From a virus: 64,000 bases of DNA. Where the stretch lies: positions 32,001 through 96,000 of the IMG/VR virus record IMGVR_UViG_3300033994_001756, one strand, 5' to 3'. Positions 1-64,000 of the stretch are shown here, one piece after another (position 1 is the first letter of the stretch; every line of letters begins with the position of its first letter). The notes below the pieces were generated by a model, which saw only the letters and a list, made by a program, of their open reading frames with translations, was not told the DNA's origin and ran no database searches. The position numbers and the translations under genes are program-made.

Positions 1-14
1 AGTTAATTGAATTA

Positions 15-3000
15 GTGCAAGCTAAAGATTCTGCTAATAATATCCCAGGAACATCTTTAGTTGTATCCGAAATTTCAAAGGTAAGTAATACACTATATGA
101 GTTTGAACTACAAAAATCATTAAACTATAAAGATTTATACATTCCATCTTCCACTATAGTTACATCTACAGTATCTAATATTACATCATCATCAAATTCT
201 ACTATTACAGTAGCATCAACTTTTAACTTCCCCACAACAAATGGAAAGTTATTTGTAAATAATGCAGTCATAAATTATCAATCTAAAACTAATACTCAAT
301 TTTTAAATTGTACTCTAGTTGGAACTGGATCTGTTAATGTTACTACGAATAATGTTGTTCATCTATATGGAAGAAACTGTTTAACATCTGGAAATCTTAC
401 ATATTTTATAAAAGGTTATATTGATGGGGATAGAAATTCTACTCCCATTCTATTCCGACTACATGCATTGCCATCAGCTCCAATAATTGAAAACGGAGGA
501 GCATTATACACTAAAAATGTTTTTGAACTAGAATCGCCTACATTAAAATTAAATAAAACTATATTAAATGCAAAACAATATAGTGGCGGTGAAATTGATG
601 AAGTAATTATAGAAAATCCTGGAAATAACTATAAAGTAAATGATAAACTAATTGTAAATAATGCAGGAAATCTAGGAAGTGGCTTTTCTGCACAAATATC
701 TAGTATAGTAGGTAAGCAATTAACTGCTATTAATTTTGATGTAATTGATGAGCAAAAGTGCATCATATTTACAACTAATCAGGATCATGATTTAGAAGTT
801 GGTAATAAATTAAAATTTAGTAATATCTTAGGTAATCAAGTAATTTTTAATGTACTATCTCGTACTAAATTTGCAATAGAAAATACTTTAAATTTAACTA
901 CTTTAAATTTGACTAATCTAACTTATATTACAAACTCACTTACTGCATCTGGCCCTATTAGTGCTATCAATATTTCAAATTATGGGAAAAATTATTCCAA
1001 ATTACCAGAGGTGATTGGATTTAACTCCCAAAATGGTGCGGGAGCACTCATTCAATTAAATTCATCAAAAGTAGGTAAGCTTACAAAATTTACATATGAT
1101 TCAGTTGGAGATGAATTAATTGGCAATCGAAATACTGAATATAAAATAAAAATTCCTAATAGTGCAAAAATTGTTAATAATTTTGAAGTAAATTCAATTC
1201 AAGTTTTAACTGGAGGAAATAATTATAATTCTACACTAGATAAAATACTAGTGAATGGTGTGGTAGATCCTGGATATGAATTTCGTATAGTAGCTGAATC
1301 TGGCATTATAAAGGAAATCATTGTACTAAAAAGTAAATATAATTTAAATTCTATCCCTGCGATTACCATTCAAAGTCAGTTTGGTTCGGGTGCGACTTTT
1401 CGTGCGGTGTTAAAAAGAAAGCAAATTAAACAAGGCGATATTTTAACATTCGGAACTTCCACTTCTTCTGTAAAATGTGAGGTTGTAAGTTTTGATCCTT
1501 TAACATCTACTCTAGAATATTATGTAATATCTGGAAATATTTTATCCGGAGACGTAATTTATGATTCTCTTGGTTTTGCATATGGAAAAATTCAAAATAT
1601 AAACAAAGCATCAGTTTACTGCAAGAGATCTCCTTATATTAGATATTCTCCAAAATTTTTAGATAATCTTGGATTTATTAGTGATGCAAGTCAAAAAATT
1701 ATCAATAGTGACTATATTCAAGATTGGTCATATACTATAGCATCTACTAGAAATACATCAGAGTGGAAAAATCAAGTACTCAATAATACCCATGTATCTG
1801 GGTACAAAGTATTTGGCAGACATAAAATTGAAAATAAAAAGGAATTTTTTGAAGCCAAAGAAGAAGTATTTAATAGCTCAGTTATTTTTAAGTCTACATT
1901 AAGTAACTTAGCTAAATTAAATTTAGATTTATCAAAGTCAATTTTACAAAAAATTGCTATAACAGATGTATCTACATTTGCAGTATCTGATGTCATTTAC
2001 GGTAGCTTTAGTGAGTCATATGGAATTATTACAGCAATAAATGAAAATTACATTACAATCAATACAGTAAGTGATACTCAATTTCAATTTGGTGAATATG
2101 TATTCAAGGTGCCTGTTGAGTTCATTCTTGAAAATAGTAATACTACCAAATATGGTATGTCTTTTTATAATGGAATTTTTCAAGAACCATTCCAATCATA
2201 TTATTTAACTCAAACTGATTACATCCCAAGATTTTTGGTATCGTCTGCTGATGCTATAGTATTGCAACAACTACAAACCCCATTTGAAGTTGTAGATACT
2301 ACTTTAATTGGAAATCAAGTAACACTTACTAAAAATTTAACCCCAATAGTTCCTACATCTAAAGAACAACTTATAGTTTCAATTGACGGTGTTGTTCAAT
2401 CACAATCATCATATACGCTTTCCCAAAATATTTTAAACTTTAATTCAGTCACAATAACACCAGAAGATAATTTGATTGTACTATATCATCCAAAATTAAA
2501 ATCACTAACATTTACTGGTTCTGGTGTAAATTATACAATTAATTACACTCCCACATCTACATCTAATTTGATGATATTTGCCAATGGCGTATATCAAACT
2601 CACTTAGCACCAATCTCAAACTATTCATCAAATACTAATCAATTAACATTTAGTAGTTCAATTGTTGACCCAACAACAAATTTAGTAGGTTGGTATATTG
2701 ATGAAACTGTAACCTGTTCTATTGTAGATATTGGAAATATTAATAGTAGAAGAATTATTGATCTCAAAGCAGTAGACCTTCAAAAATTAACTGAATATCT
2801 TGAAACTAATTCAGTTAAGTCTCCTAAGTCTTCATATGAAATAACTAAAGATTTACTTGAAGGTACTGTATACACTGACAATATAGACACAGTATATGGA
2901 TTTGATACTAAATTTATGTATTCTAGTCCACAATACTCATCAAGCTATGTTGAAGTTTTAGATCCAATTATATTTAATGGCACTTCATATACATACACAT

Positions 3001-6000
3001 TGAAGTATATGGATGGAAATACTTATACCCCATTCAATGGAAAAAGTAATCTAATAGTTAACATAGGTGGAAATGTTTTAGATCCTAAAAAATATACTAT
3101 TACTGGCTCAAATATAACATTTGAAAATTTATACATCGGAACAAGTAGTTGCACAATAATTGATTTTCGTAGTAATTTTGTTGCAAATACACCCTCCAAC
3201 AGCAAAGGTTTAATTCTAGATGATCTAAATGTAGTTCAAAATGGAAGTAGAAAAACTTTTAATTTATCTGATAGAGGTGTGCCTCAATATGTTAGACATA
3301 CTGCAGATATATTTGCAGTAAAAAATCAAACGTTGTTGGTTCCTAATTCGCAGTCACAAACAGTATCCGCAAATAAAATTACATTACAACAAGCACCAGT
3401 TGCATCTGATATTACACAGTTATTCTATTTTAATAGGCAATTAAGTCCAGCAAAAACAAAGAATGTGGTTTTGGATACATGGCAATGCATGAATGGGGTA
3501 CAAAAAACTTGGCCATTAACACGAAATGGAATTTTATTTGCACCGATAAATGTCAATAATTTACTTGTCTGCAGAAACGGAGTATTTCAACTTCCTGGTG
3601 TAGATTATACTGTTTCGGGTGCTTATGTAACCTTTGATGAAGCTCCTGAAATTATAGAAGATATTGTAATCATATATTCATATAATAATATAAATCAAAA
3701 CAGTTATATCACTAGTTTTACTGCAATTGCTCAAGTAAGTACTGTAAACTTAGGTTTGACTCCTCCAAATGTATATGATTTACTAGTTTCCAGAAATGGA
3801 GTTATTCAAAATCCTACTGAAGATTTTACTGTATCTGGAAGTACTTTAACATTTACTTCACCTGTTCAAGCACTTGAAAGTGTGTTTATAGTATATGCTC
3901 ATGCATCTGAAGAGATTGGCATTTCTAGTATTACTAATTCTACAATAATTCTATCAACTGCAATAACTTCTGGGCAAGAAGATGGTTTGGTGATTTATGT
4001 CAATGGTACTCCAAAATTTAATAATAAAGATTATACAATTTCCAATGGAAATACAGTAACTCTTCTTAATGGAGTTACTGTAGATCCTGGAACATTTCCG
4101 TTTGCTATAAAATATGTTACATCATTTATTGTAGATGAACTTGGAGATTGTCAAAATGGAACTAATCAAAAATTTAGATTATTCTATAATCAACAAAATT
4201 TAGTAGCTGCCGATGTAGCAAGTAATGCAGACATTTTAGTTTCAAAGAATGGAGTTATTTTATATCCTGGAGTTCAATATACAATAAACTCTGAAAGAGG
4301 TATGATAATATTTTCTACACCATTGAATTCTACAGATGTAGTGTTTATGATTAGAATGTATAATAATCAACTGATTACTTTATCTGGAACTGGGACACAA
4401 TATAATTTAAGTGATTCTATATTACCATCAGAAGAAAACCAGTTAGTTATCTTTGCAGCTAAGCAATGGTGTACTAAAGAAGCTAATGATTTTACATTAC
4501 AAACCATAAATACTATAAATTTAAGTAGTACTACTGCAGGTTCAAATTTATTTGCTATAAAATTTGATATATCATTTAAACTATTAGATCAAATTCATAC
4601 TCCATTTAATGGAGTAAATTCTAGATTTACTTTATTTGCATCCCAAGAAAATTTCTTGCCTACAGGAACTATTGAAAATAACCAATATCCAAGTGAATCA
4701 AGTTTAATTGTAATTAAAGATGGAAAATTATTAGATCCTGGAGTAGATTACACTTTGCAAGGTGATATCAAGAATCAGATTGAATTTGCAGTTGCTCCTC
4801 TTTCAACTAGTGAAATTTCAGTTAGATCAGTTGGTGCTTTCTTGAAATTAAAAACTATTAATTCTGCTATTGGAACTTCATTTAACCTCCAAAAAGTTGA
4901 CAATACAGATTATTATCCAAACAAAGACATTGATAGACCTAGAAAATTTGAGAACCAAATCTTAGTCTTTAGAGATGGAACAATTCAAAGTCCTCTTTAT
5001 AACTATTATATTGATAATAACAAATTAATTTTTACGTCCAGTATTTCATCAAGCAAATTAGTTATACTAGATTTTAGAGGAGCTTCTTCTGATGTTAGCA
5101 TAGATGATATTGCATATCAAGTTTCGGTAGGTGACAAAATATTACTAGGTGGAGATCCTGATTTAAAAGTTGTCTCTTCTATATTGTCCCCAACTGTATT
5201 GACCGTGACTGCTTATATTGAAGCTGGTAAAACATATACTATTACCAAAGCAGGAACTAACTTTACTACATTTGGAGCTTCAAACAACAATGTAGGAACT
5301 ACATTTACTGCTACTGCTTCTGGAACTTCTAACGGAAATGCATATACTGTAAATACTAAAAGAGCATCTGGACTTGCGGTTACTAGTACTACGTCAAATG
5401 GAAAAGTTACTAATTTTTCCATTACAAATGGCGGAAGTAATTATGAAGATCCAGTTATCATCCGAACTAAAGGAATTGGTTATAATGCAACAGGAAGTGC
5501 TACGGTTGATATTACTGCTGGAAGCAAAGTAGTTGGTCCAGTAGAAATTGAATCTCAGGGATATAATCAATATTCCGCTCCTGTAGTAATACCTACTTCA
5601 TACTCATATTTGTATAAGCAAGTTCCGTTTAGTAACTCTGGAATTATGATAGCTACTAAACTAAATTCTGCAATAAATTCTGTTGATGAAATTATTACTA
5701 TTTCAAATTCAAATAGATTTGCATCTAGTGATATTCAAGTTGTTGCAACTTCTTCTACTGGTTCTGGAGCTTCATTTAGACCTTTCGTTAGCAACGGAAA
5801 GATAACTAAAGTAGAATTACTAAGTGGTGGTAGTAATTACAATGAATTAGATATATCTATTGATGTGATTAATGGAGGGGGATCGGGTTGTGTAATTGAA
5901 CCTGTACTAAACTCTTCTGGAAATATTATCTCAATAAATTTAAAAAATACAGGTGAAGGATATGATAGCTATAAAGTTATTATAAATTCTGAAATAATAG

Positions 6001-6116
6001 AATATACAACTGTTGACAATACTCAAACATACCCACGTTTATTGGGATGTACTAGAGGACCAAATTCAACATCACATGTTCAAAATTCCCTAGTATATTT
6101 TGATTCTGTTATCTAA
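15..6116 (+). CDS. Large baseplate wedge protein (gp7-like), probably 5'-truncated by the window edge
   Basis: Frame is open from the window start. Directly upstream of gp8. Contains DSxYIQDWSY-like and HVSGYKVFG motifs of cyanophage gp7-type wedge proteins, plus many (L/I)LVxxNGVxQxPxxDYTVSG and IxIxNxGxxY repeats. Confidence 0.7.
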   Translation: MQAKDSANNIPGTSLVVSEISKVSNTLYEFELQKSLNYKDLYIPSSTIVTSTVSNITSSSNSTITVASTFNFPTTNGKLFVNNAVINYQSKTNTQFLNCTLVGTGSVNVTTNNVVHLYGRNCLTSGNLTYFIKGYIDGDRNSTPILFRLHALPSAPIIENGGALYTKNVFELESPTLKLNKTILNAKQYSGGEIDEVIIENPGNNYKVNDKLIVNNAGNLGSGFSAQISSIVGKQLTAINFDVIDEQKCIIFTTNQDHDLEVGNKLKFSNILGNQVIFNVLSRTKFAIENTLNLTTLNLTNLTYITNSLTASGPISAINISNYGKNYSKLPEVIGFNSQNGAGALIQLNSSKVGKLTKFTYDSVGDELIGNRNTEYKIKIPNSAKIVNNFEVNSIQVLTGGNNYNSTLDKILVNGVVDPGYEFRIVAESGIIKEIIVLKSKYNLNSIPAITIQSQFGSGATFRAVLKRKQIKQGDILTFGTSTSSVKCEVVSFDPLTSTLEYYVISGNILSGDVIYDSLGFAYGKIQNINKASVYCKRSPYIRYSPKFLDNLGFISDASQKIINSDYIQDWSYTIASTRNTSEWKNQVLNNTHVSGYKVFGRHKIENKKEFFEAKEEVFNSSVIFKSTLSNLAKLNLDLSKSILQKIAITDVSTFAVSDVIYGSFSESYGIITAINENYITINTVSDTQFQFGEYVFKVPVEFILENSNTTKYGMSFYNGIFQEPFQSYYLTQTDYIPRFLVSSADAIVLQQLQTPFEVVDTTLIGNQVTLTKNLTPIVPTSKEQLIVSIDGVVQSQSSYTLSQNILNFNSVTITPEDNLIVLYHPKLKSLTFTGSGVNYTINYTPTSTSNLMIFANGVYQTHLAPISNYSSNTNQLTFSSSIVDPTTNLVGWYIDETVTCSIVDIGNINSRRIIDLKAVDLQKLTEYLETNSVKSPKSSYEITKDLLEGTVYTDNIDTVYGFDTKFMYSSPQYSSSYVEVLDPIIFNGTSYTYTLKYMDGNTYTPFNGKSNLIVNIGGNVLDPKKYTITGSNITFENLYIGTSSCTIIDFRSNFVANTPSNSKGLILDDLNVVQNGSRKTFNLSDRGVPQYVRHTADIFAVKNQTLLVPNSQSQTVSANKITLQQAPVASDITQLFYFNRQLSPAKTKNVVLDTWQCMNGVQKTWPLTRNGILFAPINVNNLLVCRNGVFQLPGVDYTVSGAYVTFDEAPEIIEDIVIIYSYNNINQNSYITSFTAIAQVSTVNLGLTPPNVYDLLVSRNGVIQNPTEDFTVSGSTLTFTSPVQALESVFIVYAHASEEIGISSITNSTIILSTAITSGQEDGLVIYVNGTPKFNNKDYTISNGNTVTLLNGVTVDPGTFPFAIKYVTSFIVDELGDCQNGTNQKFRLFYNQQNLVAADVASNADILVSKNGVILYPGVQYTINSERGMIIFSTPLNSTDVVFMIRMYNNQLITLSGTGTQYNLSDSILPSEENQLVIFAAKQWCTKEANDFTLQTINTINLSSTTAGSNLFAIKFDISFKLLDQIHTPFNGVNSRFTLFASQENFLPTGTIENNQYPSESSLIVIKDGKLLDPGVDYTLQGDIKNQIEFAVAPLSTSEISVRSVGAFLKLKTINSAIGTSFNLQKVDNTDYYPNKDIDRPRKFENQILVFRDGTIQSPLYNYYIDNNKLIFTSSISSSKLVILDFRGASSDVSIDDIAYQVSVGDKILLGGDPDLKVVSSILSPTVLTVTAYIEAGKTYTITKAGTNFTTFGASNNNVGTTFTATASGTSNGNAYTVNTKRASGLAVTSTTSNGKVTNFSITNGGSNYEDPVIIRTKGIGYNATGSATVDITAGSKVVGPVEIESQGYNQYSAPVVIPTSYSYLYKQVPFSNSGIMIATKLNSAINSVDEIITISNSNRFASSDIQVVATSSTGSGASFRPFVSNGKITKVELLSGGSNYNELDISIDVINGGGSGCVIEPVLNSSGNIISINLKNTGEGYDSYKVIINSEIIEYTTVDNTQTYPRLLGCTRGPNSTSHVQNSLVYFDSVI

Positions 6117-6123
6117 ATAAATA
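6113..6123 (+). promoter_or_regulatory. T4-type late promoter (CTAAATA/ATAAATA) for gp8
   Basis: CTAAATAAATA overlaps the upstream stop codon, about 35 nt before the ATG. Matches the gp55-dependent TATAAATA family. Confidence 0.7.
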
Positions 6124-6157
6124 ATCATACAAAAGACTAACTACAAGGATAAAACTA

Positions 6158-7759
6158 ATGCCTTCTTTAGTAACTGATAATTTTAGAGTGTTCGCAGCAC
6201 AGCAGTTCATAGAATCTCTTGATGAGCCTTACACTGGTGCATCTAAAGATGTAGATTCGTCTGCTAGTGCTCAAGCATATAGAAGTAAAATATATTTGTT
6301 TATTGGAAGATCTTATAACTGGAATGATGTAAACGGTACGATAAAAGAAAGGTATGGATTAGTTCCATCAGTAAGTGATCAAACACCACCAAATCCAGTT
6401 GATAATTTGGATGAATTGAATGAAATTTACGATGACATGATTGCAATTAAAAGAATTGAACGAGGTGATGTATCTGAAGTAATTCGTAAGCGAATTTGGC
6501 AATCTGGAATTGTATATGACATGTATAGGCATGATTATAGTCCTGCAAATCCAGCAAAAGCTTCATTGCAATCAAAATTATATGATTCAAATTTTTACGT
6601 GATGACCGATGATTTTCGTGTATATAAGTGCATTTATAATGGTCAAACTGCGCCTGGAGGAGCATATCCAAATGGAAAGCCATCAACGACAAAACCAACC
6701 GCAACTACTCCCACTATACAAACCACTAGTGATGGATATAGATGGAAGTACATGTATACTATAACTATCACAGATTATATTAAATTTGTTTCTACCGATT
6801 TTATTCCAGTCAAAATAGAGTCTGCTGTCACAAACGCTGCGGTCAATGGATCAATAGATCAAGTACTTGTTCAAAATGCAGGTTCAGGATTAACTATAAA
6901 TGGTAGTACCACTTCAGGAACTGTATATGCTAGCATTGATGGTAATGGTACTGGAGGAATTCTTGCAATTACTATTTCTGGTGGAGCGGTGACTTCAGCA
7001 GAAATTTCTGCAGTTGGTTCTGGGTATACATTTGGATATGTCGATCTATCAAAGTGTTACTCACAAAGTAATTTAAGTGGTTCTATAGTTGGACTAGGTG
7101 TAAATTCAAGTAGTGCTAAGATTCTTCCAATTATTTCACCTGCAGGTGGCCATGGTAAAAATGCAATATATGAATTAGGTGGATATAGAGTGATGATTAA
7201 TAAAAATATTGAATTTTTAGATGGCAATGGTGATATTCCAGTTAACATGGAATTTAGAAGATTTGGATTGATTGAAGATCCTCAAATTAGCAATTTAGAT
7301 TTTATTGAAACTACCGGAACAGTTTGCAAAGCAGTTAAATTTTTAAATACTACTCCTGAAACAACTACATTTTTAAACGGTCAAATTATAACTCAAACTA
7401 GAACAGTTGGAGGAATTACATATGAAGCAAAGGGAAGAGTTATTCATTGGGATCCAATAAATAAAGTTCTTAGATATTATCAAAATGAATATATTTCAGA
7501 AACTCAATCCACAACAAGTAAAAATAAATTAATTCAATTTACTGGAAATTCTATTATTTCTAGTGCGACTGCATCAGCTACTCCAGATTCTACATATACG
7601 GGATCCATCGCAGGACTCCCAGCTGTGCAATTTACAGATGGATATTTTACTTCTGAAATAACTCCATATAGTGGTAATATTCTGTATGTTGAAAATAGAA
7701 AACCAGTGTTTAGATCCAATGATCAAATTGAAGATGTAAAATTAGTTATTGAATTTTAA
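6158..7759 (+). CDS. gp8: Baseplate wedge subunit gp8
   Basis: YDMYRHDYS, VYKCIYNG, DGYRWKYMY and C-terminal YVENRKPVFRSNDQIEDVKLVIEF motifs; synteny. Confidence 0.9.
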   Translation: MPSLVTDNFRVFAAQQFIESLDEPYTGASKDVDSSASAQAYRSKIYLFIGRSYNWNDVNGTIKERYGLVPSVSDQTPPNPVDNLDELNEIYDDMIAIKRIERGDVSEVIRKRIWQSGIVYDMYRHDYSPANPAKASLQSKLYDSNFYVMTDDFRVYKCIYNGQTAPGGAYPNGKPSTTKPTATTPTIQTTSDGYRWKYMYTITITDYIKFVSTDFIPVKIESAVTNAAVNGSIDQVLVQNAGSGLTINGSTTSGTVYASIDGNGTGGILAITISGGAVTSAEISAVGSGYTFGYVDLSKCYSQSNLSGSIVGLGVNSSSAKILPIISPAGGHGKNAIYELGGYRVMINKNIEFLDGNGDIPVNMEFRRFGLIEDPQISNLDFIETTGTVCKAVKFLNTTPETTTFLNGQIITQTRTVGGITYEAKGRVIHWDPINKVLRYYQNEYISETQSTTSKNKLIQFTGNSIISSATASATPDSTYTGSIAGLPAVQFTDGYFTSEITPYSGNILYVENRKPVFRSNDQIEDVKLVIEF

Positions 7760-7760
7760 A

Positions 7761-7767
7761 ATAAATA
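7761..7767 (+). promoter_or_regulatory. Late promoter ATAAATA
   Basis: Intergenic, 35 nt upstream of the 7802 ATG. Confidence 0.65.
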
Positions 7768-7801
7768 ATAAGAAGCACAAAAAAACTTGAAGGTTAAATA
7801 G

Positions 7802-10800
7802 ATGCAAAATACAGATCTTAGTTTGCAACCATACTTTGATGATTTTACTGAAGATAAAAAATTTTATAAGGTATTATTTAAGCCAAACTATCCTGTACAG
7901 GCTAGAGAGTTAACCACACTCCAGTCAATGCTACAATACCAAATTGAGAAATTTGGTCAGCATGTTTTTAAAGAAGGTTCAGTAGTTATTCCTGGTCAAA
8001 CAGGTTATAACACTCAATATAATGCAGTTTTAGTACAGCCAACTGTAAACTCTATTAGCTTTGAAACTATCAGGCAAAATTTAACTGAAAAAACTATTAG
8101 AGGATTGACTAGTAATGTAGTTGCTACAGTAGTTAATAGTATTAGTGCTCAGCAATCTGAAAAATTAACTCCTACATTATACATTAAATATATTTCTTCT
8201 GGAAATATTGTAAATGGAACACAGTTCACTAAATTTGCAAATGGTGAAACTTTAGTTGATGAATTTAATAACCCAGTGGCAGTTACAGTATCCCAAAATG
8301 CAACTGATTATGTTGGAAGTGCTGCGTATATCACCGAAGGAGTATATTTCATTAGGGGATTTTTTGTAACTGTTCCACAACAAACTATAATATTAGATCA
8401 GTATTCAAATTTTCCGTCATATAAAATTGGGTTATCAGTACAAGAATCTATTGTAACTGCAGAAACAGATTCTAGCTTATATGATAATGCTGTTGGATCT
8501 TCAAATTATACTGCACCGGGAGCAGATAGACTTAAAATTGATGCAGTATTAACAAAACAAGATATTAATTTTGGATCTGATTCATCATTCATTGAACTTC
8601 TTAGATTAGATAAGGGGAAATTAGTTGAACAAGTTCAAGCTTCAGTTTATGATGAATTAGAAAAGAATTTAGCCAGAAGAACTTATGATGAATCTGGAAA
8701 CTATACTATTAACGATATTAATCTAAAAATTCGTGAAACTTATAATGATGGAAAAAACAATGGGGTATATAAGTTAAATGATACTCTTTCAGATGGAAGA
8801 AAAGTATTAAACAGGCAACCAACTGCAGAAGACGGTAATGCAATCAATGGCTTAGACTATTATACAATTGAATTAGATCCATTAAAAGCATATGTAAAGG
8901 GATATGAGATTAATAATACTAGCAAAAAATATCTGACCGTAGAAAAACCTAGATCATCACTATCTTTAAATAATCAAGGTATTTCTTCAATTTTTGGTAA
9001 CTATTTTACATTAAAAGTTAGTACAATTACCGGTGGAGTAATTCCAACTGGGACTACAATTCAGTTATTAAATTCTGGAACTCAAATTGGGCAATGTAGA
9101 TCATTGTCATTAATTTCTGGAGGAAGGTTATTTGTATGTGATGTCAGTATGTTTTCTGTCATCACTACATCTGAAGCTACCCCAAACGTAATAGTAGGAG
9201 ACTTTATCTTTGGCTCAAATGGAAGTCAAGGAGTAGTTCATGGAGTAAATGGTAATGTTATTACTGTAAGGCAAACTACTGGAGATTTTTCAGCAGGGGT
9301 ATCTTTTACCAATAGTAATAATTCTAGCACCCATATTGTAGCTACTGCAGTAAATAATAAGATTGAAAACATAACTTCAATTCTTGCTTCCGGTGGTGCT
9401 ACTGCACAATTAGAACTTGAACAAGTTTCAATTTCTGGATCTTCATTTGTAGTAACAACTAATGTATTAACTGGAACTTCTACTCAATTTTCTAGAGATT
9501 TGAAAGCTGGAATGAAGCTTCAGATCGGAACTAATATTGCAACAATTCAATCAATTTCAGGAGAAAGCGTAACTTTATCCACTGGAAGTATTGCAAACGG
9601 AACTTACTATTCAGTAAAAAAATTAGTTCCAAAATTAAATACATTTGGAGCTAATTTTTTCTCTAGATTTCCAAACACAGTTAAATCAACTTCAGATTTA
9701 TCATATTATAAAACTATAAACGAAACTAAAACTGTTTCTAACGGAGCTGGTGGTTTAGGTAGCGTGACTATCTCAACTACATCCGATTATGCTATTTCCA
9801 CTGCAGATATAAGTGTATCAAATTCATCTGGAAGTGTTAGTTATACAATAAGTTCTTCATCTCAACCAAGTAGTATAAATTTAGTTGTAAGCAGTTCTTT
9901 AATTAACACTTCTGTTTTAGTTACATATAAAGTAAAAGTAAATAATCCAACATTAAAAACTAAAACCTCAAATAAATTTAGTTGTTTACTTGTAGATAAA
10001 CAACAAAATAGTACTAATACCAAATATGGTACTAGAATTTCAGATAAAGAAATTTCATTAAAATTTTCTGATGTTTATCAAATTCATGCCATTCATGAAG
10101 CAATATCATCATCTGATGCCAATACTAATTTATTTGATAGTGTAGTTGTAAATGATTCAAGCCTACTTCAACTTGGTGATATTATATACTATGAGTCGGT
10201 CAGTGCTAGAATTATTTCTATCAGTGGAAATACATTATACATTAAATACTTGTCTTCTGATAAATTCCCAACTACATTCTCCCAGGCACTTCAAATTGTA
10301 ATTGCAGGAGATTCTAATATACAAGGTAAATTTATTACTTCGGTTTCGAATGGAACCTACAGAGATATTACAAATAACTTTAACTTAGTAAAAAATGATT
10401 CTACTGAATTTTATAATATTTCTAAGTTAGTTAGAAATGAAGGAAGACCAGTACCTACAAATAAATTTATTGTAATATTTGATTATTATATTCATTCTAA
10501 CACTTCAAATGATTTCTATACTGCAAATTCATATAATTTTAGTGAGGAGCCATTTGCTACTATTCCGACAACTTATGACGGAATTCCATATACAGATATT
10601 GTAGATTTTAGATATGAAACTACAGCCTCTTCAGTTGCTGGAACTTCTGGCACATTAACATCTCCATTTGTGGAAACTAATTCTGCGTTTGATTTATTCA
10701 GTTCTACTTCTCTTGCAAATAGAGTAGTTTCTACCTTTACATATCCAGGAGAACTTATTAGTGCTGATTATGATTACTACCTTGGAAGGATTGATAAAAT

Positions 10801-13800
10801 TTTTATAGATGAAAACAATAATTTACTAGCACTAAAAGGATCTGAATCAAACTCACCACAAGAGCCTCAGGAAATTCAAAATTCGCTGTTATTGGCTACA
10901 GTGACAATTCCCCCATATATGAAAGATGTTTCCTTGGCTGGCATTAAAATTAGTCAGCAGAAACGTTATACGATGAAAGATATTTCGTCAATTGACAGGA
11001 GACTGGAGACTGTAGAAAATTTAACTTCATTAAATTTATTAGAAGTTGGAACTAACAGTTTACTAATACTTGATGAGTTCGGTAATAATAGATTTAAAAC
11101 AGGATTTGTTGCTGATAATTTTAAAACTACTGATTTCGCAGACTTAAACAACGTCAGATATACTGCTTCTATTGATACTGAAAATGCAATATTGAGACCT
11201 TATCCATATGCAACCAAACTTGGAGTAAACTACGATAGTACTTCAACTACAACTAAGACCGGATCAATTGTAACTTTACCATATACAGAAACTGAGTATA
11301 TTAAACAGCAGTATGCAAGTAGAGTAGAAAATTTACAGCCATTTGAAGTCATTTCTTGGAATGGAGAAATTACTCTTCAACCAAATAAAGATGTGTGGTT
11401 TGATACGGTTAGAACCGAAACAAATACTCAACAAATAGATTTAACTACTCCATTTAGAGCATTATTTGATCGTACCACTGCATTAGCTGATCAATGGAAC
11501 ACTTGGAATACAACTATTGCCCCAAGACTTCAAGTTGCTGGTGGAACTTTAGCTGCGAGTAATACTGGATCTGTAGATAACACATTTACAACATTTACCC
11601 AAGATATTGAAGTCGGAGATAGTATTAATAGTATTGAAGTTAATAGATTTGTTCGTTCTAGATTGGTTTATTTAAAAGCTTCTAAGCTAAAAGCCAATAC
11701 TGTAATGCATTTCTTTGTAGATGAAGTATTGCATGATGAGATGATATTCCCACTTGATATGACTGGCATGACTGAAAGAACGGGTGCCTTTGTGGTTGGC
11801 GAAAAAGTATTTTTATCAAATACTAGTACTGTAACTTCACCTCCTGCATCATCTACTATAGAAGCTACCGTAGTTGAATCTTCACTTGGAAATTATACTT
11901 CATCCAGTACATATTTGTCAATAGATCCGCCAACTACTTCAGATAGAACTCAACTAAATCCCACTCTATTAAATTCTACGTATTATGTGATTGGAGAAAC
12001 CTCCAAAGCTGTTGGCAAAGTAACTTTAGTTAATTCAGCTAGAGTTAAAACTGATGCTTTTGGAAATTTACTCACATTTTTAATTATCAAACCAGACACA
12101 TTTGAAACTGGCAATTTATCATTTAAAGTTTGCGATCAAATTACAGGAACTTCAATTTATGGTATCTCTGAAACTAGTGCGGTAACTACATATGATACTC
12201 TTGGAACTACTGTAAATCTAACAAGCAACGTTATGTCGCTTGATTTACCAAACATTTCTTCTGGACCGATTAGAGGAACTACAGTAACATTTATTCCATT
12301 CCCACCACCACCACCTCCAGCTGGAGGAGGAGATCCAGTAGCTCAATCATTTTATGTAGATTCTCAAGGTGGAGTATTCCTGTCTTCAATTGATCTATAT
12401 TTCCAGTCAAAAGATTCCACAACTCCAGTTTCAATCGAAATTAGAACTATGGAAAATGGAACTCTCACCAGCACAGTAGTTCCAAATTCAGTTGCTGTAG
12501 TTCAAGCATCAGATGTTAAGATTTCTTCTGATGCATCACTAGCTACAAAATTTACTTTCCCATCTTTAGTATATTTAAATCAAGATACTTATTATGCATT
12601 CATGGTAAGAAGTGATTCAAAATTATATAAAATTTGGATTTCTAGGTTGAATGGTACTGATGTTACTACTTCTTATGCTATTGATAAGCAACCATATTCT
12701 GGATCACTATTCAAGTCACAGAATATGTCCACTTGGACTCCAGATCAATTTGAAGATGTCAAGTTTACCATTAATCGAGCAAAATTTGCCACCAATTCAA
12801 CATATACCTGTGTATTAAATAATGATCCAATTTCAGATGCATATTTAATTCAAAGTCCATTGAAACTGACTTCAAACTCAAGTGTAATTGAGGTATTCCA
12901 ACCAAACCACTGTATGAATACTAATCAAAATTATGTTAAACTTTCTGGAATAACTTCAGATGCACCACCAACAGTATTAACTAGTTCTGGAGGAATTACA
13001 ATAACATATATTGGAAATATTTCAGTAGGAAATGCATCTTCAGCTACTTGGCAAACAATTAATGGATCTCCAGTTAGCGAATCTAATCCTGGATATGTAA
13101 TGATAGATAATGAAATTATGAAATATACTTTGGTATCAGGAAATACGTTACGTATATCAGAAAGAGGTCTTGCAGGAACTACTGCAACTGCACATTCATC
13201 AAATTCACCAGTAATGTGTTATAATTTAAATGGCATTCCACTCATTGAAATAAACAGAGTTCATAAAATAACAGAAGTAATTGATTTCGATAATTATAAA
13301 ATTTCTACTGCAAGTAAAGCATCCTCAAACTTAAGGAGTGGTGGCGATACTGCAAAAGCATCTAGAAATATTCAATATGAGGAATTGTATCCAAATTTAA
13401 ATAATTTGGTTCTTCCTTCTACAGATATGACAGTAACATTTTCTAGTATAAGTGGAAGTTCATTATATGGACCTGCAAATTCATTTGCTCAATTAAATGA
13501 AGAGTCTATAGAAAATAAACAATATTCTAAAATGAATTCTTCTAGATTGATTGCATCTGCACAAAATACTGCAGTATATTATCCTGGATATCCATATACT
13601 TTAAAATTAAATGTTAAAATGTCTTCTGAATTGGATAATGTAAGTCCACTATTAGAATTATATGGCTCCTCATTGACTACCGTATCAAATAGATTGAGCA
13701 AAAAAGTTATAGATAATGTTATTGATGTATCTGCAGAGTTAACTCCATCTTCTGGTTTCTATTCATCATATATAACTAAAAAAGTGACATTACAAGGAGT

Positions 13801-14113
13801 ATCTACTTCAATCAAAGTATTTTTTGATGCAGTCAGAACTCAAGGTTTAAATGGAACTTATTCTGATATAAAGGTATTTGTTAGAACAGTAGGGGATGGA
13901 AATTTAGGGTCATTTAATGAAGCTGGTTATGTAGAGGTTCCCGCAGTATCATATCCAACATCCTCAAATTTTAATGACTATAAAGCATTTGAATTTGAGT
14001 TAAAGAATCTCTCAGAATTTAAACAATATGCTATAAAAGTTTGCATGATTGGTGACGATCAAACTAATAATATTAAAATCAGAAACCTTAGAGCTATTTC
14101 TCTCGCAGTTTAA
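7802..14113 (+). CDS. Large virion structural protein (VrlC-like / DUF4815-type)
   Basis: N-terminal PYFDDF..KFYKVLFKPNYPVQARELTTLQS, then APGADRLKI, LARRTYDESGNY, DPVAQSF and GSLFKSQN..TW motifs; usual position after gp8 in cyanomyoviruses. Confidence 0.85.
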   Translation: MQNTDLSLQPYFDDFTEDKKFYKVLFKPNYPVQARELTTLQSMLQYQIEKFGQHVFKEGSVVIPGQTGYNTQYNAVLVQPTVNSISFETIRQNLTEKTIRGLTSNVVATVVNSISAQQSEKLTPTLYIKYISSGNIVNGTQFTKFANGETLVDEFNNPVAVTVSQNATDYVGSAAYITEGVYFIRGFFVTVPQQTIILDQYSNFPSYKIGLSVQESIVTAETDSSLYDNAVGSSNYTAPGADRLKIDAVLTKQDINFGSDSSFIELLRLDKGKLVEQVQASVYDELEKNLARRTYDESGNYTINDINLKIRETYNDGKNNGVYKLNDTLSDGRKVLNRQPTAEDGNAINGLDYYTIELDPLKAYVKGYEINNTSKKYLTVEKPRSSLSLNNQGISSIFGNYFTLKVSTITGGVIPTGTTIQLLNSGTQIGQCRSLSLISGGRLFVCDVSMFSVITTSEATPNVIVGDFIFGSNGSQGVVHGVNGNVITVRQTTGDFSAGVSFTNSNNSSTHIVATAVNNKIENITSILASGGATAQLELEQVSISGSSFVVTTNVLTGTSTQFSRDLKAGMKLQIGTNIATIQSISGESVTLSTGSIANGTYYSVKKLVPKLNTFGANFFSRFPNTVKSTSDLSYYKTINETKTVSNGAGGLGSVTISTTSDYAISTADISVSNSSGSVSYTISSSSQPSSINLVVSSSLINTSVLVTYKVKVNNPTLKTKTSNKFSCLLVDKQQNSTNTKYGTRISDKEISLKFSDVYQIHAIHEAISSSDANTNLFDSVVVNDSSLLQLGDIIYYESVSARIISISGNTLYIKYLSSDKFPTTFSQALQIVIAGDSNIQGKFITSVSNGTYRDITNNFNLVKNDSTEFYNISKLVRNEGRPVPTNKFIVIFDYYIHSNTSNDFYTANSYNFSEEPFATIPTTYDGIPYTDIVDFRYETTASSVAGTSGTLTSPFVETNSAFDLFSSTSLANRVVSTFTYPGELISADYDYYLGRIDKIFIDENNNLLALKGSESNSPQEPQEIQNSLLLATVTIPPYMKDVSLAGIKISQQKRYTMKDISSIDRRLETVENLTSLNLLEVGTNSLLILDEFGNNRFKTGFVADNFKTTDFADLNNVRYTASIDTENAILRPYPYATKLGVNYDSTSTTTKTGSIVTLPYTETEYIKQQYASRVENLQPFEVISWNGEITLQPNKDVWFDTVRTETNTQQIDLTTPFRALFDRTTALADQWNTWNTTIAPRLQVAGGTLAASNTGSVDNTFTTFTQDIEVGDSINSIEVNRFVRSRLVYLKASKLKANTVMHFFVDEVLHDEMIFPLDMTGMTERTGAFVVGEKVFLSNTSTVTSPPASSTIEATVVESSLGNYTSSSTYLSIDPPTTSDRTQLNPTLLNSTYYVIGETSKAVGKVTLVNSARVKTDAFGNLLTFLIIKPDTFETGNLSFKVCDQITGTSIYGISETSAVTTYDTLGTTVNLTSNVMSLDLPNISSGPIRGTTVTFIPFPPPPPPAGGGDPVAQSFYVDSQGGVFLSSIDLYFQSKDSTTPVSIEIRTMENGTLTSTVVPNSVAVVQASDVKISSDASLATKFTFPSLVYLNQDTYYAFMVRSDSKLYKIWISRLNGTDVTTSYAIDKQPYSGSLFKSQNMSTWTPDQFEDVKFTINRAKFATNSTYTCVLNNDPISDAYLIQSPLKLTSNSSVIEVFQPNHCMNTNQNYVKLSGITSDAPPTVLTSSGGITITYIGNISVGNASSATWQTINGSPVSESNPGYVMIDNEIMKYTLVSGNTLRISERGLAGTTATAHSSNSPVMCYNLNGIPLIEINRVHKITEVIDFDNYKISTASKASSNLRSGGDTAKASRNIQYEELYPNLNNLVLPSTDMTVTFSSISGSSLYGPANSFAQLNEESIENKQYSKMNSSRLIASAQNTAVYYPGYPYTLKLNVKMSSELDNVSPLLELYGSSLTTVSNRLSKKVIDNVIDVSAELTPSSGFYSSYITKKVTLQGVSTSIKVFFDAVRTQGLNGTYSDIKVFVRTVGDGNLGSFNEAGYVEVPAVSYPTSSNFNDYKAFEFELKNLSEFKQYAIKVCMIGDDQTNNIKIRNLRAISLAV

Positions 14114-14117
14114 AATT

Positions 14118-14351
14118 ATGAAAAAATTAATGGTAGATGGGCATCCAGGTCTTTATAGAGATACCGAAAGTGGTGCTATAATAAATGATAACTTATATGA
14201 ATATGAATCATATATGAAAAGTTATGAAAATCGAAAAAATAAATTCGATAAAATTAATCAAATTGAGAATGATCTACATGATTTAAAATCTGAAATGACT
14301 CAAATTAAAAATTTACTATTAGAATTAAATGAACGATCTACCATTAACTAA
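14118..14351 (+). CDS. Conserved small coiled-coil hypothetical protein (77 aa)
   Basis: The ATG 4 nt after the upstream stop is more plausible than the track start at 14049. VDGHPGLYRDTESGAIIN motif followed by a heptad tail. Confidence 0.75.
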   Translation: MKKLMVDGHPGLYRDTESGAIINDNLYEYESYMKSYENRKNKFDKINQIENDLHDLKSEMTQIKNLLLELNERSTIN

Positions 14352-14487
14352 ACAGTTTACTCTTCAAAAAATTTATAATGATATAGATACTTTGAATGAA
14401 GAAGAAGCCAAAAAAATAGCGAAGGAATTTGCTAAATTATATCATATGCAACAGCATGTAGTGGCAAATTTATTAATTAAGAAATAG
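14329..14487 (+). CDS. nblA: NblA-like phycobilisome degradation adaptor (52 aa, below the track cut-off)
   Basis: Translated by hand: MNDLPLTKQFTLQKIYNDIDTLNEEEAKKIAKEFAKLYHMQQHVVANLLIKK. Fits the NblA size and two-helix pattern L.L..QF.L......(I/V)..(L/M)..E.AK.......LY..........LL. Fills an otherwise empty gap. Confidence 0.6.
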   Translation: MNDLPLTKQFTLQKIYNDIDTLNEEEAKKIAKEFAKLYHMQQHVVANLLIKK

Positions 14488-14495
14488 TCTATTAT

Positions 14496-14503
14496 TATAA
14501 ATA
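14496..14503 (+). promoter_or_regulatory. Late promoter TATAAATA
   Basis: Exact T4 late consensus, 31 nt upstream of the ATG at 14535. Confidence 0.8.
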
Positions 14504-14534
14504 ATATTGAAATCTATATTCTAGTGGCTTTTTC

Positions 14535-14867
14535 ATGGCAGCGGTAAAAAATTTATCGGTTGATCAGGGAACTGATTTCAATGCACAGCTCACGGTATAT
14601 GATGATAACAATGCGCCCTGGAATTTAACTGGGTACACGGCTTCTGCTAAAATAAAAAAATCATATTATAGTTCTACTTCTGTTGCATTTAATGTAACTT
14701 TTAACTCGAATAGAACTACTGGTATTATTATCATTGCTCTTACTTCTGCACAAACTTCTTCTATGGAGCAAGGAAGATATTTATATGATATAGTAATCGA
14801 AGATTCTTCCGGAAAAAAAGTTAGAGTAATAGAAGGAATCATTACCATTAATCCAGGAGTAACATGA
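14535..14867 (+). CDS. Small virion/baseplate-associated beta-sandwich protein
   Basis: NLxVDQGTDF...NLTGYTASAKIKK...GRYLYDI...RVIEGIITINPGVT, a common myovirus structural family; follows a late promoter. Confidence 0.7.
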   Translation: MAAVKNLSVDQGTDFNAQLTVYDDNNAPWNLTGYTASAKIKKSYYSSTSVAFNVTFNSNRTTGIIIIALTSAQTSSMEQGRYLYDIVIEDSSGKKVRVIEGIITINPGVT

Positions 14868-15070
14868 GAGCCCAAATAGAAGTTTTAAATCAACCACAAG
14901 TTATCACTATTGCAACTAATACCACTCAAAGATTGTATTTTTTGGGTGATGTTAATGCAAGTAATGCTCAAAGTGGAGCGTTACTACAATATGATGCAAC
15001 TACTCAAACTTGGAATGCAACTAATAAACTAGATGCATCTGGTCTTACTATTGATGCAGGAAACTATTAA
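14864..15070 (+). CDS. Small fibre-associated hypothetical protein
   Basis: ATGA overlap with the upstream gene. LGDVN..GALLQYD....W motif and C-terminal IDAGNY. Confidence 0.65.
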   Translation: MRAQIEVLNQPQVITIATNTTQRLYFLGDVNASNAQSGALLQYDATTQTWNATNKLDASGLTIDAGNY

Positions 15071-15089
15071 TTTACCATAGGTACAAACC

Positions 15090-16877
15090 ATGTCAACTCT
15101 CATCAAAATAAAAAGATCCAGTACTTCAAATGTTCCAAATTTGGGGCAAGGAGAATTAGGATATTCTTGGGGAACTTCTACTTATACTGATGCACAGAGC
15201 GCATCAGTGACATCCTATGGAAAATTGTTTCTTGGAACTGGAACAGAAACTGGAGGATTAGCAGCAAATATTGAAGCTATTGGAGGAAAATATTTTACTG
15301 ATTTACTAGATCATGGTCATGGAACACTAACTGCAAATTCTGCTGTGATTGTAGATTCCGCAAATAAAATTAATGTTTGGAATGTTGATAATCTTAGACT
15401 AGACGGAAATATTATATCATCTACTAATTCAGATGGAGATATTACAATTTCTCCAAATGGAAATGGGGAAATTGTAATACCAGATAATACATTTTTAACT
15501 TTTGGTACAAGTAAAGATACCAAAATTACATATGATGAATCTACTGATGATAGATTGGAAATTACAGGTGCAGATTGGAATTTTGCAAATGGTGTTGCAA
15601 TTAAAGTCACAGATACCACAACATCAACATCATCTACTACAGGTGCATTAACTGTAACTGGAGGAGTTGGAATTGCAGAAAATTTACATGTAGGTGGAAC
15701 TGCAACTGTTAATACTTTAAGTGTTCTTAATACATTTTCGGTTTCAGATTTAACTGTAACTGCAGATTTAACTGTTCAAGGTGGAGATATTACAGTCTCC
15801 AACTCTGCAACTAATGTAAATATAAGAGATAATACTTCAAATTCATTTTCAATTAAAGAAGGTAATAATAGATACCTTAATATTATCACAACTGATAATT
15901 CAGAACTTATTCAGTTTTCCACTGGAAATGTGGATATCGATAATAATTTAAATGTTGATGGAGGAAGTTTAACTACCGGATCCAATTCATTTAATCTATT
16001 AAATACCACTGCAACTACTATTAATGCATTTGGTGCAGCCACAACAGTAAATTTAGGTACATCATCAACTACTGTAGATTTTGGTGACCTTAGAATAAGA
16101 GGAGCTACTATTTCTGGAGATGCGAATGGACAAACTATTGTAATTGATCCATTTCCGGCTGGAGGTGCATCTGGAGGAGATGTTGTAGTACGAGGAAATT
16201 TAAAAATTAGTGGAACTACAACTACAGTAAATTCAAATTCAATTACTATAAATGATCCAACTATTACATTAGGAGATTCAGTTAGTGACAAAGTACTCGT
16301 AAGTGATGCTTCAAATGGGGCTACAACTTTAACTTTAGATAATACAACTGGATTAAATACTGGTGATTTAATTAGTGGAAATTCAAATATTGTAAATGGA
16401 ACCACTATTACAGTAAATTCAGCAACACAAATTACATTAAGTTCAGCAATTACTGGAGCTATTTCAAGCGGAACTGAGTTTACATTTACTCAGGCAACAG
16501 ATGATAATATGGATCGTGGTATTGAATTCAAATACTACAATCAAAGTTTAAAAACTGGATTTTTTGGATACGATGAATCCGGAGAATCTGAAGACGTTAC
16601 TACATATTATTTTACATACATTCCAGACGCTACAAATAATAGCAGTGTGTTTACTGGAACAAAAGGAAGTGCATATTTCAAGACAGTCAAATTAGATGAT
16701 GGAGTAAATAAAGGAATTCCATTTTTCGATTCATACAAACGACTGACCTCAACTGCAGCCGCAAATATGGCAAGTCCAGGTACTGGGTCTGATGCTACTA
16801 CATCATATCAACTTTTAACCGTAAATAGTTCTGGAGTTCCAGTTTGGACTACAGCTATTGATGGGGGAAGCTACTAG
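15090..16877 (+). CDS. Tail fibre-like structural protein
   Basis: N-terminal IKIKRS...LGQGELGY motif typical of fibre N-termini; TSSTTGALTVTGGVGIAENL repeat; G/T/S/N-rich beta composition. Confidence 0.7.
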   Translation: MSTLIKIKRSSTSNVPNLGQGELGYSWGTSTYTDAQSASVTSYGKLFLGTGTETGGLAANIEAIGGKYFTDLLDHGHGTLTANSAVIVDSANKINVWNVDNLRLDGNIISSTNSDGDITISPNGNGEIVIPDNTFLTFGTSKDTKITYDESTDDRLEITGADWNFANGVAIKVTDTTTSTSSTTGALTVTGGVGIAENLHVGGTATVNTLSVLNTFSVSDLTVTADLTVQGGDITVSNSATNVNIRDNTSNSFSIKEGNNRYLNIITTDNSELIQFSTGNVDIDNNLNVDGGSLTTGSNSFNLLNTTATTINAFGAATTVNLGTSSTTVDFGDLRIRGATISGDANGQTIVIDPFPAGGASGGDVVVRGNLKISGTTTTVNSNSITINDPTITLGDSVSDKVLVSDASNGATTLTLDNTTGLNTGDLISGNSNIVNGTTITVNSATQITLSSAITGAISSGTEFTFTQATDDNMDRGIEFKYYNQSLKTGFFGYDESGESEDVTTYYFTYIPDATNNSSVFTGTKGSAYFKTVKLDDGVNKGIPFFDSYKRLTSTAAANMASPGTGSDATTSYQLLTVNSSGVPVWTTAIDGGSY

Positions 16878-16887
16878 GAGATAAATC

Positions 16888-17100
16888 ATGAATCAAGATG
16901 AATTAAACAATTTATTATCAGTGATGCAAAAGAAAATTAATGAACTGACATCACAAAATATTATGTTTGAGGCTAAAATAATTTACCTCACTAATGTGAT
17001 TAGTAATATGTCTAAACAATCTAACGTTTCAGATGGGGGTTCATTTGATGAACCTTCAGAAACTCAAAAAGAACCAACTAAATCTAGAAGGTCAGCATAA
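16888..17100 (+). CDS. Small coiled-coil hypothetical protein
   Basis: AGGAG SD; overlaps the gp13 start (TAATG). Confidence 0.7.
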   Translation: MNQDELNNLLSVMQKKINELTSQNIMFEAKIIYLTNVISNMSKQSNVSDGGSFDEPSETQKEPTKSRRSA

Positions 17101-17921
17101 TGGCAAAACCAAGTAGTAGAGTGCAATTAAAAGAATATTGTCTTCGTAAACTTGGCAAGCCAGTTGTTGAAATCAATGTAGATGATGATCAAGTTGAAGA
17201 TTTAATTGATGATGCCATTCAAATGTTCAATAACAGAGCATTTGATGGTATGGAAAGAATGTACTTAAAGTACAAACTCACTCAAGAAGATATTGATAAT
17301 GGAAAAAAGAGAAATCTTACTACCACTCAAACTGATACCAACGACTCAGATAATTCAAGGACTTTAAGTTTTGAAGAAGGTAGAGGATATTTAACAGTTC
17401 CCGATCACGTTATTGGTGTTCAGGGAATTTTTAAAGTATCTAATGCCTTTGTCAATAACATGTTTGGCTTTAGGTATCAGTTCTTCCTAAATGACTTTTA
17501 TAATTTTTATTCATATGATATTATGAATTATTATATGGTTTTGACATATCTTGAGACATTAGATTTTATGTTAGAAGGAAACAAAGATATTAGATATACT
17601 AAAGTTCAAAATAGACTATATATTGATCTAGATTGGGGTATGCAAACCAAAGATGATTTTATTGTAATAGATTGCTATCGTGCATTAAATCCAAATGATT
17701 TTACTAAAATGTATGATGATATTTGGGTTAAGAAATATACAACTGCATTGATAAAGAAACAGTGGGGACAAAATTTATCAAAGTTTGAAGGCATTCAAAT
17801 GCCAGGTGGAGTAACATTCAATGGTCGCCAGTTATATGATGATGCAGTGCAAGAAATAGATAAATTAGAAGAGAGTTTGATGACGACTTATTCATTACCA
17901 CCACTTGATATGATAGGATAA
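17100..17921 (+). CDS. gp13: Neck protein gp13
   Basis: LKEYCLRKLGKPVVEINVDDDQ and KKQWGQNLSKFEGIQMPGGVTFNG motifs. Confidence 0.95.
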   Translation: MAKPSSRVQLKEYCLRKLGKPVVEINVDDDQVEDLIDDAIQMFNNRAFDGMERMYLKYKLTQEDIDNGKKRNLTTTQTDTNDSDNSRTLSFEEGRGYLTVPDHVIGVQGIFKVSNAFVNNMFGFRYQFFLNDFYNFYSYDIMNYYMVLTYLETLDFMLEGNKDIRYTKVQNRLYIDLDWGMQTKDDFIVIDCYRALNPNDFTKMYDDIWVKKYTTALIKKQWGQNLSKFEGIQMPGGVTFNGRQLYDDAVQEIDKLEESLMTTYSLPPLDMIG

Positions 17922-19018
17922 TGAAAAACGTTTACTTTTCCCACGGAACTTCTTCAGAACAAAGACTCTATGAGGATTTGATCATAGAGTCTTTGAAAAT
18001 ATATGGATTTGATGTTTACTATTTGCCAAGAGAGGTTGAAATATCAGATCACTTATTTGGAGAAGATACTTTAGTTAAATTTGATGAAAATTATATGATT
18101 GAAATGTATCTATCAAATTATGAAGGGTTTGCTGGGGAAGGAACATTATTAACTAGATTTGGAGTTAGAATTGCAGAAGAAGCTACATTTATAATCTCAA
18201 AAAGAAGATGGGAAGATTTGACAGATAATTCAAATAATTTAATTACTAATAAAAGACCTAATGAAGGCGATGTAATTTATTTTCCATTGACTAATCAATT
18301 ATTTCAGATTAAATTTGTAGAACACAATAAACCATTTAGGCAATTAGGACAAATTGCAACATATCAGTTGGTTTGTGAAGTCATGGAAGATTCTAGCGAA
18401 AGGCTAGATACTGGAGTATCTGAAATAGATAAAATTAGAAGGTCGGAAGGATACTCAATTACATTCCAGCTTAGCGATGGAATTAAACAGATTAATGTTA
18501 CAAATCAAGGAAATAATTATATTCCAGCGTCCACTATAGTAGCTTTCGGCTCAGTAGGACAAACTGTTATCGCTACTGCATCTGCGACTGTATCTGCTGG
18601 AAAAGTTGTTGCTATAACTGTTACCAATCCTGGACTGGGATATACTACAGTGCCGGGAGTTGCAATTAATGGAGCAGGAACTGGGGCAACTGCACAAGCA
18701 ATATTGGTATCAAAGGGAAATTATTTATATAAAGAAACCGTAATTGGTTCGGTTAGTGGTGCAACTGCAGAAGTAGTACGTTATGATGTTAGTACTAAAC
18801 AACTTGAGCTTATAGATATAATAGGAACATTTGTTGATAATGATTTGTTAATTGGACAATCCAGTGGAGCTGAATGGGCAATTTATTCATTCAGTTCTAT
18901 AGAAAATCAAAATGATGATTTTAATGAAAACAAATGGTTTGAAGACGAAGCAAATGAAATTATTGATTGGTCTGAAAAAAATCCATTCGGTGAATATTCA
19001 AATATGGGAGACTTTTAA
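17921..19018 (+). CDS. gp14: Neck protein gp14
   Basis: EQRLYEDLIIESLKIYG, RPNEGDVIYFP and C-terminal DWSEKNPFG. Confidence 0.93.
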   Translation: MKNVYFSHGTSSEQRLYEDLIIESLKIYGFDVYYLPREVEISDHLFGEDTLVKFDENYMIEMYLSNYEGFAGEGTLLTRFGVRIAEEATFIISKRRWEDLTDNSNNLITNKRPNEGDVIYFPLTNQLFQIKFVEHNKPFRQLGQIATYQLVCEVMEDSSERLDTGVSEIDKIRRSEGYSITFQLSDGIKQINVTNQGNNYIPASTIVAFGSVGQTVIATASATVSAGKVVAITVTNPGLGYTTVPGVAINGAGTGATAQAILVSKGNYLYKETVIGSVSGATAEVVRYDVSTKQLELIDIIGTFVDNDLLIGQSSGAEWAIYSFSSIENQNDDFNENKWFEDEANEIIDWSEKNPFGEYSNMGDF

Positions 19019-19815
19019 TGTTAGGCACACATTTTTATAACGAATCTATTCGTAAAACTATTGTTGGATTTGGCACATTATTCAATAATATAGAACTTCG
19101 TCGCAAAGATAAAGATGGAGTTGTTAAACAAACAATTAAGGTTCCTCTTGCATACGGACCCTCAGAAAAATTTATTGCTAGGGTAGAAGCAGAACCAGAT
19201 CTAGACAAAAGAAGACCAACTCAAATTCAATTGCCTAGAATTTCTTTTGAAATGAGATCAATTTCATATGATGCAGGAAGAAAACTCGGTCCAACTCAAA
19301 TATGCAGAACTCCAAAATCTGGAGATACAGAGAAAACATATTCCCATTATTTACCAGTACCATATAATTTAGATTTTGAAGTTGCAATCATCAGCAAAAA
19401 TAATGATGATGCGGTTCAAATTTTAGAACAAATTTTACCATTCTTTCAGCCATATTTTTCAATCACTATCAATATGGTGGCTGAGACAAATGAAAAAAGA
19501 GATATTCCAATTTTATTGAATAATGTTTCTATTCAAGATGACTATGAAGGAGATTTTACACAAAGAAGAACAATCATTTATACTTTAACATTTACTGCTA
19601 AAAGTTATATTTACGGTCCTGTTACTACTTCTGAAGTTATTAAAAAAGTTAACGTTGATATTGGAACTGCCATTGAAGCTAATAGATACGTTACTTATAG
19701 TGTATCGCCAAAAGCTCTTGAAGATTTAAATGATGATGGTCAAATTAATTCTGCAGACGATTTGTTAGTTGAAGCAGATGACAATTTTGGATTTAATGAA
19801 ATTTGGACTCAATAA
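19018..19815 (+). CDS. gp15: Tail sheath stabiliser/terminator gp15
   Basis: HFYNESIRKTIVGFGTLFNNI, KVPLAYGP, LPRISFE and QILEQILPFFQP motifs. Confidence 0.95.
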   Translation: MLGTHFYNESIRKTIVGFGTLFNNIELRRKDKDGVVKQTIKVPLAYGPSEKFIARVEAEPDLDKRRPTQIQLPRISFEMRSISYDAGRKLGPTQICRTPKSGDTEKTYSHYLPVPYNLDFEVAIISKNNDDAVQILEQILPFFQPYFSITINMVAETNEKRDIPILLNNVSIQDDYEGDFTQRRTIIYTLTFTAKSYIYGPVTTSEVIKKVNVDIGTAIEANRYVTYSVSPKALEDLNDDGQINSADDLLVEADDNFGFNEIWTQ

Positions 19816-19817
19816 TT

Positions 19818-20231
19818 ATGCCAACATACGATAACTTAGACGATACTTTTAATATTATTCCTAAAAATTTTGAGGAATCAACTGAAATAGTTGAAGTAGA
19901 TTCTGATTTGGATCATATTGAAGCTGACTATCAGTATAGTAGAAATCAATTATACAAATTAATCCAAAAAGGTCAAAAGGCTATTGATGGCATTATAGAT
20001 GTAGCTTCAGGCAGTGATCATCCAAGAGCCTATGAAGTTGCTTTCCAGGGCATGAAGCATGTCTCAGATATGACTGATAAATTGATTGACCTACAAAAGA
20101 AAATGAAAGCAATTGAAGAAGATGCTCCGCAAAGAGGTCCATCTACGATTAATAATACCATGTTTGTTGGATCTACTGCAGAATTGCAAAAGTTTCTAAA
20201 ACAATCAAAAATAAATAATACAGAAGAATAG
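19818..20231 (+). CDS. gp16: Terminase small subunit gp16
   Basis: DYQYSR..LY, HPRAYEV and FVGSTAELQK motifs. Start placed at the ATG 2 nt after the gp15 stop (track start 19803). Confidence 0.92.
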   Translation: MPTYDNLDDTFNIIPKNFEESTEIVEVDSDLDHIEADYQYSRNQLYKLIQKGQKAIDGIIDVASGSDHPRAYEVAFQGMKHVSDMTDKLIDLQKKMKAIEEDAPQRGPSTINNTMFVGSTAELQKFLKQSKINNTEE

Positions 20232-20241
20232 GAGTATTTTA

Positions 20242-20793
20242 ATGTCTGTACTTAAGGTTGTCCAAAATATTGCTGCGGTGGCGTGTACTGGTGGTAACGC
20301 TACACAGTCCGCTGCAGTAATTGTACGAAGTGGAATTTATCGTTTTACTGCTGATGCTAGTGATGCAATTCATGTAGCATGGGGTGGCAATCCAACTGCG
20401 GTAGATGGGAATGATTTTCATATTCCAAAAGAAAGTTCTGAAATCGTAAAGTGTGCTACTCCAAAAAGAGTAAGAATTACTTCAATCACTAAAGGTGCAA
20501 CCAACACAGTGATGAATATTCCTCTTGATACTGGTACTCCTGGACATCCTTTTGCAGTTGGTGATTATGTAACTCTTACTGGATCTTCCGTTGCTGCATA
20601 CAATACTGGCATTGCACACTTAGCAGTTACAGCAGTTACTGATACTTCAATCACTGTTGCATTAAATTCATCTTCATATGCAGATTTTACTGGAACTGCG
20701 ACTCTTTCAAATTCAATTAAATTTTCCGTAAAGCCTGATGGTAATGGCGCTGCTACAGGACATATCACTGAAGTTCAGATTGTAGGTGGATAA
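20242..20793 (+). CDS. Hypothetical beta-rich late protein
   Basis: AGGAG SD; ATAAATA at 20211-20217; contains a GHPFAVGDYVTLTG module also seen in virion proteins. Confidence 0.7.
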   Translation: MSVLKVVQNIAAVACTGGNATQSAAVIVRSGIYRFTADASDAIHVAWGGNPTAVDGNDFHIPKESSEIVKCATPKRVRITSITKGATNTVMNIPLDTGTPGHPFAVGDYVTLTGSSVAAYNTGIAHLAVTAVTDTSITVALNSSSYADFTGTATLSNSIKFSVKPDGNGAATGHITEVQIVGG

Positions 20794-21551
20794 TGGCACA
20801 CAAAAAAGTTCCAACTGAAAAAGAAATTGCCAAAAAACATGGTGTATCAGTAGATTACGTTATCCGACAAGCTGAAGTCGGATCTACTGTAGAAAGAGAA
20901 CATGTCACAAAGCATGACGAAGCTTACAATATTGCACTTCAGCACATTGCAGAATTTCCAGATTACTACAAGCACTTACTCAAAATGGAAAAGAAACTAA
21001 AAGGGGAATGGAGAAACGGCAAAAAAGCTGTTAAGGAAGAAAAGGAAGAGGTACGTTATTGCCATCTTTGTGAAAAAGAAGAAACTAAATCTCAGTGTTC
21101 ATATGGTCCAAGTGCATGGGAAATGAATTCCAGAAGGATTCTTACCATGAAGGAGGATCATAAAGAAATTGCTTCTGGAAAAATCAAAGATCATGAAGGT
21201 TATATGGCAAAACTTGAGCTAGATCAAATGGAAAGATCTATCGCTATGCTTCGTAAAGTTATTCGTAAATCAGATCAGCAACTACCTGCATGGGTTCAGT
21301 CCAAAATTACCAGAGCTGCCGACTTTGTAGATACTGCTGCAGAGTATCTTGCATCAGATGAAAAAATTAGTGAGGGAAAATCATTTTCACAGTTCATGAA
21401 AGAGGCAAGCTTTGAGATTGGTGTTGGACACAAATCTGCTCAGAAGCAAGCAAAAATTGGAAAACTTGCAGATAAAACTGATAATCCTAACGAAAGGAAG
21501 GTGGCAAACACAATGAGAAAAGGTCCAGAATGGAAAAAACCAACGTTATAA
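20793..21551 (+). CDS. Modular hypothetical protein (DUF5661-like N-terminus); putative internal head protein
   Basis: G..VEREH......A..IALQH..E.PDYY motif; EGYMAK...LPAWVQSKIT module; internal KSFSQFMKE. Confidence 0.65.
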   Translation: MAHKKVPTEKEIAKKHGVSVDYVIRQAEVGSTVEREHVTKHDEAYNIALQHIAEFPDYYKHLLKMEKKLKGEWRNGKKAVKEEKEEVRYCHLCEKEETKSQCSYGPSAWEMNSRRILTMKEDHKEIASGKIKDHEGYMAKLELDQMERSIAMLRKVIRKSDQQLPAWVQSKITRAADFVDTAAEYLASDEKISEGKSFSQFMKEASFEIGVGHKSAQKQAKIGKLADKTDNPNERKVANTMRKGPEWKKPTL

Positions 21552-21560
21552 TAACATATT

Positions 21561-23237
21561 ATGAGTGAAAGATCTAGTTATAAAGGTAATCCTAACCTAA
21601 AACCTTCTAACGTACAAATACAATTTACTTCTGAACAATTAGAAGAGTATTTAAAGTGTCAAGAGGATCCAATTTATTTTGCTAAAAAATATATCAAAAT
21701 TGTTTCTCTTGACGAAGGTTTGGTCCCATTTAAAATGTGGGACTTTCAGGAAAAATTAATTGATAATTTCCATAAGCATAGATTCAATATTGCGAAGCTT
21801 CCTAGACAAACTGGTAAGTCAACAACTGTTGTATCTTACCTGCTTCACTATGCTCTTTTTAACCCAAACGTAAAAATAGCGATTCTTGCAAACAAAGCGG
21901 AGACCTCAAGGGAACTTCTATCCAGATTGCAGTTATCATATGAAAATCTACCTAAATGGCTACAGCAGGGCGTGGGTTCTTGGAACCGTGGCTCACTGGA
22001 GCTAGAGAACGGATCTAAGATTATTGCTGCCTCTACCTCCTCATCTGCTGTCCGAGGGAACTCATTTAACATCATTTTCTTGGACGAATTTGCGTTCATT
22101 CCAAACCACATTGCAGAGCAGTTCTTCAGTTCTGTATACCCAACCATTTCATCTGGTAAGACAACCAAAGTTATTATCATTTCCACTCCAAATGGAATGA
22201 ACATGTTCTACAAATTCTGGCATGATGCAGAACGAGGAAAGAACAGTTACACCCCTCTTGAAGTTAACTGGTGGGATGTCCCAGGTAGAGATCAGAAGTG
22301 GAAAGAAGAAACTATTGCAAACACTTCTCAAAGACAGTTTGAGCAGGAGTTTGAATGTACCTTCCTAGGATCTGTTGACACTCTTATCAATCCAAATAAA
22401 CTTCGTTCCATGGTGTACGAAGATCCACTAAAGAGAAGTGGAGGATTGGATATCTATGAAGAAGTTATTGAAGGTCATGATTATGTAATGACTGTTGACG
22501 TTGCCAGAGGAGTTGGCAATGATTACTCTGCGTTTGCTGTTGTAGATGTTACTACTATCCCATATAAATTAGTAGCCAAATATAAGAACAATGAGATTAA
22601 ACCAATCTTATTCCCAAACATTATTGATACTGTAGGACGTAATTATAACAACGCTAATGTGTTAGTGGAAGTGAATGATATTGGTGGACAAGTAGCAGAT
22701 ATTCTACAGTTTGATTTGGAATATGATAACTTATTAATGTGTGCAATGAAAGGTCGTGCTGGCCAGATAGTTGGGACTGGATTTTCAAATAAAGCACAGC
22801 TGGGAGTCAAGATGACTAAAGCTGTTAAAAAATATGGCTGTGCTAACCTAAAAGCATTAATTGAAGATGATAAATTATTAATCCCAGATTATGATATTAT
22901 TAGTGAGTTGACCACGTTTATTCAAAAAAGTGATACATTCAATGCAGAAGAAGGTTGCAATGATGACCTTGCGATGTGCTTGGTTATTTTTTCTTGGTTA
23001 GCAACTCAACCTTACTTTAGGGAGCTTACTTCAAATGACGTTAGGAAAAGAATTTTTGAAGATCAAAGAGAGGCTATTGAACAGGATATGGCTCCATTTG
23101 GTTTTATACTGGATGGCTTAACTGATAATGAAACAACTTTTGTAGATACAAAGGGAGACTACTGGACTTCAGCTACAGATAACAAGTGGAATGTAGATGA
23201 ATATGGTGATATGGCTTATATGTGGGAATACAAGTAA
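21561..23237 (+). CDS. gp17: Terminase large subunit gp17
   Basis: Walker A PRQTGKST, Walker B IIFLDEFAF, nuclease motifs VDVARG and NDDLAM. Confidence 0.97.
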   Translation: MSERSSYKGNPNLKPSNVQIQFTSEQLEEYLKCQEDPIYFAKKYIKIVSLDEGLVPFKMWDFQEKLIDNFHKHRFNIAKLPRQTGKSTTVVSYLLHYALFNPNVKIAILANKAETSRELLSRLQLSYENLPKWLQQGVGSWNRGSLELENGSKIIAASTSSSAVRGNSFNIIFLDEFAFIPNHIAEQFFSSVYPTISSGKTTKVIIISTPNGMNMFYKFWHDAERGKNSYTPLEVNWWDVPGRDQKWKEETIANTSQRQFEQEFECTFLGSVDTLINPNKLRSMVYEDPLKRSGGLDIYEEVIEGHDYVMTVDVARGVGNDYSAFAVVDVTTIPYKLVAKYKNNEIKPILFPNIIDTVGRNYNNANVLVEVNDIGGQVADILQFDLEYDNLLMCAMKGRAGQIVGTGFSNKAQLGVKMTKAVKKYGCANLKALIEDDKLLIPDYDIISELTTFIQKSDTFNAEEGCNDDLAMCLVIFSWLATQPYFRELTSNDVRKRIFEDQREAIEQDMAPFGFILDGLTDNETTFVDTKGDYWTSATDNKWNVDEYGDMAYMWEYK

Positions 23238-23252
23238 GCTCAAAATGCAAAG

Positions 23253-23263
23253 ATAAATAAATA
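23253..23263 (+). promoter_or_regulatory. Late promoter ATAAATA(AATA) for gp18
   Basis: Intergenic, upstream of a GAGG SD and the ATG at 23299. Confidence 0.75.
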
Positions 23264-23298
23264 GTTTTGAGAAAAAAAATCTCATAGAGGTAATAAAC

Positions 23299-25314
23299 AT
23301 GGCGTTTGCTTCACCTGGAGTATCTATCAAGGAAGTTGACTTAACTCCTACAATTAATGTATCCGACCAAAATGTTGGAGCAGTTGTAATTGCTGCTGAA
23401 ACTGGTCCTGTAGATACTGTAACTTTTGTTTCTAGTGAAAAAGAATTAATAGACACATTTGGCAAGCCAAATGACAACAATTATGAGTCTTGGTATGCTG
23501 CATCAACCATTATTCAGTATGGTGGCATTGTAGCAGTAGTAAGACCAACAAGTTCAAATATTGTACTAAGATCTGCATCTGATGCTGGTCTATCTAACTT
23601 TATCATCAAGAGTAAATTTGATTTCGATAATTATACTGGAACTGCATTCAAGTTTGCAGGAAGAAGTGCAGGTTCACTATTCAATTCAATCAAAGTAGTT
23701 GCAGTTGATCACGGTGCAGATCAGATAATTACTTACACTGGTACAGACCCTTCAGTAGTTGCTGGTGATGCAATTAGAATTCTAAATGGTGGAACTCTAC
23801 TTGGCACTGGATGGATTTATAAAGTAGATACTACTGCAAATACTCTTCACATTATCCTAAACGATAGCACTAAGAGAATTCCATCTTCTGGAATTACTAC
23901 TTATAGCATTACAGATAACGCTGGAACTCCTGTAGTATTAGTTGCAGCTGGCGAAATTGGATCTGTAAGCAATACTTACTACGATACTCTAGAATACGCT
24001 TCTGGATTAAAGTGGAGAGATGTAGCACCTCAACCAGGAACATCTTCATCAGTAGCTTCAAAGGGTGGTAGGTTTGATGAAATGCATATTCTTGTTCTCG
24101 ATGAGGACGGAATTATTACAGGTACTCCAAATACAATTCTAGAAAAATATCTATTTGTTTCAAAAGCAAAAGATGCAAGCACTCTAGATGGATCACTAGT
24201 GTACTTCCACACTGCAATTGCAGAAAGATCCAAGTATATATTCCCAGGTTATTCAACTGGTTTAGATTTTATTGGCACTTCTAAAATTGCCCTTGAAGGA
24301 GTAACCAATACAACAATTGGAGAAGCTAATAGTGCAAATAAAGTATTTTCACCAATTCTAAATTCAGGAGTTTCAGTTCTAGGTTTTAGCCTAACAGGTG
24401 GAACTGATTATGATTTTACAACTGATTCAGCTGATATTTCAGCTGCAGTAACTAACGGTTATGAACTCTTTAGAGATTCTGAAACTTTCAATGATATAGA
24501 TTTCTTAATTCCAGGAACCATTAGTGCTGATAGAGCAGCTAAAGTAATTGATATTGCAGAATCAAGAAGAGATTGCGTAGCAGTAATTTCTCCAAGAAGA
24601 TCAGATGTAATTAACAGTTCACCAAGTTCAGTTAAAACTGAAAACATTGTAGATTTCTTTAGTGGAATTGCAAGTAGTTCATTTGCGATGTTTGATTCTG
24701 GATACAAGTACATCTATGATAAGTTTAATGATACTTATCGTTATGTTCCTTGTGCAGCAGATGTTGCAGGTCTTTGTATTAACACCACTATCAACTCAGA
24801 AACTTGGTTCTCTCCAGCAGGTTACAACAGAGGTAACTTAAGAAATGCAACTAAACTTGCATACTCACCAAAGCAAAATGAAAGAGATAGACTTTACACA
24901 AATAGAATTAATCCTATCGTTTCTTTCCCAGGACAAGGAATCGTTTTATTCGGTGATAAGACTGCAATATCTTCTCCTAGTGCTTTTAACAGAATCAATG
25001 TTCGTAGACTCTTCATTGAACTTGAAAGAAACGTTGCTGGATTCTCTAAATTCCAACTGTTTGAAATGAATGATGAAGTAACTAGAAGTTCATTTAAGGC
25101 TGCAGTTGAACCTTACCTAAGAGGTGTCCAAGGTAGAAGAGGAATCTATGACTTCCTTGTAGTTTGTGATGAGACAAATAACACCGCAGATGTTATTGAC
25201 AGAAATGAATTTAATGCTGAAATTTATATTAAGCCTGCAAGAAGTATTAACTTTATCACAATCACCTTTGTTGCTACACGAACTGGCATTTCCTTTGGCG
25301 AACTAACTCAGTAA
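23299..25314 (+). CDS. gp18: Tail sheath protein gp18
   Basis: SPGVSIKEVDLT, WFSPAGYNRG, FGDKT and RINVRRLF motifs. Confidence 0.97.
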   Translation: MAFASPGVSIKEVDLTPTINVSDQNVGAVVIAAETGPVDTVTFVSSEKELIDTFGKPNDNNYESWYAASTIIQYGGIVAVVRPTSSNIVLRSASDAGLSNFIIKSKFDFDNYTGTAFKFAGRSAGSLFNSIKVVAVDHGADQIITYTGTDPSVVAGDAIRILNGGTLLGTGWIYKVDTTANTLHIILNDSTKRIPSSGITTYSITDNAGTPVVLVAAGEIGSVSNTYYDTLEYASGLKWRDVAPQPGTSSSVASKGGRFDEMHILVLDEDGIITGTPNTILEKYLFVSKAKDASTLDGSLVYFHTAIAERSKYIFPGYSTGLDFIGTSKIALEGVTNTTIGEANSANKVFSPILNSGVSVLGFSLTGGTDYDFTTDSADISAAVTNGYELFRDSETFNDIDFLIPGTISADRAAKVIDIAESRRDCVAVISPRRSDVINSSPSSVKTENIVDFFSGIASSSFAMFDSGYKYIYDKFNDTYRYVPCAADVAGLCINTTINSETWFSPAGYNRGNLRNATKLAYSPKQNERDRLYTNRINPIVSFPGQGIVLFGDKTAISSPSAFNRINVRRLFIELERNVAGFSKFQLFEMNDEVTRSSFKAAVEPYLRGVQGRRGIYDFLVVCDETNNTADVIDRNEFNAEIYIKPARSINFITITFVATRTGISFGELTQ

Positions 25315-25346
25315 TTATTCTTTCGTAAACCATCTAGGAGAAAACA

Positions 25347-25979
25347 ATGGCTAAGAGTATTTCAGATTTCAAATCATATTTAAAGAAGGGTGGTGCAAGA
25401 CCTAATCTATTTTTGGTTAGATTAAATTTTCCATCTGACTTAGGGCAAGTTATAGATGTTGGTAACACTGGATCTTCATCTCCAAACTTAACCGCCCAAG
25501 CTGAATTTCTTGTAAAAACTGCACAAATTCCAGCATCAAATATTGGAACTATTGAAGTTCCTTTCCGTGGACGAATGTTGAAAGTTGCTGGAGACAGAAC
25601 TTTTGAACCATGGTCAGTTACAGTAGTAAATGATGGAAATTTTGAAATTCGTAAAGCATTTGAAACATGGTCAAGAGGAATTAATGCCCTAACTGAAAAC
25701 GTATCTCAGCTAGGATATGGTGCAAATGGTGGCGCATCTTACTGTGTTGATATGACAGTATATCAACTAAGCAGAGATGGCATAACACCAACTAGAGGAC
25801 CAGATTCAACTACAGCAGGAACAGATAATCTAGACACAGTTCGTGCGTATAGATTCTATGATGCATGGCCATCTGCAATTTCTTCAATCGATCTATCCTT
25901 TGAAGCAAATGACCAAATTGAAGAGTTCACTGTAGAATTCCAGTATAACTTCTTTGAAGTAACTAAGGATAGAATTTGA
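25347..25979 (+). CDS. gp19: Tail tube protein gp19
   Basis: GGARPNLF, VPFRGRMLKVAGDRTFEPW and IEEFTVEFQY motifs. Confidence 0.97.
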   Translation: MAKSISDFKSYLKKGGARPNLFLVRLNFPSDLGQVIDVGNTGSSSPNLTAQAEFLVKTAQIPASNIGTIEVPFRGRMLKVAGDRTFEPWSVTVVNDGNFEIRKAFETWSRGINALTENVSQLGYGANGGASYCVDMTVYQLSRDGITPTRGPDSTTAGTDNLDTVRAYRFYDAWPSAISSIDLSFEANDQIEEFTVEFQYNFFEVTKDRI

Positions 25980-25981
25980 TA

Positions 25982-25988
25982 CTAAATA
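25982..25988 (+). promoter_or_regulatory. Late promoter CTAAATA for gp20
   Basis: Intergenic, 23 nt before the ATG. Confidence 0.65.
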
Positions 25989-26011
25989 CATAAAAGAGTT
26001 TTAGGATTATT

Positions 26012-27697
26012 ATGACGCAACTATTTGGTTTCTCTATTGAAGACAGAAGGAAGAAACCAGCAAAGGCGTTTTCACCAGCGCCTCCTAATGATGATGATGG
26101 CACCTCAGTTGTAGCTGCAGGTGCCTATTTTGGTCAGTACCTAGACCTAGATGGTGTCGGTCAGCATAATAATGAATTTGAGCTGGTTAGAAAATATAGA
26201 GAAATTGCACTTCACCCAGAAATTGATAGCGCCATTGATGATATTATCAATGAAGCTATTAGTAGTGATTTGGATTATGCTCCGGTAGCAGTAGAGTTAT
26301 CTACTTTAGAGGCAAGTGATAAAATTAAAAAATCAATCAAAGAAGAATTTAGTAATATTTTAAGACTACTAAGCTTTGATAAAAAGTGTCATAATATTTT
26401 CCGTCGTTGGTATATTGATGGAAGATTATATTACCATAAAATTATTGACTTTGATAAGCCAAAGGAAGGCATCAAGGAATTAAGATATATTGATTCGCTT
26501 AAAATTAAAAGAGTTAGAGAAATTAAAAGGCAGAAGAATGTAGATTCTCTAACCACCATGGAAGGTCAAAAATATGACTATGGTGAGTTTATTGAATACT
26601 ACATTTATTTCCCACGAGGATATAAAGGTTCAGATGCTAATGGTATCAAAATTTCAAACGATGCCGTTACATACGTAACATCTGGACTGTTTGACCATAA
26701 CAGAAATATGGTTCTTAGCTATCTCTACAAAGCTATTAAGTCTGTAAACCAGCTAAGAATGATTGAAGATAGTCTCGTTATCTACAGACTATCTCGTGCT
26801 CCAGAACGTCGTATTTTCTATATTGATGTAGGCAATCTCCCAAAGATTAAAGCTGAGCAATACCTACGTGAAGTTATGGGTAGATATAGAAATAAAGTTG
26901 TATATGATTCTGCGACTGGTGAAATCAGAGATGATAGAAAGCATATGAGTATGCTTGAAGATTTCTGGCTACCTCGTCGTGAAGGTGGTCGTGGTACAGA
27001 AATTACCACACTTCCAGGTGGACAGAATCTCGGAGAACTTGAAGATGTCAAGTATTTCCAGAAGAAACTTTATAAGTCCCTAAATATTCCCCTCTCAAGA
27101 CTAGAGCAAGAAAGTTCATTTACCATTGGTAGAACTAACGAAATCACTAGAGATGAACTTAAGTTTGCTAAGTTTGTTGGTAGACTTCGTAAACGTTTCA
27201 GTGAACTATTCCATGATCTACTCAGAACTCAGTTAATTCTAAAAGGAATTATTACTACAGATGACTGGGAAGAAATGAAAGAATATATTCAGTATGATTA
27301 TATCTTTGATAATCATTTTACTGAACTTAAAAATACTGAACTTCTCAATGATCGCCTTAACATTGTCAATCAAGTAGAACCATACCTTGGTAAATATTTT
27401 TCTGTTGAATATGTTCGCAGACAAATTCTCAAGCAAACTGATGATGAGATTGAAGAAATTGATATGCAGATTGAGAAAGAAAAAGAACTTGGAATTATTC
27501 AAGATCCCAATGCAATGATGATGGATCAAGGCATGGGAGGTGGAGCACTACCTCCAGGCCAAGAGCAACCTATGCCAACTGATCAAGCAGCATCTGGTGA
27601 AGCTGGTCCTGCTGGAGGCGGAGCATCAGCTGGAGGACTTGATGCAGAATTTAAAAATTACATCTCTCCTTCGGATTACGGAAAAGGTAAATTTTAA
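26012..27697 (+). CDS. gp20: Portal vertex protein gp20
   Basis: YRLSRAPERRIFYIDVGNLPK and EDFWLPRREGGRGTEITTLPGGQNLG motifs. Confidence 0.98.
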   Translation: MTQLFGFSIEDRRKKPAKAFSPAPPNDDDGTSVVAAGAYFGQYLDLDGVGQHNNEFELVRKYREIALHPEIDSAIDDIINEAISSDLDYAPVAVELSTLEASDKIKKSIKEEFSNILRLLSFDKKCHNIFRRWYIDGRLYYHKIIDFDKPKEGIKELRYIDSLKIKRVREIKRQKNVDSLTTMEGQKYDYGEFIEYYIYFPRGYKGSDANGIKISNDAVTYVTSGLFDHNRNMVLSYLYKAIKSVNQLRMIEDSLVIYRLSRAPERRIFYIDVGNLPKIKAEQYLREVMGRYRNKVVYDSATGEIRDDRKHMSMLEDFWLPRREGGRGTEITTLPGGQNLGELEDVKYFQKKLYKSLNIPLSRLEQESSFTIGRTNEITRDELKFAKFVGRLRKRFSELFHDLLRTQLILKGIITTDDWEEMKEYIQYDYIFDNHFTELKNTELLNDRLNIVNQVEPYLGKYFSVEYVRRQILKQTDDEIEEIDMQIEKEKELGIIQDPNAMMMDQGMGGGALPPGQEQPMPTDQAASGEAGPAGGGASAGGLDAEFKNYISPSDYGKGKF

Positions 27698-27737
27698 TAA
27701 ATAGTTATTGTAATTTTTATACATTATTGAGGTTTTT

Positions 27738-27992
27738 ATGTCTTTGTCACAAGAAATTGTAGATAGCATTATTGCTAGAAACAATCTAAATGCAAATGAA
27801 AAAATTTACGATGCTCTATATGGAATAGCTTCTGAGAAAATCGGCATGAGACAAGTTGAGCTTGCTCAGAATATGTTTGCATCAGGAAACTATGAGGATG
27901 AAGATGATTATTATGAAGAAGGTGAATCTGTAGACGAATATGACGATGAGGATGACGACGACCAAGTACCAGAAGACGAGTACGAACAATGA
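27738..27992 (+). CDS. Small acidic prohead core protein (gp67/gp68 position)
   Basis: Lies between gp20 and gp21; ATAAATA at 27697-27703; GAGG SD; very acidic C-terminus. Confidence 0.7.
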   Translation: MSLSQEIVDSIIARNNLNANEKIYDALYGIASEKIGMRQVELAQNMFASGNYEDEDDYYEEGESVDEYDDEDDDDQVPEDEYEQ

Positions 27993-28642
27993 AACTAATC
28001 ACAGAAACTATCGAAGATATTAGAGTTATCACCGAAGAACGAGGTGGTAAAAAGAACCTATATATTGAAGGAGTATTTCTTCAAGCGGAATTAAAAAACC
28101 GCAATGGCCGTATGTATCCAATGGAAACTCTCAATAGAGAAGTGGGTGCATATAATGAGAATTATGTTGCCAAGGGTCGTGCTCTCGGTGAACTTGGTCA
28201 TCCAGATAGTCCAACCATCAATCTAGATAGAGTATCTCATAAGATTGTTTCTCTTTGTGCAGAAGGGACTAATTTTATTGGTAAAGCTCAAATTCTAGAA
28301 ACCCCTATGGGTAAAATTGCTAAGTCTCTTCTTGAGTCTGGCGTTACACTCGGAGTTTCCTCAAGAGGCATTGGATCGATTGAGGAAAGAAACGGTGTTA
28401 ATGTAGTTAAAGATGACTTCATGTTATCTACTGCTGCCGATATCGTTGCAGATCCTTCTGCCCCAGATGCTTTCGTGCAAGGCATTATGGAAGGTAGAGA
28501 ATGGATTTGGAACAATGGAATGCTAGAAGAAAAAGTAATCAATAGCTATAGACGAGCAATTAATAACGCTTCTTCTAATAGTTTAACCGAAAGAAAACTA
28601 CAAGTTTTTGAAAGTTTTCTTCGTAATATCAAAATTTCATAA
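27989..28642 (+). CDS. gp21: Prohead core protease gp21
   Basis: MKLITE, NRNGRMYP, ALGELGHP, GVSSRG and DIVADPSAPDAFV motifs. Confidence 0.97.
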   Translation: MKLITETIEDIRVITEERGGKKNLYIEGVFLQAELKNRNGRMYPMETLNREVGAYNENYVAKGRALGELGHPDSPTINLDRVSHKIVSLCAEGTNFIGKAQILETPMGKIAKSLLESGVTLGVSSRGIGSIEERNGVNVVKDDFMLSTAADIVADPSAPDAFVQGIMEGREWIWNNGMLEEKVINSYRRAINNASSNSLTERKLQVFESFLRNIKIS

Positions 28643-28684
28643 ATAATAGTAGAAAATATCACATATTTCTAGAGGGTTTTTTCG

Positions 28685-29815
28685 ATGTCCAATGTATTAA
28701 ATACAGAATTTGACGAATTTCTAGAAGAAGGAAACGTTGTCACTGCTCACGCCAAACCAGGAGACCGTATGGAAAGATTACAACACAGCACTCCTGGCCA
28801 GGGTGCATCACCAGAAGAACTAGGTGGATCATCCACCACTAAACCAGAAGGTGATGAAATTGGTAAAAAGGCTTCTTCAAGAATGAGTAAGTCATCTTCT
28901 AAAGTAAATGCTGGTGCAAAGTCACCAGATGGTATGGCTCGTCTTCAAGGCTCAGCTCCTGGCCAATCAGGAATGAGAGAAGAAGAGGATCTAGATGATG
29001 AAGATCTACTTGCCGAAGGTGAGTGTGAGGATGATGAGTATAACAATAAAGAAGATGGGGAAAAGTCTTCTAAGAAGTCAAAGACTAAAATGAAGGCAGA
29101 AGAGATCGACATCGATGTAACCGATGATCTCAATGCTCTCTTCCACGGAGAAGAACTCTCCGAACACTTCATGCAAAAGGCTGCAACAATTTTTGAAGCT
29201 GCAGTCAAAGCTAAAGTAGTTGAAGAAGTTCAAAAGTTTGAGGCACTATACGAACAGCGTCTAATCGAGGAAATCGAAGAGATCGCTGAGTCCCTAGAGA
29301 CTCGTGTAGACGCTCACCTTGATTATGTTGCTGAGCAATGGATTGCCGAGAATCAGCTTTCCGTTGACAATGGCATCAAGACCGAGATTGCTGAAAATCT
29401 AATGCAAGGTCTTGCAAATCTCTTCCTAGAGAACAATATTGATCTCCCAGAAGAGCAACAAGATGTAGTTGCCGAAATGGCAGCTAGACTAGATGAGATG
29501 GAGGAAAAACTCAACGAACAGATTGAAGTCAATGTTGAGCTAAACCAAGAAATCGGATCCTATATTAAACATGGAATTATTGCAGAAGTATCCGAAGGTC
29601 TAGCAGAAACACAGAAAGAAAAACTGTTCAACCTTTCAGAAGGTGTTGAGTTTATTAGTGAAGAATCTTTCCGTGACAAGATTGAAACTATTAAGGAAAA
29701 CTATTTCCCAAGAGTTCAGTCCAATTATGTGGAAGACCTCGTTGAAAAGAATCAAGACTTCTATGAGGGACCAATGGCAGCATATGTAAATGCTGTTTCC
29801 AGATGGGCTCAGTGA
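28685..29815 (+). CDS. gp22: Prohead scaffold protein gp22
   Basis: ELSEHFMQKAATIFEAAV and YVAEQW motifs, acidic coiled coil; late box ATAAATA at 28639-28645. Confidence 0.95.
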   Translation: MSNVLNTEFDEFLEEGNVVTAHAKPGDRMERLQHSTPGQGASPEELGGSSTTKPEGDEIGKKASSRMSKSSSKVNAGAKSPDGMARLQGSAPGQSGMREEEDLDDEDLLAEGECEDDEYNNKEDGEKSSKKSKTKMKAEEIDIDVTDDLNALFHGEELSEHFMQKAATIFEAAVKAKVVEEVQKFEALYEQRLIEEIEEIAESLETRVDAHLDYVAEQWIAENQLSVDNGIKTEIAENLMQGLANLFLENNIDLPEEQQDVVAEMAARLDEMEEKLNEQIEVNVELNQEIGSYIKHGIIAEVSEGLAETQKEKLFNLSEGVEFISEESFRDKIETIKENYFPRVQSNYVEDLVEKNQDFYEGPMAAYVNAVSRWAQ

Positions 29816-29828
29816 TAGTCTAGATTTT

Positions 29829-29836
29829 TATAAATA
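29829..29836 (+). promoter_or_regulatory. Late promoter TATAAATA for gp23
   Basis: Exact consensus; AAGGAG SD downstream. Confidence 0.85.
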
Positions 29837-29884
29837 TTAATAGATTCCTAACAATAAATTTAACAACCAAGGAGTTTAACCCCG

Positions 29885-31276
29885 ATGTTTAATTCAGAAC
29901 AGCTACAAAGAAAATGGGCTCCTATCCTGGAGCATAACGATCTAAATCCAATTACAGATAGATATCGTAAGGCAGTAACCGCAGTTCTCCTTGAGAACCA
30001 AGAATCATTTCTCCGTGAAGAGCGTGGAGTTCTTTCAGAAGTTGCTGTTAACAGCACTGGTTCATTCACTGCAGGTGGTGCTGGTACAGGCGCACATGGC
30101 TTCTCAGGTGGCGCAGCCGCTGGCGGTCCTGTTGCTGGTTTCGATCCAGTTCTAATCAGCCTCATTCGCCGTTCAATGCCTAAGCTAATTGCTTATGACA
30201 TTTGCGGTGTTCAGCCAATGAGCGGTCCTACTGGACTAATCTTCGCAATGCGTGCTCATCGTGGTACTGACCGTAACGGTAACGGTGCTACTCCAAACGT
30301 ATTCGACAACGAGACCTTCTTCAACGAAGTTCCTTCTGGTTTCTCTGCTGCTGGTGGTGCATACTCTGCTGCAACTGGCGAAACTGCAACCAACCCAGGC
30401 GTACTAAACGCTGCTTCTCCTGGTGATTATGGTTACGTTGGTGGTATGAACACCAACGCTGCTGAAGCTCTAGGTGAGTCTGGTTCAGAGTTCCGTGAAA
30501 TGAGCTTCTCAATCGAGAAGGTAACTGTAACAGCAAAGAGCCGTGCTCTAAAAGCTGAGTACACCCTAGAACTAGCACAAGACCTCAAGGCTATTCATGG
30601 TCTTGATGCTGAGACTGAGCTTGCTAACATCCTAAGCTCAGAGATTCTAACTGAAATCAACCGTGAAGTTGTACGTACCATCTACGTAACCGCTAAGCCT
30701 GGTGCTCAGAACAACGTAGCTAACGCTGGTACTTTTGACCTCGACGTTGACTCCAATGGTCGTTGGTCAGTTGAGAAGTTCAAGGGTCTACTATTCCAGA
30801 TCGAGCGTGATGCAAACGCAATCGGTCATGAGACTCGTCGTGGAAAGGGCAACTTCATCGTCTGTTCAGCAGACGTTGCAAGTGCTCTAGCTGCAGCTAA
30901 GGTAATGGATTACACCCCACTACTCAATCCTAACGATACCCCAGACGACACCGTATCAACTCTAGCTGGTACAATCAATGGTCGTATCAAGGTTTATGTT
31001 GATCCTTATTCAGCAAACATCTCTAACGATCACTACTATGTGATGGGTTATAAGGGAACCAATGCATACGATGCAGGTCTCTTCTACTGCCCATACGTTC
31101 CTCTCCAAATGGTTCGTTCCATCGGTCAGGACACCTTCCAGCCTAAGATTGGCTTCAAGACCCGTTACGGCATGGTTGCAAACCCATTCGCAGGTGGTCT
31201 TACCCAGCGTTCTGGCGCTCTCCAAGCAAACGATAACGTTTACTACAGAAGAACCAGAGTTATCAACCTAATGTGA
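29885..31276 (+). CDS. gp23: Major capsid protein gp23
   Basis: KWAPIL, LIRRSMP, GVQPMSGPTGLIFAMR, SRALKAEYTLELAQDLKAIHGLDAE and FQPKIGFKTRYG motifs. Confidence 0.99.
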   Translation: MFNSEQLQRKWAPILEHNDLNPITDRYRKAVTAVLLENQESFLREERGVLSEVAVNSTGSFTAGGAGTGAHGFSGGAAAGGPVAGFDPVLISLIRRSMPKLIAYDICGVQPMSGPTGLIFAMRAHRGTDRNGNGATPNVFDNETFFNEVPSGFSAAGGAYSAATGETATNPGVLNAASPGDYGYVGGMNTNAAEALGESGSEFREMSFSIEKVTVTAKSRALKAEYTLELAQDLKAIHGLDAETELANILSSEILTEINREVVRTIYVTAKPGAQNNVANAGTFDLDVDSNGRWSVEKFKGLLFQIERDANAIGHETRRGKGNFIVCSADVASALAAAKVMDYTPLLNPNDTPDDTVSTLAGTINGRIKVYVDPYSANISNDHYYVMGYKGTNAYDAGLFYCPYVPLQMVRSIGQDTFQPKIGFKTRYGMVANPFAGGLTQRSGALQANDNVYYRRTRVINLM

Positions 31277-31296
31277 GTTATAGTTCACATACTTCA

Positions 31297-31322
31297 GGAG
31301 CCCCGAAAGGGGCTCTTTTTTT
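31297..31322 (+). terminator. Rho-independent terminator after gp23
   Basis: GAGCCCC-GAAA-GGGGCTC followed by T7; a late box CTAAATA follows at 31325-31331. Confidence 0.93.
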
Positions 31323-31344
31323 ATCTAAATAAAAATAAAAAGAT

Positions 31345-31881
31345 ATGTCAGCTAATTTTATAGCCAATTCTGCATGTCCAGCTAATTTTTTAACAGGTAT
31401 TGGTTTTCAATTTCAACTAATTAAATATCCAAAAGTATCTTTCTTTTGTCAGTCTGCAACTGTTCCTGGAATATCACTTTCTGTTGCAACCCAATCAACT
31501 AGATTTAATGCTATTCCTCATCCTGGAGATGAAATATCTTTTGATGATTTAAATATTCAATTTATAGTTGATGAAAATATGACCAACTATATTACTATGC
31601 ATAATTGGGTTAGAAAATTAGGTCATCCTTATTCTGGTGGAGATATTGCAGAACTTCCAGGAGACGATTTAGAAGATAAAACTTATAGTGATGGGGTATT
31701 GTTTGTTTTAGATTCTAACTTCAGAAAGAAATTTAAAATTGTATTTAAAGATTTGTTTCCAACTAACATTGGGGGATTGACATTCCAATCTACCGCTACT
31801 GATGTCCAATATTTTACAGTTGATGTCGGGTTCAAGTATACTATATACGATATCTACAACATTAATGACAAGAAACTATGA
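31345..31881 (+). CDS. gp3: Tail completion protein gp3
   Basis: NFLTGIGFQF, PKVSFFCQSATVPGI, FIVDENMTNY and FKDLFP motifs; synteny. Confidence 0.9.
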   Translation: MSANFIANSACPANFLTGIGFQFQLIKYPKVSFFCQSATVPGISLSVATQSTRFNAIPHPGDEISFDDLNIQFIVDENMTNYITMHNWVRKLGHPYSGGDIAELPGDDLEDKTYSDGVLFVLDSNFRKKFKIVFKDLFPTNIGGLTFQSTATDVQYFTVDVGFKYTIYDIYNINDKKL

Positions 31882-32309
31882 TTGATATTGACTTTATTAA
31901 AGATCACTGGGCTCAAGATTCCAAGATGGATGAAGACCTACTTGATCATGAATCTATTAAAATTCCACAACTTCATAGCAAGTATTTAAACTGGCTGTCT
32001 GACGTAAGACTATTTAAAATTAAAAAGGAACAAGAATATAAAAGACTGCTCAGAGAAAAGTTTGAGTATTATACTGGAAAGTCAGACGTTCAAGTATATA
32101 AAGAAAAGCCGTTTGATCTAAAAATTCTCAAACAAGATGTTCAGCTTTATATTGAAGCTGATGAAGAAATTCAGTCAGCTTTAAATAAACTAAATTATTA
32201 TAAGGAGATGATATTTTTATTAGAAAGCATTCTAAGTAATATTAGTACTAGAGGATTTCAAATCAAAAATAGCATTGACTGGCAGAAATTTATGCAAGGA
32301 AGTATTTAA
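31878..32309 (+). CDS. uvsY: Recombination mediator UvsY
   Basis: ESIKIPQLHSKY, EYYTGK and RGFQIKNSIDW motifs. Confidence 0.93.
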   Translation: MIDIDFIKDHWAQDSKMDEDLLDHESIKIPQLHSKYLNWLSDVRLFKIKKEQEYKRLLREKFEYYTGKSDVQVYKEKPFDLKILKQDVQLYIEADEEIQSALNKLNYYKEMIFLLESILSNISTRGFQIKNSIDWQKFMQGSI

Positions 32310-33781
32310 TGGCTGATGTTATTATTCAGAAGAAAAACGAAGTATATTTGACTGTAGAGTGCGAACCACATATTAAATATGAGTTAGCTGAATACTTTAC
32401 ATTTGATGTGCCCAATGCAAAATTCATGCCACAATTTAAAAACAGAATGTGGGATGGAAAAATTAGATTATTCAGTCCCCATGAAGGAAAAATTTATGTG
32501 GGACTTTATGATTATCTAACTGAATGGTTGTGTGTTAGAAAGTACACATATCTAGATCAAGACAATAAATTTTATGGCCTACCAAAAGATTCAAATCACA
32601 ACATCACTCCAGAAGGTCTTGTAGATTACATTAAATCTTTAAACATTCCATTCACAGTTAGAGATTATCAATACAAGGCAATCTACGAAGCAATCAAAAA
32701 TAATAGGAAACTATTACTATCCCCAACTGCTTCTGGTAAATCATTGATGATCTATGCTATTGTTAGATATTATATTGACAGAAATTTGAATGTACTTATT
32801 ATTACTCCTACTACATCTCTGGTAGAACAGCTATCAAAAGATTTTCAAGATTATGGTTGGGGTGAAGAAGTTCACAAAATTTATGCTGGAAAATCTAAAC
32901 ACAGCACTAATCCAGTAACTATTACTACTTGGCAATCAATCTACAAGTTGCCCAAAACTTTCTTTGAAAAATATGATGTTGTTATTGGAGATGAGGCTCA
33001 CCAGTTCAAAGCCAAGTCTCTGATTACGATTATGGAAAAACTGCATAATTGTAAGCATAGAATTGGCTTCACAGGTACTCTGGATGGGTCCAACACAAAT
33101 CAACTCGTATTAGAGGGGTTATTCGGTCCTGTTAACAAGGTTATTAAGACCAAAAAACTGATAGACAAGGGCTACCTCTCAAACCTCAAAATCAATATCC
33201 TGTTGCTTCAGCATGGAGAATCTAGCTTTGAATCATATCAAGAAGAACTAGATTATATTTGTAGATCTGAAAAGAGAAACAACTATATCAAAAAATTAGC
33301 TATCAATCAAGAGGGTAATACTTTGATATTATTTGCTATGGTAGAAAAACATGGCAAGATACTTCACGAAATAATAAATAGTGATGTAGGCCATGAGCGA
33401 AAAGTATTTTTCGTATATGGTGGAGTTGATACTGAAGAAAGAGAATTAATCAGAAAACTAACAGAAGAAGAGTCTAATGCTATCATCATTGCTTCTTACG
33501 GCACTTTTTCTACTGGTATTAACATTAGAAATCTGCATAATGTTATCTTTGCTTCCCCTAGTAAATCAAGAATCAGAAACCTCCAATCAATCGGAAGAGT
33601 ATTGAGAAAAGGAGACAATAAATCAAAAGCAAAGCTATTTGATATTGCAGATGATTTCTCCAAAGGAGATAAAAAGAATTATACCTTAAATCACTTAGTA
33701 GAAAGAATTAAAACTTACTCAGAAGAAAACTTTGAGTACGAGATAATTCCAGTAAATTTTAAAAGGAAGGAACATGACTGA
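32309..33781 (+). CDS. uvsW: SF2 helicase UvsW
   Basis: SPTASGKS, DEAH, GFTGT and QSIGRVLR motifs. Confidence 0.97.
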   Translation: MADVIIQKKNEVYLTVECEPHIKYELAEYFTFDVPNAKFMPQFKNRMWDGKIRLFSPHEGKIYVGLYDYLTEWLCVRKYTYLDQDNKFYGLPKDSNHNITPEGLVDYIKSLNIPFTVRDYQYKAIYEAIKNNRKLLLSPTASGKSLMIYAIVRYYIDRNLNVLIITPTTSLVEQLSKDFQDYGWGEEVHKIYAGKSKHSTNPVTITTWQSIYKLPKTFFEKYDVVIGDEAHQFKAKSLITIMEKLHNCKHRIGFTGTLDGSNTNQLVLEGLFGPVNKVIKTKKLIDKGYLSNLKINILLLQHGESSFESYQEELDYICRSEKRNNYIKKLAINQEGNTLILFAMVEKHGKILHEIINSDVGHERKVFFVYGGVDTEERELIRKLTEEESNAIIIASYGTFSTGINIRNLHNVIFASPSKSRIRNLQSIGRVLRKGDNKSKAKLFDIADDFSKGDKKNYTLNHLVERIKTYSEENFEYEIIPVNFKRKEHD

Positions 33782-34172
33782 ATTTTATGGAATAATTAAA
33801 TTAATTGACGGAGCAGAGTTAGTTGGTAATGTAGTTGTATGTGAAGAGGAAGATGGATTTGTTATAGAAAATCCATTTGAAATAACTGTAGAACAAATAT
33901 CAACTCCTGCTGGAGAGATGTACAAAGTTGATATGAGACCCTGGATTAAGTTCTCCAAAGAAGATATATTTTTTATTGAAAAGAATAAAGTATTTACTGT
34001 AGGAGAAGCAGATAATAAAATATTAATTTTGTATCGTAGTACTTTAAAGAAATATCTAAATCAAGATAACAACAATAAGGTATCACTAGATAAAGAACTA
34101 GGATTCAAGAATAAGATTGAAGAAGCAAGGAAGCTTCTAGAAAAATCATTTAAACTGAATATAGACTCTTAA
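33774..34172 (+). CDS. Conserved hypothetical protein (Sm-like fold likely)
   Basis: IIKLIDGAELVG...ENP...MRPW pattern; usual position between uvsW and gp55. Confidence 0.7.
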   Translation: MTEFYGIIKLIDGAELVGNVVVCEEEDGFVIENPFEITVEQISTPAGEMYKVDMRPWIKFSKEDIFFIEKNKVFTVGEADNKILILYRSTLKKYLNQDNNNKVSLDKELGFKNKIEEARKLLEKSFKLNIDS

Positions 34173-34198
34173 AGAACTCTAAGTACTTAAAGTAAAGT

Positions 34199-34246
34199 TC
34201 TGAACCCTGACAGAGTTATTATACACACTTTCAGCAGTCTTGTCAA
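34199..34246 (-). promoter_or_regulatory. Sigma70-type promoter plus 27-nt repeated block, copy 1 (no ORF downstream)
   Basis: Minus strand reads TTGACA (34246-34241) -N17- TATAAT (34223-34218) then AACTCTGTCAGGGTTCAGA. Bases 34199-34225 are the exact reverse complement of 63253-63279. Confidence 0.85.
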
Positions 34247-34263
34247 CCCCCCCCCCTCTCCTC

Positions 34264-34292
34264 TTGACAAGATGCTAGGAATGTGTTACGCT
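34264..34292 (+). promoter_or_regulatory. Sigma70-type promoter for gp55
   Basis: TTGACA-N17-TACGCT with an extended -10 TG; back-to-back with the minus-strand promoter across a C10 run. Confidence 0.75.
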
Positions 34293-34318
34293 TAGTACAC
34301 TTGAAATAAAAACCTTGA

Positions 34319-34789
34319 ATGAAGAAAAAAGAACATTACGTAAATAACAAAGATTTTCTTGATGCTTTGATGGTTTACCGAAAGGAAGTTAAACTATCTA
34401 AAGAAGAAGGTAGAGACAAACCAAAGGTCCCAAACTATATTGGTGAATGCTTTTTAAAGATTGCTACTCACCTATCATATCGACCTAACTTTGTTAATTA
34501 CATGTTCAAGGATGATATGATTTGTGATGGCATTGAAAACTGCCTTCAGTATATTGATAACTTTGATCCAGAAAAGTCTACTAATCCTTTTGCATACTTC
34601 ACTCAGATTATCTACTTTGCATTCCTTCGTCGTATTCAAAAAGAAAAGAAGCAATTAGAAATTAAAACTAAACTTCTAGAACGATCTGGGTTTGATGAAG
34701 TATTTGCTGCAGATAGCAGTATCATGGGATATAATATGTCAGACATGAATAGCATTAAGGAAAACTTGGAGTATCGCAACAACCGATGA
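34319..34789 (+). CDS. gp55: Late-transcription sigma factor gp55
   Basis: HYVNNKDF, YIGECFLKIA, PNFVNY and NPFAYFTQIIYFAFLRRI motifs. Confidence 0.97.
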   Translation: MKKKEHYVNNKDFLDALMVYRKEVKLSKEEGRDKPKVPNYIGECFLKIATHLSYRPNFVNYMFKDDMICDGIENCLQYIDNFDPEKSTNPFAYFTQIIYFAFLRRIQKEKKQLEIKTKLLERSGFDEVFAADSSIMGYNMSDMNSIKENLEYRNNR

Positions 34790-35835
34790 ATAGTGCCATT
34801 ATTACTGATCAACATCTTGACGGAAGAAAAGGATCTCAGGCATTCTGGGACTTCTTTCTAAAGTTCTACAATGAAGTATTTTTCCCCACGCTAGAAAAGA
34901 ATAATATCAAAATTCTTTTTGATCTTGGAGATACATTTGATAACAGAAAACAAATAGATTTTCTTGCATGGGATAGGATCAAGAAAAACTATTATGATCG
35001 ACTTCAGGAGATGGGTGTTCAAATTCATATGATTGTGGGTAACCACACTGCATACTATAAGAACACTAACAGAGTAAATACTCCAACTCTTCTTCTTGAT
35101 TGCTATGATAATATTACAATTTATGATGAAATTTGTGATATTGATGTTTTAGGAAACACCATTACAATGATTCCCTGGATTAACTCTGAGAATCAATTCA
35201 AAGTGATGAATCACCTAGAGAATACAAAATCAGAAGTATTGATGGGTCATTTGGAAATCAATGGATTTGAAGCTCACCCAGGACATATGTTTGAAGGTGG
35301 ATTAGACAGAGACATCTTTTCTAAATTTAAACGAGTTTATTCTGGGCATTTTCATCACAAATCAAGAAGTGATAACATCTATTATCTTGGCAATCCATAT
35401 GAAATGACATGGAGTGATTACAATGAAGAACGTGGGTTCCATCTTTATGATTTAGATTCCAGGAAACTTGAATTCATTCGTAATCCATTTAGAATGTTCA
35501 AGAAGTTTTATTATGATGATGCGAAGAATGATTATACCAAAGCAGATCTATCAGAATATGCCGATAGCTACGTTAAAGTTATCGTAGAAAATAAAAATGA
35601 CTTATATACCTTCGATAAAGTAATTGAGAAATTCTATACTATTGGAGTTCATGATCTAAAAATTATTGAAGATACTCAAGTATTTTCTGATCAAGATGAT
35701 CAAGAAGTTACTGAACATGAAGATACCCTAACCACTTTGCAGAGATATATAGAAGATATGAAAAATAATTATGATAAATCTCAATTGAAATCTATCATAA
35801 AATCTATTTACCTGGAAGCTTCTGAAATTCAGTAA
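34786..35835 (+). CDS. gp47: Recombination endonuclease subunit gp47 (Mre11/SbcD-like)
   Basis: TDQH, LGDTFD, GNH, MGH and SGHFH phosphoesterase motifs. Confidence 0.96.
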   Translation: MNSAIITDQHLDGRKGSQAFWDFFLKFYNEVFFPTLEKNNIKILFDLGDTFDNRKQIDFLAWDRIKKNYYDRLQEMGVQIHMIVGNHTAYYKNTNRVNTPTLLLDCYDNITIYDEICDIDVLGNTITMIPWINSENQFKVMNHLENTKSEVLMGHLEINGFEAHPGHMFEGGLDRDIFSKFKRVYSGHFHHKSRSDNIYYLGNPYEMTWSDYNEERGFHLYDLDSRKLEFIRNPFRMFKKFYYDDAKNDYTKADLSEYADSYVKVIVENKNDLYTFDKVIEKFYTIGVHDLKIIEDTQVFSDQDDQEVTEHEDTLTTLQRYIEDMKNNYDKSQLKSIIKSIYLEASEIQ

Positions 35836-36110
35836 TGTACATACTAACTCTCAAAGACAAAAAGGAAGAAGGTGCATACGCAGTAGAAACTTCTGACGGA
35901 AGTAAAGTTTTACAAATGTTTGTTGACGAAGACGATGCACTTCGATATGTTGGTCTTTTAGAAGCAGACGGATTCCCTGAATTACAATTAGTTGAGATCG
36001 AGGAAGAAGATGCCGTGACTGCTTGTGAGAGTTTTGGATATAATTACTGTGTTATAACCCCTGATGATTTTGTAATTCCTCCTGATACCATTTCCTATGA
36101 TTTTATTTAA
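35835..36110 (+). CDS. Conserved hypothetical protein (DUF3110-like)
   Basis: EGAYAV, F.DEDDA.RY..LLEA and ITPDDFVIPP motifs typical of the cyanobacterial/cyanophage family. Confidence 0.75.
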   Translation: MYILTLKDKKEEGAYAVETSDGSKVLQMFVDEDDALRYVGLLEADGFPELQLVEIEEEDAVTACESFGYNYCVITPDDFVIPPDTISYDFI

Positions 36111-37809
36111 GACTGTAACATACTCTAATTTTCTTGCAGTTGGTAATACTCCGATCACTGTCAATCTAAATGATTCCAATACTACACTCATAATTGGATC
36201 TAACGGTGCTGGTAAAAGTACAGTCATTGAGGCAATCATATTTGCACTGTTCAACAAGTCCTTTCGCAAGGTCAATAAAAACCAGTTAATTAACTCTATA
36301 AATGAGAAGGACTGTAAAGTAGACCTAGAGTTCAATATAGGATCAAAAGAATACCGTATTATTCGTGGACTGAAACCAAACATCTTTGAGATTTGGATTG
36401 ATGGTAAACTTCTAGATCAAGTTGCGGCTGCCTCCGATCAGCAAAAGTATCTGGAGCAAAACATCCTAAAGCTAAATTACAAATCATTTACTCAGATTGT
36501 AATTTTGGGATCCAGCACCTTTGTTCCTTTCATGCAACTTCCTGCAGCGCATCGTAGAGAAATTATTGAAGATCTTCTAGACATTCGTATCTTCTCGACA
36601 ATGAATGTCATTCTAAAAGATCGAATTAAAACCAATAATGATAACATCAAAACTTTTGAGACTGAGATTCAGTTTTTAAAAGAAAAGGTTGGAATGCAAA
36701 AGGATCACATTGATTATATTACCAGTCAGTCTCAGAAAAATATTGATGATAAAAAATCTCAAATACTAGATTACGAAGTGCAAATTAAAGATTGCAATGA
36801 GACCTACGATAAACTTTGCCAAGAGCTAGAAGTAAAACAGCAAGAACTCTCATCCCTTCCAAAAATTAATATCAAAGATCTAGAAAAATATAAGACTAAA
36901 TTCTCAACTAAACTATCTGATTATACTACCAATATCCAGTTTTATAATGAGAATGATGTATGCCCAACTTGTCAGCAAGATTTGACAGAAGAAGTTAAGA
37001 AAACTCATATCTCAAAATGCAACACTGAGATTGAAAAACTTGAATCTGCAATTCAAGAAGTCGAAACCAAGATTAAAGAATCTCAAATTATTATTGATAA
37101 ATCTCAAGAGATCTTGACAGATATAAATGATTTAAATGTAAAGATTGCTTCTCAAAATTACAACTGCAAAAGTCTTCAGAAGTTTATTGATGCATTAAAT
37201 GATGAAATTCAAAAAATCAATGAAACCGACAAAGACATTGCAACTGAAAAGCAAAAGCTAACCACACTTGCTTCTGAGGGAGTAGTATTAAAGAAGCAAG
37301 TGGACAAGATGAAGAATAATAAAACCTATTATGAAATTGTCTCAACTTTATTGAAAGATACTGGAATTAAATCCAAGATCATCAAGAAATATCTACCAGT
37401 GATGAATCAACTCATTAACAAGTATCTTCAGTTGATGGACTTCTATGTAAACTTCAATCTCGATGAGAACTTTGAAGAAACTATCAAATCTAGATTTAGG
37501 GATGAATTTAGTTACACTTCATTCTCAGAAGGCGAGAAAATGAGAATTGACTTAGCCTTGATGTTTACATGGAGGGCAGTTGCTAAACTAAAGAATTCAG
37601 CAAGCACAAATTTACTTATCCTAGACGAAGTGTTTGATAGTTCTCTAGATACATCTGGCACTGAAGATTTTCTAAAGATACTTCGTGGAATTGATAGTGA
37701 TACAAATGTATTTGTAATCTCTCATAAAGGTGACATGCTACATGATAAGTTTGAGAAAGTTCTTCAATTTGAAAAAGTCAAGAATTTCAGTAAAGTAAAA
37801 GAGCTATAA
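36097..37809 (+). CDS. gp46: Recombination ATPase gp46 (Rad50/SbcC-like)
   Basis: GSNGAGKST, CPTC zinc hook, FSEGEKMRID signature and LILDEVFD. Confidence 0.97.
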   Translation: MILFKTVTYSNFLAVGNTPITVNLNDSNTTLIIGSNGAGKSTVIEAIIFALFNKSFRKVNKNQLINSINEKDCKVDLEFNIGSKEYRIIRGLKPNIFEIWIDGKLLDQVAAASDQQKYLEQNILKLNYKSFTQIVILGSSTFVPFMQLPAAHRREIIEDLLDIRIFSTMNVILKDRIKTNNDNIKTFETEIQFLKEKVGMQKDHIDYITSQSQKNIDDKKSQILDYEVQIKDCNETYDKLCQELEVKQQELSSLPKINIKDLEKYKTKFSTKLSDYTTNIQFYNENDVCPTCQQDLTEEVKKTHISKCNTEIEKLESAIQEVETKIKESQIIIDKSQEILTDINDLNVKIASQNYNCKSLQKFIDALNDEIQKINETDKDIATEKQKLTTLASEGVVLKKQVDKMKNNKTYYEIVSTLLKDTGIKSKIIKKYLPVMNQLINKYLQLMDFYVNFNLDENFEETIKSRFRDEFSYTSFSEGEKMRIDLALMFTWRAVAKLKNSASTNLLILDEVFDSSLDTSGTEDFLKILRGIDSDTNVFVISHKGDMLHDKFEKVLQFEKVKNFSKVKEL

Positions 37810-37831
37810 GCAATCCTTATGGTCCATCCCA

Positions 37832-37860
37832 TTGACATGGTGGGGTGGACCTGTTACTAT
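37832..37860 (+). promoter_or_regulatory. Sigma70-type promoter
   Basis: TTGACA-N17-TACTAT with TG extension; the -35 lies inside the inverted repeat 37821-37851. Confidence 0.8.
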
Positions 37861-37883
37861 ATGAGGACTGAATTGAGGCACCT

Positions 37884-40043
37884 ATGTCCGACATCAAACA
37901 GTCCAAGAGTATTCTTGCTAAACTTTTGGCAACAGAAAACCTTACTGTTGAACATCGTTCTGTTCCCACTGCAAGCTTCGATACTCACAATCGTGTGCTG
38001 ACTCTTCCTATTTGGGAAGGTACTTCTAACGATGTATATGACCTTCTTGTTGGTCATGAAGTTGGTCATGCCATCTATACTCCAGATCTATATGGTAGTG
38101 ATCTAAATCTTCCTCAGGGATATCTGAATGTGGTTGAGGATGCTCGCATCGAGAAGTTGATGAAGCGTAAGTATCCTGGTCTTGCTCGTTCATTTTATCG
38201 TGGATACTCAGAACTGAATGATCAGGACTTCTTTGAGATTGATTCTATTGATGTTAATGAACTGAAGTTTATTGATAAAATCAATCTCCACTTCAAACTT
38301 GGCAACGTCCATGCTGGAGTGTTTATTAACTTTACTCCAGAAGAGCAGGTATTTATTGGTAAAATTGCCAATGCAGAAACCTTTGAAGATGTAGTAAATA
38401 TTGTAAAAGAACTAGTAGAGCATACTGAAAAACAAGTTGAACTTCAACTGTCTTCTGCCACAGGAAACTCACTTGAAGGTGAAGGAGAACAGTCTGAATC
38501 TCAGGAGAATCAAAGTTCTGAAAGTAACGTAAGTGATAGTGAGAATCAGACTTCTGCTCAATCTGATTGCGATAATAAAGAAGATGCTCCTAAGGAATCT
38601 ACTCCTAAGGAATCTACTCCATCTTCTTCCAACAACTCTGGGAAGCAAGCAGATTTTACTTCTGATACAGATAAGGCATGGTCTAAAAATCAACAACAAC
38701 TTGCTAGTCTTACTGGCGACACCTACATCTATCTGACTCCACCATCTATTGATATTGATAATCATCTTCTTCCCTGGAAAGAATGTGTCAAAGATCTTCC
38801 TAAGATTTTCACAAGCATGATTGATTATGCTAATCAGTCTGGGTATAAAAGCAAAAGTTATTACAAGAGCATGTTTGATAGAGCAGAGAGTAACTATAAA
38901 AATTACAAGGATGATTGTAAGAAGTCTGTATCATATCTGATTAAAGAATTTGAAATGAAAAAGCGAGCAACTGAATACAATCGGTCTGCTACCGCTGGAA
39001 CTGGTGTTCTTGATACCAACAAAATGCATTCCTATAAGTGGAATGATGATATCTTCAAGAAGGTAACTGTAGTTCCTAAAGGTAAGTCTCATGGTCTAAT
39101 CATGTATCTTGACTGGTCTGGTTCCATGCAAGGAAACCTAGTAGGTACTATCAAGCAACTGTTCAATCTGATTCAGTTCTGCAAAAAAGTACAGATTCCC
39201 TTTGAAGTGTATTCCTTCAATGACAGGAATACCGCAAAGAATTATAATCAAATATCTCGCAGTAAGAAATTATCCGTAAAGGAAAATCAAATTTTTATCA
39301 ATAATGATTTCCTTCTTGTGAATTTGCTGAGCAGTAAAATGAATACTGCTCAACTGGATAGTCAGATGAAGAATCTCTGGAAACTTGCACATGCTCTAGA
39401 TCTGCAATCATATCTAACTACTGAGTATACTCATTATGATCTAGGTAGCACTCCTTTGAATGAATGCGTATTTGCAGCGATTGATGTGTTTGATAAATTC
39501 AAGAAAACTTATAAAGTAGATAAAGTTAACACAGTTTTCTTGACTGATGGGGAATCTAACTCAGTTGCATACAATCGTTCAACTTATGGTAATACGAACA
39601 TTGTTCATTCTGGTTGGCTAAGTGCAAATGAAATTCTATGTCTTCAGGACAAGAAAAACAAAATTACTATGATGAATATCAGTAAAAATGGAAGTATGGG
39701 AATTACCAGTGCATTTGTAGATTACTATCGTCAAATCACTGGATCAAATGCTGTAGGATTCCGACTTATTGATTTCTATGGTGCCAAGTCTTTTGTTGCT
39801 CGATATCTAAAAGATGAGTTTTCAAATTGGACTGCAGTATCTTCCGAGTGGGCAAAAACTAGGTCATTTACTGCAACTTCTTTGGGGTACAACGAACTCT
39901 ACTTTATTGAGATCGGCAATAGTACTCCCACAGACATTGCCCCTGCAATCCCAGCAAATCCGTTGACCGCATTCAAAACTCAAATGAGTAAGAAGGCTTT
40001 CAATAAGATCATCTTATCGAAATTCATCGAGCAAATCGCTTGA
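37884..40043 (+). CDS. Metallopeptidase-like plus vWA (CobT-like) protein, partner of CobS
   Basis: HEVGH (HExxH) and NVVEDARIE at the N-terminus; acidic S/E linker; MIDAS motifs DWSGSM, STP and LTDGE. Confidence 0.85.
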   Translation: MSDIKQSKSILAKLLATENLTVEHRSVPTASFDTHNRVLTLPIWEGTSNDVYDLLVGHEVGHAIYTPDLYGSDLNLPQGYLNVVEDARIEKLMKRKYPGLARSFYRGYSELNDQDFFEIDSIDVNELKFIDKINLHFKLGNVHAGVFINFTPEEQVFIGKIANAETFEDVVNIVKELVEHTEKQVELQLSSATGNSLEGEGEQSESQENQSSESNVSDSENQTSAQSDCDNKEDAPKESTPKESTPSSSNNSGKQADFTSDTDKAWSKNQQQLASLTGDTYIYLTPPSIDIDNHLLPWKECVKDLPKIFTSMIDYANQSGYKSKSYYKSMFDRAESNYKNYKDDCKKSVSYLIKEFEMKKRATEYNRSATAGTGVLDTNKMHSYKWNDDIFKKVTVVPKGKSHGLIMYLDWSGSMQGNLVGTIKQLFNLIQFCKKVQIPFEVYSFNDRNTAKNYNQISRSKKLSVKENQIFINNDFLLVNLLSSKMNTAQLDSQMKNLWKLAHALDLQSYLTTEYTHYDLGSTPLNECVFAAIDVFDKFKKTYKVDKVNTVFLTDGESNSVAYNRSTYGNTNIVHSGWLSANEILCLQDKKNKITMMNISKNGSMGITSAFVDYYRQITGSNAVGFRLIDFYGAKSFVARYLKDEFSNWTAVSSEWAKTRSFTATSLGYNELYFIEIGNSTPTDIAPAIPANPLTAFKTQMSKKAFNKIILSKFIEQIA
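38587..38620 (+). repeat. 15-nt tandem duplication (CTCCTAAGGAATCTA x2) in the linker
   Basis: Read directly; encodes PKEST twice. Confidence 0.9.
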
Positions 40044-40068
40044 CACCCCACTCCTTTTGCCCTATACT
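40040..40068 (+). promoter_or_regulatory. Sigma70-type promoter for cobS
   Basis: TTGACA-N17-TATACT; the -35 overlaps the upstream TGA stop. Confidence 0.85.
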
Positions 40069-40097
40069 ACTTTCATACCAAACGAGGTAACTTCATT

Positions 40098-41204
40098 ATG
40101 ACTCAAATGATTGATCAGCTTGTTCAAAACCTGACTGCTCTTTACGGCGAAACTGTGACTCGCCAACAACTGATTGAATATGCTGCAAACTCAAACACTT
40201 CCCTTGCAACTATTTGCAAGACACTTGAACCTAACAAATCTGGTCGTGGAGTCTGGAATTTGACTGTAACTGAACAACTTGAAAAGACCTTTAATTCTAT
40301 GTCTGCAACTCCTGCTACACCTGTAGTTAGCTTCATTCCCCAGAAAGACAAAAACTATGTCTCGTTTGGCAACTTCAGTGATGTGAAGCGAATTGTCAAG
40401 TCTGGGATGTTCTATCCTGTTTTCATCACTGGTCTTTCTGGTAACGGTAAAACTGTCAGCGTGGAGCAAGCTTGTGCTCACCTGAAGCGTGAACTGATTC
40501 GTGTCAACATCACTATTGAGACCGATGAGGATGATCTGCTGGGTGGCTTCCGACTTGTTGATGGGGAAACCGTATGGCATGATGGTCCTGTAGTCAATGC
40601 CCTGAAGCGTGGTGCAGTCCTTCTGCTTGATGAGATCGACCTTGCTTCTAACAAGATCATGTGTCTACAGTCTGTGCTAGAAGGTAAGGGTGTTTTTCTA
40701 AAGAAGATCAACCAGTATGTAACTCCCACTGCTGGCTTCAACGTCATCGCCACTGCCAACACCAAAGGTAAAGGTTCTGATGATGGTCGTTTCATTGGCA
40801 CCAACGTGATGAACGAAGCATTCCTTGAGCGTTTCCCCATCACGTTTGAGCAACCTTATCCTTCTATGGCGACTGAGAAAAAGATTCTCATGAACCTGAT
40901 GAACTCTTTTGAAGTTGTTGATGAAGAGTTTGTTGACAAGCTGATTGTCTGGGCAGATACTATTCGTAAGACCTTCTATGATGGTGGCGTAGATGAAATC
41001 ATCACCACTCGTCGTCTGGTTCATATCGTTCAGTCATTTGCTATCTTTAAGAATCGCAAGAAGGCTATCAATGTTTGTATCAATCGTTTTGATGATGACA
41101 CCAAGAGTTCCTTCCTAGATCTCTACAAGAACATTGATGCTTCTGCTCTAGATACCACTGAGGAAAGTGTGGTAGATCAAGAAGCACTTGACAGCTCTAT
41201 CTGA
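40098..41204 (+). CDS. cobS: CobS-like MoxR-family AAA+ ATPase
   Basis: GLSGNGKT, ETDEDDLLGG, LLLDEID, ATANTKGKG and NEAFLERF motifs. Confidence 0.93.
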   Translation: MTQMIDQLVQNLTALYGETVTRQQLIEYAANSNTSLATICKTLEPNKSGRGVWNLTVTEQLEKTFNSMSATPATPVVSFIPQKDKNYVSFGNFSDVKRIVKSGMFYPVFITGLSGNGKTVSVEQACAHLKRELIRVNITIETDEDDLLGGFRLVDGETVWHDGPVVNALKRGAVLLLDEIDLASNKIMCLQSVLEGKGVFLKKINQYVTPTAGFNVIATANTKGKGSDDGRFIGTNVMNEAFLERFPITFEQPYPSMATEKKILMNLMNSFEVVDEEFVDKLIVWADTIRKTFYDGGVDEIITTRRLVHIVQSFAIFKNRKKAINVCINRFDDDTKSSFLDLYKNIDASALDTTEESVVDQEALDSSI

Positions 41205-41216
41205 TTGATGTATACT
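41188..41216 (+). promoter_or_regulatory. Sigma70-type promoter for the gp45 operon
   Basis: TTGACA-N17-TATACT. Confidence 0.85.
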
Positions 41217-41217
41217 A

Positions 41218-41240
41218 GGGGAGTTCTCTCCCCATTTTTT
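41218..41240 (+). terminator. Rho-independent terminator after cobS
   Basis: GGGGAG-TTCT-CTCCCC-A-T6. Confidence 0.8.
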
Positions 41241-41257
41241 ATTCGGAGATTTTAATT

Positions 41258-41572
41258 ATGCAATGGAAGTACAACGAAGACAGAATCTTCAAGGATATTG
41301 AGGAGTATGTAGTAAGTACTTATGGAAGCCATTACTGTGGTCACGATGAAGATTATCGTGATGTTCAGACTATTGATCTTATGGCAGCCAAAGGATTGGC
41401 TCAAGACTTCTGTCAAGCCAATATCCTGAAGTACGGCTCACGCTATGGTGATAAAGATGGTCACAACAAACGTGATCTAATGAAAGTCATTCACTACGCT
41501 ATGCTTCTGCTTCATTTTGACAAGCATTATTCACGTACCAATAACGGTCTCCAGGAGTTCAAATCTGTATGA
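41258..41572 (+). CDS. Conserved hypothetical protein (DUF3310-like)
   Basis: TY..HY, FCQANILKY..RYG.K.G....DL.K..HY motifs. Confidence 0.75.
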   Translation: MQWKYNEDRIFKDIEEYVVSTYGSHYCGHDEDYRDVQTIDLMAAKGLAQDFCQANILKYGSRYGDKDGHNKRDLMKVIHYAMLLLHFDKHYSRTNNGLQEFKSV

Positions 41573-42237
41573 AAATTTCTAACGAAACACTGAATGTTCT
41601 AAAGAATTTCTCTACCATCAACTCTTCACTTGTCGTGAAATCGGGTAGTGTTATTCGTACTGTTTCTCCAGTAAAAAATATTCTTGCAGAGTATACTTGC
41701 ACTGAAACCTTTGAGCAGAATTTTGCTCTGTATGACTTGAACGAATTCCTTGGTGGACTTACTTTGTTTAAGGATCCTGAATTTGTATTTGACAACCCTA
41801 GTTATTTGACTATTAAAAGTGGTCGTTCAAAGGTAAAGTATTTCTTTTCAGATCCGAATCTGATTGCCAGCCCATCTGACAAGCAAATTCCAATGGATGG
41901 GGAAAATGTAGAGTTTGAACTTGGAGAAGAGGTTCTTTCTTCGCTTTTAAAAGCTGCGAGCGTGTATCAGCTAAAAGATCTATCTCTAATTAGTGAAGAT
42001 GGAGAAATCAATCTTGTAGTTCGCAACAAAGACAACGACACATCAAATAGTTTCTCAGCTAAAGTTGGTGAGACTGATAATCAATTTGTCTTCAACTTTA
42101 AAATTGAAAATATCAAGATCATTCCTGATGTGTACAAAGTCTTAGTGTCTCCGCAGAATGTATCTCAGTTTATTAGTTCCAAATACAATCTTCAATATTG
42201 GATTGCCCTTGAACCAGATTCTACTTTTGGAGGTTGA
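41569..42237 (+). CDS. gp45: Sliding clamp gp45
   Basis: MKISNETLNVLKNFSTIN, YDLNEFL and YWIALEPDS motifs. Confidence 0.96.
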   Translation: MKISNETLNVLKNFSTINSSLVVKSGSVIRTVSPVKNILAEYTCTETFEQNFALYDLNEFLGGLTLFKDPEFVFDNPSYLTIKSGRSKVKYFFSDPNLIASPSDKQIPMDGENVEFELGEEVLSSLLKAASVYQLKDLSLISEDGEINLVVRNKDNDTSNSFSAKVGETDNQFVFNFKIENIKIIPDVYKVLVSPQNVSQFISSKYNLQYWIALEPDSTFGG

Positions 42238-42241
42238 TTAA

Positions 42242-43189
42242 ATGATTCGTAATGATTTTCTGTGGGTTGAAAAGTATCGTCCACAAAAAGTAAGTGACTG
42301 TATTCTTCCAAAAAATGTAAAGGATACATTTCAAAATTTTGTAGAGAAGGGAGAAATCCCTAATCTACTTTTGTGTGGTCCTCCAGGCATTGGTAAGACC
42401 ACCATCGCCAAGGCACTATGCAATGAACTAGGAGTAGATTTTTATGTCATCAACGGATCTGATGAAGGACGATTTCTGGACACGGTACGGAACCAAGCAA
42501 AAAACTTTGCATCGACCGTCTCACTTCAAGGAAATGGTAAACCAAAAGTCATCATCATTGACGAGGCAGATAACACAACCAACGACGTTCAACTCCTCCT
42601 ACGGGCTAATATTGAGACGTTTCATAGCAACTGCAGATTCATCTTCACCTGCAACTACAAGAATAAAATCATTGAACCGCTACAATCTAGGTGTGCCGTC
42701 TTCGATTTCGGTATCACAGGGAAGGACAAGCCAAGAGTTGCAGGACAATTCTTCAACCGTATCCGGACTATTCTTGAGGAAGAGAATGTCCAATATGATG
42801 AAAAGGTTGTTGCAGAAGTAATCAATAAATTCTTTCCTGATTGGCGTAGGGTTCTCAATGAACTCCAACGATATGCATCTTCTGGAATTATTGATATTGG
42901 AGTTCTGGCTTCGGTTAGCGATATCAACCTGAAGAATCTTGTAAATTCTCTAAAGGAAAAGAACTTCAAAGAGGTTCGTAAGTGGGTTGTGGAGAATCTT
43001 GATAATGATGTGAATTCTATTATCCGAAAGATCTACAATACTATGTACGAGTGTTTGGATGCTGGGTCGATTCCTCAAGCAGTATTGATTCTTGCTAAGT
43101 ATCAGTATCAATCAGCATTTGTTGCTGATCAAGAGATCAATACTCTTGCTTGCTTCACTGAAATTATGTGTGACTGTAAATTTAAATAA
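42242..43189 (+). CDS. gp44: Clamp loader large subunit gp44
   Basis: LWVEKYRP, GPPGIGKTT, IIDEAD and SRC motifs. Confidence 0.97.
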   Translation: MIRNDFLWVEKYRPQKVSDCILPKNVKDTFQNFVEKGEIPNLLLCGPPGIGKTTIAKALCNELGVDFYVINGSDEGRFLDTVRNQAKNFASTVSLQGNGKPKVIIIDEADNTTNDVQLLLRANIETFHSNCRFIFTCNYKNKIIEPLQSRCAVFDFGITGKDKPRVAGQFFNRIRTILEEENVQYDEKVVAEVINKFFPDWRRVLNELQRYASSGIIDIGVLASVSDINLKNLVNSLKEKNFKEVRKWVVENLDNDVNSIIRKIYNTMYECLDAGSIPQAVLILAKYQYQSAFVADQEINTLACFTEIMCDCKFK

Positions 43190-43578
43190 TGTACGATCTC
43201 AAAGACTATCTAAATTCAATCAATACCACTAAACAGAACTTGATCGACTCCGACGCAGAGGCGGAGTCCAAGTATCTTCCATACATTGTTAATAGGTGCT
43301 ATTCTGGTTTTATTGATACTATTCTTCTTGCTAATGAGATGAATTTAAATTCTCATATTGACAAGAAACTTCAATATGATTTTTATATAAATATTATCAG
43401 ACCAAAGAAACGTTTCTCTCCTTGGTTAAAGAAAGAGAAATTAGATTCATTGGAATGCATTAAAGAATATTATGGCTATAGTGATGAAAAGGCTAAGGTT
43501 GCCTTGAAAATATTAACAGACGAACAAATTGAATTTATCAGAACGAGATTGAATCGTGGAGGAAAAAATGAACGTTGA
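43189..43578 (+). CDS. gp62: Clamp loader small subunit gp62
   Basis: YLNSIN, ANEMN, KRFSPW and YYGYSDEKA motifs. Confidence 0.94.
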   Translation: MYDLKDYLNSINTTKQNLIDSDAEAESKYLPYIVNRCYSGFIDTILLANEMNLNSHIDKKLQYDFYINIIRPKKRFSPWLKKEKLDSLECIKEYYGYSDEKAKVALKILTDEQIEFIRTRLNRGGKNER

Positions 43579-43990
43579 TAGTGAAGTGAGTTGGTCACCA
43601 GATCAAATGGTTGAAGTAACTCTAAATGAGCCAGATGACTTTCTAAAAGTCAGGGAAACTCTAACTCGTATTGGAGTTGCATCACGAAAAGAAAAGAAGC
43701 TATATCAATCTTGCCATATTCTTCATAAGCAAGGTAGATATTATATTGTACACTTTAAAGAGCTTTTTGCATTAGATGGCAAAAGAGCCAATCTATTCTT
43801 GAACGATGTTCAACGAAAGAATAGAATTGCTCAGCTACTTCAGGATTGGGGTCTTGTACAGATTGTAAATGCTGAACAAGTAGCAGACGCAGCACCGCTG
43901 AGTCAGATTAAAGTTCTTTCATTCAAAGACAAACCAGAGTGGACTCTGGAAAGTAAATACAACATTGGCAAAAAGAAACAGCCAGAATAG
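43568..43990 (+). CDS. regA: Translational repressor RegA
   Basis: PDDFLKVRETLTRIG and LYQSCHILHKQGRYYIVHFKELF motifs. ATG at 43568 follows GGAGG (track start 43556). Confidence 0.96.
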   Translation: MNVDSEVSWSPDQMVEVTLNEPDDFLKVRETLTRIGVASRKEKKLYQSCHILHKQGRYYIVHFKELFALDGKRANLFLNDVQRKNRIAQLLQDWGLVQIVNAEQVADAAPLSQIKVLSFKDKPEWTLESKYNIGKKKQPE

Positions 43991-43993
43991 TAG

Positions 43994-44020
43994 AAAGGGG
44001 GCTTTAAGCCCCTTTTTTTT
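43994..44020. terminator. Probably bidirectional terminator between regA and the convergent minus-strand unit
   Basis: AAAGGGGGC-TTTAA-GCCCC-T8. Confidence 0.88.
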
Positions 44021-44165
44021 ATTTCATTGCCATTACAAGTTGTGCTTCTTTCAGTTTATTTTCTTTTTCAATCTGACTGCGAATTACTGCTAGCCAGTTA
44101 GAAGCAATTTGATTTTGGCGTGTATCGGTGTCGTATTTGGCACCACGATAAGTTGCTTGTGACAT
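44019..44165 (-). CDS. DUF4278-like small protein (48 aa, below the track cut-off)
   Basis: MSQATYRGAKYDTDTRQNQIASNWLAVIRSQIEKENKLKEAQLVMAMK. N-terminal TYRGxxY is the DUF4278 hallmark; AAGGAGA SD at 44178-44172. Confidence 0.85.
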   Translation of the reverse strand: MSQATYRGAKYDTDTRQNQIASNWLAVIRSQIEKENKLKEAQLVMAMK

Positions 44166-44195
44166 TAGGTTTCTCCTTAATTTTTAGGCTAAAGA

Positions 44196-44293
44196 GCGTT
44201 CCTTCAGTCGGCTTTTGCGTCCTCTATGAGGATGAACGATCCGTTCCGAGTCGGCTTACTTCCGTTCGCTATTTGCGAATAGCGAATGAACGT
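44196..44293 (-). ncRNA. Tandem glutamine-riboswitch-like aptamers (glnA / Downstream-peptide motif family)
   Basis: Minus strand, aptamer 1: CGTTCA-TTCGCTATT(cgca)AATAGCGAA-CGGAAGTAAGCCGACTCGGAACG. Aptamer 2: ATCGTTCA-TCCTC(ata)GAGGA-CGCAAAAGCCGACTGAAGGAACGC. Each has a P1 CGTTC/GAACG and a P2 hairpin; both lie 5' of a DUF4278-like ORF. Confidence 0.85.
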
Positions 44294-44317
44294 ATTATTA
44301 TATATGCAAGTATAATT

Positions 44318-44331
44318 GTAACATTTGATAC
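44318..44331. promoter_or_regulatory. NtcA binding site GTA-N8-TAC
   Basis: GTAACATTTGATAC, with GTAAC/GATAC half-sites. On the minus strand it lies 15 nt upstream of a TATAAT (44302-44297) that precedes the aptamers. Confidence 0.75.
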
Positions 44332-44335
44332 TGTT

Positions 44336-44656
44336 TTAATCTCGTTGTCTCCAGTCTTCTGGTTTATCTTCGGTGAAAAAATCTACAATATCATCTACGG
44401 TATCAAATCTACTGATTCCTTTTCGTTCATTTCCAAATCCACCAATATCAAGTTGATTTAAGAAATCATCTAGATCACCTTCTTGCATGTCTGGGTTTTC
44501 TGCTCTACGTCTTGCCTGGCGGAGCATAGTTCCTGCAGTTCTGTTTGCTTGTGCCAATTTCTCTGCCCAAATAATATCTTGCAATGAAACTTCGTTCCCA
44601 TCCACGATGTTATTGCAAATTGCTTCTAGTTTGAGTCGATAATTTGTAGAGAGCAT
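44336..44656 (-). CDS. Hypothetical protein (106 aa)
   Basis: Fills the gap between the riboswitch promoter and the hsp20 promoter; minus-strand ATAAATA at 44685-44679 upstream. Confidence 0.8.
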   Translation of the reverse strand: MLSTNYRLKLEAICNNIVDGNEVSLQDIIWAEKLAQANRTAGTMLRQARRRAENPDMQEGDLDDFLNQLDIGGFGNERKGISRFDTVDDIVDFFTEDKPEDWRQRD

Positions 44657-44793
44657 AATATGTACACTGATTATACTGTATTTATTTTCGGAAATCCGAA
44701 CTGGACATTCGACGATAATTATATATATAATTGTGAAGAGATGCCTTCGGGGTCTCTAGAAATAACTCTCGCTTACCAAGGAGATTAATAACA

Positions 44794-45258
44794 ATGAGAT
44801 TCACTACTCAATCACTAGACACATTTTGGACCGAATACGCTCCACTTGCTGTAGGTCTGGATGAAATGTTTAACCGATTAGATTCAATGCAAAATTCGGT
44901 AAACGTAAACTATCCTCCCTACAACATCGTCAAACATGACAACAGTAACTACACAGTTGAAGTCGCTCTTGCAGGATTTAAACCAGAAGAGATTGAAGTC
45001 TTTACAGAACAAAACATTCTCACAATTGCCAGCAAAGTTGAGGAACGAGATACTACAAGACAGTATGTACACCAAGGTCTATCAAAACGTTCCTTCACCC
45101 GTAAGATTCAACTCTCCGATGAACATAGAGTATCCTCTGTGAATTTTGAACATGGACTATTATCTGTAGACATTGAAAAAATTATTCCCGATCATCAAAA
45201 GAAAACAACCTGGGATATTCCAGGAGTCAAGACTGAAAAAGCTCTCTTGACAGAATAA
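44794..45258 (+). CDS. hsp20: Small heat-shock protein Hsp20 (IbpA-like)
   Basis: NYPPYNIVK, VEVALAGF, YVHQGLSKRSF and FEHGLL motifs; AAGGAG SD. Confidence 0.96.
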   Translation: MRFTTQSLDTFWTEYAPLAVGLDEMFNRLDSMQNSVNVNYPPYNIVKHDNSNYTVEVALAGFKPEEIEVFTEQNILTIASKVEERDTTRQYVHQGLSKRSFTRKIQLSDEHRVSSVNFEHGLLSVDIEKIIPDHQKKTTWDIPGVKTEKALLTE

Positions 45259-45331
45259 ATAGAGTTGGGAAATCCCCAAATATCGTCGGCACAGACCCAC
45301 CCTGGCAACTTTCAGGGATCGGGTCTTTTTT
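45255..45331 (+). ncRNA. Candidate late small RNA / structured terminator after hsp20
   Basis: ATAAATA overlaps the hsp20 stop, followed by hairpin TTGGG-aaatc-CCCAA, linker ATATCGTCGGCAC, and a bulged stem AGACCC.ac.CCTG-gcaacttt-CAGG.gatc.GGGTCT then a T run. Confidence 0.5.
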
Positions 45332-45332
45332 C

Positions 45333-45361
45333 TTGACATGGGCTCCTGGGTATGCTATACT
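45333..45361 (+). promoter_or_regulatory. Sigma70-type promoter for the gp43 unit
   Basis: TTGACA-N17-TATACT with TG extension. Confidence 0.88.
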
Positions 45362-45389
45362 ACATAGAGTTGTTCCCATGGACCCTGCC

Positions 45390-45755
45390 ATGAATATTAA
45401 ACTGATTCAACTTATCAACAATGATTATATTATCTGTGAATATGAGGAGCTAGACGAAGAACCTTCTCTATACATGAAAAATCCATATCGAGTTCTAGAC
45501 CTGACTTATTGGGATTACAATGATAAGGATAAACATTTCCCTCCAGATAATGCAGTATTTTTACGGACCACGGAAGAAAAAAATATCAAAGACGAAAAGG
45601 AAATTACAACTATTCAAACTGATTATGCTCAACTGGTTAGGTATCCTCTATTTACAGAAGACGTAGATATTCTTCTCAATTCAGATAAAATCATGACCAT
45701 AGTAGAACCCTGTCCAGAAATTCTAACCCTATACACTCAACTGATTGCTAAATGA
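45390..45755 (+). CDS. Conserved hypothetical protein upstream of gp43 (Sm-like fold likely)
   Basis: MNIKLIQLINNDYIIC...KNPY...DKIMTIVEP. The track start (45333) falls in the -35 box, so the real start is 45390 or 45378. Confidence 0.7.
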   Translation: MNIKLIQLINNDYIICEYEELDEEPSLYMKNPYRVLDLTYWDYNDKDKHFPPDNAVFLRTTEEKNIKDEKEITTIQTDYAQLVRYPLFTEDVDILLNSDKIMTIVEPCPEILTLYTQLIAK

Positions 45756-48244
45756 GGTTTTACACCAATGTACAACTAATTCGTGATGTAGTCCACTATC
45801 GTGGGTACAACAACGGAGTCAAGGAAATCTTCCAAGATACCTTTTCTCCCACATTGTTTGTGCCCTCGCCAAAACCTACTAAGTATAAAACCCTTACTGG
45901 TGATTATGTTAGTCCTATTGAATTTACTAGGACTAACGAAGCAAAAGACTTTCTAAAAAAGTACGATGGTGTAGACAACTTTACAGTGTATGGATATGAA
46001 AGGTTTTTGTATCAATACATAGCAGATCAATTTCCAGAGGACGAGATCAAATTTGATATCTCTTCTATGCACATTGTATCTCTAGACATTGAGGTGGCTT
46101 GTGAAAACGGGTTCCCGAATGTAGAGGCAGCTGCAGAAGAAATGCTCTGCATTACTGTAAAGGATATCAATACTAAACAAATCATTGTGTGGGGTGTCCG
46201 TGAATATGAAAACACTCGCTTAGATGTAGAATATCGAGTATTTTGGACCGAGCAAGAAATGCTTTCAAACTTTCTTGAATGGTGGGTTCAAAATACTCCT
46301 GATGTGGTTACTGGGTGGAACGTGACTTTGTATGACATCCCATACATTATGAGAAGGTTGGAGAAGGTACTGTCCACCAAACACATGAAGTCGATTTCCC
46401 CCTGGACAGTTGCCACCAACAGGGAAGTTGTGATCATGGGTAGGGCTCATATCATTTATGAGATTGCAGGACTATCTGTACTGGACTATCTGGATCTGTA
46501 CAAGAAGTTTACTTATACAAACAGAGAATCCTACCGACTAGATTACATCGCCCAAGTAGAACTAGGAGAACAAAAGCTCGATCACTCTGAGTTTGAAAAC
46601 TTCAAAGAATTTTATACCAGGGACTGGCAGAAGTTTATTGATTACAACATTCGTGACGTAGAACTTGTCGATCGTCTCGATGACAAGATGAAGCTGATTG
46701 AACTTGCTATTACGATGGCATATGACGCAAAAGAGAATTTTGAAGATGTATATTCTCAGGTAAAAACTTGGGACAATATTATCTTCAATTATTTGAAGAA
46801 GGGTCACATTGTAGTTCCCCCAAAGATTAGCCAGAAGAAAGATTATGCATATGAAGGAGCTTATGTAAAGGATCCCATAATCGGTAAGCATGATTGGGTG
46901 GTGAGTTTTGACTTGAACTCACTATATCCACACTTGATCATGCAGTACAATATTTCTCCTGAAACATTATTGACTGAACGATTCCCTGGTATAACAGTAG
47001 ATAAAATCCTACAGAAATCAGTAGATACAAGTTCACTAGAGTGTGCATCGGTCTGTGCAAATGGTGCAATGTATGATACCCATGAGATGGGGTTTCTTCC
47101 AAAGCTTATGCAGAAGATGTATGATGACCGAGTTATCTTCAAGAAAAAGATGCTTGAATCTAAAAAGCTTTATGAAGAAACTAAAGATAAGAAGCATCTG
47201 AAAGATATCGCACGATATGAAAACAATCAGATGGCACGTAAGATTGCACTAAACTCTGCTTATGGTGCGATTGGAAATGAATACTTCAGGTATTTTCTAA
47301 TTACTAATGCAGAAGCAATCACCCTATCTGGTCAAGTTTCAATCCGCTGGATTGAGAACAAAATGAATGCATATCTAAATAAACTGTTGAAAACAGATGG
47401 GGAGGATTATGTTATTGCTTCTGATACCGATTCCATTTATCTTAATCTGGGTCCTTTGGTTCAAACTATATACAAGGGAAGAGAGGAAGCTCCTGAGAAA
47501 ATTGTCGGGTTCCTTGATAAGATCTGTAAAGTGGAACTTGAACCTTATATTGAAAGTTGCTACCAAGAACTGGCAACGTATGTGAATGCGTATGACCAGA
47601 AGATGAAGATGAAACGAGAGAACATTGCAGACAAAGGAATTTGGACTGCGAAGAAACGTTACATGCTCAACGTCTGGGATTCAGAAGGTGTACGATATGA
47701 AAGTCCCAAGATGAAAATCATGGGATTGGAAACTGCCAGATCATCTACACCATCATATTTTAGGGACAAGTTGTTCAAAGCATTTCAAATTATTCTAACC
47801 AAAGATAATGATACATTGATCAATTTCATTAATCAGGTTAAAACTGATACGAGGAAACAAGATGTTGTAGACATTTCATTTCCAAGAAGCCTGAACAATC
47901 TTCATAAGTATAAGGGATCTTCTACTTTATATGCAGAGAAAACTCCAATCCAAGTACGGGGTGCTATTCTGTACAACCATCTGGTAAAAACTAAAAAACT
48001 GAATAACAAATATCCATATATCCAGGAAGGGGAAAAGGTTAAGTTTGTATACTTGAAAGTTCCTAACCCCATTCAAGAAAATGTAATTTCATATTTTCAA
48101 ACACTTCCATCAGAGTTTAACCTAGAAAAGTATATTGATTACAATATGCAATTCTCCAAGAGCTTCCTTGAACCACTAAACTCTGTGTTAAATTCGATCG
48201 GATGGGTATCCGAAAGACGTGGTACACTAGAAGCATTCCTATAA
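45752..48244 (+). CDS. gp43: Family B DNA polymerase gp43
   Basis: Exonuclease DIE; [22 protein letters not shown] and KKRY motifs. Confidence 0.98.
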
Positions 48245-48260
48245 AATTAATGAGGTAATT

Positions 48261-49301
48261 ATGAGTTTCTTAAATAGTGTAATTAAAGAACTGGACAATG
48301 AGTATGCAGGAATCGTCGAAGATGGAGTCGCCGCAGGAGATTGCGGTGGCTTTGTTGACACTGGGAGCTATATCTTTAATGCTCTCCTTAGTGGTAGTAT
48401 TTTTGGGGGGCTACCTAACAACAAGATTACAGCTCTCGCTGGTGAGTCATCTACTGGAAAAACTTTCTTTGCTCTGTCAATCGTTAAATACTTCCTTCAA
48501 CAAAATCCTAATGGAGAAGTAATTTACTTTGAAACTGAGTCTGCTATCACAAAAGATATGATGACTAGTCGTGGCATTGATGCCAAGCGAGTTGGTCTAG
48601 TCCCAGTATCTACTGTGCAGGAGTTTCGTACTCAGTCAATCAAAGTAGTTGATGAGTACATGAAACTTAAGAAGGATGAGCGCCCACCCCTCATGTTTGT
48701 GCTAGACTCTCTTGGAATGCTTGCCACCACCAAGGAGATTGAGGACGCCTCTGCGGGCAAGGAGACCCGTGATATGACCCGTTCGCAGGTCATCAAGTCT
48801 GTGTTCCGTATCCTGTCTCTGAAGCTTGGCACAGCGGGCATTCCGATGATCGTGACCAACCACACCTATGATGTGATTGGATCATACATGCCAACCAAAG
48901 AAATGGGTGGTGGATCTGGTCTTAAATATGCTGCTTCAACCATCGTTTACCTTTCTAAATCAAAGGAGAAAGATGGAACTGAAGTAGTAGGAAACATCAT
49001 CAAATGTAAAGCATTCAAGTCTAGGTTCACAAAGGAAAATTCACTAATCGAAACGAGGTTGTTCTATGATGAGCGTGGACTTGACAAATACTATGGATTA
49101 CTGGAACTGGGTGAGAAGTACGGAATCTTCATTAAGTCTGGGGGTCGTTATGAAATTAATGGGGGCAAGTTTTATGCTAAGGCTATTCTTTCAGAGCCTG
49201 AGAAATTCTTCACTCCCGAAGTGATGGAAGCACTTGACGAATGTGCCAAGAAGGAGTATAGTTATGGTACAGTGGACACCCTTGATGGAGATGATGCTTG
49301 A
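48261..49301 (+). CDS. uvsX: RecA-like recombinase UvsX
   Basis: [18 protein letters not shown] and [12 protein letters not shown] motifs. Confidence 0.97.
49234..49262 (+). promoter_or_regulatory. Possible sigma70-type promoter for gp41 (inside uvsX)
   Basis: TTGACG-N17-TATAGT. Confidence 0.5.
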
Positions 49302-50680
49302 TGGATCGAATTGAATCTAAAATTCTTTCAAATTTAATTTATGATGAAACATACACACGAAAAGTAATTCCCTTCATTAAAGAAACATATTTTGAACTCC
49401 TTCCAGAAAAAGTTGTATTCCAGGAGATTCAGAAGTATGTTATGAAATATGATGATATTCCATCTCAGTCAGTATTGAAGATTGAGATTGAGAATAGAAA
49501 AGATATTTCGGATGATGCTTTTCAAACTTCAGTCAATTTAGTAAATGATTTGAAGGAAGAAAAATTCGATGATCAATGGCTATTAGATACCACTGAAAAG
49601 TGGTGTAAGGACAGAGCCATTTATTTGGCTCTACTAGACTCAGTTAAAATTGCAGACGGAAAGGACAAGACTAGAAGCAAGGATTCAATCCCTTCTATCC
49701 TTTCCGATGCACTTGCAGTTTCATTTGATGACCACATTGGTCACGACTACATTTCAGATTCACAATCCCGATATGATTTCTATCACAAAAAAGAAGACAA
49801 AATTCCATTCGACCTTGAGCTATTCAACAAAATTACAAAAGGTGGCCTCCCTAACAAGACTCTCAATGTCGCTCTTGCTGGTACGGGTGTCGGCAAAAGT
49901 TTATTCATGTGCCACATGGCTAGCTCCATCCTCTTGCAGGGGCGCAATGTTCTCTACATTACACTTGAAATGGCAGAGGAAAGGATTGCTGAACGAATTG
50001 ATGCGAATCTCTTGAATGTAAATATTCAAGACATCACCAATCTACCTAAAGCTACATATGAATCTAAACTAGCAAAGATATCAGAAAAGACTAGAGGTAA
50101 ATTAATCATCAAGGAATATCCTACTGCTTCCGCACATGTGGGACATTTCAAAGCATTGCTAACTGATCTAGCTTTAAAGAAAGGATTCAAGCCAGATATG
50201 ATTTTCATTGACTATCTAAATATCTGTGCTTCTTCACGATACAAAGGAACTATTGTAAACTCCTACACTTACGTCAAAGCTATTGCTGAGGAGTTACGTG
50301 GACTTGCGGTAGAATGCAATGTTCCGATTGTATCTGCCACTCAAACTACTCGATCAGGTTATGGTAACTCTGACGTTGAGCTTACTGATACATCTGAATC
50401 ATTTGGTCTTCCCGCTACTGCTGATTTTATGTTTGCTCTTATCAGCACCGAAGAGCTTGAGAATCTAAATCAGATCATGGTCAAGCAGTTGAAGAATCGT
50501 TACAATGACCCCACTGCCTTCAAGAGATTCGTGGTGGGTATTGACAGGGCGAAGATGAAGCTGTATAATGTGGAGGACAGTGCTCAGCGAACCCTGATCC
50601 AAAGTGGTCAGCCAACTGAAGATGAGTACGAATCTAAATTTACTAAATCACAACGATCATTTGAAGGTTTTAAAGTATGA
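49301..50680 (+). CDS. gp41: Replicative helicase gp41
   Basis: AGTGVGKS, ITLEM, IDYL, SATQTTR, SESFGLP and KQLKNRY motifs; ATG overlaps the uvsX TGA. Confidence 0.97.
   Translation: MDRIESKILSNLIYDETYTRKVIPFIKETYFELLPEKVVFQEIQKYVMKYDDIPSQSVLKIEIENRKDISDDAFQTSVNLVNDLKEEKFDDQWLLDTTEKWCKDRAIYLALLDSVKIADGKDKTRSKDSIPSILSDALAVSFDDHIGHDYISDSQSRYDFYHKKEDKIPFDLELFNKITKGGLPNKTLNVALAGTGVGKSLFMCHMASSILLQGRNVLYITLEMAEERIAERIDANLLNVNIQDITNLPKATYESKLAKISEKTRGKLIIKEYPTASAHVGHFKALLTDLALKKGFKPDMIFIDYLNICASSRYKGTIVNSYTYVKAIAEELRGLAVECNVPIVSATQTTRSGYGNSDVELTDTSESFGLPATADFMFALISTEELENLNQIMVKQLKNRYNDPTAFKRFVVGIDRAKMKLYNVEDSAQRTLIQSGQPTEDEYESKFTKSQRSFEGFKV
50541..50569 (+). promoter_or_regulatory. Consensus sigma70 promoter inside the gp41 3' end, driving mazG
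   Basis: TTGACA-N17-TATAAT. Confidence 0.8.
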
Positions 50681-51117
50681 CAAAAAAACTAATTAGTCTC
50701 GACGCATACCAAAATTTTGTTGGCGATACTACTAGTATTGCATCTAGCAATCCAGAAGAATTTGTTAATCGGGTAACTGAACTGGAACGCAAGGTGCCTG
50801 AAGACCACGTAAATGGTGTTGGCGTTGACTTGAACCGACTTCTCACTGCTGCAATTGGTCTTACTGCTGAAGGTGGTGAGTTTGCAGAAATTGCAAAGAA
50901 GATTGCATTCCAAGGTAAGCCATATAACGAACAATCTCGTACACATATGATTAAAGAGATGGGAGACGTGATGTGGTATATTGCTCAAGGTTGTATTGCT
51001 CTAGGTACTAATATTGAAGAAGTCTTAGAAACTAATGTAGAAAAACTAACTGCTCGTTATCCTGAAGGAGCATTCCGAGTATTCCATTCCGAAAACCGTA
51101 AAGAAGGAGACATCTGA
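50677..51117 (+). CDS. mazG: MazG-like nucleotide pyrophosphohydrolase
   Basis: GLTAEGGEFAEIAKK, KEMGDVMWY and NVEKLTARYP motifs. Confidence 0.93.
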   Translation: MTKKLISLDAYQNFVGDTTSIASSNPEEFVNRVTELERKVPEDHVNGVGVDLNRLLTAAIGLTAEGGEFAEIAKKIAFQGKPYNEQSRTHMIKEMGDVMWYIAQGCIALGTNIEEVLETNVEKLTARYPEGAFRVFHSENRKEGDI

Positions 51118-51530
51118 TGAACAATAATGATTGCCTAAAAGATGTATTTGGCAAGAACTCTACAATGATTTTGTCTGATGTAGAAAAACTACGATCTATT
51201 GGGCAGTCATTTAACTTCACAGTTTCTCAGCATAAGATGTTCATGATTGCTCTTAGAAACGCAGAGAATTCAATCAAGAAAAACTCTGCGTTTCTAAATT
51301 TTATTTTCAAGAATCAGACGTTTTATTTGTTTGTAATATTCAAATCATTTATACAAACGCCAGGAAATTTAGATACATTTGAAGAGTATTATTCCAAAGC
51401 TACTCGCAATAATAAAAATGCAAAGTATGGATTGGACTTCTTCAAATTGTATCAGCAAAACTTTGAAGAGATTTATAGACTAGCAAAGTATTTGACCACC
51501 GCTAAATCCATTGTAAGAACTAAGTTTTAA
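51117..51530 (+). CDS. Hypothetical protein (137 aa)
   Basis: TGATG coupling to mazG and an AGGAG SD; no recognisable motif. Confidence 0.65.
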   Translation: MNNNDCLKDVFGKNSTMILSDVEKLRSIGQSFNFTVSQHKMFMIALRNAENSIKKNSAFLNFIFKNQTFYLFVIFKSFIQTPGNLDTFEEYYSKATRNNKNAKYGLDFFKLYQQNFEEIYRLAKYLTTAKSIVRTKF

Positions 51531-51562
51531 CCTAAATAATAGATGTAGAACTTTTGTTTTTG

Positions 51563-52756
51563 ATGAAAACTTTTAGGCAATTTATAACAGAAGCACGAAC
51601 TCCTGCGGGAAAGGAAGCGGAGAAAAAAGGTCTTGCCCATGCAGGAAAAGGATATTACACTGACGCTAAGGGAAACGTTGTAGCCAAGAGTGAAAAGGGT
51701 GGACAGAAGCTAGTACCTATTTCAAAGGAAGATAAGAAGAAGTTAAAAGATGGTAAACCTCTTATGGGACCATCTTCTGTTGCAGACATGCAAAACATGT
51801 CTCAACCACCACAACCCCAGTCACAATCACCAGAAACCACTGCAGAACAACCTCCAGAGCAACTTGAGCCTGGTGATGGTCCTGCAGTGGTTATTACTTT
51901 TGGAAGATTTAATCCCCCTTCAATTGGGCATGAAAACCTCATCAATGCGGTTCAGGAACAGGCAGAAGAACTGGAAGCAGAGTATAGAATTTATCCAAGT
52001 AGAACATCAGATAAAAAGCAGAATCCGTTAGACTTCAAAACCAAGTATAATATTCTCCAGCATGTATTCACCGATCATGCAGAGAATATTATCAATGATC
52101 CCGAAAATGGAGATAATATTTACGACATTCTGACTTCACTGCATGATGAAGGATATCACCATGTAGTCATTATGTGCGGTGACGAAAATGTTCAAAAGTA
52201 TGAAAAGATTGCACAAAAATATAATGGTACAGTTTACGATTTCTATGGAGTAGAAGTTGTTGGTGCTGGAATGCCAGATCCAGATAATGATAAATCTGAA
52301 GGCATTACAAGTTCTATGATGCGTAAGTCAGCACTTGAAAATGATTACGAGACATTCAAGCAAGGTCTTCCCGGCAATGTAAGTAAAAAGGAATGCCGTG
52401 CAATCTATAGTCAAGTTCGTAAGTCTATGAGTTTGAAGGAAGAACTTTGGATGATCGCTCCAAATCTAGATAGTAGCAATCTTCGTGAAGAATACTATCA
52501 AGGTAATATTTACAATCTCGGTGAGCATGTAATAGATTCAGTTACTGGCATATCTGGAAAGATTGTTACCAGAGGATCTAACTATGTAATCTTTGTAGAT
52601 GAGCAAAAGAAAATTCACCGTACATGGATTAAAGATCTAAGCTATCATCCAGGTCCACTTGAAATTGGAACTGATGATTACAGAGAATATCTACAACGAA
52701 TGCATCCTACCGAGCCAGTTAAGTCATTTACTAAAGGTAAGCGAAAAGATAAATAA
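51563..52756 (+). CDS. Cytidylyltransferase-like (HxGH-class nucleotidyltransferase) late protein
   Basis: TFGRFNPPSIGH, KKQNPL and ITSSMMR motifs; N-terminus MKTFRQFITE; late box CTAAATA at 51532-51538. Confidence 0.85.
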   Translation: MKTFRQFITEARTPAGKEAEKKGLAHAGKGYYTDAKGNVVAKSEKGGQKLVPISKEDKKKLKDGKPLMGPSSVADMQNMSQPPQPQSQSPETTAEQPPEQLEPGDGPAVVITFGRFNPPSIGHENLINAVQEQAEELEAEYRIYPSRTSDKKQNPLDFKTKYNILQHVFTDHAENIINDPENGDNIYDILTSLHDEGYHHVVIMCGDENVQKYEKIAQKYNGTVYDFYGVEVVGAGMPDPDNDKSEGITSSMMRKSALENDYETFKQGLPGNVSKKECRAIYSQVRKSMSLKEELWMIAPNLDSSNLREEYYQGNIYNLGEHVIDSVTGISGKIVTRGSNYVIFVDEQKKIHRTWIKDLSYHPGPLEIGTDDYREYLQRMHPTEPVKSFTKGKRKDK

Positions 52757-52787
52757 TAATAAATAGAACTTCAATAACGTACAGAAT

Positions 52788-55103
52788 ATGGATTTATCTA
52801 TTGTCTCACAGTTCATGTCACTAACTCCTGACATGATGTATAAGGCTACAAAGATGGTTGAAACTGTTCAATCATATTTTCCAGGTGATGTGGAATCTCA
52901 AGAGGAGTATCTAAAAGAAAATCTAATTGATCAAACTCTTGAGTATGCTTTAACTCTTCTTGAAGATAAAAAGGTTAGAGATTACATGGGTACATCAGTG
53001 TACACCAATGGAACTACTTTTAGTGCTCCAACTCTAGCACTTTATAATGTTCCTTCTCTGCCAGAAATGAAGAAGCGCATTCAGGCTAAGCTAAATGCAA
53101 GAGGTAATAATGCAAATGTACGTAGGGAAGAAGTTGAAATTATTGATGAAAAGCTAAAAGGTCTCAAGTTCAATGGTGAGAATCCTTGGTGGGATAGTGA
53201 TGGCGATGGCAAGCCATATGAGCCAGGTGATGATGTACGTAAGACTAGAAAAGCACGTAAGACTAGAAAGGAATCTGTAGATTATGTAGCGGATCTTTGG
53301 AGAAATAGACATTCTGATGATCAGTTAGATGAAGTAAAAGGATATGGTGGACATGTTGATCCAAAGACTGGAAAATCATCTGGCCTAAGATCACCTTCTC
53401 AGCAAGCACATACACAATATTGGGATAATGTAAGACGTGGAAAACAAGCACCTGATCCTAGAAGATCCAAGTTTTATTCTGGTGGATCAAAGGGATCGAC
53501 AACTGGTGCTCAACAAGGTGAACCACCAGAATATTTTGCGAAAAACCAAAATCCTGATCTTGCAACTACTCCTGCAAATAGAATGCGAGCAAGAGCAACT
53601 TCATTAGCAGCAAAAGGTAAGACCAAACAGGCAAATAAAATTCGTTCTGTTATGAATCGTCCAAACATGGGCGAAGAGTTTACCGTTGAAGCAAAAAATA
53701 AAGAAGGTAAAGAGCAAGGTCTTGATGGAAAAGCTTGCTGGAAAGGTTATAGAAGAGCTGGCACTAAAATGAAGGGTGGTAAGCGTGTAGACAATTGTGT
53801 GAAAATGGAAGATGTAGATTTCGTTGCAGACTATCTAATTGCAGAGGGACTCAATGAATATGGCATTGATATCCTAATTGAAGAGATGGGTCTTGATGAT
53901 TTCTGTGATTTTGTAGATGAAATTTCATCTGAAGAGTTTCTTGTAGAATGGAGACGTGGTGCTGGTGGAACTAAAGTTCGTGGCTCAGGAATGTCCAAGA
54001 GTGGCAAGTCAATTGGTTCACTAAAGGGTGGTGCTAAAGCATCTGCTATTCGTGCAACTCCTGAACACAAATCAAGAAAGGCAGAAAGAGAAAGAGAGCC
54101 ATCAAAATCTTCTGGAATGAAGGATGCACTTCAGAGTCAGTCAAAAATTGCAAGGGCTAAGAAATCACAGCCAGCAACTAAATCAACCCCAACACAAACT
54201 AAAGAAAAGGCAAAAGGTGGTATTCTTGGAGCACTCAAAGCAAGGGCAGAAAAGGATATTGCATCTGTTGGTCAATCAGTACAAACATTAAGAAACGTAG
54301 GAGCAAGACGTGCTGCAGAAGTTCAAGCAACTTATCATGCGGTTAGGGAGAAGGGAAGACAAGCAGAAACATCTCCACAAGCAACTAGGGCAAGAAGACA
54401 AGCTACTGTTGCAGTTGGTAGAACAGCTCAGGCTACAGGTAGAAATGCAGTCAAAGCTGCAGGCGCTGCTGGAGCGGCTGCAGGACAAGCAGTAGCTGCC
54501 AGAAGATCTGGAGCAACTGTAGCTCAGGCTTTAGGTAGGGGTGTTGGAACCTTTGTTAAAAGAATGAAGAAGGAAGAGAGAGAACTTCTAACTCATTACT
54601 TCATCGAATCTGAAATTGCATTTAATTATGATGAAGTTCAGGAAATCTTTGAGACTCTAGATCAAGAGCACTTTGATTATTTCATGGAGCAAGCAATTCT
54701 CATGGTAGAAGAATCTGGTCCTTCTGCTCGTGAAATCATCGAAGAAACTCTTTATAATACTTTTGATATTGAAAGATTTCATTTCGCTGACTGGAGGCAG
54801 TTAACCGAAAAAAAGTCTGATGATGACGCAACTGGAAAGTTCGTCAATCTAACTCAGACAAATAGAACTGACAACACTCCTGGTGTAAGGGGTAAAAGAA
54901 AGGATGGTGTAATCATCAATCCTCAGGTTGATATGAGATGTGAAGAAGTTGAGAACATTGAAGAGAAAGCACCTCCAGGCGCTAAGTATAAAAGAATGGC
55001 TAAACATATTAAAGCTGGTTATGCAGAAGATGGACTAACCAAAAAAGAAAAGTCAATTGCATATGCAACTGCATGGAAAGCCAAAAACAGGAGTCGTAAA
55101 TAA
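52788..55103 (+). CDS. Large modular hypothetical late protein (putative internal head protein)
   Basis: Two ATAAATA boxes (52749 and 52759); alternating acidic and K/R/A/G-rich modules; ACWKGY..G.K.KGGK.VDNCV module. Confidence 0.75.
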   Translation: MDLSIVSQFMSLTPDMMYKATKMVETVQSYFPGDVESQEEYLKENLIDQTLEYALTLLEDKKVRDYMGTSVYTNGTTFSAPTLALYNVPSLPEMKKRIQAKLNARGNNANVRREEVEIIDEKLKGLKFNGENPWWDSDGDGKPYEPGDDVRKTRKARKTRKESVDYVADLWRNRHSDDQLDEVKGYGGHVDPKTGKSSGLRSPSQQAHTQYWDNVRRGKQAPDPRRSKFYSGGSKGSTTGAQQGEPPEYFAKNQNPDLATTPANRMRARATSLAAKGKTKQANKIRSVMNRPNMGEEFTVEAKNKEGKEQGLDGKACWKGYRRAGTKMKGGKRVDNCVKMEDVDFVADYLIAEGLNEYGIDILIEEMGLDDFCDFVDEISSEEFLVEWRRGAGGTKVRGSGMSKSGKSIGSLKGGAKASAIRATPEHKSRKAEREREPSKSSGMKDALQSQSKIARAKKSQPATKSTPTQTKEKAKGGILGALKARAEKDIASVGQSVQTLRNVGARRAAEVQATYHAVREKGRQAETSPQATRARRQATVAVGRTAQATGRNAVKAAGAAGAAAGQAVAARRSGATVAQALGRGVGTFVKRMKKEERELLTHYFIESEIAFNYDEVQEIFETLDQEHFDYFMEQAILMVEESGPSAREIIEETLYNTFDIERFHFADWRQLTEKKSDDDATGKFVNLTQTNRTDNTPGVRGKRKDGVIINPQVDMRCEEVENIEEKAPPGAKYKRMAKHIKAGYAEDGLTKKEKSIAYATAWKAKNRSRK

Positions 55104-55135
55104 TAAATATAGATGATCCATTATAGGAGAAAATC

Positions 55136-55309
55136 ATGGGAGTATTAGTAGACGTAGTTAAGCCACTACTCTTAGCTGCAATGAATAGTTGCCACACTAA
55201 GAGACTTGTTTGTGAACTACTTGATCGTTATGTAAATACCACTGATAATGATATTGATAATGTACTTGCTGCAACTGTAAGAACTGCACTTCTTAGAGAT
55301 TGTAAGTGA
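55136..55309 (+). CDS. Small hypothetical protein (57 aa, TDNDID motif; below the track cut-off)
   Basis: MGVLVDVVKPLLLAAMNSCHTKRLVCELLDRYVNTTDNDIDNVLAATVRTALLRDCK; AGGAGA SD; ATAAATA at 55103-55109. Confidence 0.8.
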   Translation: MGVLVDVVKPLLLAAMNSCHTKRLVCELLDRYVNTTDNDIDNVLAATVRTALLRDCK

Positions 55310-55458
55310 TTGAATGTTTACTTCTGAACTGGGGAGTAGAGTTAATTTTAATTCTACTCTTAGCAGGTTCAGAGTACTTAGGTAAAACAAAACGATTTAA
55401 AGAGAATACTATAATAGATTTTACTAAAAATACAATTAAACGTATGTTGGGGAGGTGA
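55306..55458 (+). CDS. Small single-TM protein, holin-like (50 aa; below the track cut-off)
   Basis: GTGA overlap with the upstream stop. MIECLLLNWGVELILILLLAGSEYLGKTKRFKENTIIDFTKNTIKRMLGR: hydrophobic N-terminal half and basic tail; ends in a terminator. Confidence 0.6.
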   Translation: MIECLLLNWGVELILILLLAGSEYLGKTKRFKENTIIDFTKNTIKRMLGR

Positions 55459-55471
55459 CTCCCCATTTTTT
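55448..55471 (+). terminator. Rho-independent terminator
   Basis: TGGGGAG-GTGA-CTCCCCA-T6, abutting the late promoter TATAAATA at 55471-55478. Confidence 0.85.
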
Positions 55472-55511
55472 ATAAATATTAATAGAATAAAAATTTCAAG
55501 AGGATTTTTAG

Positions 55512-56114
55512 ATGTCTTTATACGGAAGAACTGACTCTAACGCAAACAAGACCAAAGTTGAAAGAACTATTGCTCCTTCATCCCAGGCTAAAACTATTGT
55601 TTTTGTTGATGAAACTGAGGCTCGTTTAAACGAAAACCGTCAGCGTGGTATTGATGGTCCTGGCTGGTGGGCGTATTTTACCTATACTGATAATGCAGGG
55701 AATACTCGCCACAAGGCAGAGAAGCTAGTTGCACTTGGAAATCCAGATACTACTGAAACTCAGGCTGATGACGCTATTGTAGCTGACGTTGCATCTTCAG
55801 TAACAATTAATGTTGCATATCCACAGAATGCTACTACAACATCTGGCGGGGCAACATTTACTGTATCTGGACAAACTACTACCACTGGAACTCCAGGAAC
55901 TTTACTATACCAGTGGCAAATTCAAACCCCAACTGGTACTCGTTGGACCAACCTAACAAATACTGGAATTTACACTGGTTCTACCACTCATACCCTAACT
56001 TTAACTGGAGCAACATCTGCAGTTTCTGGAAGTAAGTATAGAGTAAAAATCACCTCTACTGGTGGTACTGAAGAAGTAATTTCTAGAACTGCCACACTAA
56101 CATTTGGAACCTGA
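55512..56114 (+). CDS. Putative virion decoration protein with a C-terminal Ig-like domain
   Basis: GIDGPGWW.Y.TYTD..G..RHKAE motif; Ig I-set-like LLYQWQ...TLTLTG....GSKYRV; follows a late promoter. Confidence 0.7.
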   Translation: MSLYGRTDSNANKTKVERTIAPSSQAKTIVFVDETEARLNENRQRGIDGPGWWAYFTYTDNAGNTRHKAEKLVALGNPDTTETQADDAIVADVASSVTINVAYPQNATTTSGGATFTVSGQTTTTGTPGTLLYQWQIQTPTGTRWTNLTNTGIYTGSTTHTLTLTGATSAVSGSKYRVKITSTGGTEEVISRTATLTFGT

Positions 56115-56120
56115 TAATAA

Positions 56121-56483
56121 ATGAGATTTAATGAGTTGAATGATGATAACTTTTTGTTATTTGCAATTAAACATTATGACAACCCAAATGCGATGACAAA
56201 AGATGATTTTCTTGAAGACCTGAAACGATTTAAGTATATCAAAAGATTACTTAAAAGATATGATAAAACAGGAATTCTGAAAACTCATCTTTTGTTAAAT
56301 CATATTATAGTTGTATATAATATTTTCGGTGACGCTGCGACCCCTTTATTGTTTTTCAAAATTGAAACTCAATATTGGACATATTTGAAGTCCTTTATAT
56401 TATTTTTAGATCGACTGGAACCAGACACTATTCCCCATATAAGTCCAGATAATTATTGTTTAGAAGAACTCAACAAGATATGA
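56121..56483 (+). CDS. Conserved T4-like phage hypothetical protein
   Basis: LNDDNFLLFAIKHYDNP, DLKRFKYIKRL and LLLNHIIV.YN.FG motifs. Confidence 0.8.
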   Translation: MRFNELNDDNFLLFAIKHYDNPNAMTKDDFLEDLKRFKYIKRLLKRYDKTGILKTHLLLNHIIVVYNIFGDAATPLLFFKIETQYWTYLKSFILFLDRLEPDTIPHISPDNYCLEELNKI

Positions 56484-56866
56484 ATTACAACGAAGAAGTT
56501 GCTGCTAATAGTGTTGGTGATGGATCAGCAGTATCAATCCCTCCAAGTGTTGAGCCACCTGGAATTCCTGCGTCTAAAAGAAAAAAGAGAAAAAAAGTAA
56601 ATGAACAAACATTATTTGAAAGTGGCGGTAAAGTAATTGACCAATTAAAGCAAATTGCATTAGCTGGCCAGCAAGGAGTTGTCATGTTTGATAATGGAGA
56701 GAAAGCTCAAGTTTCTCCTGATGGTGCAAATAAATTAGTTGACTTGTATCGAAACTTAAACGCTAGTAATAGAGTTAAAATGATTAAAACAATCAATTCA
56801 TCTTCTTCTGGATTTGAAAAGATTTCGACATTCGCATCCACTAGAGGTTCCCAACCAGCACAATAA
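56480..56866 (+). CDS. Hypothetical protein
   Basis: ATGA overlap with the upstream stop at 56480 is preferred to the track start 56456; NEEVAANSVG and LFES module boundaries. Confidence 0.7.
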   Translation: MNYNEEVAANSVGDGSAVSIPPSVEPPGIPASKRKKRKKVNEQTLFESGGKVIDQLKQIALAGQQGVVMFDNGEKAQVSPDGANKLVDLYRNLNASNRVKMIKTINSSSSGFEKISTFASTRGSQPAQ

Positions 56867-56880
56867 CCAATAGAGGTAGC

Positions 56881-57297
56881 ATGTTTCAGTCTCAAACTAC
56901 AGAAACTAAATTAGCTTTACTGGAAGAGAAGCTAAACATATACGAGCAAATGATGAGAAAGATTGAATCTGCAATAGAAAAGATTAGCGAGACTAGTCAA
57001 ACAATCAGTAAAATGTTGGCTATTCATGAAGAGAGACTAGAGCAAACATCTAAATCTGATGAAGTTATTATTAGTATGGTGCATGATATCAAAAAAAGTA
57101 ATACTGAAGAACATAAAAACGTTATTGAAAGAGTAGAAGAAGTAGAAAAAACAGTTGGAGATTTATTAAAGTTTAGGTGGCAGGTGGCCGCCATCTCAGG
57201 GGCAGTTGTCCTAGTGGTCGGCCTGGTGGTCCCATTCATTGACAACATGCTCGCAATGCCCTATAATGGAGGGACTGAGCAAACCACCAAAAAATGA
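56881..57297 (+). CDS. Coiled-coil protein with a C-terminal transmembrane helix
   Basis: KMLAIHEERL coiled coil, then KFRWQVAAISGAVVLVVGLVVPF; GAGGT SD. Confidence 0.75.
   Translation: MFQSQTTETKLALLEEKLNIYEQMMRKIESAIEKISETSQTISKMLAIHEERLEQTSKSDEVIISMVHDIKKSNTEEHKNVIERVEEVEKTVGDLLKFRWQVAAISGAVVLVVGLVVPFIDNMLAMPYNGGTEQTTKK
57239..57267 (+). promoter_or_regulatory. Consensus sigma70 promoter for primase-nrdAB
   Basis: TTGACA-N17-TATAAT inside the 3' end of the upstream ORF. Confidence 0.85.
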
Positions 57298-58274
57298 GTT
57301 ACATTGACATCAAATACATTAATCTCATTTCAATTAGACTAGACAAATTTGCAAAGAAGAAAGATAATCTATATAACTTTAGGTGTCCTTATTGCGGTGA
57401 CTCTACGAAAAATAAAAACCGTGCAAGGGGATTCCTCTACCGAAAAAATGCAGACATGGTATTCAAGTGCCATAACTGTGGGGTAGGACGTTCATTAGCT
57501 AATTTTCTAAAGGATCTAGATGTCACTGTCCATGATGAATATGTCATGGAGAGATTTAAGTCTGGATTGACTGGTCGTGGTTCAAACACTGCAGAGCCTA
57601 AGTTTGAGTTTCAGAAACCAGTATTTAAAAAGACTCCATTATCAGAGCTGGAAAAGATATCAGAACTAAATAATTCACACCCAGCAAAAAAATACCTTCT
57701 CAACAGACAGATCCCAGAAAAGTTCTTTTCTAAATTCTATTACGCCGAGGATTTTCATGCTTGGGCCAAGACTGAAACAAAAATCAAAGAGTCTAGAATC
57801 ATCATCCCACTCATGTCCAAAAGTGGAAAACTTTTTGGATATCAGGGGAGGGCTCTTGACAAAACTGCAAAACTACGCTATATTACTACCATCCTGGATG
57901 ATAAGTACGCTAAACTATTTGGACTTGATTCTTTAGATTTCGACAAAACCATCTATGTCACAGAGGGTCCTTTCGACTCTCTTTTTCTGTCTAATGCAAT
58001 TGCCATGTGTGGATCTGATGTATATCTAGAAAAGTCTATCTACAAAGATAGAGTTTTCATTTTAGACAACGAACCTCGCAATCTTCAAATTGTTCAACGC
58101 TATGACAAACTTATCAGTGCAGGAGAGAAGGTGGTTATTTGGCCTTCTAATGTCAAAGAAAAGGATATAAACGATATGATTATTGCTGGACTCAACCCAC
58201 AGCAATTAGTTACAGACAATACCTATCAGGGGTTGGAAGCTAAAGTTAAATTTACTACATGGAAGAAAGTATGA
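57294..58274 (+). CDS. gp61: DNA primase gp61
   Basis: CPYCGDS...KCHNCG zinc finger; TEGPFDS, DNEPRN and KDINDM TOPRIM motifs. Confidence 0.97.
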   Translation: MSYIDIKYINLISIRLDKFAKKKDNLYNFRCPYCGDSTKNKNRARGFLYRKNADMVFKCHNCGVGRSLANFLKDLDVTVHDEYVMERFKSGLTGRGSNTAEPKFEFQKPVFKKTPLSELEKISELNNSHPAKKYLLNRQIPEKFFSKFYYAEDFHAWAKTETKIKESRIIIPLMSKSGKLFGYQGRALDKTAKLRYITTILDDKYAKLFGLDSLDFDKTIYVTEGPFDSLFLSNAIAMCGSDVYLEKSIYKDRVFILDNEPRNLQIVQRYDKLISAGEKVVIWPSNVKEKDINDMIIAGLNPQQLVTDNTYQGLEAKVKFTTWKKV

Positions 58275-60571
58275 GTAACGGTACTAAAGTTAAAAAACGT
58301 AATGGTACTTTTGAATCTCTAGATCTAGACAAGATTCATAACATGGTTGAATGTGCTTGTGGTGGATTAGCAGGTGTTAGTGCATCTCAAGTGGAGATTC
58401 AGTCTGGTCTTCAATTTTATGATGGGATTACAACAGATGAAATCCAAGAAATCCTGGTTAGGTCAGCTAGCGACCTTATCAGTCTCGATAATCCAAATTA
58501 TCAGTATGTTGCTGCTCGTCTCTTGCTTTTCGGTTTATATAAGCAAGTCTTTGGAGCTAATTGGAAGAACGGGTTCCCCTCAATAGGAGATCATCTATAT
58601 CATGGGGTAATGAAAGGTGTTTATGATAAAGCCCTTTCTGGAAAGTATACTGATGATGAATGGGACAAAATTAATTCTTGGATTGATCATGAAAGAGATT
58701 ATATCTTTACTTATGCTGGACTCAGGCAAGTAGTAGACAAATATCTTGTACAAGACAGGAGTTCAAAGACAATATATGAAACTCCCCAATACATGTACAT
58801 GCTAATTTCTGCAACCATGTTTGCAGAATATCCAAAGGAAACTAGACTTGATTATGTCAAACGATACTACAACGCAATCTCCAAACACCGAATTAACATT
58901 CCCACGCCAATTATGGCAGGTGTTAGAACCCCTCTTCGTCAATTTGCTTCTTGTGTGCTTATTGATTCTGACGATTCTCTTAACTCTATCTTCAGCTCTG
59001 ACATGGCTATTGGCCGTTATGTGGCTCAGCGTGCAGGAATCGGTATCAACGCAGGCCGAATCAGGGGTATCAATAGCAAAATCCGTGGAGGAGAAGTCGC
59101 ACATACAGGAGTCATTCCGTTTCTCAAGAAATTTGAAGCGACGGTCAGGTGTTGCACTCAAAACGGCATACGAGGTGGCTCAGCTACAGTTCATTTTCCT
59201 ATTTGGCATCAAGAAATTGAAGACATCATAGTTCTAAAGAATAATAAAGGAACTGAAGATAACAGAGTTCGTAAGCTAGACTATAGCATTCAAATTAGCA
59301 AGATCTTCTATGAACGATTCATTCAAAACGGAGAAGTCTCACTCTTCTCTCCACACGACGTTCCTGGTTTGTATGATGCTTTTGGCACTGATAGATTTGA
59401 CGAGCTATATGTATCTTATGAACGAGATACATCTATTCCAAGAAAAACTATCGGCGCTCAAGAACTATTTCTAAACATCCTCAAGGAACGTGCAGAAACA
59501 GGTCGTATTTACATCATGAATATCGACCATTGCAATTCACACTCTTCCTTCCTTGATAAAGTGAACATGTCTAATCTCTGCCAAGAGATTACACTTCCAA
59601 CAGTTCCCATCAATCATATTGATGATTCAAGTGGCGAAATTGCACTTTGTATTCTATCTGCAGTTAATGTAGGTAAGATTAGCAACTTTGATGAGATGGA
59701 AGAACTATGCGATCTGTCTATTCGTGCCCTAGATGAACTGATTGATTATCAAGATTATCCAATCGAAGCTGCACGTATTTCAACCAAGGCACGTCGTTCT
59801 CTTGGTGTTGGCTACATTGGTCTTGCTCACTTCCTTGCTCGTAATGGAGTAAAGTATGAAGACCCCCAAGCATGGAAACTAGTTCACGATCTGACAGAAG
59901 CATTCCAGTATTATCTTCTCAAGGCATCCAATCAACTTGCTATTGAAAAGGGTAAGTGTGATTATTTTGGTCGTACTAAGTATTCTCATGGTGTTCTCCC
60001 AATCGATACATACAAAAAAGATGTAGACGAAATCACACCAAACGATCTTCAGTATGATTGGGAAACTCTTAGAACATCCATCCTGGCTCACGGTCTCAGG
60101 CACTCAACATTGTCCGCACAAATGCCTTCTGAGAGCAGTTCCGTTGTGTCAAATGAAACAAATGGAATCGAGCCACCTAGAGATTACTTGTCCGTTAAAA
60201 AATCAAAGAAGGGACCACTTAAGCAAATTGTTCCCAGCTATCAATCTCTCAAGAAGAACTATACGCTTCTCTGGGATATGCCTAGCAACACTGGTTATAT
60301 TAATATTGTTGCTGTGATGCAAAAGTTCTTTGACCAGGCAATCTCTGGTAACTGGAGTTACAATCCAGAGAACTATCCAGATAATGAAGTTCCAGTATCT
60401 GTTATGGCTCAAGATCTTCTATCAACATACAAGTATGGCTGGAAGACAAGCTACTATCAGAACACCTATGATAGTAAGTCTGACGGAGATGTAGAAGAAA
60501 AAGGTGAAGCATTAACTCAATTACTTGCTCAACTAGAATCAGACGACGACTGCGAAAGCTGCAAAATCTAA
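58271..60571 (+). CDS. nrdA: Ribonucleotide reductase class Ia alpha subunit
   Basis: ATP cone VKKRNG; QFASCVL, SNLCQEI, SAQMPSESSS and KTSYY motifs; C-terminal CESCKI. Start placed at the ATGA overlap. Confidence 0.98.
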   Translation: MSNGTKVKKRNGTFESLDLDKIHNMVECACGGLAGVSASQVEIQSGLQFYDGITTDEIQEILVRSASDLISLDNPNYQYVAARLLLFGLYKQVFGANWKNGFPSIGDHLYHGVMKGVYDKALSGKYTDDEWDKINSWIDHERDYIFTYAGLRQVVDKYLVQDRSSKTIYETPQYMYMLISATMFAEYPKETRLDYVKRYYNAISKHRINIPTPIMAGVRTPLRQFASCVLIDSDDSLNSIFSSDMAIGRYVAQRAGIGINAGRIRGINSKIRGGEVAHTGVIPFLKKFEATVRCCTQNGIRGGSATVHFPIWHQEIEDIIVLKNNKGTEDNRVRKLDYSIQISKIFYERFIQNGEVSLFSPHDVPGLYDAFGTDRFDELYVSYERDTSIPRKTIGAQELFLNILKERAETGRIYIMNIDHCNSHSSFLDKVNMSNLCQEITLPTVPINHIDDSSGEIALCILSAVNVGKISNFDEMEELCDLSIRALDELIDYQDYPIEAARISTKARRSLGVGYIGLAHFLARNGVKYEDPQAWKLVHDLTEAFQYYLLKASNQLAIEKGKCDYFGRTKYSHGVLPIDTYKKDVDEITPNDLQYDWETLRTSILAHGLRHSTLSAQMPSESSSVVSNETNGIEPPRDYLSVKKSKKGPLKQIVPSYQSLKKNYTLLWDMPSNTGYINIVAVMQKFFDQAISGNWSYNPENYPDNEVPVSVMAQDLLSTYKYGWKTSYYQNTYDSKSDGDVEEKGEALTQLLAQLESDDDCESCKI

Positions 60572-60582
60572 GGAGAACTTAC

Positions 60583-61746
60583 ATGCAATTCATCAAAAAT
60601 ACCAACAGTGAAATCAAGGGTATGACCGTATTCAACAGCAATCATGTAGACACCAAAAAGCAACCAATGTTTTTTGGTGCTCCTCTTGGAGTTCAAAGGT
60701 ATGATTCATACAAGTATCCTATCTTTGAAAAGCTCACCCAGCAACAGCTTGGATATTTCTGGAGACCTGAGGAGGTCTCCCTCCAAAAAGATCGTGCAGA
60801 TTATCAAACACTTCGCCCTGAACAAAAGCACATCTTTACTTCAAATTTGAAGTATCAGATCATGCTTGATTCCGTTCAGGGTCGTGGTCCTGGCATGGCA
60901 TTTCTACCATACTGCTCACTTCCAGAACTGGAAGCTTGTATGACCATCTGGGAAACTATGGAGATGATTCATAGTCGCTCATATACCTATATCATCAAGA
61001 ATGTATACTCAGATGTATCTGAAGTATTTGATACTATTCTTGATGATGAAAAGATTCTAGAACGTGCAACCAGTGTAACTCAAGCCTACGATGAACTAAT
61101 TGAGTCTGCCCAGCAATGGGGTGGCGGTAAGCTATGGGAACTTGGCGATCATACTACTGCAAACATTGAACTCAAAGAACTAAAGAGAAAACTATATCGT
61201 GCTGTCATGAATGTGAATATTCTTGAGGGCATTCGTTTCTATGTTTCCTTTGCATGTTCGTTTGCATTTGGTGAACTTAAACTCATGGAAGGATCTGCTA
61301 AGATCATTGGCTTGATTGCTCGTGATGAATCTCAGCATCTAGGTATTACTCAGAACATTATCAAGAATTGGAAGAATGGTGATGATCCACAGATGCTAGA
61401 AATCATTGAAGAAGAGCAAGATAATGTACGTCAAATGTATGCCCGTGCAGTAAATGAAGAGAAAGCTTGGGCAGAGTATCTGTTCAAAGATGGTTCAATG
61501 ATTGGCTTGAATGCAAAACTACTATCCTCCTATGTTGAGTACATTGCAAACCGTAGGATGAAGTCTATTGGACTGAAGCCAATGTTTGATATTTCAATGT
61601 CAAACAATCCACTTCCTTGGACTGAGCATTGGCTAAATTCTAAGATGATGCAGAATGCTCCCCAAGAAACAGAGATTGAATCTTATGTGATTGGTGGCAT
61701 CAAACAAGACATGAAGAACGATACTTTCTCTGGGTTTAAACTGTAG
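60583..61746 (+). CDS. nrdB: Ribonucleotide reductase class Ia beta subunit
   Basis: FWRPEE, LDSVQGR, EMIHSRSY, EGIRFY, RDESQH and APQETE motifs. Confidence 0.98.
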   Translation: MQFIKNTNSEIKGMTVFNSNHVDTKKQPMFFGAPLGVQRYDSYKYPIFEKLTQQQLGYFWRPEEVSLQKDRADYQTLRPEQKHIFTSNLKYQIMLDSVQGRGPGMAFLPYCSLPELEACMTIWETMEMIHSRSYTYIIKNVYSDVSEVFDTILDDEKILERATSVTQAYDELIESAQQWGGGKLWELGDHTTANIELKELKRKLYRAVMNVNILEGIRFYVSFACSFAFGELKLMEGSAKIIGLIARDESQHLGITQNIIKNWKNGDDPQMLEIIEEEQDNVRQMYARAVNEEKAWAEYLFKDGSMIGLNAKLLSSYVEYIANRRMKSIGLKPMFDISMSNNPLPWTEHWLNSKMMQNAPQETEIESYVIGGIKQDMKNDTFSGFKL

Positions 61747-61762
61747 TCAATGCGGGAGTTTT

Positions 61763-61770
61763 TATAAATA
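61763..61770 (+). promoter_or_regulatory. Late promoter TATAAATA
   Basis: Exact consensus, 31 nt before the ATG at 61802. Confidence 0.8.
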
Positions 61771-61801
61771 ATACTATAAAGTAACATTTATAGAAACTCC
61801 A

Positions 61802-63109
61802 ATGACAAGTACCCAAAAACTTTATGAGTCTTACTTCGCCGTATATGACGACGAACTAAGAGAAGATATTTTCGCAGTTGAAGAAGATTTATCATTTGTT
61901 GATGATCTTTCCGATAATGAGCTTACCATAATTATGGAAGCCATTTTTTCTGAAGGTGAGTTCAAACTTAACGAGTGTGTGCAATTACTTGACTCTCAGA
62001 TTCTTTCCGAAGAAAGTGAAATGGAAAGAATGAATAGACTGCAAAACAAAGCAACTCGTGAGAGAAAATCCGCAGCGGCAACCGCAAAGAGAGAAAAGTC
62101 TGCTGAGCGTGAAAGAGTTGGCAGAAAACATGCAATAAAAAGAATGCAAGTTGCTGCAGTTCGTGCTGGTCGTAATATTGCAGATAGAGCAAAGACTTTA
62201 GGTGCTGGTGCTGCTTCTGCTGCTATGGGAGGCGCTGCTGAAGTTGGACGCAAACTATCATCTGCCAAGGAGAAAGTTAAAGGATTTTTGAGTAATGTTA
62301 AAAAATCCGCAAAAGCTGGGTATAGTGCTGCCAAGAAAGAATTTAGTGGACAAGCAGCAAAGGAAGCAAAGGCAAGAGAAACTGGTCGTCAAATGAGAAG
62401 AGCAGCAAGAGCCCAAGCTTCTGCTGCAAGACGTGCGGATACTTCTGAGTTTGAATCAAAACCATCATCATCAGCATCATCATCAAAACCAACATGGAGA
62501 CCTGGTGGGCAGAATGTAAACAGAACATTCAAACCTCAGCAGGGTCCAAAACCAGCATCATCATCATCATCATCAAAACCAACTTGGAGACCTGGTGGAC
62601 AGAATGTAAACAGAACATTCAAACCCCAACAAGGTCCATCTCCAGCACCAAAAGGTCCAAGATCTCCTGCTCCTTATAGGAATGTAGGCGGTGCAATTAA
62701 AAATTCTGTTGAACCTTCTTCAACCGGAAGAGCACTTCCTCCTGTGGGTGCAGGAACACGAACTCCTGGTGGAAATCTAAGACGCCCATCTCAAAGAGCT
62801 TTAGCTATGAGTAGAGCTATAAAACAAGGAAGAAAGAGACTCGGTGAGGATTTTGATTTTATTCTTGAATATCTAATTAACGAAGGTTATGCTGAAACCT
62901 TTGACCAGGCAGTTGAAGTTCTTGATTCATTTAGCGATCATGAAGTAAATCAGATTGTTGAAAACTATTATTCAGAAGAAAGAGAAGATCTTTATGATGT
63001 AGTTCTTGCTCATCTCCTAGATGAAGGCTATGCCGATACTCCAGAAGATGCTCAATCTATCATGGCTAACATGTCAGATGCATGGATCTCTGAGATTCTA
63101 GAAGGCTGA
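61802..63109 (+). CDS. Modular hypothetical late protein (acidic-basic-acidic; putative internal head protein)
   Basis: Acidic N-terminus, a long A/K/R/P/S-rich basic middle, and two C-terminal (Y/H)LxxEGYA modules. Confidence 0.75.
   Translation: MTSTQKLYESYFAVYDDELREDIFAVEEDLSFVDDLSDNELTIIMEAIFSEGEFKLNECVQLLDSQILSEESEMERMNRLQNKATRERKSAAATAKREKSAERERVGRKHAIKRMQVAAVRAGRNIADRAKTLGAGAASAAMGGAAEVGRKLSSAKEKVKGFLSNVKKSAKAGYSAAKKEFSGQAAKEAKARETGRQMRRAARAQASAARRADTSEFESKPSSSASSSKPTWRPGGQNVNRTFKPQQGPKPASSSSSSKPTWRPGGQNVNRTFKPQQGPSPAPKGPRSPAPYRNVGGAIKNSVEPSSTGRALPPVGAGTRTPGGNLRRPSQRALAMSRAIKQGRKRLGEDFDFILEYLINEGYAETFDQAVEVLDSFSDHEVNQIVENYYSEEREDLYDVVLAHLLDEGYADTPEDAQSIMANMSDAWISEILEG
62459..62638 (+). 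repeat. 90-nt imperfect tandem duplication (KPxSSxSSSKPTWRPGGQNVNRTFKPQQGP x2)
   Basis: Read directly; differences are mostly synonymous; contains (TCA)n microsatellites. Confidence 0.92.
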
Positions 63110-63131
63110 TTTTAAGCTCAAACCTTTTCCT

Positions 63132-63156
63132 GAGACCCTATGGGGTCTCTTTTTTT
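63132..63156 (+). terminator. Rho-independent terminator
   Basis: GAGACCC-TATG-GGGTCTC-T7. Confidence 0.88.
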
Positions 63157-63231
63157 ATGGCTGAGAACCCTAGTAAAACCGTAGAAAAAAAGCATGTTTT
63201 CTGGCTTATTAAGGATTTTCGATATGGGGGC

Positions 63232-63285
63232 TTGACAAGACCCGTAAAACCCTGTATAATAACTCTGTCAGGGTTCAGATAAATA
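63232..63285 (+). promoter_or_regulatory. Sigma70-type promoter plus 27-nt repeated block, copy 2, fused to a late box
   Basis: TTGACA-N17-TATAAT then AACTCTGTCAGGGTTCAGA; ATAAATA at 63279-63285. Confidence 0.85.
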
Positions 63286-63311
63286 TCTTAGATATTACTT
63301 AGAGATATATT

Positions 63312-63656
63312 ATGAAACCTCAGAGTGCTAAAGCTAAAGGTAGGAATCTACAGAAGTGGGTTAGAGATCAACTCATAGAACAACTAGATGTACATCCTGA
63401 AGATATTGAATCAAGATCTATGGGTGCTGGTGGTGAAGATTTAATCATGGCCAGAGCTGCTAGAAGTAAGTTTCCTTTTTCTATTGAATGTAAGAATGTT
63501 GAGAAGTTGAATGTATGGGAAGCTTATGAACAAGCTAAAGCTAACTGTGGAAATTATGAACCTATTGTAGTCATGAAAAAAAATCACAAGAAACCTTTAG
63601 TCGTTGTTGATGCAGAGTACTTTATCAAACTATTCGGAGAGACCAATGCAAATTGA
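63312..63656 (+). CDS. PD-(D/E)xK nuclease, Holliday-junction-resolvase-like
   Basis: SAKAKGR.LQ, MGAGGED, FSIECKN and AYEQA motifs. Confidence 0.8.
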   Translation: MKPQSAKAKGRNLQKWVRDQLIEQLDVHPEDIESRSMGAGGEDLIMARAARSKFPFSIECKNVEKLNVWEAYEQAKANCGNYEPIVVMKKNHKKPLVVVDAEYFIKLFGETNAN

Positions 63657-64000
63657 CTTACACAACTTTTTTAAACACTACGACGAAACTAATCCAAAGC
63701 ATGTAGCTGCGGTAGAGCAATTTGAAAAGGATCTAGTTATCAAAGCTCAGGAGCTAATGCAGGATGAAGCTAACTGGGTTAGAATTTTTAGGACTAAGCC
63801 AGATAAACCAAAATCAAATATCCTAGAAGTTCCATTCTTCCCACAGACAGATAATTACAGAGATGCTAACCGTACTTGTAACAGTTCTGCTTGTGCTATG
63901 TGTCTTGAGTATTTTAAACCTGGCACTTTAAAAGGACCTAAGGGTGATGATGCATATGTTCAAAAGGTATTCTCAATCGGTGATACAACTGATCATGTGG
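63646..64000 (+). CDS. C39-like cysteine peptidase (possible endolysin), 3'-truncated; absent from the track
   Basis: GGAGA SD. MQIDLHNFFKHYD...ILEVPFFPQTDNYRDANRTCNSSACAMCLEY...: the L.VP.F.Q...C...(A/S).AM.L.Y C39 signature. Open to the window end. Confidence 0.75.
   Translation, partial: MQIDLHNFFKHYDETNPKHVAAVEQFEKDLVIKAQELMQDEANWVRIFRTKPDKPKSNILEVPFFPQTDNYRDANRTCNSSACAMCLEYFKPGTLKGPKGDDAYVQKVFSIGDTTDHV

Follow-up and report, generated by a model that had tools for sequence, protein, structure and literature searches.

Does the DNA analyzed here, a 64,000-nucleotide stretch of a T4-like cyanomyovirus (the window), carry genes read in the +1 frame inside its core enzymes, or are the long +1 open reading frames found there an accident of codon usage? 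A preliminary description had listed eight same-strand +1-frame ORFs in six core genes (gp44, gp43, uvsX, gp41, gp61 and nrdA) and attributed them to dual-coding constraint. All eight lie where it had placed them and the host genes are confirmed by Pfam (Table 1); TTG or GTG, not ATG, opens three of them (gp41, first nrdA and the long version of the second). The gp43 gene shares about 67% nucleotide identity with cyanophage polymerase genes, and the NrdA protein carries the Pfam domains ATP-cone, Ribonuc_red_lgN and Ribonuc_red_lgC. Comparing the sequences of relatives, we find it quite likely that at least three of the eight ORFs (gp43-alt, nrdA-alt-A and nrdA-alt-B) are real overprinted protein-coding genes, conserved across T4-like cyanophages (Kyanoviridae). 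In these three, selection holds the frame open, limits synonymous change in the host gene and fixes particular residues of the +1 product.

Table 1. Host genes, +1-frame ORFs and Shine-Dalgarno-like (SD-like) motifs, in window coordinates.
Feature	Position	Strand	Description
gp44 host gene	42242..43189	+	clamp loader large subunit; Pfam AAA and Gp44_lid
SD-like AGGAG	42430-42434	+	9 nt upstream of the gp44 ORF ATG
gp44 +1 ORF	42444..42821	+	125 codons, ATG start; moderately supported
gp43 host gene	45752..48244	+	family B DNA polymerase, 830 aa; Pfam DNA_pol_B and DNA_pol_B_exo1
gp43 +1 ORF	47397..47585	+	62 codons from ATG 47397; strongly supported
SD-like GGAGG	47401..47405	+	3 nt upstream of the second gp43 ATG (47409); read from sequence
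gp43-alt	47409..47585	+	from the conserved start ATG 47409; 58-aa product
uvsX host gene	48261..49301	+	RecA-like recombinase; Pfam RecA
uvsX +1 ORF	48298..48522	+	74 codons, ATG start; moderately supported
gp41 +1 ORF	49650..50015	+	121 codons, TTG start; not supported
gp61 +1 ORF	57757..57936	+	59 codons, ATG start; not supported
nrdA host gene	58259..60571	+	class Ia ribonucleotide reductase alpha subunit, 770 aa
First nrdA +1 ORF	58374..58586	+	70 codons, GTG start; not supported
Second nrdA +1 ORF, long version	58821..59231	+	136 codons, TTG start
nrdA-alt-A (second nrdA +1 ORF)	58854..59231	+	125 codons from first ATG; strongly supported
nrdA-alt-B (third nrdA +1 ORF)	60054..60317	+	87 codons, ATG start; strongly supported

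Within this genome, the length of the ORFs says little. Synonymous-codon shuffling predicts 20.6 +1 ORFs of at least 55 codons and 20 are observed; none of the host genes in this genome has fewer +1 stops than the shuffle predicts, and stop density in the +1 frame (0.067) is half that of the +2 frame (0.120). The warning given with the ORFs, that their length is weak evidence, therefore holds for this genome, where the codon-shuffle null places the lengths within chance. Only the region from 42 to 62 kb shows a mild excess of +1 ORFs (14 versus 8.8, p=0.018), and the longest ORF relative to this null, that of gp41, reaches a p of about 0.01, uncorrected for 55 genes. The ORF intervals had also been thought, by eye, to be rich in seven scarce codons (ACG, CGG, TCG, GCG, CCG, GGG and AGG). 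When counted, these make up 1.7% of codons window-wide and, in the same host genes, 4.3% inside the ORFs (32/750) versus 2.3% outside (52/2297; Fisher p=0.004); a null that finds long ORFs anew in synonymous shuffles yields 3.0 ± 0.8%, which leaves it marginal (P=0.06) and hence suggestive only.

The comparison with relatives is what carries the case. We used about 80-160 diverged relatives per gene from metagenomic contigs, and non-redundant representatives of less than 60% synonymous-codon identity, deriving the expected number of +1 stops from the host protein sequence. Synonymous constraint is expressed as a heterozygosity ratio, and the statistics have no tree-based or explicit phylogenetic model behind them. 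Outside the intervals of interest, synonymous heterozygosity is about 0.8-0.9, near saturation, with some 30% codon identity to the window. The gp43-alt interval contains 38 +1 stops versus 320 expected in 105 relatives, ranking first of 804 windows, whereas the other non-overlapping windows all lie at 0.93-1.46 of expectation; among the non-redundant representatives there are 15 stops versus 200 expected, and 62/68 are open versus 4.8 expected. Synonymous heterozygosity is 0.48-0.63 here (0.58), also rank 1 of 804, and the minimum of the gene falls exactly on the ORF. In nrdA-alt-A a single stop is found over 100 codons in 82 relatives, versus about 212 expected (1 versus 157, and 55/56 open versus 4.4 expected, in the non-redundant set), and synonymous heterozygosity is 0.55-0.65. 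For nrdA-alt-B the non-redundant figures are 9 stops versus 116 expected and 51/56 open versus 8 expected, with a heterozygosity of 0.53. No such depleted regions were found in control genes.

The manner in which stops are avoided is as telling as their number. Codons able to make a +1 stop are avoided in these three ORFs only where the next base completes the stop: xTA before a purine stands at 0.07-0.12 of expectation in gp43-alt, 0.00 in nrdA-alt-A and 0.11 in nrdA-alt-B, versus 1.62, 0.84 and 0.64 before a pyrimidine, and xTG before A at 0.15, 0.02 and 0.07. Outside the three intervals all these context classes are close to 1. In nrdA-alt-A, xTA occurs 0 times versus 166 expected before purines and 94 times versus 112 expected before pyrimidines, and codon and next base co-vary inside single alignment columns; at column 229 of nrdA, GTG followed by C occurs 41 times and GTT or GTC followed by A 36 times, while GTG or GTA followed by A never occurs. 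The within-column Mantel-Haenszel z is -7.3 for gp43-alt, -6.1 for nrdA-alt-A and -7.7 for nrdA-alt-B, and positive in the remainder of the genes.

Particular residues of the +1 products are held in the same way. The product of nrdA-alt-B consists of a conserved core of 65 aa, in which the motif HCPHxC-x7-C-x13-CPL is found, and a hydrophobic C-terminal tail of variable length. Two of its cysteines are kept through host leucine xTG codons (77/83 and 73/83 versus 28% expected) and another through a host valine GTG (76/83, or 92%, versus 13% expected); a host serine is TCC in 78/83, and prolines and a histidine are likewise fixed by non-preferred host codons. Four near-invariant cysteines and a histidine might suit a zinc-ribbon or zinc-knuckle mini-protein, although their spacing (C-x3-C-x7-C-x13-C) is other than the canonical paired CxxC.

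Could all of this arise without any +1 translation, from a local preference for certain codons or codon pairs where the enzymes are functionally critical, combined with shared ancestry and with our having picked intervals that are open in this genome? Several of the depleted regions do overlap catalytic or NTP-binding motifs (motif C in gp43; Walker regions in uvsX, gp44 and gp17), depletion is seen again in a weaker form (0.3-0.5) in gp41, gp61 and nrdB, and the single-genome test of ORF length is not significant. However, outside the intervals the ratio at strongly conserved L/I/V columns is 1.01, which rules out host conservation as the cause, and the same codons are used freely, even inside a single column, wherever the following base would not make a stop. 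Nor are stops depleted in the +2 frame (1.17), variation at synonymous sites beyond the intervals is close to saturated, and rare codons such as GTG are fixed exactly at +1 cysteines. We consider this account highly improbable. The antisense frame is also ruled out as the cause, because antisense-only stop classes are at 0.77 of expectation and sense-only classes at 0.13.

A constraint of another kind, imposed by a nucleic-acid element (for example structured RNA, a promoter within the gene, or a site of homing or recombination), would lower synonymous variation locally, as is seen. But RNAalifold detected no conserved pairs or structure in the gp43 interval, and such an element does not explain why TAA, TAG and TGA are avoided, by frame and by context, along 60-115 codons, nor why the start and stop positions and the +1 cysteines are preserved, which makes it extremely unlikely.

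Selection for an open +1 frame, on the other hand, is blind to who reads that frame, and the ribosomes could be frameshifting ones that produce a truncated enzyme with a +1 tail, such as a fragment of the gp43 exonuclease domain or of the NrdA ATP-cone, instead of independent small proteins. The boundaries of the ORFs are informative here. In 86-98% of relatives the open region has an ATG at its 5' edge, in part forced by host residues: the conserved start of gp43-alt at 47409 arises from host D-Y-V codons, which yield ATT-ATG whenever the tyrosine is TAT, so that this start is partly host-forced, and TAT is used there in 92% of cases versus up to 97% at other conserved tyrosine columns. The edge ATG is found in about 91/106 relatives for gp43-alt and in 71/83 for nrdA-alt-B (an ATG at column 607 in 55/83). 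Core SD motifs precede the ORF ATG in 19-47% of relatives, that is, they are missing in half or more, as compared with a background of 8-15% and with 48% for annotated genes. In the window itself, the SD-like motifs reported before the alternative ATGs of gp44, gp43 and gp61 are present, that of gp61 being GAGG.

The forced starts and the missing SD motifs would suit frameshifting, yet stops occur at a normal rate directly upstream (235 versus 224 expected in gp43 columns 555-574), the last one lying 1-15 codons from the gp43-alt ATG, so that the shift would have to take place within a few codons. Relatives that lack one nrdA-alt-A ATG have another nearby (column 206, 211 or 212, in 81/83), SD motifs are some 3-6 times as frequent as before other +1 ATGs (29% versus 11% before the first gp43-alt ATG; 47% versus 8-11% for nrdA-alt-A), and the alignment shows no obvious slippery motif by inspection. 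The end of nrdA-alt-A is held too, with ATA followed by G at the stop column 55 times versus 4 expected and a length of 115-127 codons across relatives. We judge frameshifting very unlikely and infer that the three ORFs are translated as separate proteins. Ribosomes would start at an internal ATG on the mRNA of the host gene itself, behind an SD-like purine run in many lineages, and would read the +1 frame for about 58 codons in gp43-alt, 121 in nrdA-alt-A and 65-116 in nrdA-alt-B, to a defined stop.

The putative products are moderately conserved (modal-residue frequency 0.66-0.73), are modeled by AF2 as simple helices only (pLDDT 85.6 for gp43-alt) and contain predicted hydrophobic helices (maximum KD19 2.3-2.5). 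Pfam and PHROG searches with them gave no match at E<0.01, and their look-alikes in databases proved to be frameshift chimeras of gp43 or nrdA. The gp43-alt product starts with a hydrophobic helix at its N-terminus and continues with a basic amphipathic one, and its hydrophobicity exceeds the synonymous-shuffle mean in 97% of representatives; in that of nrdA-alt-A the hydrophobic helix is central, between a polar N-terminus and a polar tail rich in S, T, Q and K, with a hydrophobic segment above that of synonymous shuffles in 93%. Judging from these predictions, both would be single-pass membrane or membrane-associated mini-proteins, and nrdA-alt-B would encode a four-cysteine mini-protein, probably metal-binding, with an optional hydrophobic tail as anchor. 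The transmembrane-like products with basic tails initially described thus survive for gp43-alt, beyond what codon bias gives, and not for the hydrophilic gp44 product or the cysteine-rich one of nrdA-alt-B. As to their roles we can only guess at an early function at the membrane or in host takeover, for example in excluding superinfection or timing lysis, each option with a low chance of being right.

Small genes of this design are known elsewhere. Gene E of phiX174, like B in A and K in A/C of the Microviridae, is a small same-strand +1 gene wholly inside a larger essential gene, D, whose synonymous sites are constrained as in the hosts described here, and the E protein combines a transmembrane helix at the N-terminus with a basic C-terminal part, as predicted for gp43-alt. 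However, the ssDNA genome of phiX174 has 5.4 kb and is under extreme pressure to stay small, while the phage studied here is a large dsDNA myovirus with related isolates of 170-250 kb; there is no sequence similarity to E (no Pfam or PHROG match), and a lysis role is not implied. Rz1 of Lambda, nested in Rz, is likewise an embedded +1 gene of a dsDNA phage encoding a small envelope protein, and was overlooked for years because annotation discards nested ORFs; Rz and Rz1 are coupled lysis partners, whereas a polymerase and a ribonucleotide reductase have no evident link to a membrane protein, and we saw no lipoprotein signal in the products. PB1-F2 of Influenza A, an accessory protein of fewer than 100 aa with an amphipathic basic helix, is also read in the +1 frame of a polymerase gene (PB1), and some lineages can do without it or carry it truncated, as seems to be true of the gp44 and uvsX ORFs, but it belongs to a eukaryotic RNA virus, is reached by leaky scanning, and is unrelated in sequence and host. 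The L protein of MS2 and other single-gene lysis proteins are short overprinted ORFs with a hydrophobic helix and a charged region too; they come from ssRNA phages, and we found no homology to them. For T4-like phages, lysis is expected to follow the holin-endolysin route.

The isolates Syn9 and P-SSM4 carry all three ORFs, whereas two enterobacterial phages lack them and have stops at the expected rate; nrdA-alt-A is broken in Serratia phage Muldoon and in coliphage TH41. None of the three is annotated in any record, and our literature search found no paper describing them and no cyanophage ribosome-profiling study. Syn9 and P-SSM4 are culturable model phages, so the claim can be tested directly, and the orphan products have simple testable features: for two of them a membrane helix is predicted, and the other has a motif of four cysteines. 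The cyanomyoviruses rank with the most heavily sequenced phages and with those of greatest ecological importance, their polymerase gene serves as an environmental marker, and hundreds of genomes have been annotated without any gene inside gp43 or nrdA. If the ORFs are translated, the known core genes of the family do not make up the full set, synonymous sites in marker genes are not neutral, a point of importance for work on diversity and on dN/dS, and large dsDNA phages without obvious size pressure create and keep genes by overprinting their most conserved enzymes.

Dual coding, proposed for the whole set, thus holds strongly for three ORFs (open frame, drop in synonymous variation, residue constraint) and moderately for those of gp44 and uvsX, which are interrupted in about 45% of lineages. 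The gp44 ORF has 101 stops versus 320 expected, with 51/85 relatives open (non-redundant: 40 versus 114, and 20/35 open versus 2.6 expected); xTA stands at 0.22 of expectation before purines and 1.64 before pyrimidines, a core SD motif is found in 46% of relatives, and synonymous constraint is weak (0.68 versus about 0.79). Its product is basic, rich in S and T and hydrophilic, less hydrophobic than shuffles in 87% of representatives. The uvsX ORF, whose product has a hydrophobic center, has 91 stops versus 222 expected and is open in 53/91 (non-redundant: 64 versus 135, and 30/54 versus 6.6 expected), with no synonymous constraint (0.86 versus 0.88); it is open in Syn9 and broken in P-SSM4 and in relatives of 79-82% identity. 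Both probably represent overprinted genes of an accessory kind that roughly half of the lineages have retained.

The three other ORFs are chance products of T/C-ending codon bias. That of gp41 has 203 stops versus 275 expected (0.74), 5/62 open, heterogeneous start positions and no synonymous drop (0.91), and is broken in Syn9 and P-SSM4; that of gp61 has 416 versus 538 in 164 relatives (0.77; column test p=0.39) and a heterozygosity of 0.88; the first of nrdA has 251 versus 214 (1.17) and 0/82 open.

A wider layer is a tentative idea: five to ten conserved overprinted genes, unannotated, could lie in the core enzyme and structural genes of T4-like cyanophages (two in nrdA, one each in gp43, gp44 and uvsX, with gp17, gp23, gp61 and nrdB as candidates), encoding membrane mini-proteins and a cysteine-motif protein, some of which might supply functions without a recognized cyanomyovirus gene, such as holin/antiholin or superinfection exclusion. 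Similar +1 signals are seen in the terminase gene gp17 and the capsid gene gp23, so that the overprinting signal is not confined to replication genes.

According to Pfam, the plus strand of the window encodes gp44, gp43, UvsX, gp41, gp61, NrdA and NrdB of a T4-like cyanophage, and the DNA of its polymerase gene is ~67% identical to the counterparts in Synechococcus and Prochlorococcus myoviruses. The eight alternative ORFs claimed in the preliminary description are all found in the sequence, each in frame +1 of the annotated enzyme gene that contains it (the host gene), and so are the SD-like motifs it cited; three of the eight start with TTG or GTG instead of ATG. Its warning that ORF length is weak evidence was well founded, single-genome statistics being uninformative. 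The GC content of the window is 28-42%, the density of stops in the +1 frame is about half that of the +2 frame, and the +1 frame holds 20 of the 21 ORFs that reach 55 codons in the alternative frames of the same strand. A codon-permutation null (synonymous shuffling within genes) predicts 20.6 such +1 ORFs, against 20 observed, and no host gene among those of the window has fewer +1 stops than expected from the shuffles. With no window-wide excess, and with the only nominal outlier in length, the gp41 ORF (p ~0.01 among 55 genes), later failing the comparative test, ORF length was rejected as evidence. The codons described as scarce (ACG, CGG, TCG, GCG, CCG, GGG and AGG) are indeed rare, at 1.7% of codons, and account for 4.3% within the ORFs versus 2.3% in the remainder of the same host genes (p=0.004). 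However, this enrichment is marginal (P=0.06) against the proper null, which re-selects long ORFs in synonymous shuffles, and we dropped it as evidence.

Coordinates, counted from the start of the window, of the alternative ORFs and candidate regions
Feature	Position	Strand	Host gene position	Details
terminase large subunit ORF	22024-22200		21561-23237	58 codons; core, columns 160-199
major capsid (gp23) ORF	31062-31271		29885-31276	69 codons; 3' end of gene
gp44 ORF	42444-42821	plus
gp43 antisense ORF	47375-47566	minus		63 codons
gp43 ORF	47397-47585	plus		ATG at 47409
uvsX ORF	48298-48522	plus
gp41 ORF	49650-50015	plus
gp61 ORF	57757-57936	plus	57294-58274
gp61 downstream candidate		plus	57294-58274	columns 260-320
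nrdA first ORF	58374-58586	plus
nrdA-A (second ORF)	58854-59231	plus		115-127 codons across relatives
nrdA-B (third ORF)	60054-60317	plus
nrdB candidate		plus	60583-61746	columns 208-258

Dual coding was assessed on codon alignments of 80-160 relatives per gene drawn from IMG/VR, the stops expected in the alternative frame being calculated sequence by sequence, from the protein that each one encodes and the codon usage that it shows; the statistics combine independence-based expectations with redundancy filtering in place of a tree model. Larger samples were needed than our first ones of only 7 gp44 and 2 nrdA relatives, in which the signal was absent or unclear. Outside the regions discussed here synonymous sites are near saturation (heterozygosity at 0.8-0.9 of its maximum) and only ~30% of degenerate codons match those of the window. 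The proposal of dual coding is strongly supported for gp43, nrdA-A and nrdA-B, whose frames are open in relatives and accompanied by a drop in synonymous variation; it is weaker for gp44 and uvsX, and it fails for gp41, gp61 and the first nrdA ORF. In the non-redundant set, limited to representatives below 60% synonymous-codon identity, fully open frames number 62/68 for gp43, 55/56 for nrdA-A and 51/56 for nrdA-B, where 4-8 would be expected. The within-column Mantel-Haenszel z is -6 to -8 inside these three ORFs and positive elsewhere in their genes, and no comparable region appears in seven neighbouring genes or in the portal gene. Codon optimisation at conserved residues, which could have offered another explanation, was rejected on the stop ratio of 1.01 at conserved L/I/V columns elsewhere and on the context dependence of codon choice inside single columns. 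From this pattern of selection we infer that the three supported ORFs are likely translated.

The gp43 ORF contains 38 +1 stops in 105 relatives where 320 are expected, ranking first of 804 sliding windows; the remaining non-overlapping windows all lie at 0.93-1.46 of expectation. Its edges are sharp: in windows of 20 columns, observed over expected stops go from 235/224 before the ORF to 27/135, 1/91 and 10/93 inside it, and to 214/180 after it, with thirteen successive informative columns depleted when the next longest run in the gene is two. Codon choice depends on the following base: xTA codons drop to 0.12 of expectation when a purine follows and reach 1.62 when a pyrimidine does, and for xTG codons the ratio is 0.15 ahead of A and 1.33 ahead of any other base. 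The local synonymous constraint that the preliminary description had anticipated coincides with the ORF, in that heterozygosity falls to its whole-gene minimum, 0.58, beginning at the ORF's first column. RNA structure was rejected as the cause of these patterns, RNAalifold finding 0 conserved pairs in the interval. The antisense ORF, which overlaps the +1 ORF and shares the register of the gp43 codons, could also have been the true target of selection; yet stop classes exclusive to the antisense frame are at 0.77 of expectation versus 0.13 for those exclusive to the sense +1 frame. It is open because TTA and CTA are avoided, which keeps the sense +1 frame open. The sense ORF starts at an ATG built from host D-Y-V codons and has three alternative stop positions, its median length being 61 codons. 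The preference for TAT at this Tyr is not exceptional among Tyr columns, and we discarded it as proof of a conserved start.

Across 82 nrdA relatives, nrdA-A shows 1 stop versus ~212 expected over 100 codons and the core of nrdA-B 3 versus 86, with no depletion in the first ORF (ratio 1.17). In nrdA-A, xTA before a purine occurs 0 times versus 166 expected, whereas before a pyrimidine it occurs 94 times versus 112 expected, and the choice follows the next base within single columns: at column 229, 41 sequences have GTG before C and 36 have GTT or GTC before A. An ATG is present at one of three closely spaced columns in 81/83 sequences, and the stop derives from ATA, an Ile codon seldom used otherwise, which occurs 55 times versus 4 expected. 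In the nrdA-B product, four cysteines, two prolines and one histidine are nearly invariant because the host gene picks non-preferred synonymous codons, such as Leu xTG at 93% and 88% (28% expected) and Val GTG at 92% (13% expected). Just upstream of nrdA-A, in columns 182-232, +2-frame stops fall to 0.41 of expectation; about 1.7 of them persist per sequence and the +2 frame is therefore not open, the drop being probably compositional.

For gp44, non-redundant relatives show 40 +1 stops versus 114 expected, with 20/35 frames open, a slight synonymous drop, the SD motif in 46% and a product more hydrophilic than shuffles. The corresponding figures for uvsX are 64 stops versus 135 and 30/54 open, with no synonymous drop; the ORF is broken in the nearest relatives (79-82% identity) and in P-SSM4, and the hydrophobic centre of its product exceeds that of shuffles in 89% of representatives. 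Our reading of both, at roughly 55-60% for gp44 and 45-50% for uvsX, is that they are accessory ORFs retained in part of the family. The gp41, gp61 and first nrdA ORFs behave like chance ORFs.

The +1 products have no match in Pfam or PHROGs. Word-index and profile searches of 1.84 billion representatives brought up only look-alikes, apparent frameshift chimeras or genes called on long-read assemblies full of indels, as verified for P0002, P0008, P0010, P0036 and P0037. The first three (with loci L645-L647) are public metagenome gene calls in which one half follows the host frame of gp43 or nrdA and the other half its +1 frame; they stem from frameshift errors in long-read assemblies polished with pilon, where nrdA is split into several calls. 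The model of the gp43 product shows a short hydrophobic helix followed by a long basic one (pLDDT 85.6), and that of the nrdA-A product a hydrophobic helix at its centre, predicted with confidence (pLDDT 82-94 in the helix; 71 overall); without proving anything, both models are compatible with membrane mini-proteins.

Among isolates, Syn9 and P-SSM4 carry the gp43 ORF and both supported nrdA ORFs, the third nrdA ORF terminating early in P-SSM4. In Serratia phage Muldoon and coliphage TH41, for which the comparison covers nrdA, +1 stops occur at the expected rate at both sites. Embedded +1 genes are a well-known kind, exemplified by phiX174 E and lambda Rz1, to which the supported gp43 and nrdA ORFs would belong. 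No gene is annotated inside the supported regions in the phage records examined, and we found neither a published report of these ORFs nor cyanophage ribosome profiling in a literature search that covered subscription journals thinly. These instances appear to be new, as does the finding of such ORFs within polymerase and reductase genes in a family of large dsDNA phages.

Other regions showed similar signals. Downstream of the gp61 ORF, the candidate region has 93 +1 stops versus 322 expected, with xTA before a purine at 0.28; the window itself carries a stop in this region, which leaves the candidate ORF broken or missing here. In nrdB, +1 stops fall to 0.27 of expectation in 72 relatives, whose median ORF is 56-65 codons, the counterpart in the window having only 24-32. 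The capsid ORF has 24 stops versus 96 expected in 78 relatives, and depletion is absent from the remainder of gp23 and from the entire portal gene. Finally, the core of the terminase ORF shows 8 +1 stops versus 87 expected in 79 relatives, with a slight synonymous drop (0.74), and may represent another conserved overprinted ORF, in a late gene.
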